A stretch of 44,894 nt of DNA from a virus (lineage: Duplodnaviria; Caudoviricetes): positions 1 through 44,894 of the IMG/VR virus record IMGVR_UViG_3300037423_001351. One strand, written 5' to 3'. Positions 1-44,894 of this stretch are shown piece by piece. Position numbers and translations under genes: made by a program. The notes under the pieces were generated by a model, which did not search any database, had not been told where the DNA came from, and worked only from the letters and a program-made list of their open reading frames with translations. The first letter of the stretch is position 1. Each line of letters starts with the position of its first letter.

Positions 1-71
1 CGTCATTCTCCTCGATCACCGCACCGCTGCGGTGTGAGTGTGTTATGACGCATGCATTCCTGGGATGCGGG

Positions 72-124
72 TGGCTTACGCTATTCCGTAAATTGCCCAC
101 GAACTCACGCAATAGCGTAAGCCA
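72..124. repeat. perfect 14-bp inverted repeat with 25-nt spacer
   Basis: tggcttacgctatt (72-85) / aatagcgtaagcca (111-124). Confidence 0.85.
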
Positions 125-210
125 TGGGTGCCCATGGGAGCGCTGGAGACCCATGGGAACGCCGCGAACGCCTGGACGCCAGAGAGCTTGAGACTCCCTG
201 GCGCCTGGTC

Positions 211-297
211 TTAATGGACGATCAGATCGGACCCCCAATCCTCATGGGCACAACAGGCGATCAGTGCGATCGCCGCGAACACGAGGATCCAGCTCAA
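211..297 (-). CDS. tiny hydrophobic peptide (28 aa, MSWILVFAAIALIACCAHEDWGSDLIVH)
   Basis: TTG start overlaps the upstream stop (TTGA), GAGGAG SD; this start is not called in the ORF track. Confidence 0.4.
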   Translation of the reverse strand: MSWILVFAAIALIACCAHEDWGSDLIVH

Positions 298-467
298 TAT
301 GCGTCTCCTCTCTTGGCCTTGCGGCGTTCCCAGCGAGCCCGGCGGCCGGCGCGTTCGATGTCGGCGTCGAGATCCCTGGTGCTCATCGGCGCAATGCCGG
401 TGGCGAGCGCATAGGCAATGCTCTCCTCGCGGTAGTCGCCGCCGCGGTCGGTGCGGTGCGCTCTCAC
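294..467 (-). CDS. hypothetical protein (57 aa)
   Basis: GTGA start/stop overlap with upstream ORF; my translation VRAHRTDRGGDYREESIAYALATGIAPM...; below the ORF-track cutoff. Confidence 0.55.
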   Translation of the reverse strand: MRAHRTDRGGDYREESIAYALATGIAPMSTRDLDADIERAGRRARWERRKAKRGDAY

Positions 468-643
468 GAGCGCACCTGACCGATCTTGAGCGCAACGCCG
501 TTGGTCTCTGACCAGCGACCGCGAACCTTGCTGACGTGACGACGCGAAGCACCGCGCATCTCGTTACCGTGAGCGTGCGCAGGTGCGCATTTGGTCACAC
601 CGTTCTTTGCGATGTGCGCTGCGATCATCTCTTGCTGTGTCAT
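464..643 (-). CDS. hypothetical protein (59 aa, IAAHIAKNGVTKCAP motif)
   Basis: ATG preceded by GAGAAGG SD and the conserved hairpin at 665-681; translated by hand. Confidence 0.65.
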   Translation of the reverse strand: MTQQEMIAAHIAKNGVTKCAPAHAHGNEMRGASRRHVSKVRGRWSETNGVALKIGQVRS

Positions 644-1010
644 GTGCGTTCAACCTTCTCTTTCGCGGTCACCGCGACCGCTGAAGAGAAATTGCGCTGA
701 TTCGCTGCGGACTGCGCGCGGCTTCGAGATACAGACAAAAACGCCGTTTCTGTCTGTATGGCGGCCGGGGAGCGGCTTTTGCGCCATGGCTTCCCATGGG
801 AGCGCTGGGTCATTTAACAGTAGGGCTGTTAAATACCGCGGCACTGTTAGATCCATGGGTTTCCAGGAGGACGCTGAGAGCCACGGTGCCAGGGGTTCCC
901 AGGGTGCCAGGAGGACGAGGACGCCATGGGTGCCCATGGATTTTCCCGCATGTCAGATGCGGAGAAGTTGCGCGCAAATGGGATTCTTGCGCCATGGCGG
1001 GTTTCGCGCA

Positions 1011-1052
1011 AACAAAAAGCCGGCGCCCTTCTCAAGAGGCAGCCGGCTCTTT
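1011..1052 (-). terminator. rho-independent terminator
   Basis: minus strand agccggctgcctcttgagaagggcgccggct followed by ttttgttt, downstream of ORF 1150-1446. Confidence 0.75.
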
Positions 1053-1149
1053 GCCCCACCAGGCGTTCGTTGGTCCGGCCGCGGGAGGAGATTGAACTCT
1101 ACCGTGTCCGGCGAGGCGCCTGGCAGTTCGGTCTTGGGAATTTAGGTGG

Positions 1150-1446
1150 CTACATCACCGTGCGCAAGCGCTCGTCGCCGGTCTCTTCGTATTTGGCGTA
1201 TGCCTCGGTGCCAGGTTCAGGGAGCGCCAGAATCTGAAACAGATCGAAGCCAGTGCCGCCCGCTCCGGTCTCATCGAGATCGTGGCGAGCCTTCTGGAGC
1301 TTGGCGATCAGCTGCTCCACGAAGTCGATCTTCCCAGGGTGCGTGTCCTCGCCGGGGTCATTGCCGACGATCAGCACGGACTCAAGATAATCGGCGAGCT
1401 CGGCGCTCATGGTGATCGTGGCTCGCACGGTCTTTGGGTTGCTCAT
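1150..1446 (-). CDS. hypothetical protein
   Basis: GAGGAG SD, upstream hairpin and promoter-like element, downstream terminator. Confidence 0.8.
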   Translation of the reverse strand: MSNPKTVRATITMSAELADYLESVLIVGNDPGEDTHPGKIDFVEQLIAKLQKARHDLDETGAGGTGFDLFQILALPEPGTEAYAKYEETGDERLRTVM

Positions 1447-1885
1447 GGTCTCTTGTCTCCTCTGCGGTCACCGCGACCGCTTGAGTCTTAATAGCATTGC
1501 TGCTAACACACACAAGCGGGTTTGGAACCCACGGAGACGCAGGATGCCGAGTATCCGAGGACGCCTGGATGCCATGGACTTGAGGACGCCTCGGACGCCT
1601 GAACCCTGGAGACCAGCATACCCATGGGCTGATAGCGCACCTGCCGCGCGCAGGAGTTGGCGGATTTTGCTAACTATTGGGATTTAGCGGGATTCCGGGT
1701 ATTTTGGAGCGCCGCTGTGTAGGGCGAAAATGCGTGTGAGGGGTTTGTTGGGTCTGCGTGCGCGAATCGACCGCCAAACTATCGGAGATTCCACCACACA
1801 TTCGCATGCCTTCCCACACACACGCATTCCCATGGGATCGAGGCACTCCTTTGGGTCTCTATACCCTATTGGGGATGCCTCTCCG

Positions 1886-2086
1886 TTATACCCTATGGGC
1901 ACTAGCAGTCGCACGAGCACCCTTGGACGCCTTGCCCTTACGGACTCTCCTAGCCCACTTGGCTTCGACGTTCCTTGAGTTGCGATGCCAGCGTATCTTT
2001 GCCTTCAGGCACTCGAAGCATCCCCATGTTGTGAGATCCTTGGCATACCTGTCCTTCTTGATGCCGTGCCTACAGCGACTACTCAT
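1886..2086 (-). CDS. basic hypothetical protein (CxxC)
   Basis: ATGA overlap with upstream stop. Confidence 0.5.
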   Translation of the reverse strand: MSSRCRHGIKKDRYAKDLTTWGCFECLKAKIRWHRNSRNVEAKWARRVRKGKASKGARATASAHRV

Positions 2087-2217
2087 GGACGCCTGATCCC
2101 CAGTCGCTCATCGAGCCATTGGCGGTAAGCCTCACCCTCTGCTTCACGCCGGAGCCTATTCATTCTCTGTGCGTGGGCCAGTGCCTCATTGGCTTCCTTG
2201 ATGGTTGGGAGCTTCAT
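2083..2217 (-). CDS. hypothetical protein (44 aa)
   Basis: ATGA overlap; MKLPTIKEANEALAHAQ... Confidence 0.6.
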   Translation of the reverse strand: MKLPTIKEANEALAHAQRMNRLRREAEGEAYRQWLDERLGIRRP

Positions 2218-2486
2218 GACCAGCTCGCATAGCCTGGCGTTCGTTCCAAGGCTTCCTGTTGCAGTCCTAGTTCCGCTCGCGTCTTTGCGACGAGTGGCAA
2301 CTGATCCGGTGGGCATGCGTCCTCGCCTAACCAGTTTTCGAGGCGGGTGAAGGTCGTGTCTTGGTTGTGGGTATACAGGATCGCCGCGTGTTTGAGTGCC
2401 TCGGCGAGATTGGGGAAGTCCTGATACAGGTGCATGCCTTCGCAATCGTCCCAGTGCAGTCTGAAGCCTCCCTCGGGGATGGTCAT
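2214..2486 (-). CDS. hypothetical protein
   Basis: ATGA-coupled ORF in operon. Confidence 0.7.
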   Translation of the reverse strand: MTIPEGGFRLHWDDCEGMHLYQDFPNLAEALKHAAILYTHNQDTTFTRLENWLGEDACPPDQLPLVAKTRAELGLQQEALERTPGYASWS

Positions 2487-2683
2487 CGCCGCACCATTCC
2501 GTCGATTGCGTCTAGGTCCGCCAGTTTCAGGACGCCTTTGCTTGATTGCGTGTCGATGGTTGGCCTGAAATGCTCCAGCGCCTCGATCAGCACTCGCCGT
2601 TGTGCTTCGGTGAGCCTAATCATCCGGTTGGGCGTATACGGCGTGTGGATATATTCCCGTTTTGATGAGCGTGGGCTTTTCAT
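2483..2683 (-). CDS. hypothetical protein
   Basis: ATGA-coupled ORF, start reassigned to MKSPRSS. Confidence 0.6.
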   Translation of the reverse strand: MKSPRSSKREYIHTPYTPNRMIRLTEAQRRVLIEALEHFRPTIDTQSSKGVLKLADLDAIDGMVRR

Positions 2684-2934
2684 TCGTCGTTGCCCTTTGC
2701 CATGCGTGCGTTGCGGTTCATTGGGTATTCGATCTGCGTCCATCTGATGCGACCGATGGTTGGCTCGTCTGCCCTTAGCCGATCGAGCGCTTCCATCTCT
2801 GTGATGCCGCGGACGGTTCCGGTTTTGCCGGTGGGGAACGTCATGCCGTAGTCGTCGCGCTCGGTGCGTTCTTCCCAATGCCATATCTTCGCCTTGGGGT
2901 GCGGCTCGCCGTAGAGCTTGATGCTGTGGGTCAT
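2680..2934 (-). CDS. hypothetical protein
   Basis: ATGA-coupled ORF, start MTHSIKLY. Confidence 0.65.
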   Translation of the reverse strand: MTHSIKLYGEPHPKAKIWHWEERTERDDYGMTFPTGKTGTVRGITEMEALDRLRADEPTIGRIRWTQIEYPMNRNARMAKGNDE

Positions 2935-3107
2935 GCCTGCCACCATCCCCGATCCCATGCTCCCCATACCTGCGGTTCGAGCGCTTGGTTATGTGGGTTG
3001 GCGCCTCGTTCCTTTCCATCGAGCTTGGCTTGCCGGCCGGCTTCCTCTGCTCGGTCGCGTTGCAGTTCGCGGCGTGCTCGATTGGGATTGTTATGTCCGT
3101 GGCCCAT
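2931..3107 (-). CDS. ribosome modulation factor-like (Rmf/CrpP fold) protein, 58 aa
   Basis: hand translation QRDRAEEAGRQAKLDGKERGANPH...AWDRGWWQA fits the RMF pattern G-x2-A-x3-G-x5-[CN]P[YH]...W-x2-GW; missed by the ORF track. Confidence 0.65.
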   Translation of the reverse strand: MGHGHNNPNRARRELQRDRAEEAGRQAKLDGKERGANPHNQALEPQVWGAWDRGWWQA

Positions 3108-3109
3108 AC

Positions 3110-3373
3110 CTACGCTCCTATGATCGCCCAGTATCCCGGCGCCTCGACGTATATGCCGTCCGTGCGCCGCTCCTGGTAGCTGATGCCAGCGCCAGTGTAA
3201 TAGATGATTGCCGTGTCCAGGAGCTTCATGTCGGTGTCGCTCGGCACGGTGGCTTGGATCTCGGCTTTCCAGTGGGGCTTTGGCTGCACGAGCTCGAAGG
3301 CTTCTTTGAGCTGCTCGCTGGTGTAACCGCCGCGCATCGCGTCAAGCCAGGTGTCTAGGTTCGTCACGTTCAT
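3110..3373 (-). CDS. hypothetical phage protein
   Basis: GAGGAG SD plus hairpin 3381-3396. Confidence 0.8.
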   Translation of the reverse strand: MNVTNLDTWLDAMRGGYTSEQLKEAFELVQPKPHWKAEIQATVPSDTDMKLLDTAIIYYTGAGISYQERRTDGIYVEAPGYWAIIGA

Positions 3374-3439
3374 CTCCTCTCGGTCACCGCTGACCGTGAT
3401 TCGTTGATAGACGATGCTTCGGTGGGGTGCGCGTGGCTT

Positions 3440-3730
3440 TTAGAACGTGCCGACATGCTCTTCCCATGGACGGAGCTCGGCCCGCTCGATGTTCTCGACC
3501 CAGGCATCCGGTGCATACTGGGCGAGGGTGGTCACTGGAACGCCGGTGTCCTCATGCACGACCAGGCTATCCTTGAAGTGCTTCTGCGCCATGATCTCCT
3601 CGATCTCCTTGGGGTAGCGCTCGTCGAGGGTGATGAGGATGAAGCCGCTGACCCGCTCTGCCGTGCATGGATCCCCGTTCATCCATTGGACCGGCCGCTT
3701 CCAGTCGACGGGCGGGCGTTCGAGGAGCAT
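3440..3730 (-). CDS. hypothetical protein ending ...VGTF
   Basis: start directly abuts upstream TAA. Confidence 0.75.
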   Translation of the reverse strand: MLLERPPVDWKRPVQWMNGDPCTAERVSGFILITLDERYPKEIEEIMAQKHFKDSLVVHEDTGVPVTTLAQYAPDAWVENIERAELRPWEEHVGTF

Positions 3731-4102
3731 TTAGAACGATCCCCATCCGGGTAGCTCTTCTAGCGCTTGCATGCGTCGAGCGCGTCTAGCTTGCTCGAAT
3801 ATCTCTCTTGCGCGTTCTCGCTGCTCTGCGAGCGTCTGTGATGCTTCGCGGTCGCGTTTCTCTTGTGCAATGCGCTTGATCGCTTCGCGCTGCGTTCGTT
3901 CGCTATCGAGGGCAAAGCCAACCTGCTGCTCCAGGCATTTTCGTGCGACCAGGACGCCAGCTTTCTCGGAGAGGATGCGCAGCGGCTTGGCGTTGTGGTC
4001 CTTGGCGAGGATGATCGCCGCCTGGATCGCCGTGGATACATCAGGTTGCGTGACGGTCTGAAACATGCCGTCCTCGTCCTCGTATTGAAGCGTGACGCTC
4101 AT
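3731..4102 (-). CDS. hypothetical protein ending ...PGWGSF
   Basis: ORF with charged helical C-terminal half. Confidence 0.8.
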   Translation of the reverse strand: MSVTLQYEDEDGMFQTVTQPDVSTAIQAAIILAKDHNAKPLRILSEKAGVLVARKCLEQQVGFALDSERTQREAIKRIAQEKRDREASQTLAEQRERAREIFEQARRARRMQALEELPGWGSF

Positions 4103-4127
4103 GCCGTGGCGAGGAAGAGCTTCTTGC

Positions 4128-4286
4128 TCATCGCTGGGATGCCCTTTCTCGCCGTTCCCGCAGTGTGACGTAGGCGGCGTCCCTGGCTTCCTGTGACCCT
4201 GCCTCGCGAGACAGTCGGTCGAGCTCGGCGTTGGAATAGATCGTGCTGCTGAATCTTTCGAGGCAGCGTTCGTAGCGGTCGCTCAT
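4128..4286 (-). CDS. hypothetical protein (52 aa)
   Basis: ATGA overlap; MSDRYERCLERF... Confidence 0.55.
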   Translation of the reverse strand: MSDRYERCLERFSSTIYSNAELDRLSREAGSQEARDAAYVTLRERRERASQR

Positions 4287-4702
4287 ATCCGCCGAGCCTT
4301 CCGCTTCTTGTTCTTGCCGAGCATTCGCTTGAGGCTCTCGCTCTGCGGTCGGTAGCGCTGCGCATGCCGTGGATGCATGCCCAGGTCGTATTTCAGGCCG
4401 CGGAAGTCGTATGGATCCGGCGGTGGTGGTGGGGCAGGTGGCTCCGCTGCCTTGCGAGCGTCGATCTGCTCGCGGGTCTCGAACTGCGGATGCCCTGGAT
4501 AGTGCGGTGACAGCACCCAGCCGCGGCGGTTCACCCAGTCCTCGCCAATGTCGCGAGCGCAATCGCCGCAATACCACTTGTCCATGCCGTGGTTGTAGAA
4601 GAGCGCCGGCTCGGCCTGACATGACTGACGGTTGCAGGCGCCGCCTTCGAGACCCTTGTTGGGTTTGAGGGGCGCGTCGAGCGGGAGATCGCCGTAAGCC
4701 AT
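4283..4702 (-). CDS. Cys-rich hypothetical protein (CNRQSC...YCGDC)
   Basis: TAATG coupling; putative Zn-binding cysteines. Confidence 0.7.
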   Translation of the reverse strand: MAYGDLPLDAPLKPNKGLEGGACNRQSCQAEPALFYNHGMDKWYCGDCARDIGEDWVNRRGWVLSPHYPGHPQFETREQIDARKAAEPPAPPPPPDPYDFRGLKYDLGMHPRHAQRYRPQSESLKRMLGKNKKRKARRI

Positions 4703-4980
4703 TAGCTCCAGTCTCCTGCACGGTAGGCGGGGTTCGCATCGCATGCGGGGTGATGGGTGCCGTGCGGCTTGTGGCACTGCTTGCAGACCTGATCTTGGGG
4801 GCCTGGGGCGCCGTAGAACAGGCGGCGGAAGCCTGCGAACGCAATGTCGTAGGCGGCAGCCTCACGCTTGGTGAGATCGCCATAGTGGTCTCGCATGGTC
4901 TCCAAGGCTTCGAGGGTGCCAGGGAGCATGCGATCTTCCTGAAACTCCTTCACGACCGCCAGTGCTTCGTCGTTCGTCAC
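4702..4980 (-). CDS. hypothetical protein (C-terminal CxxC...HxxxC)
   Basis: GAGGAG SD plus hairpin 4996-5011. Confidence 0.75.
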   Translation of the reverse strand: MTNDEALAVVKEFQEDRMLPGTLEALETMRDHYGDLTKREAAAYDIAFAGFRRLFYGAPGPQDQVCKQCHKPHGTHHPACDANPAYRAGDWS

Positions 4981-5061
4981 GTCTTTCTCCTCATGCGGTC
5001 ACCGCTGACCGTGATTCTCTTGTAGTCGGTGGTCCTGTCGGATGCGGGTGGCTTCGGGTGC

Positions 5062-5382
5062 CTAGAAGATCGCCAGGTCTTTCATCTCTTCCATGGCAGC
5101 ATCCCTCGCGGCTCTCTTCGCGTAGATCGCCTTGTGGTGGTGGTAGATGCCGCTGTTGACCCGCAGCTGTGCGTTATGGCCGTCGAAGGAGAGAGCATCG
5201 ATCAGCTCACCCTTCTTCGTGATGAAGCCGTGGGCCACGAGCTCCTCGTAGACCGGCGTGGACAACGGGTTGTCGGCACACGCCACGCCTTTGAAGAACT
5301 GGAGCCCTTCGAGCGCCGCCGGTGACAGCTCGTCGATGCGGAAATCGATCGGATTCCGCGGTAGCTCCACCATGTCGCTCAT
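5062..5382 (-). CDS. hypothetical protein ending ...DLAIF
   Basis: ATGA-coupled ORF. Confidence 0.75.
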   Translation of the reverse strand: MSDMVELPRNPIDFRIDELSPAALEGLQFFKGVACADNPLSTPVYEELVAHGFITKKGELIDALSFDGHNAQLRVNSGIYHHHKAIYAKRAARDAAMEEMKDLAIF

Positions 5383-5579
5383 GGGTGCTTCTGCCAGAAG
5401 CCAACGCCGGCCGCGCGGGTGATGGACACCTTGCCCTGCTCGAACAAGCCGTTGAGCGCGATCACTGGGTCGAAGCCAACCTCCTGCTGGATCTCATCGG
5501 TCGTGCGGAGCCTGCCGTCCCTCAACAGGTAGAGGACGGCGTTCTCTTTCGCCGCGAGCGATTGGTCAGTTTTCGTCAA
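5379..5579 (-). CDS. small possible winged-helix protein
   Basis: TTGA overlap, GAGGAG SD; VLYLLRDGRLRTTDEIQQEVG...ALNGLFEQGKV resembles a wHTH. Confidence 0.5.
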   Translation of the reverse strand: MTKTDQSLAAKENAVLYLLRDGRLRTTDEIQQEVGFDPVIALNGLFEQGKVSITRAAGVGFWQKHP

Positions 5580-5716
5580 GCTAGGCGACTCCTCTGTCCT
5601 GGGTGGAAGCAGTGACCGACTAGCGCCTGGGGATGAAGGATGACGCGCTTGCCGTCCCACTCGACGGCGAGCCAGTGAATGCCGTTATGCGTGACGGTCA
5701 CGAACTTGGCGCTCAT
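5576..5716 (-). CDS. hypothetical protein (46 aa)
   Basis: ATGA overlap. Confidence 0.55.
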   Translation of the reverse strand: MSAKFVTVTHNGIHWLAVEWDGKRVILHPQALVGHCFHPGQRSRLA

Positions 5717-5982
5717 CGGAAGAGCCTCAATCCAGACTCGACCGCATTGTCGCCTGCAGCGTCCCAACGCTCGCCGAAGTTGCTGAGCCAATGCATCGCC
5801 GCATCGAGCTCCTGCCTGCGCTCCTCGGTCTCGGCCGGCGGGATATAGTTGGACTTCTCACCGTCCCTCACCGCCCAGCACTCGAACATCAGCTCGTCGG
5901 CGCTCATGTTGGGCAGCTTGTGTGCCTCGCAATACGCCTTGAGTTCGTCGCACAGCTTCAACTCCTCTGCGCTCCATGACAT
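5713..5982 (-). CDS. hypothetical protein
   Basis: GAGGAG SD before MSWSAEEL. Confidence 0.75.
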   Translation of the reverse strand: MSWSAEELKLCDELKAYCEAHKLPNMSADELMFECWAVRDGEKSNYIPPAETEERRQELDAAMHWLSNFGERWDAAGDNAVESGLRLFR

Positions 5983-5996
5983 TTGTCGTCTCCTCA

Positions 5997-6362
5997 TCAG
6001 TCGAAGTCCACGTCCGACGCCCAATCGGCCCACTTCTCGCGCCAGTATTCCAGCTCCTCGCCTTCACACTTGCGGACGCCGTTGCAGAAACCGCCGAAGA
6101 TGTGCCTCGTGCCGTTCACCGGCGGGAACACGTTGTTGCGATTGATGCTGCCTTTGAGGCTTTCGCGACCCTCGGACACGCGCCGGAACGGCTGGATCTC
6201 GTAGCGAGGACAGCCGCCGAGCATCTCGCCAATCGCGATCACGCGACCAAGGACGTAGCAATCATCCAGGAACTCGAAGTCATAGGAGCGAACCCAATCG
6301 CCCTTCTCGATCTTCACACAGTCCTCTTCGGTCTGCGACCGCCAATTCTGAATACCTGGCAT
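5997..6362 (-). CDS. hypothetical protein
   Basis: GAGGAG SD plus hairpin 6379-6394. Confidence 0.8.
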   Translation of the reverse strand: MPGIQNWRSQTEEDCVKIEKGDWVRSYDFEFLDDCYVLGRVIAIGEMLGGCPRYEIQPFRRVSEGRESLKGSINRNNVFPPVNGTRHIFGGFCNGVRKCEGEELEYWREKWADWASDVDFD

Positions 6363-6404
6363 TTCAATCTTCTCCTCTCGGTCACCGCTGACCGTGATTC
6401 TCTG

Positions 6405-6644
6405 TTACGCGAGCTCCGCTTGGGGTTCGGCTGGCAATTGATTGACGATGTGCGGGTATTCGTGCTCGCATCCGAGAATGCAGCCATGCTCGGCCGCCAC
6501 GAACACATACTGATCGCCGGTGGCGTCGACCCACTCCTTGCATGCCGTGACCTCGTAGTTCACAGGTCCACGGCTACCCCAGTCCCCGCTGATATTGGCC
6601 GGCTCGCCGGTCGACCAGGCGATAGGCTTTTCCCAGTCGATCAT
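6405..6644 (-). CDS. hypothetical protein
   Basis: TGATG coupling. Confidence 0.7.
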   Translation of the reverse strand: MIDWEKPIAWSTGEPANISGDWGSRGPVNYEVTACKEWVDATGDQYVFVAAEHGCILGCEHEYPHIVNQLPAEPQAELA

Positions 6645-6994
6645 CAGAATGAACCCCAGCCCTCGATCTCCACGGAAGCCTGGTCGAGTGCCTCCTGCAG
6701 TGCCTCGCGCAGCTTTGCTGGGTCAGGCGGCGGGGCGCCTGCATCGAACTTGCTGCGGATAGCCTGGCCCGCGAGGAGCTGCTCGAACTGGGCGTAGGAT
6801 ATGACCGTGGTGCCGTTGCGTTTCGCCGCGGCTGCCTTGGTCGTGTCGCTGCGCGATGCCACGAGGTAGTCGGTGTGCGGATACACCTTGTCGTGGATCG
6901 TGAAGCCGCGAGCCTCTGCCCTCGCCGACCAAATGTCGCGGGTGACAAGCTGGCCGCCGCTCGTGCCCTTGCCGGTGAAGCAGATGGAGCTCAT
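6644..6994 (-). CDS. stand-alone BRCT-domain protein ending ...EGWGSF
   Basis: ICFTGK...R...AEARG...V...TDYLVA...TKAAAAKRNGTTVISYAQF matches the BRCT of NAD-dependent ligase/RFC type. Confidence 0.75.
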   Translation of the reverse strand: MSSICFTGKGTSGGQLVTRDIWSARAEARGFTIHDKVYPHTDYLVASRSDTTKAAAAKRNGTTVISYAQFEQLLAGQAIRSKFDAGAPPPDPAKLREALQEALDQASVEIEGWGSF

Positions 6995-7233
6995 GGTTCC
7001 ATCACAATCGTCAGCTCGGGCCAATCGACTGCACGAGCAGCGCCGTCGAATTTGGTGCCGCTCACATCGTCGAGGATGAGGCGCATGCGTGTGATGCCCT
7101 CGTGATCGTCGAAGCCGTTGTAGGTGACGTGGGCGTCCCACAGCTTGAGCGCCTGGTCTGGATCCTCGGCGACGATGAACCAGTCGAGGTTGTCGCCCAT
7201 CGGATCGTCAGCCTGGACGTGATAGAGCTTCAT
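6991..7233 (-). CDS. hypothetical protein
   Basis: GAGGAG SD. Confidence 0.75.
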   Translation of the reverse strand: MKLYHVQADDPMGDNLDWFIVAEDPDQALKLWDAHVTYNGFDDHEGITRMRLILDDVSGTKFDGAARAVDWPELTIVMEP

Positions 7234-7247
7234 TGGTGTCTCCTCAT

Positions 7248-7395
7248 TGCTCGACTGGTGTCGAGCATTCGTTCGTGGATTGCGGGTGGGTTCGAGCGAG
7301 CCCGTCAGACGCGCTCACAGAGCGCGTGGGAGCGTCGGTGGTGTCGTCAGACCTGACGACCTCCCCAAGCTCGCTGGTGACGCTTAAATCGCGTC
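7248..7395. ncRNA. candidate structured RNA or leader
   Basis: several perfect stems (7248-7267, 7309-7327, 7343-7360, 7379-7395) and closing helix agcgagc/gctcgct. Confidence 0.3.
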
Positions 7396-7429
7396 TCCCG
7401 CGCGTGTTGCGTGGTGTCTGCACGGTCGC

Positions 7430-7747
7430 TTACCAATCGAACTCGGGGAGCCCTTCGATCAGCTCTGCGTCTTGATCGATGAGGATCCAATCGCACTGCT
7501 CAGCGATAGCCTGGTCGAAGATCGCCATGATGTTGCCGTCGATGCCGTCCTGCACGAGATCCTCGCGCTCGATGCCACCGATCGGAAGGAGCCAGCCGTA
7601 GGCGCCGTGTGGGTAGACGATGAAGCCGTCCGTCCAATCGCCGGGCTTCTGACCTTCGATGTCCAAGGCCACGCGCTCGGCGAGCTCCTCGGACTGCTGT
7701 TGGGTGATGTGCGCCGTGGACAGGCACAGCATTTTCTCGACGCTCAT
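7430..7747 (-). CDS. DUF5983-like protein
   Basis: LCLSTAHIT...YGWL...CDWILIDQDA...LPEFDW pattern; AGGAG SD. Confidence 0.65.
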   Translation of the reverse strand: MSVEKMLCLSTAHITQQQSEELAERVALDIEGQKPGDWTDGFIVYPHGAYGWLLPIGGIEREDLVQDGIDGNIMAIFDQAIAEQCDWILIDQDAELIEGLPEFDW

Positions 7748-7804
7748 GGGAACTCCTGAAATGCGGGGGTGCCCAGCGCGGACACCCCCGACTGTGGTGA
7801 CTTG

Positions 7805-8329
7805 TTAGAACGCCGGCAGACCGGAGGCCGCGGAACCTAGATCCATCGCACCGGGCGGCGGGGTCTGTGGGGTTGGGGACGCTGCCGCCGCATGAGCAGC
7901 TGCGACCGCGGGTGCGGAGACCTGGGCGGCGTTCGCCGCGATGATGAACTGCCGCGCGTAGCTCTCGGTCGCCTTGTGCATCCTGCCGGTGCGCAGGTTG
8001 AGCATGTCGATGGGGTATTTCGGCCGGTTGGGCGAGTAGCCCTTCAGCTGATACTGCTCGCCAGTCCGACGATCGTGGATAATGGCGTTGTAGTGATGCT
8101 CGGTGAGACCGGCGAACCGACCGTAGATGCCGAGCTCTCGCCTCTCGCGAGCCTCGATCGCGCTCGTATCGTTGGTCTTGGCGGTCACCTTGATAACCAA
8201 CTCGTCGGTGCCGATCTGACCGCCGCCGGCCGTGATGTTGAGACCGTGGCGCTGCGCGAGAGCCTGGAGCTCCTGCTGAATTTCTGCGGAGAGCATTCTG
8301 TGCCCGGCCTTGTTGAACTGCTGAAACAT
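7805..8329 (-). CDS. hypothetical protein with Ala/Pro tail ending ...GLPAF
   Basis: GAGGAG SD, hairpin and 18-bp box upstream. Confidence 0.85.
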   Translation of the reverse strand: MFQQFNKAGHRMLSAEIQQELQALAQRHGLNITAGGGQIGTDELVIKVTAKTNDTSAIEARERRELGIYGRFAGLTEHHYNAIIHDRRTGEQYQLKGYSPNRPKYPIDMLNLRTGRMHKATESYARQFIIAANAAQVSAPAVAAAHAAAASPTPQTPPPGAMDLGSAASGLPAF

Positions 8330-8404
8330 TCGTTTCTCCTCGTCTAGCGGTCACCGCGACCGCAGGTGTGTTGTGTGACACGCACCGCTGGCATGCAAAT
8401 GGCT

Positions 8405-8611
8405 TCAGTCGATGGTCATGAGGATGCTGTTCTCGTCGCGCAGACGAGCACGGAAACGGCCTGGCTGCATGCAGTAGCCTTTGTTCCAGGTCTCACTGAG
8501 GCGCTTCTCTGCTTCGAGCGCCGTGGACTCGTAGAGCTCCACCTTCTCGATCACATCGGGAGTGCCGATGCGCGTGACGGTGATGGTGAACTTTGGTTTC
8601 TGTTTAGGCAT
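8405..8611 (-). CDS. hypothetical protein
   Basis: coupled ORF with GGAG SD. Confidence 0.7.
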   Translation of the reverse strand: MPKQKPKFTITVTRIGTPDVIEKVELYESTALEAEKRLSETWNKGYCMQPGRFRARLRDENSILMTID

Positions 8612-8822
8612 CAATCTTCTCCCACTTGTCGATTTCGATCAGCGAGAGGGTGCGACCGTTGTCCCATTTGACGCCGATCTGCACCGCATCATCGCCCATG
8701 AACTTGAGCGGCGTAACGAATAGCACCGTGCCCGCGGCACCGACCGGAATGGGGTCGGGGTCAGCGCTCATGGGCGCCGTGAGGCGGATGCGGTCGCCTG
8801 GGTTCAGGTCACGCCAGCTCAT
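8604..8822 (-). CDS. DUF4314-like protein
   Basis: PGDRIRL...M..DPDPIPVG..GTV...QIGVKWDNGRTLSLI pattern. Confidence 0.75.
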   Translation of the reverse strand: MSWRDLNPGDRIRLTAPMSADPDPIPVGAAGTVLFVTPLKFMGDDAVQIGVKWDNGRTLSLIEIDKWEKIDA

Positions 8823-9129
8823 TGTGGCCGCACCCCGCCTTGAGATTTCCATCGTCGTCATAATCCTCGTCGTCCTCGTCACGCTCTTGGTCGGGACCGA
8901 TCTGGATCTCCACCCGATAACCGATGTCCGTCAGGTGCTTGAAGTCCTCGCGGAGCATGCGCTCGACTTCCTCGGCGCCAGCGTTCTCGAAATGGTCGGG
9001 CGTCTCGACCAGGATGCTCACTGCGAGATTGTTCTCGCCGTCGCCGATCACGTTCAGCGTGGCGTTCATGAAGTTCGCCTGCTGGTTGTCGCCGGTGATG
9101 CCGGTCTTGATCGTGAGCATATCCGTCAT
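8809..9129 (-). CDS. acidic hypothetical protein
   Basis: ATGA overlap, start MTDMLT. Confidence 0.7.
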   Translation of the reverse strand: MTDMLTIKTGITGDNQQANFMNATLNVIGDGENNLAVSILVETPDHFENAGAEEVERMLREDFKHLTDIGYRVEIQIGPDQERDEDDEDYDDDGNLKAGCGHNELA

Positions 9130-9362
9130 GCCGCGAGCAGCTCCCTTCCGCCGCGAGCGACGAACACCGGGCGCTCGATCACGCCGCGGGTGAAGCTCGC
9201 CTGGAGGGGCAGGGCGGTCGAACAGAAGGCGCATTCAGCGGACAGCCGGCCGATGTGCCAGTGAGTGCGACCACAGCCTGGGCAGTGGTTCGTTTCGTTC
9301 TCGCGATAGACGGCGTGATAGCCGCGAGCGAGTGGGTTGAAGGTCTGTGCCTGGAGGGGCAA
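9126..9362 (-). CDS. small zinc-ribbon protein (CPGC...CAFC), sphingomonad-like
   Basis: RGYHAVYRENETNHCPGCGRTHW.IGRLSAECAFC; SD, hairpin and promoter upstream. Confidence 0.75.
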   Translation of the reverse strand: MPLQAQTFNPLARGYHAVYRENETNHCPGCGRTHWHIGRLSAECAFCSTALPLQASFTRGVIERPVFVARGGRELLAA

Positions 9363-9543
9363 GGTCTATCTCCTCATTGTCGGTCACCGCGACCGTGTGA
9401 GTGTCACCTACCATGCACCGCGAGCATTTCAAGTGGCTTGTTGCGCTGCCTGACAAAGAAGCCAAATCATACCCAAAATCCGTAAGGTATCGTCAGTTAC
9501 GGTCAGGTATTTGCGCTAAAAGCCAAGCCATTACAGGCACTTG

Positions 9544-10296
9544 CTAGAAAAGGGCTATTTCGGCCATTTCGTCGAGCGCTTGCTGGCTCATGATCGCTTC
9601 AATCTCGGCCTTGGTTTCTGCCTCGTCTGCGATGCGCTGGTTCTCCTCGGCGAGCACCGTCAGTGCCAGCTGGTTCATCGCCTCGCCGTGCGCATCGTAG
9701 GCAGTGGTGAGGAGCTCGCGCACCTTGGTATGGGTGCGGCCGGTCGAGGACTCGCCGAATGCCCGAAGGGTCTCTTTCTTCTCGGCGAGGTAGACGCCGG
9801 CGAACCCAGGGTCGTGTAGCGCCACGTCCTGAATGTTGGAGATGATGTCGGCGATCTTCACGAGCATCGCGGTGGGGCCAGCGACGATCACGTTCGCCGC
9901 GGCTGTGCGGATCCTGGCTTCCCGACCCTTGATGTTCCGGGGCTTGGTCAGCGCCGCAACGTCGCGTTGGATCTGGTGGTTGAACTGAACGCCGATCTCT
10001 TCGATGGGCACGGTCGTATCTTCCACCACGTCATGCAGCAGCGCCACAGTGAGCGTTCGCTCGTCTGTAATGCCGTGCCGTATCAGGATGTTGGCGACTT
10101 CGATGGGGTGGTCGATGTAGGGGGAGCCGTCATACTTGCGTATCTGGTCGGCGTGAGCGAGCCTCGCGAACGCCAGCGCCTGCTTGGGCATCGGCTTGGA
10201 CTCGATGTTACTCACCGACTGCCGCTTCTTCTGTTGAGCGATCAGCGCCTTCATGTGCGCTATCTCGTTCTTGACTTGCTCCGGTGTCATTCTCAT
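9544..10296 (-). CDS. HD-domain RelA/SpoT-type (p)ppGpp hydrolase-like protein (SAH/Mesh1-like)
   Basis: AH..Q.RK..G.PYI.HP..VA, ALLHDVVEDT, V..LTK and VKIAD...N motifs. Confidence 0.85.
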   Translation of the reverse strand: MRMTPEQVKNEIAHMKALIAQQKKRQSVSNIESKPMPKQALAFARLAHADQIRKYDGSPYIDHPIEVANILIRHGITDERTLTVALLHDVVEDTTVPIEEIGVQFNHQIQRDVAALTKPRNIKGREARIRTAAANVIVAGPTAMLVKIADIISNIQDVALHDPGFAGVYLAEKKETLRAFGESSTGRTHTKVRELLTTAYDAHGEAMNQLALTVLAEENQRIADEAETKAEIEAIMSQQALDEMAEIALF

Positions 10297-10353
10297 GTGT
10301 GTGTTGTTGCACATGCAGTCGGTGGATTGCAATGGGAAAATGAGTGCGCGAGA

Positions 10354-10599
10354 CTAAACGGAGATTCGCCAACCCTGCGCGTCCTGAACAAGCAGTCCTG
10401 GGCGCCCCTCGTCCAGCAGCTTCTGCGCCTGCACCCCTAGCTCCGGCGGTGGCTCATTGGTCAGATCGGTCCATCGGCGATATTGATTCTGCTTGCGGAT
10501 ATGCCCGGCTTGAAACGCCAGCGCGAGCGCCTGTTCTATGCTTTCGGCAATAACGTAGCGCAGATTATACCCACGATTGTAGATACCGAACAATCGCAT
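10354..10599 (-). CDS. hypothetical protein
   Basis: ORF on coding strand filling the gap. Confidence 0.6.
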   Translation of the reverse strand: MRLFGIYNRGYNLRYVIAESIEQALALAFQAGHIRKQNQYRRWTDLTNEPPPELGVQAQKLLDEGRPGLLVQDAQGWRISV

Positions 10600-10717
10600 C
10601 CGATAGGCCCCCACCCAAAGAGTGATATTAGCTCATTGGCTCCTAACCTCAATAGGTGTGAGTTACCGAGCGCAAGCTTTATGCGACCATTCTAAGACCG
10701 CTTCAAGATCATTGGGA

Positions 10718-11257
10718 TCAACAGTTGATGCGTTCGCACAGCTCGTCGATCTCATTTGGGGACAGTGCCGGCGGCACACCGTCTTTAGCCTCGCGATCGT
10801 TGTTGGCGATGTCGCAAAGCGACTCCAGGAGCTGACCACTAAAACCCTGGCTGCTGATGTATACAATGCCCTCAACCACGCCCTGCCACAAGCGAAGTGC
10901 CGCGAGGATTGTGTCGCGCTGCCTGGGCGTGAACGTGTGGCTCTTGCCAGGCCCGTCATGCATCAACTCGCCGTCGCCTGTGTAGGAGACGGTGTTGTCG
11001 AACTCGTCGTCGCCAACCTCGTCGATCTGATAGCCGGTGATCTCGTCGGCATCGTCTGTGGCGATATGCTCGCCCGACTCCATGAGCAGCGCAGCCTTGC
11101 GCTCGTCGTCATTGAAGTGGAAGCGGTCATACTCAAGGCGCTCGTTCGCGTCGGGCAGTGCCAGGTCCGCGAGACGCATGGCCTCGGCGTGATCTGGCGC
11201 CACGATCAGGAACTTGGACCGGACGGTGCGATAGACGTGGACGAAATAGCGGTTCAT
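10718..11257 (-). CDS. hypothetical protein
   Basis: TGATG coupling; C-terminal TILAALR.WQ...EIDELCERIN. Confidence 0.8.
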   Translation of the reverse strand: MNRYFVHVYRTVRSKFLIVAPDHAEAMRLADLALPDANERLEYDRFHFNDDERKAALLMESGEHIATDDADEITGYQIDEVGDDEFDNTVSYTGDGELMHDGPGKSHTFTPRQRDTILAALRLWQGVVEGIVYISSQGFSGQLLESLCDIANNDREAKDGVPPALSPNEIDELCERINC

Positions 11258-11658
11258 CAGCGCGTTTCCATCTTGATGCGGTCTCCGGACAGGTGAATGA
11301 CGATCTCCGTGGCACCGAGCGTGATCGCGCTGCGGAAGAATTGCAGATCGAGGGGCTCCACGAAGTCGTCACCGCCGCAGATGTCCCGCTGCCGGTCATA
11401 CCAGTCGTCGAATTGCATCCTGTTGGGGTTGATCTCATTGGCATAGACCACGAGCTGCTTGGGGCCTTTGCCCTCGTTGAAGCTGGGGTCATTGAGGCCA
11501 GGCTTGCCGCCGCTCATGAGATAGGTGCCATGGTCCTTCACCAGGAAAACGGAGCGGTCGATCGCCTCGCCGTAGAAGGGGCCGGGGTCGTTCGCCGCGG
11601 CATGCTCGACGATCGCCTTCAGATCGTCGTTGATGGGGAAGGTGAGAGTGCCGCCCAT
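11257..11658 (-). CDS. DUF3085-like protein
   Basis: LVKDHG.YLMS...VYA...NP...W......GGDDFVE pattern. Confidence 0.75.
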   Translation of the reverse strand: MGGTLTFPINDDLKAIVEHAAANDPGPFYGEAIDRSVFLVKDHGTYLMSGGKPGLNDPSFNEGKGPKQLVVYANEINPNRMQFDDWYDRQRDICGGDDFVEPLDLQFFRSAITLGATEIVIHLSGDRIKMETR

Positions 11659-11897
11659 CAGATCAGCCTCACGGCGTCTGCATCATCGATCAGTGCGATG
11701 AGGGCGCGCGTCTCGGCGACCTGTCCGTCGAAGATTTCCGCCAGCTGGTTGTAGTGGTGACGGGCACCCTCGGTGATGTCGCCGCGCGCAGCTTCGGTGC
11801 GCAGGGTCTTTGCGTTCTCCTGGAAGCGCTCGGACGCGACGAACAAGGCGTTCGACAAAGTGCTTTGCTCCTTGTCGGACAACGTTCTCTCTTTCAT
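11658..11897 (-). CDS. hypothetical protein
   Basis: GAGGAG SD, hairpin and 18-bp box upstream. Confidence 0.8.
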   Translation of the reverse strand: MKERTLSDKEQSTLSNALFVASERFQENAKTLRTEAARGDITEGARHHYNQLAEIFDGQVAETRALIALIDDADAVRLI

Positions 11898-11964
11898 TTC
11901 AATCTCCTCGCAGCACCGCGCTGCATGAGTGTTGTTGCACACGCAGCGCGGTGAAGCGAATGGC

Positions 11965-12294
11965 TTAACCGATCGGCGGACGGATGCCGGTCAGCGCCTC
12001 AAAGCTCGCACGGATGCCGGACTGCGGCACGTTGCGATCGACGGCGATGATGTCGCGCTCGCCTGGGCGGCCGCGCTTCCCCTTGAAGAACACCATCTGG
12101 TAGTTGTCCGTGGGGAGCTGACTGATCTCGATGTGGGTGCCCCGCTTCTTGGTGCGGTTCGACGGCAGACGCATCGTGAGCCGCGGCTGGGGATTGTCGC
12201 TGGTCACGAAATCCTTCGCACCGGACGTGGCGATGAAGCTGTTGTTGCCCAGCTCTTTCAGGATAGTGATTGCGGGATGGTCAGTAACTTGCAC
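11965..12294 (-). CDS. conserved-looking phage hypothetical protein
   Basis: AAGGAG SD before GTG; TIL.ELG...FIA.SGAK.F...D.Y...F...FE..TG. Confidence 0.75.
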   Translation of the reverse strand: MQVTDHPAITILKELGNNSFIATSGAKDFVTSDNPQPRLTMRLPSNRTKKRGTHIEISQLPTDNYQMVFFKGKRGRPGERDIIAVDRNVPQSGIRASFEALTGIRPPIG

Positions 12295-12353
12295 TCGAAT
12301 CTCCTTTGCTCTGTGTATGTCATTAAGCACACACGCGCGAAGGGTGCAAGTGG

Positions 12354-12539
12354 CTATACGATGCGGAAGGCTTTGCGCTTGCTCGCCGCTGACGGTGCCG
12401 GATTTGCGGCGTTGATTGAGCGGTTACCCTCGGCGAGGAAGCGCTCTCGCGCCTCCCCGTCGAGCGGCCGAGCGAGGCATTCCTGCACCTGACGCAACAA
12501 CTGGCGCCTTGCGATATTCTCTTCCACCGAATCGCTCAT
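12354..12539 (-). CDS. hypothetical protein
   Basis: ORF on coding strand. Confidence 0.6.
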   Translation of the reverse strand: MSDSVEENIARRQLLRQVQECLARPLDGEARERFLAEGNRSINAANPAPSAASKRKAFRIV

Positions 12540-12572
12540 GGGACATTTGGTGCCCCATGTGTGTGTCAGTCG

Positions 12573-13130
12573 TCAACCTTGGCGGTTCAGGTCGTCGATC
12601 ATCATGAGGCAGAGGTAGCGGAGACCCTTCTCGTCGAACGCCGCGGCGTAGGGTCGCTTCTCCTTCATCTGATTACGCTCGGCATCGCGACAGAAATGGC
12701 GGTGCGCTTGCACATGCTCCCATCCGTCGCGACCTAGCTCACCGAGTCTGCCGACCGACGCGAGCAGGTAGTGCGCCATGTCGTTCGGTTTCGCCTCGAA
12801 GATCCTGTCCACAATCTCCTCGCGGGACAGGCTCGCCATTTCCGCGACCAGGCGCCGCTTCTCTGCGGCGTGGTCGATAGTGGGTGCAGGAGCCGGAGTA
12901 TGCGTCTGGGAATACTCGACCTCGGCTGTCTCCGGCTCCTGCGGTTCCGCGGCGGGCGGTGTATCTGAGGAGATTCCGCCGCGGCATGATGCTGCTATCT
13001 CGTTCAGGTAGGAAAGAAGCTCTTTGCGCGTCGTTGGCACGTCGACCTTCTCCCACGCCTGACCGCTGTGCTTCGCGTCGGCCTGCGTGTTGACGTGCGT
13101 GTGATCGGCGAGCCGATAGAGTTCAGGCAT
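12573..13130 (-). CDS. hypothetical protein
   Basis: overlapping, coupled ORF. Confidence 0.75.
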   Translation of the reverse strand: MPELYRLADHTHVNTQADAKHSGQAWEKVDVPTTRKELLSYLNEIAASCRGGISSDTPPAAEPQEPETAEVEYSQTHTPAPAPTIDHAAEKRRLVAEMASLSREEIVDRIFEAKPNDMAHYLLASVGRLGELGRDGWEHVQAHRHFCRDAERNQMKEKRPYAAAFDEKGLRYLCLMMIDDLNRQG

Positions 13131-13365
13131 CCGTTGAGCTCCAGTTCTTTGTGGGCTCCAGGTGGCCGTCGAACGTCACGATCTCAGTGGCGCATTCCCA
13201 CTGGTTCTTGGAAAGCTCGCGGCCGGTGCTGGTGCTGCCGTCCTCCTTCGCCTGGCGAACCGCGGCGCTCCACGCTTCACTGGCGTTCGACGCCATTACC
13301 TTCTCAACGAAGGTCTCGACCGCATAATCGCCGTCGACGAAGAAGATCACGGTGAACGGCTTCAT
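13123..13365 (-). CDS. hypothetical protein
   Basis: ATGA overlap, start MKPFTVIFF. Confidence 0.7.
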   Translation of the reverse strand: MKPFTVIFFVDGDYAVETFVEKVMASNASEAWSAAVRQAKEDGSTSTGRELSKNQWECATEIVTFDGHLEPTKNWSSTDA

Positions 13366-13796
13366 GCGCGCATCAGCGGCATGATGGTGAGCGTCGCCAC
13401 AACCTTGTCGGCCATGATCTGCTCGATCTGCGTGTCGTTCAGACGGCACTCGATCTTGCCCAGCTGCGCAAGCGCTTCCAGGGGAGAGAGCGTCAGCATG
13501 CTCATGACGACTTCGCCACCGCACTCGTCCGTCCAGTAATCGCCGGCGTTCCAGGCATCTTTGCCGGGGAACACAGGATCATCGCGCTCGACGGACTCGT
13601 CGTCCTCGTCCGTGAGGCGGCCGAAGGTCTCCAAGAAGCCGTCCGTCATATACTGGTCGCCCCAATCCTTCTGGAGCTCCAGAAGGGTATGAAACTCGGC
13701 TTCGGCGTAGGACTCGGCGAAGATCACCGGCCCTGTCCAGATGCTGCCCGACGAACTCTCGGCAACATCAGCCTGAAAGAATTTCTTCCCAGCCAT
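13362..13796 (-). CDS. acidic hypothetical protein
   Basis: TGATG coupling. Confidence 0.75.
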   Translation of the reverse strand: MAGKKFFQADVAESSSGSIWTGPVIFAESYAEAEFHTLLELQKDWGDQYMTDGFLETFGRLTDEDDESVERDDPVFPGKDAWNAGDYWTDECGGEVVMSMLTLSPLEALAQLGKIECRLNDTQIEQIMADKVVATLTIMPLMRA

Positions 13797-14212
13797 CAAA
13801 AGCTCCCTGTCTCGTTACCGTGGATTGCCCAGCGGCGCGCGGCGTCCATCGCTTCTTCGGGGAGCGGGTGAATGAGCGCGCCCTTGAAGATGTCGCCGAC
13901 ATCTTCCTCGTTCGCGGTCGCGACCCACTTATCCTCGTCGTCGCCGAGCTGACGGACGCCAATGTCGATGCGGATGCCCAGGTGCGGTGAGTAGATCTCC
14001 TGGCTCTCAGTGATTGACTGCTGCCAATCCTCGAACTTGAGTTCCTCGATCTTGCATTCGCCCTCGCAGACCTCGCAGACGGCGCCGCTATCGAACGTGG
14101 TCGACAGCTCCCATTCCTGCTTCTCTGCATCCCAGTATGCGTAAGCATCGGCGCGCACGTCAGCGCTGCCGCATGTCCCGCAAACCATCTGTAACTTACC
14201 GCTCACCTGCAT
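13796..14212 (-). CDS. zinc-ribbon protein ending ...ETGSF
   Basis: CGTCGS.DV.ADA...WD...Q.WEL...CEVCE; GAGGAG SD. Confidence 0.8.
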   Translation of the reverse strand: MQVSGKLQMVCGTCGSADVRADAYAYWDAEKQEWELSTTFDSGAVCEVCEGECKIEELKFEDWQQSITESQEIYSPHLGIRIDIGVRQLGDDEDKWVATANEEDVGDIFKGALIHPLPEEAMDAARRWAIHGNETGSF

Positions 14213-14285
14213 CTCCTCAAATGCGATTGTGTCACTATACACGCACCGCACACAAAAGCTCTTGGCTTCGCGGTGGCGAATGCGA

Positions 14286-14633
14286 CTACTTGGTCGGGGG
14301 AACTTGGGTTGGCTCGACCTCGGCCGGCGTGACGTTCATGTCAGCCTCGGCCTGTCTCAGGTCGGGGTCGCCGATCATCCTGTTCGCCGCGGCGTCAGCT
14401 TCCGCAGCGCGGCACTGCTCGACCGAGCCACCGTGGTTCTGCCAGTAGGCATGGTAGTCGCACCGCTGGTAGGCGGTGAGGCCGTCGAGGTTGGGATTCG
14501 TGAAGCGATCATAGGCGAAGAAGAGCAAGACCGCGCCGAAGATTGCGCCGACGATATACAGGGTCTGTTTGTTCATGCCCGCATGGGTAACAACACGCGC
14601 GTGGTTGGGCAAGGGCGGATGTGTGGCGATCAT
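14286..14633 (-). CDS. single-TM membrane or exported protein
   Basis: hydrophobic LYIVGAIFGAVLLFFAY; AAGGAG SD. Confidence 0.7.
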   Translation of the reverse strand: MIATHPPLPNHARVVTHAGMNKQTLYIVGAIFGAVLLFFAYDRFTNPNLDGLTAYQRCDYHAYWQNHGGSVEQCRAAEADAAANRMIGDPDLRQAEADMNVTPAEVEPTQVPPTK

Positions 14634-14659
14634 GCCGCTTCTCCTTGGTTCGAGGACAA

Positions 14660-16033
14660 TCACTTGGGTGCCCTTATCTTGAGGAGGCCGGTGGGGACGT
14701 TGGTCCCAGCCTCTGCGAAGCTGCCTACCGGCAAGTCTCTCCACTCACCGTCGAGCTCGCCGTGATCGTAGTGCGCCGTCGCCGGCAGAATGCTGACCAG
14801 GGTGCCGCCAGGCTTCAGCCACTTGAGCGCGTGACGGACGTGCTTGACGTAATGCCGGCCGTAGAATGGCGGGTTCATGACCACGAAGTCGAACACTGCC
14901 TGGGGCGTCTGTTCGAGGAAGTTCGCGCAAACGACCGGGTGGCCCTTCGCTTTCGCTTCCGCTGCGCGACCGGCGTGGACCTCGAAGCCCAGCACCCTGC
15001 TGCCGCGAGCGCGTATTTCGTCCATGATGCGACCGTCGCCGCACGAGGGTTCCAGCACCTTGTAGTCCGGCGGTGTGTAGCCGCTTGAGTAGGCGTTGGC
15101 GCCGTGGATCCCAGCGAAGTCGAGCGCCTTTGCCACGACCTCCGGCGGGGTCCAGTAGAACTGCAAATCCTTGGCGACCGCAGTGCCAGGCCGCTTCTGC
15201 GCGTCCTCTTCCTCGGCGTCGGGGAGAACATCGCCGTAGAACTCCGCGAGCGCTCGGTTAATGTCGAGCAGCGTCGGTGGGGTGAAGAACACATGGGCGT
15301 TGCCGTTGCGGAACCGGCGCACGGTCATGCCGCGGTCGATGGTCTCGTAGGTGTCGCCCTGCCGACCGTAGCGACCGGCTTGGGTGTAAGAGCGTCCGTC
15401 GAGCACCGCGTCCTCGCCCAGGTCGTGGGCGGTGTTGATCGCGGACATTTCGTGCCACTCGAACGGCTTCTTGCCTTGATAGGTCGCGAGCGCGTTGCAC
15501 ACGTCCTGGAATTTCTGGCGGGCGTAGCTGCTGCTGTATTCGCCCCATCCGTCGAGGATGATGCGCTTGGGCAGCCCTGTGACGCCTATCTTCACCTTCG
15601 AGTGTGACTTGTAGGCGGGGTCCAGGTCAGCGAAGACCTCTGCCACCCCGCGCAGGACGTGGAACCGTGGGCGCTCGAAGTAGTCGCCGAAGGTTGCCCT
15701 GGCGTTGTCGAACGTCAGCGGTGGTGGATCCTGGAGCGTCCGCTCGAACAGCTGCTTGTCCTTGGCGCTCGCGATCCTATCGATCTGCAGGCGCGAGTAG
15801 ATTGCCTTCCACCCGCTCTTCAGCAGGTTCTTCCGCATCGTGTCCGCGTAGAGGTAGGGCCTCGATGCAACCGGCTCGACGTAGGCGCCGTGAACGGTCG
15901 CTGCCATTTCAAGCGCGTCGAAGGCTTGCATGTGCGCAGCGATTGCGTCCTCGATGCCCGCGTGCTTCTCCTCGTATTCATTCACGAGGTCGCGCACCGT
16001 GGTCGGTAGGGCGATGGGGTTGAAGGCGTTCAT
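14660..16033 (-). CDS. DUF4942-type SAM-dependent (likely N6-adenine DNA) methyltransferase
   Basis: FYWTP, VLEPSCGDG (motif I), VVMNPPF (motif IV); N-terminal region with F.NGNAHVFF. Confidence 0.85.
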   Translation of the reverse strand: MNAFNPIALPTTVRDLVNEYEEKHAGIEDAIAAHMQAFDALEMAATVHGAYVEPVASRPYLYADTMRKNLLKSGWKAIYSRLQIDRIASAKDKQLFERTLQDPPPLTFDNARATFGDYFERPRFHVLRGVAEVFADLDPAYKSHSKVKIGVTGLPKRIILDGWGEYSSSYARQKFQDVCNALATYQGKKPFEWHEMSAINTAHDLGEDAVLDGRSYTQAGRYGRQGDTYETIDRGMTVRRFRNGNAHVFFTPPTLLDINRALAEFYGDVLPDAEEEDAQKRPGTAVAKDLQFYWTPPEVVAKALDFAGIHGANAYSSGYTPPDYKVLEPSCGDGRIMDEIRARGSRVLGFEVHAGRAAEAKAKGHPVVCANFLEQTPQAVFDFVVMNPPFYGRHYVKHVRHALKWLKPGGTLVSILPATAHYDHGELDGEWRDLPVGSFAEAGTNVPTGLLKIRAPK

Positions 16034-16143
16034 CGGCCGGTGAACTCGATCGAGATCGGCGCCGGGCGGGACTCCGTGCGGAGCATCGCGACTGTCGCGA
16101 GCGCCCAAAATGCCCACAGACCGTAGAGTGCCGCGCGCCTCAT
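16030..16143 (-). CDS. small hydrophobic peptide (37 aa)
   Basis: coupled at both ends; translated by hand. Confidence 0.4.
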   Translation of the reverse strand: MRRAALYGLWAFWALATVAMLRTESRPAPISIEFTGR

Positions 16144-16400
16144 CATGCGAGCTTCTCCAAGAGCCCTATGAGCTCCTTGCGGTTGTGCAGGAGGTAGTCG
16201 TAGTCGATTTCCTCGTTGCGCCAGTCGACCGACGCGCCGATCAGCTCGTGGAAGCTATGGGTGGCAGCGCTCCGAGCCGCCTCTTCCGGCGTGTCGAAAT
16301 AGCCTCCATCACCGTCATGGAACTTGATCTGAACGTCGACGCCCTCGGGAAGCACGAACTGCTTACCCTGGACGGTGACGGTCCTGACTTGCTCGACCAT
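16143..16400 (-). CDS. hypothetical protein
   Basis: TAATG coupling. Confidence 0.75.
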   Translation of the reverse strand: MVEQVRTVTVQGKQFVLPEGVDVQIKFHDGDGGYFDTPEEAARSAATHSFHELIGASVDWRNEEIDYDYLLHNRKELIGLLEKLA

Positions 16401-16543
16401 TACGCTGCCTCCGCTCCGCAGGCGTTGTCTTCACGCCAGCGGTTCCTGTGTTTGACCGTGCGGTCCTTCCGCTTCTTGTTCGGAATGACCTTGGGTCGGT
16501 TGATGCCAGCCCCGAAGGACTTCTGGATTGGGTTGCGCTTCAT
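16400..16543 (-). CDS. small basic protein (47 aa)
   Basis: GAGGAG SD; MKRNPIQKS...PKVIPNKKRK...KH. Confidence 0.65.
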   Translation of the reverse strand: MKRNPIQKSFGAGINRPKVIPNKKRKDRTVKHRNRWREDNACGAEAA

Positions 16544-16580
16544 GACTGTCTCCTCTTCAGGAGACTGTTGTGCAGGTGTG

Positions 16581-16829
16581 TTAGTCGGCATGCAAACGGC
16601 TTTCCTTGAAGGCGTCCGGGAGCTCCTGAACCCATACCGATACAAGATCCTCGGGCGCGAACGTCACGAAGCCGCCGTTGTTGGCGAGGGTGATGATGAT
16701 CGAGTGCTTCACGTCACGGATGCCCTCGATCGGATAGCTACCGACGCTGCGGATCGTGACGCTCGTCGGGCACTTGCGCTTCACCGAGTCCTTGGCGAGC
16801 TTGAGCTTGTAGGCGGCCGAGGCGCTCAC
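16581..16829 (-). CDS. hypothetical protein
   Basis: GTGA overlap. Confidence 0.65.
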   Translation of the reverse strand: MSASAAYKLKLAKDSVKRKCPTSVTIRSVGSYPIEGIRDVKHSIIITLANNGGFVTFAPEDLVSVWVQELPDAFKESRLHAD

Positions 16830-17137
16830 CAGAGATCCTCCGAGAACAGATCGTTCGAGGAGCTGCCGCTCTTGCGGTTGGTGGGGTCGATCTGACCCGC
16901 GCGCTCGGCAATATCGAGCGCCTCCTTGCGACCGACGAAGCGGCCGGCGCTGGTCAGGAAGCCTTGGTCGTCGGGGTGGATGCGCAGCTCCCAGTCCCAA
17001 TGATCCTTGACTGGGTGAAGCAACGAATGGTGCCTTGCTGGCGGCGGTGCCGAGACGATCAGCTCGGTCGGATAGCCTTGGTTGACCCAGGCGTCAGCGA
17101 GCTTGAGCCGTAGCGCCGCAGCGACGATCGTCTCCAT
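16826..17137 (-). CDS. widespread phage hypothetical protein
   Basis: IVAAA...RH...QGFLTS.GRFV.R.EA...A..AGQ...LFSEDLW pattern. Confidence 0.8.
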   Translation of the reverse strand: METIVAAALRLKLADAWVNQGYPTELIVSAPPPARHHSLLHPVKDHWDWELRIHPDDQGFLTSAGRFVGRKEALDIAERAGQIDPTNRKSGSSSNDLFSEDLW

Positions 17138-17757
17138 CAGAACGACCCCCACAAGCCTTCGAGCGCAACCTCGGCGGCGACCACCGCCTGCTGATGGTGC
17201 ATTGCCTCGATCACCATCTCGGCGCTCTTGGGCGCGTCAGACGCACGGCATCGAGCGATGCACCAATCGATCGCGGGCTGGCTCTCCCAGGCTTTGCCCT
17301 GAAACTCCGGTGACTGGACGCCCGCGAGCTCCAGCACGAAACCTTCGCCGCGTCCGAACAGCTTGAACAGCTGGTCGCGGCAGATGAGGAGGCGCCGGCT
17401 ATTCGGCGGCGTGAGCTCCCTGGGCAGAAAGGTCAGCTTCTCCTCGCCCCTCGATGGGAGCCACATCTTCTGTGCAATCTCGCGCAGGCAGGGGCCGCGG
17501 AGCGTGAGCGCTTCCCAACCTTCAGGCTTGAAGCACTGACCGGCGCGACCCAGGTTCTTGTAGAGCTGCCACTCACCGCCCTTCTGTATCGCCCGCGCGA
17601 AGTTGCCGTCGCGGTTGATGATTACGAAGTCGGCGTCTTCCGCACCGCAGGTGTCCCACCAGAAGATGTGAGCGTCGGCGAGCAACGATTCCGTCTGCGC
17701 CGGACAACCGGCGGCGACGTATCGCTGTAGCTTGCTCAAATCGTTGGGGTGCAACAA
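17137..17757 (-). CDS. hypothetical protein ending ...GLWGSF
   Basis: GAGGAG SD, hairpin and 18-bp box upstream. Confidence 0.8.
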   Translation of the reverse strand: MLHPNDLSKLQRYVAAGCPAQTESLLADAHIFWWDTCGAEDADFVIINRDGNFARAIQKGGEWQLYKNLGRAGQCFKPEGWEALTLRGPCLREIAQKMWLPSRGEEKLTFLPRELTPPNSRRLLICRDQLFKLFGRGEGFVLELAGVQSPEFQGKAWESQPAIDWCIARCRASDAPKSAEMVIEAMHHQQAVVAAEVALEGLWGSF

Positions 17758-17980
17758 TTCAAATTCTCCTCACGCAGCACCGCGCTGCATCTGTGTCACA
17801 TAGCATGCACATGAACGGGTGCAAGTGGGTATTTTATGCGCTTCACCGCATACCGCTGATTTATGCGTTCTAGCGTATCAACCGAACATCGACGGGAAGC
17901 GCGCTAGAATGCGCTGTGAGCGCGTCGGGAGCGGTCTAGGTCTCTCGGTAGCGCAGCGCTCTAGCGCTCGCTGGTGAGCG

Positions 17981-18289
17981 TCAAAGACGGGAACCATAGT
18001 AGTCTGACCACATCGCGTCCCAATTATCATGGTGCTCCTTCGCGCAGTCACGGCACAAGGCAACGCGGCGGTTCGGATCCTCTGGACCATCGTCAATAGT
18101 GCCATGTGTGTAACAGGTGCGAGAGTCTTCAAGCTCCACCATGTCAGTCGTGCCGCAGTTTTCGCACCGCTCTATGCGCCTGGAGTATTCTTCGGCCTCG
18201 GCGAATTCACCGAGCAACTGGTCGATGTCGCCCTCGGACAGCGGTTCGCACAGATCGTTGTGGGTCGCGCTAAGGACGTTGAGCATCAC
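17981..18289 (-). CDS. zinc-binding hypothetical protein (CENC...CRDC)
   Basis: GTGA overlap. Confidence 0.75.
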   Translation of the reverse strand: MMLNVLSATHNDLCEPLSEGDIDQLLGEFAEAEEYSRRIERCENCGTTDMVELEDSRTCYTHGTIDDGPEDPNRRVALCRDCAKEHHDNWDAMWSDYYGSRL

Positions 18290-18546
18290 TCTTCGTCGTC
18301 TTCCTTCGGAAGCTGAACCGGCACTTCCTGGTCGTTCATCACGACAGGGTTGGGCTCATAGTCGTCAGGCAGAGCGACGAAGGCGAGAATGCGGTAGCAA
18401 TCCTCGGCGATGTCCTCTTCGATCACGCCATGCGGATACTTGCACTCCGCATCCACGATGATCTTAGCGGCCGGTTTCGCGTCGAACTGTGGCCGACCCT
18501 CACTCGTTTCGTAGAGGACCAACCAGCGCTGGGTGAAGATGCCCAT
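18286..18546 (-). CDS. hypothetical protein
   Basis: TGATG coupling. Confidence 0.7.
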   Translation of the reverse strand: MGIFTQRWLVLYETSEGRPQFDAKPAAKIIVDAECKYPHGVIEEDIAEDCYRILAFVALPDDYEPNPVVMNDQEVPVQLPKEDDEE

Positions 18547-18989
18547 CAGGCGTCTGCCTTTTCACGCTTTGCGCGCTCTGCAGCGGCCGTAGCTTTCGCT
18601 GTCTCGAATAGGTCGTTCGCCCACTTGAGCGCCGCCTGTAGGCCGTCCGTGACGCTCTCGGCCACGATGATCTTGTTGTGGTAGTAGCCCCACGAGTAGC
18701 TCATGGATCCGCGCGAGGTCTCGTAGACCGGCGTGTCCACCTTGATGAGCCAGCGCTGCTGACCCATGCCGATCATCTGCTCGAAGAACGCTTCCCAGGC
18801 CGTGCGATCGCCGTCCTTGAGATCCTCAAGCTCGTCGTTGGACCAGCGGAACTGGTTCGCGAGCGCTTCGAGCTCCGCGGGAAAGTCGAGCTCCAGCTCG
18901 GAGCGAAGCTCGTCGTGGGCACAGGGGCTTGGAATGAGCCACATGCCGTTGATGCGGCAGTTGGCTTCGAGAAAATCACCGGCGTTCAA
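18546..18989 (-). CDS. hypothetical protein
   Basis: GAGGAGG SD before TTG. Confidence 0.75.
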   Translation of the reverse strand: MNAGDFLEANCRINGMWLIPSPCAHDELRSELELDFPAELEALANQFRWSNDELEDLKDGDRTAWEAFFEQMIGMGQQRWLIKVDTPVYETSRGSMSYSWGYYHNKIIVAESVTDGLQAALKWANDLFETAKATAAAERAKREKADA

Positions 18990-19032
18990 ATCGTCCTCCT
19001 CTTGCTGAAAAGGGACCGCGGACGGTCGCTTT

Positions 19033-19075
19033 TGAGAAAGAGGAGGGGATAGGTGCTTCCATCACCTACCCCCTC
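19033..19075 (-). terminator. probable terminator
   Basis: stem gagggggtaggtg/cacctatcccctc followed by a pyrimidine tract, just after stop 19083. Confidence 0.5.
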
Positions 19076-19082
19076 GACTTCG

Positions 19083-19835
19083 TTAGGCGGCGATCTTCGC
19101 CAGCTCCTGAATGAGCCCGTTGTCCTGAAGGACGAGCTCACGCGGGTTGCTCGCATCGGGAGCGACAGCGCCGACGAGCCGGAACAGGCTGGTCATTTGC
19201 TGCGCCTGGGCACGAGCCGTGCCCTCCTTGAGCCCCGCCGCGAGGAACGCGTCGGTCATGGACTTGCCGCTGATGCGACCGTTCGTCTGAAGCTCCGCGA
19301 CCGCGACCTTCGTGTAGCCGCTGAGCTTCTTGCCGTGAGTGATCGCCGCGATCAGGTTCTCGGCCTTCTCGCGCACCTTCTTGGCGTTGAGAGCCGCAAG
19401 GTTCGCATCGAGGGTCGCCTGGTCGATCTGCGCGACGGCCGTGAACTCCCGCATCGGAGCAGCCGGCGTCTTGGGAGCGCGCTTCGCACCGCTCTTCTTG
19501 CCGGTCGTGGTGCCCGAAGCGTCGATCGCACCCAGGATCTCCTGGTCGGTCGGCGCGTCGACATCCTCCGCGGTGATTTCCGGCTCGACCGTGGTGGCCG
19601 AAGCGCTGTCACCATCGTCGGCGAGCAGTGCGAGGACTTCCTCGTCGACCACCGGCTCGGCGGTCAGCTCACCTTCGGCGTTGTCGTTGGTCTCGGCGGT
19701 CTCAATGACCTCCGTGCCACCGTCACCTTCGCCGCCCGGTGCAACACCGACGACTTCGCCGTCAACGACCGTCAGCTCGGGCGCGCTGCCCGAAGAAGCC
19801 GGTGAAGCCTGACTTTTCTTGTTCCGCTTGCTCAA
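19083..19835 (-). CDS. hypothetical protein, acidic disordered N-half and helical C-domain
   Basis: GAGGAG SD before TTG, hairpin and promoter upstream. Confidence 0.8.
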   Translation of the reverse strand: MSKRNKKSQASPASSGSAPELTVVDGEVVGVAPGGEGDGGTEVIETAETNDNAEGELTAEPVVDEEVLALLADDGDSASATTVEPEITAEDVDAPTDQEILGAIDASGTTTGKKSGAKRAPKTPAAPMREFTAVAQIDQATLDANLAALNAKKVREKAENLIAAITHGKKLSGYTKVAVAELQTNGRISGKSMTDAFLAAGLKEGTARAQAQQMTSLFRLVGAVAPDASNPRELVLQDNGLIQELAKIAA

Positions 19836-20247
19836 TTTCAATCTCCTCGTCATGCGGTGCAGCACCGTGCTGCTCCGATGAGTCGTCAGTAGATGTGTGT
19901 TGCTTAGCATGCAATTGGCTTTCGTCAACATCGTTCGTGGCTTCCGCGCTCTCATTCGCGCGCGAGCTATAAGAAGACTCTCGACGAAGGTGCCGCTCGA
20001 TCTCGATCACGAGGGACTTCATCTGGCCGAGCTTTTCGATCTCTTCGGCGTTGTCGGCATCAGCGATTGCCTGCGCCAAAGTCGCTTCGGTTTCGCGGAT
20101 GATAGCGAGGCGCTCTTCGAGCGATTCGCCCTGGACGTGGATGGATACCAGGGCGCCGTAGATCTCGAACTCGACGGCAGGAACCTTGGCCGCGAGGGCT
20201 TCGTCAATCTCCTGGAACTTGGTCGGGCGGGTAACAGCAATCTTCAT
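19762..20247 (-). CDS. acidic hypothetical protein
   Basis: GAAGGA SD before MKIAVTRP; tail overlaps the next gene's regulatory region. Confidence 0.65.
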   Translation of the reverse strand: MKIAVTRPTKFQEIDEALAAKVPAVEFEIYGALVSIHVQGESLEERLAIIRETEATLAQAIADADNAEEIEKLGQMKSLVIEIERHLRRESSYSSRANESAEATNDVDESQLHAKQHTSTDDSSEQHGAAPHDEEIEIEQAEQEKSGFTGFFGQRARADGR

Positions 20248-20260
20248 GGGTCTGTCCTTC

Positions 20261-20797
20261 TTAGTGGAGGGTATAGAAACCAAGCCTGCGGCCCTCGAAG
20301 AAGCACTTCGCCATGATGCCAACGTCATAGTCGGCGGCGTGCGCTGCGGCGGGGTCGTAGGGAATGTCGAGGGTGACGGCGAGCTCACCCAGGCGGGGAA
20401 GCTTACCGTTGTGGGTTGCCCATCGAGCTTCGACCATCGTGTCGAACTTCTGCGGGAAGGGCACAACGATGCCGACGCGCCGGAACTCCCGATCGTAGAA
20501 CGGGAAGTCGAAGTCGTTGCCGTTGTGCGCGACGACGAGCTGGGCTTCACGGATCTTGTCGGCGACGGCCGGCGCGATCACGTCCCAGGTGGGCTCGGAC
20601 GCGAGCATGTCGAGCGTGATGCCGTGAACCTTCTGCGCCTTCGCGTTGATCTTACGCATCGGATTGCAGCGCCAGGTCACCGTCTCGATGTGCTGCTCCG
20701 TGTCCAGGTCGTAGAGCGAGCAGCACGCCTCGATGATGCGCTCCTCGGGCTCGTTGATGCCGGTGGTCTCGATGTCGGTGAAGTTGACTATGTTCAT
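20261..20797 (-). CDS. DnaQ-like DEDDh 3'-5' exonuclease
   Basis: DIETTG, VAHN..FD, H.A.YDV motifs. Confidence 0.9.
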   Translation of the reverse strand: MNIVNFTDIETTGINEPEERIIEACCSLYDLDTEQHIETVTWRCNPMRKINAKAQKVHGITLDMLASEPTWDVIAPAVADKIREAQLVVAHNGNDFDFPFYDREFRRVGIVVPFPQKFDTMVEARWATHNGKLPRLGELAVTLDIPYDPAAAHAADYDVGIMAKCFFEGRRLGFYTLH

Positions 20798-20895
20798 CCG
20801 TGGATACCGCAGGAATGGAGGAGGAGCAGGAAGACGATGAGGAGGCCAAGGCAGCCTGGGATTGGAACGACAGGCTGCGAGGACTGGTGACTCAT
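20794..20895 (-). CDS. small membrane peptide (33 aa)
   Basis: ATGA overlaps at both ends; CLGLLIVFLLLLHSCG. Confidence 0.45.
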   Translation of the reverse strand: MSHQSSQPVVPIPGCLGLLIVFLLLLHSCGIHG

Positions 20896-21305
20896 CGAAT
20901 ATCTTCTCCGTCTCTGGTTGCGAGTTTGAGGGTGATGCCGTCCGGGTGCATCGCGCTGAACGCGGTGCGTTTTGGGCCTGGCCGGCGGTTCAGTTTGGGG
21001 TAGCGCAGCTGCACCATCAGGTGGCTGATGCGCTTGGTCGTGCCGTCAGCGTGGACGCCGAACACGTCGATCACATCCACCTTGTCGAGCATGGGCTGCT
21101 TGCGCAGGTTCTCTTCCATCACGACTTTGACGGACGCCGCGGTGACCTTGGCGTATTTGCCCTCGGCTGGCGGCGTGTCGTCGTGCAGACTTTCAGGCGT
21201 TGCCGTGCCGCCGCAGTTGAGGTTCGGACAGAAGCTGCCGATGCCGCGCCGGAAGTTCTTCTCGGTGCCGCACACGTCGCAGGTTGGGGTCAGGTGCTGG
21301 CCCAT
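20892..21305 (-). CDS. zinc-ribbon hypothetical protein
   Basis: CDVCG...FCPNLNC; TGATG coupling. Confidence 0.7.
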   Translation of the reverse strand: MGQHLTPTCDVCGTEKNFRRGIGSFCPNLNCGGTATPESLHDDTPPAEGKYAKVTAASVKVVMEENLRKQPMLDKVDVIDVFGVHADGTTKRISHLMVQLRYPKLNRRPGPKRTAFSAMHPDGITLKLATRDGEDIR

Positions 21306-21922
21306 CAGTAGATCTCCGTGGTGCGGGTCGCGAGACGGACCTTGCGAGCCGATGCCGCTTCGCGAATGTGGCCGCGAACGAAGTGGACGCGCGCCTTGAG
21401 GCTCGTAACCTCCCAGGGCATCTCGACCGCAGTGGTCAGCCAATCCGGGTGCTCCAGGAGCAAACCGCGGCAGATCGTGTGGTGGTGGAACTGGTAGGCG
21501 CGGTTGAAGGGCGGCTTGTCCGGCCGAGCCTCGAACTCGATCGCCGGCGGAATGAGGACGAGCAGATCGAACCGCTTGAAGGTCTCGCGAGTAGCCTTCT
21601 CAACGTATTGAACGACCTCTTCGTCGGCGAAGTTTGCTGGTGCGACTGCATCTGCGAGAAGGTATGCAGCAGCGTCGATTGGCGTTCGATCGGCAACGAA
21701 GCAGTCACCGACTTGCCCATCGTAGAGCGCGTCAATGATCTCCATCTGCATCGCGATGCCGGAGGGCGAGAGAAGCCTGTTGTCCGTCGCCATGTTGAAG
21801 CCGTGCTTCGCGACGATCTCGGACGTGCCGGAGAGGATGGGATCGAGCTTGAGCTCTTCGGCTATTGCTTTTGCGAGGGTGGTCTTTCCGGTGCGGTGCG
21901 CACCCACAAATCCGATACGCAA
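21305..21922 (-). CDS. P-loop nucleotide kinase-like protein (AAA_28 type)
   Basis: Walker A GAHRTGKTTL and DRTPID motif. Confidence 0.8.
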   Translation of the reverse strand: MRIGFVGAHRTGKTTLAKAIAEELKLDPILSGTSEIVAKHGFNMATDNRLLSPSGIAMQMEIIDALYDGQVGDCFVADRTPIDAAAYLLADAVAPANFADEEVVQYVEKATRETFKRFDLLVLIPPAIEFEARPDKPPFNRAYQFHHHTICRGLLLEHPDWLTTAVEMPWEVTSLKARVHFVRGHIREAASARKVRLATRTTEIY

Positions 21923-21927
21923 GTGGG

Positions 21928-22215
21928 TCAGCCTTTCTTGGCTACGATGGTTTCGATGGAGCTGGAGGCACTGGCTTCGTGATCGAGCGTGCCGAGCGGC
22001 TGGCGACACCAGTATTCGTATCCGACGCCCCCATCGGGGGTGTTGTCGTTCGACTGGCCGCCGTCGCCGTGCATGAACTCGTTCCAGAGCGTCTGGTGGG
22101 TGCCGGTGAGGACGCGGCGACGGCCGTCGAAGCCGATGAGCAGCACCGTGATAATCGGTTCTGCCGGCTCACCGAGCCTCGACAAGTCGCCATACATGAA
22201 CGTTTGTTCTTGCAT
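21928..22215 (-). CDS. hypothetical protein
   Basis: ORF directly behind an 18-bp box. Confidence 0.65.
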   Translation of the reverse strand: MQEQTFMYGDLSRLGEPAEPIITVLLIGFDGRRRVLTGTHQTLWNEFMHGDGGQSNDNTPDGGVGYEYWCRQPLGTLDHEASASSSIETIVAKKG

Positions 22216-22227
22216 GTGTGTGAACAC

Positions 22228-22845
22228 CTATGCAGCGAGGGCAGAAAGAAGGCCGGCCTCGTGCTGACGGCTGACCTCCGCGGAGAGAAGGGGTTCCGGC
22301 GCTACCCAGCCTTCCGGCTTTTGCACCTTGCCGAGGTCGTTCTTCACGACCGTCAGAACGCCGTCGATGTTGTGGAGCTTGCTCATGTTGGCGTGCTGCA
22401 CGATGTCCATTAGCGACTGCGGGAGGACGCCGATCTCAACCAGGGTGCCGAGCGCAAAGTAGATCAGGTCGAGCATGGCGTCGCACTGGTCAACGATGGT
22501 CTGCTTCTCCACGTCCAGGAACTCTTCGAGCTCCTCACGCATCCACTTGGCGCGGATACAGGCGCGGGTGTAATCCATCAGCTTCGGATGGTCGGCGATC
22601 GGGTGGTCGAACGCCTGGTGAAACTCGCGCACCTGCAGGAAGGCGTAGTCGAGCCCACGGATCAGGGACGGAGGGATGGTGGGGGTGGCGTTTTCGCCAC
22701 CCCCGTTCACTGCGCCCGCGTCCCTGCCGGCGTCCACTTGGGCGAGAAACGGATCGCCCAGTGTCTCGGTAAAGTAGGGCTCGCCCCAGCCGTCTTGGCA
22801 GTAGGGGCGGTTGTCCCCGCGAATTTGTTCGACGATGTTTCCCAT
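22228..22845 (-). CDS. MazG-like / PRA-PH family NTP pyrophosphohydrolase
   Basis: VREFH..F, EELEEF, DAMLDLIYFALG, V..ANMSK, GKV.KPEGW..PE. Confidence 0.85.
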   Translation of the reverse strand: MGNIVEQIRGDNRPYCQDGWGEPYFTETLGDPFLAQVDAGRDAGAVNGGGENATPTIPPSLIRGLDYAFLQVREFHQAFDHPIADHPKLMDYTRACIRAKWMREELEEFLDVEKQTIVDQCDAMLDLIYFALGTLVEIGVLPQSLMDIVQHANMSKLHNIDGVLTVVKNDLGKVQKPEGWVAPEPLLSAEVSRQHEAGLLSALAA

Positions 22846-23798
22846 TAGAGCCTCTCGTTGGTTTCGGAGCGCAGCGCCTCGATGTTGTCGGCACCGATGT
22901 AGAGCTGCACGTCACGGAAGAAGTTGGGGGCGTAGTCGCGCGCGTTGTCGAGCAGCGCGATCACGAAGCGCCTGATCTCCAGGTCGGCCGGTTCACCGCC
23001 GCGGAGGAGGAGAACGTGATAAATCTGGCGCAGGTTGACCGTGAACACGAGGCGTGTCTCGGTCGCATTGGGAAGCACCGAGCGGGCAGCTTCATTCGCT
23101 CGCTTCTGTGCGGCCGTCGCGACCTTGATGTTACCGGCGATCGCAGCCGCGTGGGCCTCGTCGCAAAGCTCTTTCAGGATCGGTTGGATCTCGATGTAGT
23201 CGTCGAGCGAATTGGAACAGCTGCGGGTGAAGATTTCCGCCGCTTTCGCTGTGCGTCCTGAGAGCTTGAGCGAATTGAGCGGGTGGATTGGCAGTGCGCC
23301 GATCTCGCTCTTGATCGCATTCACGATCAGGGGCGGGACGACGAAGCGAATATCCTTCGCATCAACGTAGCGCTGGCTCTCCTGGCTGTAAGCAGTGCCG
23401 ACGCGGTGGCGGATGAGTTCGTGGGTCAGCGACCTGGAAACGCCGGTGACCTGGAAGACGATGCTCGCATGCTCGAACACCGAGCCGTGACCCATCGCTT
23501 GCACGTTCGCGATATATGACGCGTTGTCGCGCCCCTTGTCCCAGCTGCGGTAGCATTGCCGGCCGGCAAACTCCGCGATGTCATCACCGTTGCCGCCGCG
23601 ACCGTTGCCGGGCTCGAAGCGGCCTTGCTCGTCGCCCATGACGCGAGCAAGCAGATTATTGAGTGGGGTTCCTTCCTTCTCAGCGGCGTCGGTGACACCG
23701 GATAGCTCGACTGCTTCTTCAAGCCCTGCATTGATGAAAGTGGTGTTGCCGATCATGGCAACGCCTGGCGCGAAAACCAAACGCTCGAATGCCAACAT
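22845..23798 (-). CDS. thyX: FAD-dependent thymidylate synthase
   Basis: GH.SVFEH, RHRVGTAYSQESQRY (RHRx7SxR), ARSVLPN, EIR motifs. Confidence 0.95.
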   Translation of the reverse strand: MLAFERLVFAPGVAMIGNTTFINAGLEEAVELSGVTDAAEKEGTPLNNLLARVMGDEQGRFEPGNGRGGNGDDIAEFAGRQCYRSWDKGRDNASYIANVQAMGHGSVFEHASIVFQVTGVSRSLTHELIRHRVGTAYSQESQRYVDAKDIRFVVPPLIVNAIKSEIGALPIHPLNSLKLSGRTAKAAEIFTRSCSNSLDDYIEIQPILKELCDEAHAAAIAGNIKVATAAQKRANEAARSVLPNATETRLVFTVNLRQIYHVLLLRGGEPADLEIRRFVIALLDNARDYAPNFFRDVQLYIGADNIEALRSETNERL

Positions 23799-23950
23799 AA
23801 GACTCGGATGCCCTCCCGTAGAGTGGTGCGTCGCGACTCGCGTGTGTGTCGTTCTGCATGCGAGTCGCTTAAGTTCTTGTGTCAGTTACTGCAATACGGT
23901 TTTTATGGTTAATGACACAAAAACGACGAACCGTTGAAATGAAGTTGGGC

Positions 23951-24907
23951 TTAGAAGGCTTCGGACCAGTCGCCTTGGGTGGCCGCCTTCGAGTATTCGG
24001 TGCCTTGCGCCTCGAAGAAATTGGCATGCTCGATGCCAACCTGCATGCCGTCGATCCACGGCAGCGGGTTGTCGGGGATCCGATAGATCGGGGTCTGTCC
24101 GAGCTGGCGCAGCCGAATGTCGGCGATGTAGCGAATGTAGCGCTTGACCTCCGCGGCGGTCAGACCAGGCACGTCACCGGCCTGGAACGCCAGGTCGATG
24201 AAGGCGTCCTCGTTCGCCACGGCTTCCTGGGCGATCTCCGGGATGCGCCGCGCGAGGAGCTCGCGATCGATGCCGTCCGTCTCCGCGAGGTATGCGTGGA
24301 ACAGACGAGCGATGCCTTCGCAGTGCAGGCTCTCGTCGCGCACGGACCAGGAGATGATCTGCCCCATGCCCTTCATGAGGTTCTGTCGGGGGTAGTTCAG
24401 GAGCATCGCGAAGCTGGCGAACAGCGCGAGCCCTTCACCGAAGCCGCTGACCCCTGCGAGCGATAGTGCGACCTCGCTTGGGTTGGTCGGGTTGAAGCTG
24501 TGCATCCACTCGTGCTTCTTCCGCATCGCCTCGTATTCGAGGAAGGCGTGATACTCAGACTCAGGGAAACCGAGCGTGTCGAGCAGGTGCGAGTAGGCGG
24601 CGATATGCACGGTTTCCATGTTCTGGAACGCCGTGAGCATCATCAAGACCTCGGTCGGCTTGAAGATTCTGGCATAGATCGAGTGATAGCTGTTCAGCAC
24701 GTCCACATCCGCCTGCACGAACATGCGGAAAATGTTCACGAGCTGGCTGCGCTGGTGGGGCGTCAGCTTACCGTTAAAATCCGACACGTCGCTGCCCATT
24801 GGCACTTCGGTCGGGAGCCAATGAACCTGCTGCTGCGTGTGCCAGAACTTGTAGGCCCAGGGGTAGCGGTGAGGCTTGTAGACTTTCGAGGCGACGGTGA
24901 GGCTCAT
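23951..24907 (-). CDS. nrdB: ribonucleotide reductase class I beta subunit
   Basis: HWLP.EV, ETVHIAAY (radical Tyr), EG..LF.SF, DESLH, NFFE. Confidence 0.95.
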   Translation of the reverse strand: MSLTVASKVYKPHRYPWAYKFWHTQQQVHWLPTEVPMGSDVSDFNGKLTPHQRSQLVNIFRMFVQADVDVLNSYHSIYARIFKPTEVLMMLTAFQNMETVHIAAYSHLLDTLGFPESEYHAFLEYEAMRKKHEWMHSFNPTNPSEVALSLAGVSGFGEGLALFASFAMLLNYPRQNLMKGMGQIISWSVRDESLHCEGIARLFHAYLAETDGIDRELLARRIPEIAQEAVANEDAFIDLAFQAGDVPGLTAAEVKRYIRYIADIRLRQLGQTPIYRIPDNPLPWIDGMQVGIEHANFFEAQGTEYSKAATQGDWSEAF

Positions 24908-25179
24908 CGATCGGTCCTCTCGGTGCGCAGTGACATTTGAATCGCCGGAACAACGCGGCTCATGCCACGCATTGCTTCGCGCCACAGGCACCAGAACTCG
25001 CCGATGGGCATGCGCATCGAGGCGGTGTTGCCGTTGATAAGATGATTGCCCTCGCCACCAATGAACGGCGGCTCGCGAAGCGTGATGACCGCCTCATCCG
25101 TCTCTTCATCATAGGAGAAATTGACGTATGGCGGGAACGAGCCCTCCGGCGCGGTGTAAGCTGCGAGTTCCTTCTTCAT
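24904..25179 (-). CDS. hypothetical protein
   Basis: ATGA overlap. Confidence 0.7.
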   Translation of the reverse strand: MKKELAAYTAPEGSFPPYVNFSYDEETDEAVITLREPPFIGGEGNHLINGNTASMRMPIGEFWCLWREAMRGMSRVVPAIQMSLRTERTDR

Positions 25180-25466
25180 TGGGCGAACATCTTCCAAATG
25201 GGGTTGCGCTCGACGATGCCGTTCTGCTCCTGACAGGCGACACCCATCGCCGTGATCTTGCGCATTATGTCGAGGCACTGGTGAGTGGCCTCCGGTCCCC
25301 AGGTGCGCGAGGCGATGTGCTGAGCCTCATTGAGGTAGTCCTGCATATAGAGCAGCCACTCTGCGACCGTGTGGACGCCGCCGGTCTCGCTCGTCGGTGA
25401 CTTGCTGTCCTGGTAGTCGCGCTCGCCGTCGATCGCGGCGTAAACTTCGTCTCGGGTGGCTCTCAC
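25176..25466 (-). CDS. helical hypothetical protein, possibly MazG-like fold
   Basis: AIDGERDYQD...EWLLYM..YL..A...RKITAMGVAC.EQ.G; GGAG SD. Confidence 0.65.
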   Translation of the reverse strand: MRATRDEVYAAIDGERDYQDSKSPTSETGGVHTVAEWLLYMQDYLNEAQHIASRTWGPEATHQCLDIMRKITAMGVACQEQNGIVERNPIWKMFAQ

Positions 25467-25467
25467 G

Positions 25468-25758
25468 TTAATACTCCATGCTTTCGAGGGCTTTGCGCAC
25501 GAGCGTCCAAATGGGCGCCGTCTTGCGCGGATGATTGGTGATGCCGCCGGTGCGGTTCGGCTTCGCATGCCGAATGAGCGCCCAGGCGGGCGGTGGTTGC
25601 AGGTATCGAGCGAAGCGTTTCCACTTGCCCTTGGAGTAAGCACGAGCGCGGTAGTCGCCGCGGGCGTCGGTGCCACCCACGTTGTCGATGCAGACGGTGC
25701 CAAGGTCGGTGACCTTGCCGGTGACTGCGCTCCAGAGTTCGACGCGCACCACGATCAT
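25468..25758 (-). CDS. hypothetical protein
   Basis: ATGA overlap; MIVVRVELWSA..G...LG...I.N.GG...RGDY. Confidence 0.7.
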   Translation of the reverse strand: MIVVRVELWSAVTGKVTDLGTVCIDNVGGTDARGDYRARAYSKGKWKRFARYLQPPPAWALIRHAKPNRTGGITNHPRKTAPIWTLVRKALESMEY

Positions 25759-26231
25759 CGACCGGCGCCCATGAATGGGTTGAGCCAGTTGGTGAGAATG
25801 CAGGGTGCGCGCCTGAACGGCGGGGCATGGTGCCGCGAGTGTTGTTTCGGAGACTGAATCAGCCCCGTCTCTTGAAGGAGCCGCACGATCGTCGGAGCAT
25901 TGCGCGGACGGTGTGCCCAGTAGTGAACCTGAGTCGAGACAGCGATGCCGGCGACCAGGAACGCCAAGAAGCACGAAGCGCCCGCATTAAAGAACAACGC
26001 CAGGCCGACGATCGCGGCGAGCGCGAAGGTAGGGCCATTGCGATAGAGGAAGCTGTTCTCGGTGAACGCGAGGGGATCGCGGTGATGGAGATGCGCGTGG
26101 TATGCCAGGTATGGACCTAGCACCGGCGTATCCTCTGACAGCAGGTTGTCCTGCCACCAGTGAAAGGCGCCGCTGAGCAAGTCAGCGACGAGCCACCCGA
26201 GCACAGCTTGGCCGACGAGCGCGTAGATCAT
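25755..26231 (-). CDS. CarF/TMEM189/FAD4-family lipid desaturase
   Basis: ADLLSG.FHW.QD, H.HH.DP, Q.H.WAH, LQ..G.I.S..QH..HH, CI.T.WLNP histidine boxes; TM segments. Confidence 0.85.
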   Translation of the reverse strand: MIYALVGQAVLGWLVADLLSGAFHWWQDNLLSEDTPVLGPYLAYHAHLHHRDPLAFTENSFLYRNGPTFALAAIVGLALFFNAGASCFLAFLVAGIAVSTQVHYWAHRPRNAPTIVRLLQETGLIQSPKQHSRHHAPPFRRAPCILTNWLNPFMGAGR

Positions 26232-26860
26232 GCGGCGCCCACAAGTCGGGTGCCGAGCGGCATTGCCTCGTCGGGGTGAATGTAGAGGATGTCGGGACGC
26301 TGGTTGAACCGGCGGAAGTCCCAAACATACCAGGCGTATGTGTGTCGCGGGCTACCCTTGCTACCCTTGATCCATCGCGGCCGCTTGGTGACGATGATCT
26401 TCATGGCGAAGGGCTCGTCACGAAACAGGTCCATGCGCTCCTTGGCGCAGTCGTATTCATTGCGCAGGAACATCGCGACGAGGCCGCCGTGGGGCTTCAT
26501 CAGGTTCAGCGCGTGGCGGATGAACTGCTCCGCGAGCTCACCGTAGGGCGGGTTCGTGATGATCGCCGGCTGACCTTCGGTGAGTATCTTGGCCGGTGGT
26601 CGCTGGCATTTCAGGAAGTCGATGTTCGACACCCCGAAGCCGCGGTTGAATAGGTCGGTGCTGATTACACCGCGAACGCCTAGCTCCTGCAGGCGCTTCG
26701 ACAGGTCACCTTCGCCGCAGGCGCACTCCCACACGAAGAGATTCCACACGTCGATGTAGTGCGCGAGGCAGTCGAGGTTCTCGGGCGGCGTGGGGTAGAA
26801 GTCCCCTTCGACGCGCTCGAACTGAGGCTCGCCGAGCATGCAGGGGTCGGTCGGTCTCAC
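26228..26860 (-). CDS. orphan DNA amino-methyltransferase
   Basis: DFYPTP, VWECACGEG, STDL, IITNPPY motifs. Confidence 0.85.
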   Translation of the reverse strand: MRPTDPCMLGEPQFERVEGDFYPTPPENLDCLAHYIDVWNLFVWECACGEGDLSKRLQELGVRGVISTDLFNRGFGVSNIDFLKCQRPPAKILTEGQPAIITNPPYGELAEQFIRHALNLMKPHGGLVAMFLRNEYDCAKERMDLFRDEPFAMKIIVTKRPRWIKGSKGSPRHTYAWYVWDFRRFNQRPDILYIHPDEAMPLGTRLVGAA

Positions 26861-27006
26861 TGGAGGACCATCGCCGCCAGAATAAGAATGACGCCCAGGG
26901 CACCGACGAAATTGGCAACGTCCTCGCCGAAGAACCAATCGGCGGCGAGATTGCCGACGATCGCGAGCGCCAGGCCGAGCTCGACGAGGACGTTTGCCAG
27001 GATCAT
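26857..27006 (-). CDS. small two-TM protein (49 aa)
   Basis: hand translation MILANVLVELGLALAIVGNLAADWFFGEDVANFVGALGVILILAAMVLQ; GTGA overlap downstream. Confidence 0.6.
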   Translation of the reverse strand: MILANVLVELGLALAIVGNLAADWFFGEDVANFVGALGVILILAAMVLQ

Positions 27007-27009
27007 TGG

Positions 27010-27246
27010 TTAGGCGTTGGCCTTCGTGACGATCTCGTCGACGAGGGTGTTGCCGGAGAAGTTGTTGGCGAAGATCGACGTGGACGCCTGGCCGTGGAGC
27101 TTAACCAAGGCACGGCTGCCGTCTGCACTGAACACTTCCAGCTCGCTGCTGGTCATGCCGGTGACCTTCTTCACGAACGGCTTGGTGCCGGTCACGGAGA
27201 CGGTCGTGACTCCATCGTCCAGCGTGAACGCTGCGGTGACGCTCAT
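27010..27246 (-). CDS. hypothetical protein
   Basis: AAGGA SD, biased codon usage. Confidence 0.75.
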   Translation of the reverse strand: MSVTAAFTLDDGVTTVSVTGTKPFVKKVTGMTSSELEVFSADGSRALVKLHGQASTSIFANNFSGNTLVDEIVTKANA

Positions 27247-27272
27247 TTATTTATTCCTTTCAGGTGCTTGGG

Positions 27273-27524
27273 TCAGAACTGGGCTTGGTCGGCGAGGAGG
27301 ATCTCGTTCGCCTTTTCGATCACCGCCTGGGCGTCCTGGACCCTGGCGAAGACTACGTTCGAGGCGAGACGCGCCTTCGAGCGCACCGATGGGCTGGTCA
27401 CCTGCCCGGTGCTGTCGAGGATGTCGGCGCTCGTGTGGTTGTATTGGCGCAGCCTCCAAGGGCCGACGCCCTTCATGGTCACTTCGCCGATACCGTTGAT
27501 GGTGAACTTGATTGGATTGCTCAT
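27273..27524 (-). CDS. hypothetical protein
   Basis: promoter upstream, biased codon usage. Confidence 0.75.
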   Translation of the reverse strand: MSNPIKFTINGIGEVTMKGVGPWRLRQYNHTSADILDSTGQVTSPSVRSKARLASNVVFARVQDAQAVIEKANEILLADQAQF

Positions 27525-27549
27525 GGGGTCTCTCTACTGTCGAGTGCAT

Positions 27550-27578
27550 GTGTTACAAAACGCATGCACCCAAGTCAA
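27550..27578 (-). promoter_or_regulatory. sigma70-like promoter
   Basis: TTGACT-N17-TAACAC on minus strand. Confidence 0.5.
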
Positions 27579-27582
27579 GCGA

Positions 27583-29619
27583 TCATTGGCAGGACAGGCA
27601 CTCAGGCTCGTCGACATACATCGGACCCGAAGCTTCGATCTGAGCTTGGGGCATCTCGCCGGCGACGTTGCTGACGGCCATGGCCTTCGATGCCGTGCGC
27701 GAGCGCAGATAGTAGAGGCTCTTGAGCCCCATTTCCCACGCCAGCTTGTGAACCGCGTTCAGGTCTTTCTTGTGAACGGTTGCCGGCAGGAAGATGTTCA
27801 CCGACTGCGACTGACAGACGAATGGGGTCCGATCCGCGGCGTGCTTCACGAGCCAGCGCTGGTCCATCTCAAACGCTGTGCGAAACACACCCTTCTCGGC
27901 AGGGCAGAGGTAGGGCAGGTGCTGCACCGAGCCGTCATTGATCGTGATCGACTGCCACTGCTTTTCGAGCCAGGTCTCTTCGTCGAGCTCCATGATCCCG
28001 GCGAACATTGGCTGGTCACCGAGCAGGAACCGCACCGTCTTGTTCATACGCTCAAGGCTGGAACGCAGCTGCTGGTAGCGGCGCCGGAGCTGGGCATCGA
28101 GATACTTGTTCTTCACGAGGAAGCTGCCCGAGAGCGTCTTTTGGGTGTAGGCGTTCGCCGGGGTCGGCTCACCGCAGGGCGAAGCACCGCCGGCGATGAT
28201 CGAGATCGAGGCGGTTGGCGCCACCGAGAAGACGTGGGTCAGGCGACGGGGTGCGATGTTGGGTTCAATCTCGCGAGCGTCGATGCTGTCGGGGCATTCC
28301 CCGCGCTCGTGAGCCATGCGCGCGTTCTCAACGTCAGCGGTGACCGACAGCCACTCCCACAGCTTCTTGTTGACGTTCTGCGCCGCAACGCTCTCGTAGG
28401 GGATCTCCTTCGATTGCAGGTAGGAGTGGAAGCCCATGATACCGCCACCGACTGACCGCTCGCGCTCGGCTGCATAGCGAGCGCGCTCGAAGCCCATGTA
28501 ATCGCGGCTGTTGTCGATGAACTGCTGAAGGATATTGTCGAGGAAGCGCATGAAGTCGCCGATGAACGCGGTGTTCCCGAACCACTGGTCCATCGTCTCC
28601 ATGTTCAGCGACGAGAGGCAGCAGACTGCGGTGCGCCAATTGCCCAGGTGGTCGGGGCCTGTCGGAAGGGTTATCTCCGAGCAGAGGTTCGACTGATAGA
28701 CCTTGAGGCCGAGCGCGTTGTGAATCTCCGGCTGACCCTTCGTAACCGCGTCCTCGAAGATGATGTAAGGCTCGCCGGTCTCCAGGCGGTTGGTGATAAG
28801 CTTAATCCAGAGCTCGCGGGCGTTGACAGTCGAAATGACTTCGCCTGACTTGGGACTCACGAGGTTCCAGGTGCGGTCGGCGTTCTCGCTCTCGTCGAAC
28901 ACCTTCTCCATGAACGCGTCGGGAATGACGACGCCGTGGTGCATGTTGTGAGCCTTGCGCCGCGGATCGCCACCATTCGCGTCAGACGGCCGGCGGATGG
29001 TCAGGAATTCTTCGATCTCGGGGTGGCTGATGTGCAGGTAGCCAGCTGCAGAGCCGCGCCGGAGACTGCCCTGGCTGATCGCGAGGGTCTGCGCATCCTG
29101 CCAGTGCAGGAACGGGATGATGCCGCTGGTCTTGCCGGTCAGCGAGCCTGCAATCGGTTCGTTGATCGAGCGAACGGGACTCCAGCAGGTGCCGATGCCG
29201 CCGCCTTTCGCTGCGAGCCAGATGTTCTCCCATGTCGCCTGTGCGATCGACTCCATGCTGTCGCCGACGAGGTTGAGAAAGCAGCTGATCGGGAGACCGC
29301 GCGAGACGCCGGAATTGGTGAGCACCGGGGTCGCCGGCATGAACCACAGCTGCGAGATTGCGTCGTAGAGCCGCTGCGCGTGGCCGTTCTGCTCACCGCG
29401 GACAAACTCGTCGGAGTTGGCGCAAGCTACGCGGGCGAACAGATCCTGGTAGCTCTCGCCTGGGAGGAGGTAGCGGTCGCGCAGGGTCGCTCGACCGAAG
29501 TCCGTCAGAAGCTCGTCACGACTGTCGTCCACCTGGATTACAATTGGGTCGCCTTCAACATCTTCAAAGGCATACGGGCGCACGGAAGCACCCGCGGGCG
29601 ACGGATCGGCTGCGGACAT
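27583..29619 (-). CDS. nrdA: ribonucleotide reductase class I alpha subunit (no evident ATP-cone)
   Basis: PATP, ISCFL, GGGIG, SNLCSEI, APTAS, KSLYY, C-terminal CLSCQ. Confidence 0.95.
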   Translation of the reverse strand: MSAADPSPAGASVRPYAFEDVEGDPIVIQVDDSRDELLTDFGRATLRDRYLLPGESYQDLFARVACANSDEFVRGEQNGHAQRLYDAISQLWFMPATPVLTNSGVSRGLPISCFLNLVGDSMESIAQATWENIWLAAKGGGIGTCWSPVRSINEPIAGSLTGKTSGIIPFLHWQDAQTLAISQGSLRRGSAAGYLHISHPEIEEFLTIRRPSDANGGDPRRKAHNMHHGVVIPDAFMEKVFDESENADRTWNLVSPKSGEVISTVNARELWIKLITNRLETGEPYIIFEDAVTKGQPEIHNALGLKVYQSNLCSEITLPTGPDHLGNWRTAVCCLSSLNMETMDQWFGNTAFIGDFMRFLDNILQQFIDNSRDYMGFERARYAAERERSVGGGIMGFHSYLQSKEIPYESVAAQNVNKKLWEWLSVTADVENARMAHERGECPDSIDAREIEPNIAPRRLTHVFSVAPTASISIIAGGASPCGEPTPANAYTQKTLSGSFLVKNKYLDAQLRRRYQQLRSSLERMNKTVRFLLGDQPMFAGIMELDEETWLEKQWQSITINDGSVQHLPYLCPAEKGVFRTAFEMDQRWLVKHAADRTPFVCQSQSVNIFLPATVHKKDLNAVHKLAWEMGLKSLYYLRSRTASKAMAVSNVAGEMPQAQIEASGPMYVDEPECLSCQ

Positions 29620-29700
29620 TTGAAATTCTACTCCTGGTATTCGGTGTTCGGTTGGGCGCTAAGTATAGCGCAGCGCATGTGTGTTGACTAGCATGCACCG

Positions 29701-30306
29701 CTAAGAAATAAGTGAGGCGAGCATCCCACACAGCTGAAAAAACTGTTGCGTTTTGAGCGCCGCCGCGACCGCACCGCAGCTGTCAGCAGGGTGCTCGGCC
29801 TTCTTGCCGATGAAACCCTTGCCGAACGGGTTGGGAATCTCCCACTCGTTCGTCTGGTGGCTCTGCGGCATACCGGATAGATCGCCTTCGAGCTCAAGCG
29901 CCCAGCGAACAATGTCTTCCTTGTCGGCGATCTTGTTGCCGCAGGTGGCGAGCTTGACCTCGGTGGGGGTGACCTCGATCAGGGGCACCGGGAGCGCCGC
30001 CAGGAGACCGACCGAAATACCGAAGGCGTAGCAAGCTGACGCCGACTGCGCACCGCTGGGGACTTCGCCCGCCGCGAGCTTGATGTTGTGCTGCGCGATC
30101 ACTGCTAGAATCTCGTTTCTGATCTTGCGCGCTCGCTCTAGCGCATCGCTGCTCTTGCGAACGCTCTTGATCTTCGTCGGTGCGGTCTCGATCAAACCGA
30201 CCGCTAGAACGCGCTCGATTTGGCGGGTGTCGGTGTTGACCGCGATCACGGACCATCCGGTCGCGGTGAGGCTGGGGTCGATCCCCAGGATATTGATGAT
30301 GCTCAT
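29701..30306 (-). CDS. RuvC-like Holliday junction resolvase
   Basis: ILGIDPSL..TG, AGEVP, V.P.EVK, A.K, EH.AD catalytic pattern. Confidence 0.85.
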   Translation of the reverse strand: MSIINILGIDPSLTATGWSVIAVNTDTRQIERVLAVGLIETAPTKIKSVRKSSDALERARKIRNEILAVIAQHNIKLAAGEVPSGAQSASACYAFGISVGLLAALPVPLIEVTPTEVKLATCGNKIADKEDIVRWALELEGDLSGMPQSHQTNEWEIPNPFGKGFIGKKAEHPADSCGAVAAALKTQQFFQLCGMLASLIS

Positions 30307-30677
30307 TTGTCTAGTCCGATTGCCTTCCTGATATCTATCTGTTGCCGGCGGCGGCCGACTTGCTCGCCGTATTCCCAGCGCTCTTTCATGATCCGAATGA
30401 TCGCCGCGGCCATGTCGGGTTCGACTGTTCCGGGGAACGTGGGGAAGTAGTAATCGCCAGCCTCGCGCAGCAGCCAGGGCGGAAGCTTCTGTCCGCGCCA
30501 CTGACCATCGTCGGTCGGGCGCAGATAGGTGTAGAAGCCGTCCTCGCGGGTGCCGTCAGAACGGGAGACCGTGAACACCACGCCATAGGCGCGGAATTTG
30601 GACACGAGCAGCCCATTCGACCAATGGTCGGCCGCCTGAACGATCTCGAAATCCTCGGGCAGATCGTATAGGCGCAT
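30303..30677 (-). CDS. hypothetical protein
   Basis: TGATG coupling. Confidence 0.7.
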   Translation of the reverse strand: MRLYDLPEDFEIVQAADHWSNGLLVSKFRAYGVVFTVSRSDGTREDGFYTYLRPTDDGQWRGQKLPPWLLREAGDYYFPTFPGTVEPDMAAAIIRIMKERWEYGEQVGRRRQQIDIRKAIGLDK

Positions 30678-31048
30678 CACCCATCCACTGCAGTTTTTGG
30701 AGCTCCGGCGGCGGGAGCCATATTACGGTTCCGACCATGCCACGCGTCGAGCTTTTCCTGCGCGTGCTGCTCGCAGCGCCATGCTCGCTTCGCTGCCCAT
30801 CGTTCCATCCGAAGACGCTCGTTGTCCTCGGTGGAACAGTCGACGCATGTGAAGGTGTAGCCACCTGGCGCCCAGCCGAACATCGCCAGGTCTGGTGTCT
30901 CGCCGGGCATCGGTTCGTAGGGTGGCAGCGGCTTGTTAGGTTCGACCGTCGAGAGCCAGAGCTGCGCTTCGGCTTTCTGCGGACCATCTCCCTCGGCTAG
31001 TCCCTTGATGTGGTCATAGAGCGACTGCGGAACGATCACCTTCTGCAT
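30677..31048 (-). CDS. zinc-binding hypothetical protein
   Basis: FGWAPGGY...C.DC...KRAWRC..H pattern. Confidence 0.7.
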   Translation of the reverse strand: MQKVIVPQSLYDHIKGLAEGDGPQKAEAQLWLSTVEPNKPLPPYEPMPGETPDLAMFGWAPGGYTFTCVDCSTEDNERLRMERWAAKRAWRCEQHAQEKLDAWHGRNRNMAPAAGAPKTAVDG

Positions 31049-31299
31049 CAACGCTGCCCTTCGGGAATATCGATGATGGTCTCGAAGGGCGGTTCACAGC
31101 CAAGCGAACACAGGTGACCAAGGCTGCTCATCAAATCCCATAGCTGGAACATGGAATAGCCTTCCTCGTCGACCTTGGGCGCCTTCCACTCTCTGATCGC
31201 CGGAGCACGCCGGCGGACTTCTTCGTGCTGGCGCCGGAGCTCGTCGAGCCCCTTCTGCTTGAGCTTCACGCGGACGTAATGGTTGACGTTGAACTGCAT
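31048..31299 (-). CDS. phage hypothetical protein
   Basis: FN.N.YV.VKL...G...DEEGY..FQLW.LM pattern. Confidence 0.75.
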   Translation of the reverse strand: MQFNVNHYVRVKLKQKGLDELRRQHEEVRRRAPAIREWKAPKVDEEGYSMFQLWDLMSSLGHLCSLGCEPPFETIIDIPEGQR

Positions 31300-31880
31300 C
31301 AGAACGTCCCAAACCCTTCGATGTGCTCCAGCGCATCGTCGTTCGCCTGGTTCTTCGCCACGTCCTGGGCGCGCTTGAAGCCCTCGGTGATGATGGGGTG
31401 CATCTGCGCGTTCTTGAGGATGAGGCGACGAATGTCTGTGTCGAGCGCGGCGATCTTGACCTCGTAGTGTCGCACGTCGCGGATCCTCTGTTCGATGTCG
31501 TCAGCGAGGGACAGGAACAGGTTGCACACGTCATTCCAGGAGAGCTCGATCGCCTCGATCAGCTCCATGTCCCCGCGGCTGGACTTGCGCTCGATGCGCT
31601 GCTTCGGCCGGAAGCGAAAGATGATGCCCTCGCGCTTGCCCACTCGCATGCTGTCGCATTCGAGCGCGGTGTTGATCGGTAGATTGAACTTCCGGTAGCC
31701 CTTGCCCGCGACCTCGCCGACGACGAGCTGCGGCATTTGCGTAACCACGGAGCCGCGCGAGCCGACCCGGTGGAACGCGTCTGCGAGCCACACGAGTTGC
31801 TTGATCGAGGGGGTCTTTGCTGCTGCTTCGATATGTTCCGGCGACGGCGGGGTAACCGGCGCTTTCTTCTTCCCGCTCAT
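31299..31880 (-). CDS. hypothetical protein ending ...IEGFGTF
   Basis: ATGA overlap. Confidence 0.8.
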   Translation of the reverse strand: MSGKKKAPVTPPSPEHIEAAAKTPSIKQLVWLADAFHRVGSRGSVVTQMPQLVVGEVAGKGYRKFNLPINTALECDSMRVGKREGIIFRFRPKQRIERKSSRGDMELIEAIELSWNDVCNLFLSLADDIEQRIRDVRHYEVKIAALDTDIRRLILKNAQMHPIITEGFKRAQDVAKNQANDDALEHIEGFGTF

Positions 31881-32068
31881 TCGACCGGCGCACCCTTATC
31901 CGATGCCATTGCGCGCAGGCGATCGGCCAGGCGCAGGGAGTTCAAAGCGAACTCCACATGGATGTTGAAGGTCTTTGCGCCGAGGACGCTCTCGCTCGCT
32001 TCGGAGGCTGCTTTCAGCGCCTTCTCTTCGAGCTTGTCGGCAATCGCATTCAGTTCTTTCTGTTCCAA
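31877..32068 (-). CDS. hypothetical protein
   Basis: TTG start just after the SbcC-like stop, GGAG SD. Confidence 0.6.
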   Translation of the reverse strand: MEQKELNAIADKLEEKALKAASEASESVLGAKTFNIHVEFALNSLRLADRLRAMASDKGAPVE

Positions 32069-32069
32069 T

Positions 32070-34007
32070 TTAACTCTCCGTCACTGTTGCCCGCTGGTTG
32101 ACCTTCGTCACGACGAAGGACCGCCGGCAGAAATCCTTGATGTCGTTGTGGGAGATCACGAGGACCGTTCCACGATCGCGCGCCTTCTCTTCGAGGACAC
32201 CCATGAGCCGTTCTAGACCGGCGCTATCGAGCGCATCGTCAATCTCGTCGCCAATCCACAGGTCGATCGCTTTTGCTGCCCTGGTCGCCACGAGATCCTG
32301 GAGGGCGAGCGCGCATGCGAGCCGCACCTTCCGCTTCTCACCGCCCGACAGGTTCTTGAAGCTGCCGGAGCCAACGCCCTTCTTCTCGACCGTGACGGAG
32401 AATTTCTCGGTCAGGTCGCCGTTCTTCTTCTCGGACAGGGTGGTCCAGTAGGCGTCGATCGAGCCGTCCGAGAGCGAGCCCAGGTAGTGGGCGGTGCGTT
32501 CGTTCAGATACGGGGTCGCCTCGTCGAGGCGCCGGGCACGAACGCCGGCAGGGGCGAACACCTGCACGACCGCGCTGGCGTATTTCTCCTCCTCGATCGC
32601 GGCGAGGGCAGTCTGCTTTGCAGCTTCGACTGCCTGCTCGCGCTGCTCGATGTTGACTTTCGCAGCCTCGATCATCGGCAGGAACGGGTTGCTCTCATTC
32701 TGTGACGCCTGCCATTGCAACGCGGCGGTCTTTGCCACCTGCTTGAGGCGATCGACTTCGACCTCCTGGGCAGCGATGATCTGCCGCTCACGGTTGAGGT
32801 TCTGGAGCTCGGTGGTGGCTCCGCTGATGTCCGTCATGCTCTCGCGGTGCTTCACGAGCTCCACGTCGGCATCTTCGAGCATCTTCTCGGCCGCTTCGAG
32901 CTTGATCTTGCGGGCTGCGAGCTCCGCGTGGGCATCCTTGAGCTTCTGGTCGGCTGCCGCTCGCACCGCAGCCAGGTCAGCGGCGGTGACTTCCTTGCCG
33001 CACTCACCGCAGTTGGTGCCGCAGCGATGGTCGACGTTGGCGACACCACGCTCGGCGATCTGGACCTGGGTGTGTGCCTGGGCGACCGCTTGCTTCGCGG
33101 AATGGAAGGTCGCGTTGACCGTGTTGTAGGTCTGCTGGAGCGATGCCTCCCGCTGACGCTCGCCGTCAACCGCGTGGATCCTCTGCTGGACCTCCGCGAT
33201 GCGCCCGTCGAGCTCGGTGTAGGCGGTGCGGTCGAACGCTGCATCAGCCTGCTTGAACTCGGCCGCCTTGCGCACGGTCTCATCCTTCAGGCGCTCGATC
33301 TTGAGCTTCTGCTGACCGCTCCAATTCGCAGCGTTCGCCTCGGCTGACGCGAGCTGGTCGTTCGCGTCGTTCAGACGGTCGGTTGCACGGTCATAAGCGA
33401 TTTGCGCACTAGCGCGCACGTCAGACGCGTTGCGAGCGCGTTCCCTCGCTAGGTCGTAAGCATTCGACAGCACGTCGACGCCAGCTGCTTGCTCGACGAG
33501 GAGCTTGAGCTGCTTGTCGGTCATGTTGGGAATGTCGGGCATCTGCTCCTGACCGGAGTAGACCGCGGCGTTGAACACTTCCTCGCTGCAGCCGAGCAAT
33601 CGCTCGATCTGCTTTTGCGTGAGTGCCGTGGTGCCCTTGGTGAGATCCACCATGGCGCCGTTGTCCATCTTGAACAGCTGGAGGTTGTTCTTCTCTTTCG
33701 GATACTTGCGGTGGCGCACGACCTGATAGAGATCGCCTTCGTCCAGGATGTTCACGGAGACTCGCGTCCCCTTGCCCTTGGGGCAGCCCCACATAACCAC
33801 ATCGTCGCCGGAGACACCGCGGGCGGTCTCGCCCCACAGACACCATGCGAGCGCATCGACCACCGACGACTTGCCGGTGCCATTACTGTCGGCCGAGCTA
33901 TCGTCCTGGTTATCGCCGGAGATGCTGACTAGGCCCTGGCCGTCGAGCGATACCTTTGCCTCGGCGATCGCGAGGAAGTTCTCTATTTCGAGTGACAGGA
34001 ACTTCAT
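32070..34007 (-). CDS. SbcC/Rad50/gp46-like ABC ATPase nuclease subunit
   Basis: NGTGKS Walker A, coiled coil with CGECG hook, LSGGE signature, IGDEIDDALD, ISH. Confidence 0.92.
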   Translation of the reverse strand: MKFLSLEIENFLAIAEAKVSLDGQGLVSISGDNQDDSSADSNGTGKSSVVDALAWCLWGETARGVSGDDVVMWGCPKGKGTRVSVNILDEGDLYQVVRHRKYPKEKNNLQLFKMDNGAMVDLTKGTTALTQKQIERLLGCSEEVFNAAVYSGQEQMPDIPNMTDKQLKLLVEQAAGVDVLSNAYDLARERARNASDVRASAQIAYDRATDRLNDANDQLASAEANAANWSGQQKLKIERLKDETVRKAAEFKQADAAFDRTAYTELDGRIAEVQQRIHAVDGERQREASLQQTYNTVNATFHSAKQAVAQAHTQVQIAERGVANVDHRCGTNCGECGKEVTAADLAAVRAAADQKLKDAHAELAARKIKLEAAEKMLEDADVELVKHRESMTDISGATTELQNLNRERQIIAAQEVEVDRLKQVAKTAALQWQASQNESNPFLPMIEAAKVNIEQREQAVEAAKQTALAAIEEEKYASAVVQVFAPAGVRARRLDEATPYLNERTAHYLGSLSDGSIDAYWTTLSEKKNGDLTEKFSVTVEKKGVGSGSFKNLSGGEKRKVRLACALALQDLVATRAAKAIDLWIGDEIDDALDSAGLERLMGVLEEKARDRGTVLVISHNDIKDFCRRSFVVTKVNQRATVTES

Positions 34008-34213
34008 GCCGGCTCGCCTCCAATGGTCTTGAGGTAGAATGAGCCGTCAGGACGGCGGGTGAGATCCTGTCGGTGACCTTCAATCACCCAGTAGAATGAG
34101 CCGTCCTTGCGCTGGTAAACCGTGCGCAACGCCGACCACATCGCAATCATTGGCCGCCCCATGTGATTATGGGCGTCAACGAGGACAGAGTGTCTACCAA
34201 TTGGGGCGTCCAT
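34004..34213 (-). CDS. hypothetical protein
   Basis: coupled ORF; internal duplicate R..DGSFY. Confidence 0.6.
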   Translation of the reverse strand: MDAPIGRHSVLVDAHNHMGRPMIAMWSALRTVYQRKDGSFYWVIEGHRQDLTRRPDGSFYLKTIGGEPA

Positions 34214-35262
34214 CACTCCGCCCCCACGCTTCGAGCGTCACGGAGCACGGCGAGCGCGTCGTCGGCGATGCGGCGCCGGGACAGTCCCTTGTCCACGTCG
34301 AGATCGTTGGCGACGTATTGCGCCACCGACACTTCGAGGGTCAGATTCTGCGGCGCTGCAACACCGCGGGTGTCCGGTCGCTTCTTGGACGAGTGGTCAA
34401 CGAAACCGGCGCAATCCTTATCCTTCAGGATGCGCTTCAGATCAGCCAGGTCTTTCTCGTCGACATCCTGCAGGCGGATGCGAACGTAATTGCCCGTCAC
34501 GTCATTGGAGAGATCGTTGAGATCGTCCAGGTTCATGAACTTGGGTGCGTGACTCTCATGGAACTCGTAGCGGTCGGGATAGACGAGCAGGAAGCCCGCC
34601 TTCGTGCCTGGGTCGCTCCACGTCTGATGCGTCGTCGCGCCGATCGAGATCACGCTGGGCACCGGCGCCGTGTGGTTGTGGTAGTGTCCGGTGAACACGC
34701 GCCTGAAGCCCCACTTGCTCACGTCCACAGGGTCGAGGCCGTGGTCGGGGAGACCACGAATGACACCGTTCAGGGGCGCGTGGATAATCAGGTCTCGAGT
34801 CTTGTCGGCGAACGGTGCGGCCGCCTTGCGAAGCTCGTCGAGCCCATCAATCCAGGGCAGCATCACGGTGCCGTCCTCGCAGAGGGTCGGTTTCGTGATA
34901 ACCTCGACGCCTTCGATCAGGTCGAGCTGCTGCATGGCGTTGCCGAGCTCGTCGGCGTGGACGCCTTCAAGGTCGTGGTTGCCGGGGATGATTTCGACAT
35001 CGATGCCCAGGCTCTCGCAGATGAACTTGAAGGTGGAGAACGTGGGGTTCAGCACCGAAGGGGCGATGTTCCCTCGAACGTGGAAGAGATCGCCGGCTAC
35101 GCGCAGTGTCGTGCCGCCCGCTTCCTTGAGGGCGACAGCGGCGCGCGAGAGCTCGTTCAGGATGATGTCGAGACGGCTGTTCACGCCGTCCGCCTTGATC
35201 TGACTGAACTGCGACCAATTGTGGCAGTGCAGATCAGAGACGAGGCCGTAGGGTGCGCTCAT
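34213..35262 (-). CDS. SbcD/Mre11/gp47-like metallophosphoesterase
   Basis: SDLH, GDLFH, GNHD, IH, GHYH motifs. Confidence 0.92.
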   Translation of the reverse strand: MSAPYGLVSDLHCHNWSQFSQIKADGVNSRLDIILNELSRAAVALKEAGGTTLRVAGDLFHVRGNIAPSVLNPTFSTFKFICESLGIDVEIIPGNHDLEGVHADELGNAMQQLDLIEGVEVITKPTLCEDGTVMLPWIDGLDELRKAAAPFADKTRDLIIHAPLNGVIRGLPDHGLDPVDVSKWGFRRVFTGHYHNHTAPVPSVISIGATTHQTWSDPGTKAGFLLVYPDRYEFHESHAPKFMNLDDLNDLSNDVTGNYVRIRLQDVDEKDLADLKRILKDKDCAGFVDHSSKKRPDTRGVAAPQNLTLEVSVAQYVANDLDVDKGLSRRRIADDALAVLRDARSVGAE

Positions 35263-35429
35263 CCGAAGAAGCCGCCCCAGTAGAGGAGGCTGCAGTGAAC
35301 GCACGATGCGACCACCGTCCAGCCGAAGCTATATTTGCCGGTGCGCGGCTGGCCGTCCTTCGCGATTGCGACGCCGAGCCCGAAGAGAAGTAGGGCCAGG
35401 ACGATCATTTGCGGTGCATGGAAAGTCAC
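35259..35429 (-). CDS. small two-TM protein (56 aa)
   Basis: hand translation ...DGQPRTGKYSF...LLYWGGFFG; GAGG SD; ATGA overlap downstream. Confidence 0.65.
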   Translation of the reverse strand: MTFHAPQMIVLALLLFGLGVAIAKDGQPRTGKYSFGWTVVASCVHCSLLYWGGFFG

Positions 35430-35462
35430 GTCAATTTCCTCGCTTTGAATGTGTGTCGTTAG

Positions 35463-35861
35463 CTATGCACTAGCTCGCTTCTTTCGAGTGTGCAAGGTGG
35501 GACCGAGATATTTTTGGTGGAAACGTGAGAGTGGGACGAGACGCAGCGCTCGCCCTCGGTAGCTCGTGCGGCCCCTGGATAGCGTCTCGTCGAAGAAGTC
35601 CGAGAGCAGCGTGACGTAAACTGTGCGGAGATCCTCGACCACGACCATGACGACATTGGTGGCGTGCTTGTCGCGCACCCGCTGCAGCAGGAGCTTGTCG
35701 ACTCCGAGCCCAGCCTGACCCGCCTCGATCGCTGCAGTGATGGACTTCTCGCGGCCGCGCCAAACGTCGACGCCTTTCTGCTCAACGATCAGCAGGCGGA
35801 CGCCAGCTTCATTCTCGACCAGCTTTCCCGCTACGCGCGGTGCGACCTTGACCAAGCCCAA
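35463..35861 (-). CDS. hypothetical protein
   Basis: ORF on coding strand; start uncertain. Confidence 0.7.
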   Translation of the reverse strand: MGLVKVAPRVAGKLVENEAGVRLLIVEQKGVDVWRGREKSITAAIEAGQAGLGVDKLLLQRVRDKHATNVVMVVVEDLRTVYVTLLSDFFDETLSRGRTSYRGRALRLVPLSRFHQKYLGPTLHTRKKRASA

Positions 35862-36390
35862 TCGCTTCCATCCCTTGCTGATAGGTCGCAAGAGGCGTGC
35901 TGTGGACGCGGAGAAGGTAAATGGCGGTAAGGGTCGTGTCTGCGTGGATGATGCGGGGGCCATAATTCTGTCTCATCCAGGCGCCGAGCTCAGTCGGTGC
36001 CTTGTTGGGTGGGGTGTCGAGCATGATGTGGTTCGCCGCGGCGTGCAGCCGAAGCATGTCCACGATGGGGCCGTGCGTATGGTAGAGGACCAGGGCATGG
36101 CCGAAAATCTCGCGCTTCTTGCTGTTGTAGAGCGCAACGCCCTGCCAAATTCGTAGACGCTCGGTCCATGCGCGACCGACGCGTATCGTGTTCGCCACAT
36201 GATCGAGGCCGGTCTCGTCGGTGAACGGGAGCGCCGGCACGAACTCGGTGCAGAGGGTCTCGAAGCTGGCGTCGGGACACACGTCGCGGCTAGCGCAGTG
36301 GTCACAGATGCGCTTGCCAGCGCCGGAGCGGTAAGCCCCGTCGCTGTCTCGGCGCACCTGACGCGTGTCGGTGTCAATCTCGATTCTCAC
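35809..36390 (-). CDS. Cys-containing hypothetical protein
   Basis: CDHC....VC...C cluster, NTIR.G..W. Confidence 0.75.
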   Translation of the reverse strand: MRIEIDTDTRQVRRDSDGAYRSGAGKRICDHCASRDVCPDASFETLCTEFVPALPFTDETGLDHVANTIRVGRAWTERLRIWQGVALYNSKKREIFGHALVLYHTHGPIVDMLRLHAAANHIMLDTPPNKAPTELGAWMRQNYGPRIIHADTTLTAIYLLRVHSTPLATYQQGMEAIGLGQGRTARSGKAGRE

Positions 36391-36431
36391 TGTCTCACCT
36401 TAGACCGAAGCGCATGTGTGTCGCTTGGCTT

Positions 36432-36632
36432 TTACTGCGGAACACCCTTCGGTGTGACCGAGGTTGGGTTCACGAAGAGTCCGAGGAAGTCTCCGTAGAT
36501 ACCCTGCTCGCCGGTGCCGGTCCAAAGGGTGATCGCGATGTTGCCGTGAGAGCTGTCGACGCGGTAGCTCCTGGCGGTCGGAAAGTGCATGGTGCAGCCG
36601 CGCTTGTCGCGGACGATGATGCCCTTATCCAT
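36432..36632 (-). CDS. hypothetical protein
   Basis: TGATG coupling. Confidence 0.6.
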   Translation of the reverse strand: MDKGIIVRDKRGCTMHFPTARSYRVDSSHGNIAITLWTGTGEQGIYGDFLGLFVNPTSVTPKGVPQ

Positions 36633-36967
36633 CACGCGCGAGCTCCCACCTGGCGCTTGCCAGTTTCCTTCTTGAGCATCCGCTCCATCATGAACGCGGA
36701 GCCCTCGGTAGTCGCTAGGATGTAGACCACTCCCGTAAGGCAGACTTTCCAGAACGCGCCTTGTGTAAGGCTATTCCAGACCGCACCATACAAGAGCACC
36801 TGGACGAAGAACCAAACGCCGTTCGAGGCCCAGCTGCAGCGCCGATGGTAGTTCACGTCCGCACTGTTGCGCGAGCGGCTGACAGCGGTGAACGCCATGT
36901 TCTGGACGAAGGCCGCCGCGGCGAGAAGCGGCAGCAGCACATAGATGGGGAGATTGGTCAGACTCAT
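36632..36967 (-). CDS. multi-TM membrane protein
   Basis: about three hydrophobic segments, FT.VSRSRNS motif; AAGGAG SD. Confidence 0.75.
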   Translation of the reverse strand: MSLTNLPIYVLLPLLAAAAFVQNMAFTAVSRSRNSADVNYHRRCSWASNGVWFFVQVLLYGAVWNSLTQGAFWKVCLTGVVYILATTEGSAFMMERMLKKETGKRQVGARA

Positions 36968-37584
36968 GCTTGCTTTACTCCTTCCCAATCTGCGAGCGGC
37001 CCCTCGATGCCGAGATACCAGTCGGACGCAGCCTTGGTGATGATGGGAACGTGACCGATCGGCCAGTAAACGCCGATCACGTTGTTGAGATTGTCGACGC
37101 CATTCCAGCGGTAGACGCGAACCTCACCGAACTGTGCGCTCGTGGCGCACCCCGCGGTGTTCTTGCAGCGGACGAGGCCCAGCTCCGTGATTGGAGCAAG
37201 CGCATACTGCGGAGGGTTGGGTTCGATGATCGACGCCAGCATCGACGCGACCGGCGTGGATCCAGAGCTGACAACGAGGCCGACCTTGAGCGTCTGCCCG
37301 TAGGCGGTCGTGGTCACATGCGTCGGGATCAGAATGGTGGCCGACACCTGCTGTGGCGCGAAGTTTACAAGGACGCTGGTGAAGTCGTAATCCGTGTTGA
37401 CCTTGGCCGTGTTGTCCTTGGTCGAGAGAATTACGCTGTCAGCCTTGCTCGTGTCCGACCGATTGACGGTCATGCGAATTGGCTGACCCGCCGGCGGTGA
37501 GCTGGCATAGAGCGTATACGGTGCGGCGTTGGCTGAAGTAGCCAGCACAAGAGCGCTGGCTATCAGGAGGAGTTTCCTCATCAT
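36964..37584 (-). CDS. secreted protein with Calx-beta-like domain
   Basis: signal peptide MRKLLLIASALVLATSANA; TKDNTAK.NTDY....LVNFAPQQ.SATI.IP resembles the Calx-beta consensus. Confidence 0.6.
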   Translation of the reverse strand: MMRKLLLIASALVLATSANAAPYTLYASSPPAGQPIRMTVNRSDTSKADSVILSTKDNTAKVNTDYDFTSVLVNFAPQQVSATILIPTHVTTTAYGQTLKVGLVVSSGSTPVASMLASIIEPNPPQYALAPITELGLVRCKNTAGCATSAQFGEVRVYRWNGVDNLNNVIGVYWPIGHVPIITKAASDWYLGIEGPLADWEGVKQA

Positions 37585-38621
37585 GCTGCGGCACTCTCTG
37601 CTTTCTTCGCCTCGGCGATGTCGATCAGCTTATCGACGCTCGTCGGATCGGCGTTCAGGTGGGCGAGGAAGTTGTCTTTGCCCTGGATGCGCGAACCTTC
37701 CCAGGTGAACCACGCGCCGCCCTGAATGCCCAGTTGGGTCAGGTAGTCCGCGCCGATATGCTCGACCATCGAGGCACACACGTCGATGTAGCCAGTGCCG
37801 TCCGGCTTGAACTTGAACACGAAGTCCTCCTTGAGGAAGGGACGGTGCGTCTTGTTCTTGACGGTCTCGGCGGTGATGTTCTGGCCGGTGACCTCCTTTG
37901 TTTTCTTGTCACGCTCCATCTGCCGGCCGAGCCAAATCCGAACCGAGCAGTAGTAGGGGAGCGAGTCTCCACCAGGCGTATAGCGGGGGTCGCCGTAAGC
38001 AACGCCGGGCTTGGTGCGAATCTGGTTGAGAAAGATCGCGAGGATGTTGTTGTTCTCGACGAAGTTGGCGAACGCCGGGAGCTCCTGCGAGCTCGCGGTT
38101 GCCAGCGCGACCTTCTCGCGCATGTTCATCGCGCCCTCGCCGCGCTCCATCTTCTCGGCGGGCACCATCGCTGCGAAGCTGTCGAACACGCAGACCAGCG
38201 GCGCCTCGAACGGAATGACGTTGGCGGAACGGAGCGTTGACATCCAGTCGATCGAGGCGTCGATCGAGCCCTCGAAGGTATCCGGCCGCTTGTAGGTGAA
38301 GATGCCAGGCTCGATCGAACCGCCGAAGCTGGCGAAGAGATTTTGGTCGAACGTCCGCTCGTGGTCATGGAACGCAGCAGCGCCGCCATGGAGCTGCGCT
38401 TCTTTCATGACGTGCTGTGCGAGCAACGTCTTACCGGACGACGATGGTCCGCTGATCTCGACGATGCGTCCAGACTGGAAGCCACCACCGCGATACTTTC
38501 CGCAGATCATCTCGTCGATGTTGGGGACGCCCGTCGAAAGGCGCAGACCGTAGGTCTTTGCCTCGTCGGACTTAACACCGCCCTTGGCGAGGGCGGCGGC
38601 CATTTGCTCGGCCAAACTCAT
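37581..38621 (-). CDS. recA: RecA/UvsX-family recombinase
   Basis: STG...D, GRIVEISGPSSSGKT, DSFAAMVP.E, NQIR.K.GV.YGDP..TPGG, KNK..RPF. Confidence 0.92.
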   Translation of the reverse strand: MSLAEQMAAALAKGGVKSDEAKTYGLRLSTGVPNIDEMICGKYRGGGFQSGRIVEISGPSSSGKTLLAQHVMKEAQLHGGAAAFHDHERTFDQNLFASFGGSIEPGIFTYKRPDTFEGSIDASIDWMSTLRSANVIPFEAPLVCVFDSFAAMVPAEKMERGEGAMNMREKVALATASSQELPAFANFVENNNILAIFLNQIRTKPGVAYGDPRYTPGGDSLPYYCSVRIWLGRQMERDKKTKEVTGQNITAETVKNKTHRPFLKEDFVFKFKPDGTGYIDVCASMVEHIGADYLTQLGIQGGAWFTWEGSRIQGKDNFLAHLNADPTSVDKLIDIAEAKKAESAAA

Positions 38622-39556
38622 GCGTGAAATTCCTCCATTTGCTCGAAAGGCTTGATGAATGTGTCGAGGCCGCGGAGCAGACCGGACATGCCAAGACGCA
38701 TGCAGAATTGCTCCAGGGCTGGACGGTTGATCGGTTCGCGGGTCGCTTTGATGCCTACCGGAACCGGAATCTTGGGGTGGTTGAGATCCATGAGCTCAAG
38801 CGCCCACTCGAAGCGGTCGCGCAGCTCCCGCGAGCCATGGAAGTCGGTGTATTTCTTGTTGAGTTTCTTCCCCATCCGAAGCGTGGCTTCGTCCAGGTCC
38901 ATGCCCAGGAACTGGTGAACATCGTCGAACGCGGCGAGGAGCTCCAGCGCTCCCTTCTCACCGATGCCGATGCGGGTGACTACATTGTCGCCGGCGTCCC
39001 CCTGCAGTGCCTTCGAGTGGACGAATGCGGTGCGGGTTCGGTAGCCGGTGAACTCCGTGAAGTTGTCCACGGTGCATTTGCGGTCGAGCTTGTGATCGAG
39101 CCACGCAACCCCAGGCTGCACGATCTGCAGCCAGTCTTTATCGCCGGTGATGAGACTGACCATGTTGCCCCTCGCGACCGTCTGTCGCGAGAGGATCGCC
39201 GCGAGATCGTCGGCTTCCATGTTGCCCGCGATCAGCTGCTTCACGCCCAGGTAGTGCAGCCCCTCGAACATATACTTGCGCTGGGAGCGGTAGCGCTCGC
39301 GCTCAGCGACTTGTTCAGCGGTAGCGGTGCGATTGCCCTTGTAGTCGGCGAAGCGCTCGTAGCGCCAGCTGCGGCCGTCCCACAGCACGACCGGCTCGGT
39401 CGAGACCCTGGCGCGCATCAGCCTGTGCATCGATTGAAGCATGCCGAAGATCGCGGTGGTCTCCTGACCGCCTGCTACGAGCTTGCCCTTCTTGCCAAGG
39501 CCATGCTGCGCGGCGTGTCCGACCGAGTTGCCGTCAATGATCGTCAACTGCTTCAA
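38618..39556 (-). CDS. 5'-3' exonuclease / flap endonuclease (PolA N-terminal, T5 D15-like)
   Basis: IIDGN, WDG.SWR, YKGNR, EADD, TGDKDWLQ, GD.GDN, GIGEKGA. Confidence 0.92.
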   Translation of the reverse strand: MKQLTIIDGNSVGHAAQHGLGKKGKLVAGGQETTAIFGMLQSMHRLMRARVSTEPVVLWDGRSWRYERFADYKGNRTATAEQVAERERYRSQRKYMFEGLHYLGVKQLIAGNMEADDLAAILSRQTVARGNMVSLITGDKDWLQIVQPGVAWLDHKLDRKCTVDNFTEFTGYRTRTAFVHSKALQGDAGDNVVTRIGIGEKGALELLAAFDDVHQFLGMDLDEATLRMGKKLNKKYTDFHGSRELRDRFEWALELMDLNHPKIPVPVGIKATREPINRPALEQFCMRLGMSGLLRGLDTFIKPFEQMEEFHA

Positions 39557-39696
39557 CGGGAAATCCTTGAAATAGAGGGGAGCGCGGCCGCACGGTTTAT
39601 CAGCCCGCCGCAGCGCTCCCCTACTGTCGCGGCAGCCTCGCAGGCATGCACCGCGCATCACCGGCGGGCAGGGTGCCCACCCGCCGGCACCTTCGC

Positions 39697-40767
39697 TTAG
39701 CTCAACGACGCCAGGATGGAGTCGAGGTCCGGTTCACCGGCGGCTGCAGGCTGCGGAGCAACCGGAGCCGGGGTTTCTGCGACCGGAGCAGCAGCCACAG
39801 GAGCGGCGGCCACCGGGGCAGCAGCAACCGGAGCCGGGGCGGCGGCCGGCGGTGCGACCTCCTCATATTCCGCGTCGATCGCGTGGGTGACCATCGCGGG
39901 CTGCGGAGCAACCGGAGCAGGCGCAGCTGCGGTCACCGGGGCCGCGACAGGGGCCGCTGCAGTGGCGGGGGCTGCGACCGGAGCAGCAGCAGTCGCCGGA
40001 GCAGGGAGAGCCTGCGGGGTCGGCGTTCCAGCGGTCAGCTGTGGCGGTGCGACCGAGATACCCACCGAAGCGTTCAACTTCGCCAGAGCCTCGAAGCAGC
40101 GCGCTTCCTTGCCCTCGAACAGCGCCTGGATCCAAGCGTCGAGATCGATCACCTTGTCGAGGATCGCCTGACCGATCGGAGCCTGTTTCGGCGTGACCGC
40201 CCAAGTGTAGCTCGTTTCTTTCGCCTGGCCGGTGCGCTCGACCTGATAGATGTGGCCCGTCGCAGGGTCGAACACGTCGACGCCAGTGTCGGCCCAAACC
40301 ATCGCCTGGGCGAGAATGCCCTCGTCGAACGCGGTCTCGCTGACTTCGATCAACACCGGCTCATTCGGCGACTGGTTGGGGTCGTCGAGAATGACCGCGC
40401 AGAAGATGATACGCGGGTTCGCGAGCATCTCCTGATAGTGCTTCTTCACTTCGTCGGTCGGCGCAGCGCGCATTGCCTGGAAGAGCATGTCGCGAACGGG
40501 GTCAGCCTGACCGTAGGTGATCTCGCGATCTCCGATCGAACCGATGTTCTTGCCGTCGAACGACTTCAAGAAGGTCTGACCGAACCGACGCTCGATGCCC
40601 ATCGTGCCCGGCGCGATGTTGGCGGGATAACCCGGCTGCGGGAGGATACGGAACAGCGTCCGGCCCGCGCGGAACTTATACGGACGAAGACCCTTCGACC
40701 GCCCTGCGGCGATCTCGCCGCGACGAAGCGCGAGACGCTCCGCGATTGACATTGCACCCTGACTCAT
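39697..40767 (-). CDS. putative single-stranded DNA-binding protein (gp32-like)
   Basis: FRILP motif, G.....ERTG....T.Y, Ala/Pro linker and DLDSILASL tail; position between recombination genes. Confidence 0.65.
   Translation of the reverse strand: MSQGAMSIAERLALRRGEIAAGRSKGLRPYKFRAGRTLFRILPQPGYPANIAPGTMGIERRFGQTFLKSFDGKNIGSIGDREITYGQADPVRDMLFQAMRAAPTDEVKKHYQEMLANPRIIFCAVILDDPNQSPNEPVLIEVSETAFDEGILAQAMVWADTGVDVFDPATGHIYQVERTGQAKETSYTWAVTPKQAPIGQAILDKVIDLDAWIQALFEGKEARCFEALAKLNASVGISVAPPQLTAGTPTPQALPAPATAAAPVAAPATAAAPVAAPVTAAAPAPVAPQPAMVTHAIDAEYEEVAPPAAAPAPVAAAPVAAAPVAAAPVAETPAPVAPQPAAAGEPDLDSILASLS
39740..40005 (-). repeat. low-complexity Ala/Pro-coding repeats
   Basis: ggctgcggagcaaccggagc twice; (AAAPV)n. 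Confidence 0.8.
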
Positions 40768-40850
40768 AATCTTCACTTTCTCCTTAGCGTAGGTGTGTTG
40801 TTAATAACGCACCGAGAGCACAACTGCTCTTGGCTTTTCAAATGGCTTCG

Positions 40851-41390
40851 CTACGCAACCGAAGCCGGTGGTTGGTAAGTGGGGTCGCGCTCTTGTCGGC
40901 GAGCGTGGTAGCTAGCCGCGTTCTCTTGCGCGCTCCGAATGATGGTGTTGCTCTTCAGTTCGGCGCCCTTGAGGTATGCGCCCGAGGAGAGCAGATCGCG
41001 GCGAGCCTTGAAGGCGTCGTTCGCGATGCGGCAGATGCCCTCGATCTCGTCGGCATCGATCTTGATGTGCTGCGAGGCAATCCAGCGCGGGTCGGTCGCG
41101 ACCGCGGCTTTCACCATCTCGGCGGTCACCCTGGTGGGGGTCTTGTTCGTGCCCGCAACTTCTTCACGAGCGGTCTCTTCGAGCTTCTTACGAATCTCCT
41201 GGGTGATACGACCCTCGATCTCGGCGACCTTGAGCGCCACCTTCTTCGCCTGCTTCTGCGCGAGCATGTATTGGGCTCCGTAGTAAGCAACACGGCCAGG
41301 CGCTTTGCGCATCGCCTCGTTGATGTCGTCGGTATCCTGCTCAAGCTCTTTGAGGAAACTGTCGAGTTCGATGTATCGCTCTAGCTGCAT
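40851..41390 (-). CDS. UvsY-like helical recombination mediator (putative)
   Basis: helical pattern YYG...T..MV.AAV..DP.W...AF..RRD.L; adjacent to SSB. Confidence 0.55.
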   Translation of the reverse strand: MQLERYIELDSFLKELEQDTDDINEAMRKAPGRVAYYGAQYMLAQKQAKKVALKVAEIEGRITQEIRKKLEETAREEVAGTNKTPTRVTAEMVKAAVATDPRWIASQHIKIDADEIEGICRIANDAFKARRDLLSSGAYLKGAELKSNTIIRSAQENAASYHARRQERDPTYQPPASVA

Positions 41391-41415
41391 TGTGTCCCTT
41401 GTCTCTATGTGTGTG

Positions 41416-41444
41416 TTACTAGCTATGCAGTGCGCAGTCGTCAA
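41416..41444 (-). promoter_or_regulatory. sigma70-like promoter overlapped by 18-bp box
   Basis: TTGACG-N17-TAGTAA on minus strand. Confidence 0.6.
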
Positions 41445-41448
41445 GCGC

Positions 41449-44400
41449 TTAATTTGGGTTCACGAGCTCGGCGGCTGATTGGAAGACGGCCGTCAACTGA
41501 TCGGTCATTTCCGGGTTGTGGTAGAGCCTGGTCGGATTGAAGCCGACGATCACCGTGGCATCGAGCTGACCGCTGAAAGCCTTGTGTCCGATCGCCTCGC
41601 CAGGCTTTTTGATGTCCGGGAAGAACGCCTTGATTGAGGCATTCCCCAACAGAACAATCACCGGCGGCTTCAAGACCTCGATCTCCTTGAACAGAAAGGG
41701 CAGGGAGATCGCGCGCTCAGTCGGCGGCACTTCTTTCTCAGCCTTCGCCTTCGGTCGGCGAGCGCAGTAGGACAGCACACAGTCGTCCCACTTGAGACCG
41801 GCGGCGTTCAGCGACGGCGCGACGAACTCACGGAAGCTGTGCTGGTCCTTCGGGTGCTGGTAGTCGTTGAACGGGTGGTCGAGGATTAGCATGAGCTTCG
41901 GCGTGTTGCCGACCTTGGTGTCCACCACCTGGATCTCCGGCATCGCCTCGCACATCTCCGCATAGATGTCCGTCAGCTTGTCATAGGCGACTTCACAGAC
42001 GCGGATGTCCCGGTCGGCGATCACGCCCTGGTCGGTGAGGTCCGGCATCAGCTCGATCTGGTCCTTCTGACGGCTCGTGTCGGTGGCTGGCAGCTGACCC
42101 GGCTCGATGCGAGCGAAAGCACCGACGCGATCGAGATTCTCCATCGCCTTTGAGTTGACCGCCCTGGCTTCAACGCGGTTTCTGAAGTCCTCCATCGAGG
42201 CGAACGGACCTGGCCCCCAGCTGTGCTGTATCATCTGGCGAGCCTTGCCCCGCAGACCGTTGCTGGTCTCGGTGATTACAGGCTCGGTCGCTGCTCGCGC
42301 GGCCATGATCGCTGACGCGCCCTTCTCGCTGACGCCCATGACGGCTGACAGCGGTGCGCTGATGGTCAGGTCATTGAGCGGCTCGAACTGGTGGGTCGAG
42401 TTGTTCACGTCCGGCGGGAGAACCGTGATTCCATCCTTCTTCGCCTGCTTGACGATCGACGGCAGCGTGGAGCTCGCGATGCCCATGGAGGCGGCATAGA
42501 ACTCCACGAGGTAGTGCGCCTTGATGTAGGCGGCCTGATAGGAGATCAGCGTGTATTCGACCGCGTGAGAGCGGTTGAAGGCGTAGCCGGCGAAGCCTTC
42601 GATGTCGGTGAAGAGCTTGTCGGCCGCGGCCTGGTCCATGCCGGAGAGCGTCACCGCACCGTTCACGAACTTGTCGCGCTGTTTCGCCATTTCCTCGGGC
42701 AGCTTCTTGCCCATGATCTTGCGCAGCATGTCCGCTTCACCTGGCGTGTAACCAGAGAGGACGCGCGACACCTGCATCACCTGTTCCTGGTAGCAGATCA
42801 CGCCGAAGGTGGGCTTGAGGATGTCTTCGAGCTTGGGATGCGGATAGGTGATCGCTTCGATACCTGCCCGGCGTCGAACGTATGCCTCGGTCAGACCCGC
42901 ATCGAGCGGACCTGGACGGTTCAACGCGTTCAGCGCGACGAGATCCTCGAACGTCAGCGGGTGGCTCTTCGCCATTTCCTTGAGCAGCCGGCGCACCGAA
43001 CCGCCCTCGAACTGGAAGACACCTGCTGTCTTAGCGGTCGTGAAGATGTCCAGGGTCGCAGCGTCGTCGAGCGGAATGGCGTTGATGTCGAGCTTCACGC
43101 TATGGCGGGCGAAGATCAGCTTGATCGCCTGGTCGAACATATCGAGCGTGGACAAGCCCAGCACGTCGAGCTTGATGAGGCCCTGTTCTTCGCTGGTCCG
43201 CTTGTCCCAGTTGATGACTCTGGCGTCTCCGCGTTTCTCGATCACAGAGCGCTCGACGATCGGGATGCCCGCGACGACGATCCCCGCGGCGTGGGTGCCG
43301 TAAGTGCGCATCTTCCCTTCGAGGGTCGCGGCGATGCTCCAGACACCGGGATTGGCCTTTGCCCACTCGTCGAGCTCCGGCGCATTCTCGCGCGCTTCTG
43401 TCAGCGAATGGGTGACACCGTGCGTGTCGCCGATGTGATGCTTCACCCTTGACGGGTCAGCGCCGAATATCTTGCTCACATCGTTGAGAGCCGACCTGGC
43501 ACCCAAGGTGTTGTAGTTGACGATGCCGGCAACCTTGTCGGCGCCCCAACGCTGCACGAGATAGTCGACCACTTCCTGTCGGCGAGTGGACATGAAGTCG
43601 AGATCGGCGTCGGGGAGATCGAGGCGGTCGGGGTTGATGAACCGCTCGAAGAGGAGATCGAACCGGATGGGGTCAACGTCTGTGATGCCCATCAGGTAAG
43701 CAACGAGCGAGCCACCCACAGAACCTCGGCCGGGGCCGACATAGATCCCATTGCGCTTCGACCACTGCACGAGATCCTGCACGAGCAGGAAGTATTGCGC
43801 GAAGCCCAGGCGCTTCAATGTGTCCAGCTCGAACTGGAGGCGGGGCAGATAGTTTGCCTGGAGCTCCGCGACGGTCGGTTGGTGCGCGAGGACCGGCTTG
43901 CTGAACCGCTCGCTCCAGCCCTTCTTGCATTCCTTCACGAGCTCGGCGTCTGGATCTGCGGCGAGGACGGGGAGCGATGCGTCCTGCTTCGACCATTTGT
44001 AGCCGCTGCAGAGCTGCACGAGCTTGTCCGTATTCTTGAGGCCGTCATGGAAGTCGGCTTTGACGTTCTCCTTGTAGCGCTCCTCGATCTTCCTGGCCGC
44101 GTTTACCGCACCCAAGGCGAGCTCGCTCGCGGTGAACGGCTGATAGCCGGTCGCCGGCCGGAGATAGTCGGGGTAGGGGCGCCGCTCTGCGATCGAGGCG
44201 ATCACCGAATAGGAGAGGGACTGACCAGTTTCGAGCCAGCAAACCGGAGCACTGACAAGCGGCTCGAAACCGAGCGCTCGTCCGATCTTGATCGCTCGAC
44301 GGTTCTGTCGCGAGAAGTAGGGCGTTCCGTATGGGGCAAGCTCGTAGAAGCGCGCTGCGAAGCGTTTCGCTGCGACCAGTCTCGCTAGACCTTTGACCGC

Positions 44401-44835
44401 TGCCTCGCTGCTGACGACGCTCTCTGTGTCACCTGTGGTCAATGCCAAGCAGTCGTCGCTTAGCAGTTCGATCAGATCGTCCCAGGTGACGCGTGGGACA
44501 TAGTAGAAGCGGTCAGTCTGGAAGCCGCGGGTGAGCAGGCGATAGATCGACCGCATGCCTTCTTCGTTGACCGGGAACAGTTTGATGTAATGCTCGTCCG
44601 CTTCCTTCTCGGCCGCTTCGATCACACGGACCCGCACACCGATGAGGAACTGCTTGCCGAGCTTCGTGACCGTCTTGGTGCCGTCAATCAGCGACGTGAC
44701 GGACATGGTGTCGACAACGCCGATCACGTCAGCGTTCGCCTTTGAAATACAGTCACCCAGCTGGTCGGTGCTGATAATTGATTCTCCGAGCGACAAATCG
44801 GTTCTGACGCCCAGCAAGCTGTGAATTTTGGTCAC
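41449..44835 (-). CDS. dnaE: DNA polymerase III alpha-type (family C) polymerase with C-terminal UDG-like domain
   Basis: GPGRGS.GGSLVAY, LLFERFINP.R..LPD.DLDF, GTHAAG, KLDVLGL, GVFQFE, YQEQVM, YAFNRSHA; C-terminal EIEVLKPPVIVLLG. Confidence 0.95.
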   Translation of the reverse strand: MTKIHSLLGVRTDLSLGESIISTDQLGDCISKANADVIGVVDTMSVTSLIDGTKTVTKLGKQFLIGVRVRVIEAAEKEADEHYIKLFPVNEEGMRSIYRLLTRGFQTDRFYYVPRVTWDDLIELLSDDCLALTTGDTESVVSSEAAVKGLARLVAAKRFAARFYELAPYGTPYFSRQNRRAIKIGRALGFEPLVSAPVCWLETGQSLSYSVIASIAERRPYPDYLRPATGYQPFTASELALGAVNAARKIEERYKENVKADFHDGLKNTDKLVQLCSGYKWSKQDASLPVLAADPDAELVKECKKGWSERFSKPVLAHQPTVAELQANYLPRLQFELDTLKRLGFAQYFLLVQDLVQWSKRNGIYVGPGRGSVGGSLVAYLMGITDVDPIRFDLLFERFINPDRLDLPDADLDFMSTRRQEVVDYLVQRWGADKVAGIVNYNTLGARSALNDVSKIFGADPSRVKHHIGDTHGVTHSLTEARENAPELDEWAKANPGVWSIAATLEGKMRTYGTHAAGIVVAGIPIVERSVIEKRGDARVINWDKRTSEEQGLIKLDVLGLSTLDMFDQAIKLIFARHSVKLDINAIPLDDAATLDIFTTAKTAGVFQFEGGSVRRLLKEMAKSHPLTFEDLVALNALNRPGPLDAGLTEAYVRRRAGIEAITYPHPKLEDILKPTFGVICYQEQVMQVSRVLSGYTPGEADMLRKIMGKKLPEEMAKQRDKFVNGAVTLSGMDQAAADKLFTDIEGFAGYAFNRSHAVEYTLISYQAAYIKAHYLVEFYAASMGIASSTLPSIVKQAKKDGITVLPPDVNNSTHQFEPLNDLTISAPLSAVMGVSEKGASAIMAARAATEPVITETSNGLRGKARQMIQHSWGPGPFASMEDFRNRVEARAVNSKAMENLDRVGAFARIEPGQLPATDTSRQKDQIELMPDLTDQGVIADRDIRVCEVAYDKLTDIYAEMCEAMPEIQVVDTKVGNTPKLMLILDHPFNDYQHPKDQHSFREFVAPSLNAAGLKWDDCVLSYCARRPKAKAEKEVPPTERAISLPFLFKEIEVLKPPVIVLLGNASIKAFFPDIKKPGEAIGHKAFSGQLDATVIVGFNPTRLYHNPEMTDQLTAVFQSAAELVNPN

Positions 44836-44894
44836 TGAATCTCCGCGATTTTGGTTTTCTTGTTGAAGTTGATGCGACCGCACCGCTGCAGGAA

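Follow-up and report, generated by a model that had tools for sequence, protein, structure and literature searches.

A C-terminal aromatic-Gly-x-aromatic tail on unrelated proteins of SSU5/RHEph10/nickie-group phages and on small serine recombinases

Unrelated proteins of a widespread phage group, and small serine recombinases standing alone in bacterial genomes, end in the same short peptide, which is probably a docking peptide on a flexible linker that connects unrelated non-structural proteins to one shared, host-available partner. The peptide was noticed as a terminal G-[S/T]-F on six proteins of the window, that is, the whole 44,894-nucleotide stretch of IMG/VR record IMGVR_UViG_3300037423_001351 analysed here. 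G-[S/T]-F is the window phage's dialect of a wider aromatic-G-x-aromatic motif.

Tagged proteins of the window

The placement of its DnaE-type polymerase (41449..44835, minus strand) and its gene content assign the window to the SSU5/RHEph10/nickie group, phages of ~110 kb and phage-plasmids whose relatedness is described in the available text of PMC7969092. The gene order shared in the group (DnaE-type polymerase, SSB, RecA, SbcCD, RuvC, RNR, CobS/CobT, DnaB, primase) was found; genome G001 is the same phage, and its CobS/CobT genes fall outside the window. The polymerase carries a clamp-motif-like QIELM, separate from the tag. The host is probably a sphingomonad.

All six proteins of the preliminary description are real-looking minus-strand ORFs with the ends claimed for them, the start codons of two being uncertain by a few codons. 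The gene at 31299..31880 occupies a core slot between SbcC and RuvC and encodes 193 residues, modelled as a beta-barrel and a helical body, that end in EHIEGFGTF. A 205-residue protein of unassigned function (17137..17754) ends in LEGLWGSF and its orthologues in DLWGAF, SPLWGMF and NPLWGMF. The stand-alone BRCT protein (6644..6994) ends in EIEGWGSF, with orthologues in ELWGLF and ALWGLF; its domain (residues ~4-73) is followed by a Pro/helical linker, and the match stops at residue 69-74 of 116, where the LigA models themselves end, so that the tail lies beyond the recognisable domain, as had been proposed. A 123-residue protein with a long charged helix (3731..4102) ends in EELPGWGSF and has no orthologue in the genomes compared, and a 96-residue protein (3440..3730) ends in EEHVGTF, its orthologue in IFATF. 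The zinc-ribbon protein (phrog_32296; 13796..14206, with an ambiguous 5' end at 14188, 14206 or 14212) ends in NETGSF with no aromatic residue at -3; its G002 orthologue lacks the tail, and it is therefore a recent or weak member.

The enrichment is far above chance. On our own gene calls, G[ST]F ends 6 of the 86 window genes, against about 0.05 expected (0.024 by composition, P 2e-13; 0.046 by the internal rate, P 1e-11), and it precedes none of 1799 off-gene stop codons. Shuffling of the terminal columns gave P=0.0003, and an equally rare X.Y pattern reached six in 1 of 20,000 random draws. Selection on the peptide, proposed earlier from the differing codons, is supported: the codons do vary between the window genes, and G-[FY]-G-x-F is retained in all 15 full-length orthologues of the 31299 protein while x varies.

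The three looser ends of the preliminary description are also present, on minus-strand genes. Since relatives carry Gly-to-Ala variants of the tag (PLWASF, IFATF, FFARF, WATW), two ends with Ala at -2 are plausible members: EIALF, which closes the acidic helix appended to an HD (SpoT/Mesh-like) hydrolase (9544..10290), and EEMKDLAIF of a 106-residue protein with no orthologue in the genomes compared (5062..5382). A search of IMG/VR found no relatives of the HD hydrolase, and its homologues in RHEph10, N1_15, B1VFA and SSU5 lack the tail. The third, a 174-residue protein ending in SGLPAF (7805..8329), is doubtful, its orthologues ending in QMAQF and GGAV. A probable seventh tagged protein, missed earlier, is encoded at 2214..2486 (minus strand); it ends in PGYASWS, and two orthologues end in NPLYGTF. 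The RNR small subunit (23951; ends in GDWSEAF) was left out of the tag set, its end being better read as what we take to be the usual R2 tail.

The tag across the phage group

In 12 genomes of the group, 75 called proteins end in aromatic-G-x-[F/W], eight of them with one extra small residue. No such end was found in three unrelated phages or among 185 virion-module homologues, and in two IMG/VR scans the gene-terminal matches were confined to the group (18/18 and 6/6 loci). The full motif spans ~10 residues, hydrophobic-x-x-[N/H/D]-P-x-[F/W/Y]-G-x-[F/W], sometimes with one small residue added, and takes the shortened form [E/P]-G-[W/F]-G-[S/T]-F in the window; the tag first described is thus real but belongs to a broader pattern, with its upstream [NHD]-P and its hydrophobic residue at -9. 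Two independent sets show this extended pattern: of the 75 phage tags, 42 have Pro at -5, 41 have N/D/H at -6 and 42 are hydrophobic at -9, the figures for the 83 recombinase tags described below being 63, 63 and 58. The dialects are phage-specific (PNFGRF, PLWGMF, YGxW, FGGWA, GWGSF).

The strictly tagged proteins form 51 families, comprising 33 singletons, 16 wholly tagged families and 2 mixed ones. SSU5 has no strict tag and two Ala variants, so that the tag load ranges from 2 to more than 11 per genome. Bearers include ThyX (in G004) and proteins of 39-52 residues with little beyond the tag. The preceding linker is acidic (D/E 18.2 vs 14.3%), rich in Ala (17.3 vs 10.6%) and contains fewer hydrophobic residues (22.7 vs 30.4%), and in the one protein modelled, that of 31299, the pLDDT is <50 at residues 180-186 and 188-193. 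In the mechanism we favour, the tag at the end of this acidic, alanine-rich linker would plug its bearer into one shared partner. Each bearer would then be an adaptor made of variable body, linker and plug, and the members that are nearly tag only would titrate the partner.

No NCBIfam model covers the tail, and two tails show a weak overlap with phrog_11572 (E 0.15 and 0.36). The 31299 model gave nothing above Z 3.8 in a fold search of 48,161 chains and one match in BFVD, to an uncharacterised phage protein. The ESM Atlas gave no usable match for the BRCT protein tail and only unnamed clusters for the core gene 19083-19835. In agreement with the preliminary description, which knew of no system with this motif, a literature search covering few subscription papers found no description of the tail; it found no virion proteomics for these phages.

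Tagged recombinases outside the phages

Among the 150 nearest family representatives of small serine recombinases, 83 end in the same ten-residue pattern, in a sample biased by a search profile that included the tail (of 30 representatives looked up, 3 had an organism name). One extra residue follows the tag in 7 of the 83, and a few recombinases carry 1-3 additional residues. Every dialect recurs within the family. In a tree of 112 of the 150 rows, built by a quick search with the tail left out, 13 changes of tag were counted against 29 after shuffling, a difference that does not distinguish one gain from several.

Outside the phages, the tag is borne by four complete serine recombinases and by one fragment, none with group phage neighbours. 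Tagged recombinases occur as stand-alone copies in alphaproteobacterial genomes, away from such phages; some lie on contigs that resemble plasmids or defence islands, others singly between host genes, and phage genes are absent nearby. Group DnaE was not found in G006, the one such host genome searched, and a tagged recombinase had no match in PLSDB at 1e-12. As stand-alone host recombinases bear the tag, its reader should also be present in the host cell. Of the common hub proposed earlier, the shared partner is supported, while the occurrence outside phages makes a scaffold or capsid-loading reader encoded by phages alone less likely.

A profile of 70 tails gave 0 matches in the PDB up to E 10 and, in 61 alphaproteobacterial genomes, no match below E 0.23 other than those in the G003 prophage, which holds all seven profile matches of the whole G003 genome. 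When 251 genomes of the G003 family were scanned for the pattern, two matches appeared, one being the prophage and the other lying off a called gene end. Thus no host housekeeping mimic of the tail was found in these searches.

Candidate readers of the tail

Several known C-terminal peptides resemble the tag. The tip of SSB, an acidic run followed by P-F (..DDD-I-P-F), likewise has a final Phe after an acidic stretch; however, its logic is the reverse, one hub's tail meeting many partners, and none of the 158 tags has an acidic-P-F end. The chemoreceptor pentapeptide (NWETF type, xZxxZ with Z = F, W or Y), which according to the available text of PMC7390727 tethers CheR and CheB, shares the aromatic residues at -3 and at the end, the position at a linker end and the tethering role. 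Strict phage tags fit xZxxZ formally, 67 of 75 exactly and 8 with one extra residue (4 of 6 in the window). The other positions are acidic in chemoreceptors, whereas here -2 is Gly and -1 is acidic in 4/75 phage and 1/83 recombinase tags, and the net negative pentapeptide charge given as a chemoreceptor feature in that text is found in 8/75 and 13/83. Moreover, the tag has the added [NHD]-P and -9 anchor and its bearers are not receptors, MCPsignal (PF00015) matching none of the tagged proteins scanned. The C-terminal epitopes by which T4 gp43, gp33 and gp55 bind the phage's own gp45 clamp (available text of PMC2988020) are likewise exchangeable plugs after divergent linkers on unrelated proteins of one phage, but are borne by three known replication/transcription proteins, as against up to a dozen, mostly unannotated, here. 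When the genes of the window and those upstream of it in G001 were matched to Pfam/PHROG, no gp45-like clamp was found in this partial genome, in which several core genes are unannotated. The string LDFL, used earlier for the T4 motif, is absent from the available text of PMC2988020.

The leading named reader of the docking peptide is, tentatively, the CobS/CobT MoxR-AAA+/vWA remodelling machine. The group phages encode an ATPase resembling CobS and a CobT-like protein in which an M48-like N domain is combined with a vWA domain; both occur in 9/9 group genomes compared and in G003-G005. HExxH is present, and DxSxS is intact in the window's clade. The hosts with names are all Alphaproteobacteria (7/7), and chromosomal CobT is present in 5/5 genomes bearing a tagged recombinase or fragment, which says little since CobT is common in Alphaproteobacteria. 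CobT engages its known client, CobN, near the MIDAS and via the N domain (available text of 10.64898/2026.07.21.739949, in which the word "phage" does not occur); CobN uses folded domains for this, and no peptide tag is described in the available text of that preprint or of 10.64898/2026.10.09.757910. Prediction of a complex of the 42-residue 31299 tail with the phage CobT vWA part, the CobT N domain and CobS twice scored 0.00 in runs without folded controls, which counts neither for nor against binding. CobS/CobT is not sufficient, as the tag does not occur wherever phage CobS/CobT does; ICP2 and Woes encode it and have 0/71 and 0/67 tagged genes (50 of 74 kb covered for Woes). A general host hub should also serve many phage groups, and the confinement of the IMG/VR terminal matches to one group counts against it.

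The tail might instead be a degradation signal, read by a host protease or adaptor, that keeps early phage proteins and recombinases short-lived, tag-only peptides acting as decoys. This would suit any cargo, including ThyX and the HD hydrolase, whose tail-less homologues end in small residues, and another end signal is in use: [AD]A, which we take to be a ClpX signal, ends 9/86 window and 26/164 RHEph10 genes. However, a spacing held constant over ten residues and an almost invariant Gly point to a shaped plug rather than a loose hydrophobic end, and AA ends are not frequent among untagged recombinases (3/54), which leaves this explanation rather improbable. A sub-case of docking, in which a host DNA-replication/repair hub (a non-canonical clamp or a DnaB-type helicase) gathers DNA-acting proteins at forks and breaks, also appears unlikely. 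Conserved bearers are DNA-linked (the WGR-domain gene after primase, the BRCT gene, the SbcC-RuvC interval gene, the serine recombinases), and transposases bind the clamp via C-terminal peptides, the beta-clamp motif Q-L-S-L-F/L occurring on polymerases and transposases (available text of PMC3971601). Like that motif, the tag is a flexible C-terminal peptide common to unrelated proteins, including recombination enzymes, with hydrophobic -3, small -2 and final Phe, the flexibility being indicated by tail pLDDT <50 in one protein and by linker composition. The two residues most conserved in the clamp motif, Q1 and L4, are absent, however: Q at -4 is found in 1/75 and 1/83 tags, never with L/M at -1, so that clamp-motif Q and L occur together in 0/75 and 0/83. 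In addition, 12/12 distinct group DnaE proteins have a separate Q-x-E-L-[ML], and most bearers are small proteins of unassigned function. An Acinetobacter phage initiator immediately upstream of DnaB ends in LNYGDW; this lead was dropped, as initiator tails are freely exchanged among unrelated sequences (YGDW, VKGAW, KPKGFLGG, GEWVEF, GAWAEL; three types before a DnaB-sized gene) in genomes with SD-driven G-rich ends.

It is less plausible still that the reader, as a scaffold or capsid-loading device, is encoded solely by the phage group, the tagged recombinases being small elements that exploit the phages. The near confinement of viral terminal tags to the group, the genome-wide shift of dialects between phages and the restriction of the G003 matches to its prophage would fit this, whereas the tagged recombinases without phage genes nearby, G006 without group DnaE and the recurrence of dialects across the recombinase family do not. 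W-ended recombinases are also found in Alphaproteobacteria, including Magnetospirillum and Segnochrobactrum; dialects set by the host are likewise not supported. It is very improbable that the tag is a by-product of translational coupling, its G-rich codons being the SD of the next gene: 40/75 tagged against 621/1667 other genes are coupled (P=0.007), as are 5/6 window tag genes (four TGATG overlaps and one TAA-ATG, as described earlier; 3440 is uncoupled), and GGA/GGG encodes the Gly in 35/40 coupled against 15/35 uncoupled tags, but 35/75 tagged genes are uncoupled, 20 of these using GGC/GGT, 31299 has a G002 orthologue whose TAG stop codon is free of overlap, the aromatic residues, Pro and Asn add nothing to an SD, and stand-alone recombinases are tagged too. 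SD overlap shapes the codons, as an overlay at codon level, and is not the sole cause. None of the three outcomes that the preliminary description named as refuting was thus observed.

As a code of five to ten residues, the tag marks about one gene in 20 of a widespread phage/phage-plasmid group and a broad mobile recombinase family, and if the shared partner is real, dozens of uncharacterised proteins become reachable via one pull-down; both RHEph10 and a harmless Rhizobium host exist in culture. Its identification would reveal either a hitherto unrecognised site for peptide binding on some conserved machine of bacteria or what phage CobS/CobT does, to our knowledge an open annotation puzzle. 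Speculatively, the ten-residue aromatic-Gly-x-aromatic tail may be an undescribed proteobacterial address code that directs any protein to the AAA+/vWA machine CobS/CobT. If so, CobS/CobT would be a general adaptor-programmed remodeller or protease, beyond its role as cobalt-chelatase motor; SSU5-like phages would carry their own CobS/CobT and a library of fast-turnover adaptors directed to DNA breaks and to targets in the host, whereas small serine recombinases would use the host CobS/CobT to dismantle their own reaction complexes.

The tag in the window and across the phage group

The window, a fragment of a phage genome with 61% GC, has its called genes on the minus strand. The six proteins reported in the preliminary description to end in G-[S/T]-F do so: with our own gene calls, 6 of 86 genes carry this end against 0.024-0.046 expected by chance (P at most 1e-11), none of the 1799 off-gene stops of the window is preceded by it, and of 20,000 draws of an equally rare terminal pattern, one reached that count. 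The bodies of the six proteins do not align with one another and BLAST joins them solely via the final 12-19 residues, in agreement with their described lack of other similarity. The ends RAGDWS at 4702-4980 (-) and DQAQF at 27273-27524 (-; orthologue EGATF) are possible degenerate tags and were not counted. The phrog_839 gene at 16826-17137 (-), with a tagged gene immediately upstream, ends in FSEDLW, a conserved aromatic end of another type (YSEDVW in the relatives G002, G003 and G005).

The DnaE of the window is 42-43% identical to that of Rhizobium phages of the RHEph10 type, 37-38% to that of Pseudomonas nickie-like phages and about 35% to that of SSU5. Since identity rises to 63-64% with elements within two Sphingomonas genomes, the host is likely a sphingomonad. 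RHEph10 and nickie are described as related to the AB and SSU5 phage-plasmid groups (PMC7969092). Contig G001, from the same phage, is identical to the window and reaches further upstream, adding CobS, a split CobT, primase, DnaB and PhoH.

The tag was counted across this group of phages and phage-plasmids as a C-terminal [FWY]-G-x-[FW] followed by at most one further A, S or G. It ends 4/86 genes in the window, 2/90 in G002, 8/175 in G003, 10/170 in G004, 6/145 in G005, 7/164 in RHEph10, 8/166 in N1_15, 8/153 in B1VFA, 9/163 in nickie, 11/167 in BUCTxx99, 2/136 in Cyrano and 0/127 in SSU5, which has two Ala variants (WATW); about 0.1 per genome is expected by chance. The 75 strict group tags may include a few chance cases, such as BUCTxx99 56590. 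The strict tag is absent from Seuss (0/111), ICP2 (0/71) and Woes (0/67, 50 kb read), and from all 185 homologues of the RHEph10 virion module. Each genome has its own dialect (PN[FY]GRF, PL[WF]G[MT]F, YGxW, F/I/M-G-x-[WF]-[AS]; [EP]G[WF]G[ST]F in the window). Two conserved slots are tagged from Rhizobium to enterobacterial phages. The first is the gene after primase, which encodes a WGR domain in RHEph10 and at locus L278; the second lies between SbcC and RuvC and corresponds to 31299-31880 (-) in the window. The post-primase slot is missing from BUCTxx99, and in G001 the gene calls show no tagged gene at this position.

The densest cluster seen is in BUCTxx99 (27312-29846), a nearly unbroken row of eight small genes of 39-138 aa, each with the end YGxW; locus L265 has a similar cluster. 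Ends in [AD]A are frequent in the alphaproteobacterial members RHEph10, B1VFA, N1_15 and G005 (9/86 in the window, up to 27/153) but rare in the other two members compared, nickie and BUCTxx99, with one apiece. They appear to be a second, host-linked end signal of the group, probably for ClpXP.

Other features of the gene content were recorded. All 12 distinct group DnaE proteins, including that of the window (41449-44835, -, at about residue 926), carry Q-x-E-L-[ML] directly before a UDG-like domain, likely a host clamp-binding motif. A core coiled-coil gene (40851-41390, -; 9/9 genomes) between DnaE and the gp32-like SSB recalls, presumably, T4 UvsY by position and size. The core genes 19083-19835 (-) and 1045-1620 of the G001 locus (9/9 and 7/9 genomes, respectively) share a similar C-terminal motif, G-T-A-x-x-[QH]-A-x-x-[MI]; they have no Pfam match and look winged-helix-like by eye. 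An unusual auxiliary gene amid the replication genes (25755-26231, -) encodes a lipid desaturase domain protein (PF10520, E 1e-34), with no homologue listed in G002, RHEph10, nickie or SSU5. The ORFs 35809-36390 (-, phrog_2105) and 35463-35861 (-, with TTG as its called start) share about 50 bases, as in G002 (79-87% identity), possibly a programmed frameshift or a true overlap.

Conservation and modularity of the tail

All 15 full-length homologues of the 193-residue 31299 protein (one 116-aa fragment excluded) end in G-[FY]-G-[TSML]-F, which upholds the proposed selection on the peptide. Five Rhizobium-type homologues of 15-25% identity end in FGRF and two sphingomonad ones in PLWGQF. The orthologues of the BRCT gene (6644-6994, -) and of the genes at 17137 and 2214 are tagged. 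The zinc-ribbon (13796) orthologue in G002 and four homologues of the HD protein (9544-10290, -) are untagged, so the tail behaves as a module that can be acquired or lost. In the AlphaFold model of 31299, confidence is high to about residue 178 and low over the tail. These results show the tag to be a C-terminal peptide, conserved, modular and flexible, that is borne by non-structural proteins.

In its mode of action the tag would resemble the tails by which T4 proteins (PMC2988020) and bacterial transposases (PMC3971601) bind the clamp, and it formally fits the chemoreceptor xZxxZ pattern (PMC7390727). It fails a defining feature of each bacterial motif compared: the Q plus L/M of the beta-clamp motif, as given in PMC3971601, is found in 0/158 tags, the acidic pentapeptide of chemoreceptors (PMC7390727) in 21/158 and the SSB-type acidic-P-F end in 0/158. 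The kind of system is known, and the motif itself appears undescribed, as had been supposed: no description was found in the literature on the motif or the group (main texts, mostly open-access; a phage genome paper may mention it).

Tagged genes outside the group

The searches used codon-bound DNA patterns and give a sample of tag bearers. In IMG/VR, PN[FY]GRF-stop matched 26 loci, 19 with group neighbours (several on a shared contig), of which 18 have a called tagged gene; the remaining 7 have neither group neighbours nor a called gene ending in the pattern. P-x-[FW]-GMF-stop matched 49 loci, six of which coincide with the end of a called gene; all six belong to the group, three of them from a single contig. 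NYGxW-stop matched 115 loci, and those at gene ends are in group members, in an Acinetobacter phage initiator present in 21 copies, or in two genes that are probably chance matches. In Acinetobacter lambdoid initiators (L235 3125-4018; P0174-P0207) the final 15-20 residues are swapped among several types (..LNYGDW, ..TVKGAW, ..KPKGFLGG.., ..GEWVEF, ..GAWAEL), three of which were seen in context with a DnaB-sized gene next.

The scan of bacterial genomes gave 32 loci, nine with a called tagged gene. Four lie in three group prophages. Of the five outside them, four are small serine recombinases with Resolvase and HTH domains and the fifth is a fragment; their contigs look plasmid-like, defence-island-like or chromosomal and are without phage genes (identities from sequence reading, partly Pfam). 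A profile search gave 150 recombinase family representatives, of which 83 have the strict tag, or 96 if near variants are counted as well, with all dialects represented. The profile contained the tail, which inflates the fraction. Among 121 sampled alphaproteobacterial genomes a match occurred in 4, the seed being the sole tagged one; four other matches of about 220-230 aa are untagged, and one is uncalled. Position frequencies of recombinase and phage tags agree as far as -9.

A probable docking peptide and its candidate partner

It seems fairly probable that the tail is a docking peptide for one shared partner, into which it would plug. In some tags the Gly gives way to Ala, Asn, Ser or His, suggesting that a tight turn would hold out the two aromatic rings and that a hydrophobic residue at -9 would make a third contact. 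Some bearers have only 39-52 residues and could act as titrating decoys.

The occurrence of the tag on stand-alone recombinases makes it probable that uninfected cells contain the partner. Among phages the tag is nearly confined to one group spanning Rhizobium to Escherichia hosts, so a partner also encoded by the group fits best. The MoxR AAA+/vWA machine CobS/CobT has both properties and is the leading candidate, at a low probability. Chromosomal CobT is common in Alphaproteobacteria, which weakens the argument from host presence, and two unrelated CobS/CobT phages (ICP2, Woes) without the tag count against it. The known client of CobT is described as held between the N domain and the MIDAS region (10.64898/2026.07.21.739949). 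CobT is encoded by two genes in the window clade (G001-G004; 3052-5807 of the G001 locus, upstream of the window), the N half with HExxH and a sigma70 region 4-like HTH at its end, the C half with an intact DxSxS, and by a single gene in Rhizobium, Pseudomonas, Stenotrophomonas and enterobacterial relatives.

It is unlikely that the tail is instead a degron. A replisome hub as the partner is slightly less likely again, and a partner found only in phages less likely still; both overlap with docking. Very improbable is that the tail is a mere by-product of the SD of a coupled downstream gene, lost where no gene is coupled: coupling is enriched among tagged genes (40/75 versus 621/1667 other genes, P=0.007) and leaves its mark on the codon for Gly, with GGA/GGG used by 35/40 coupled and 15/35 uncoupled tagged genes, but 35 of the 75 tagged genes are uncoupled and keep the tag. 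The tag is real, selected as protein, group-wide, and common to these phages and a recombinase family.
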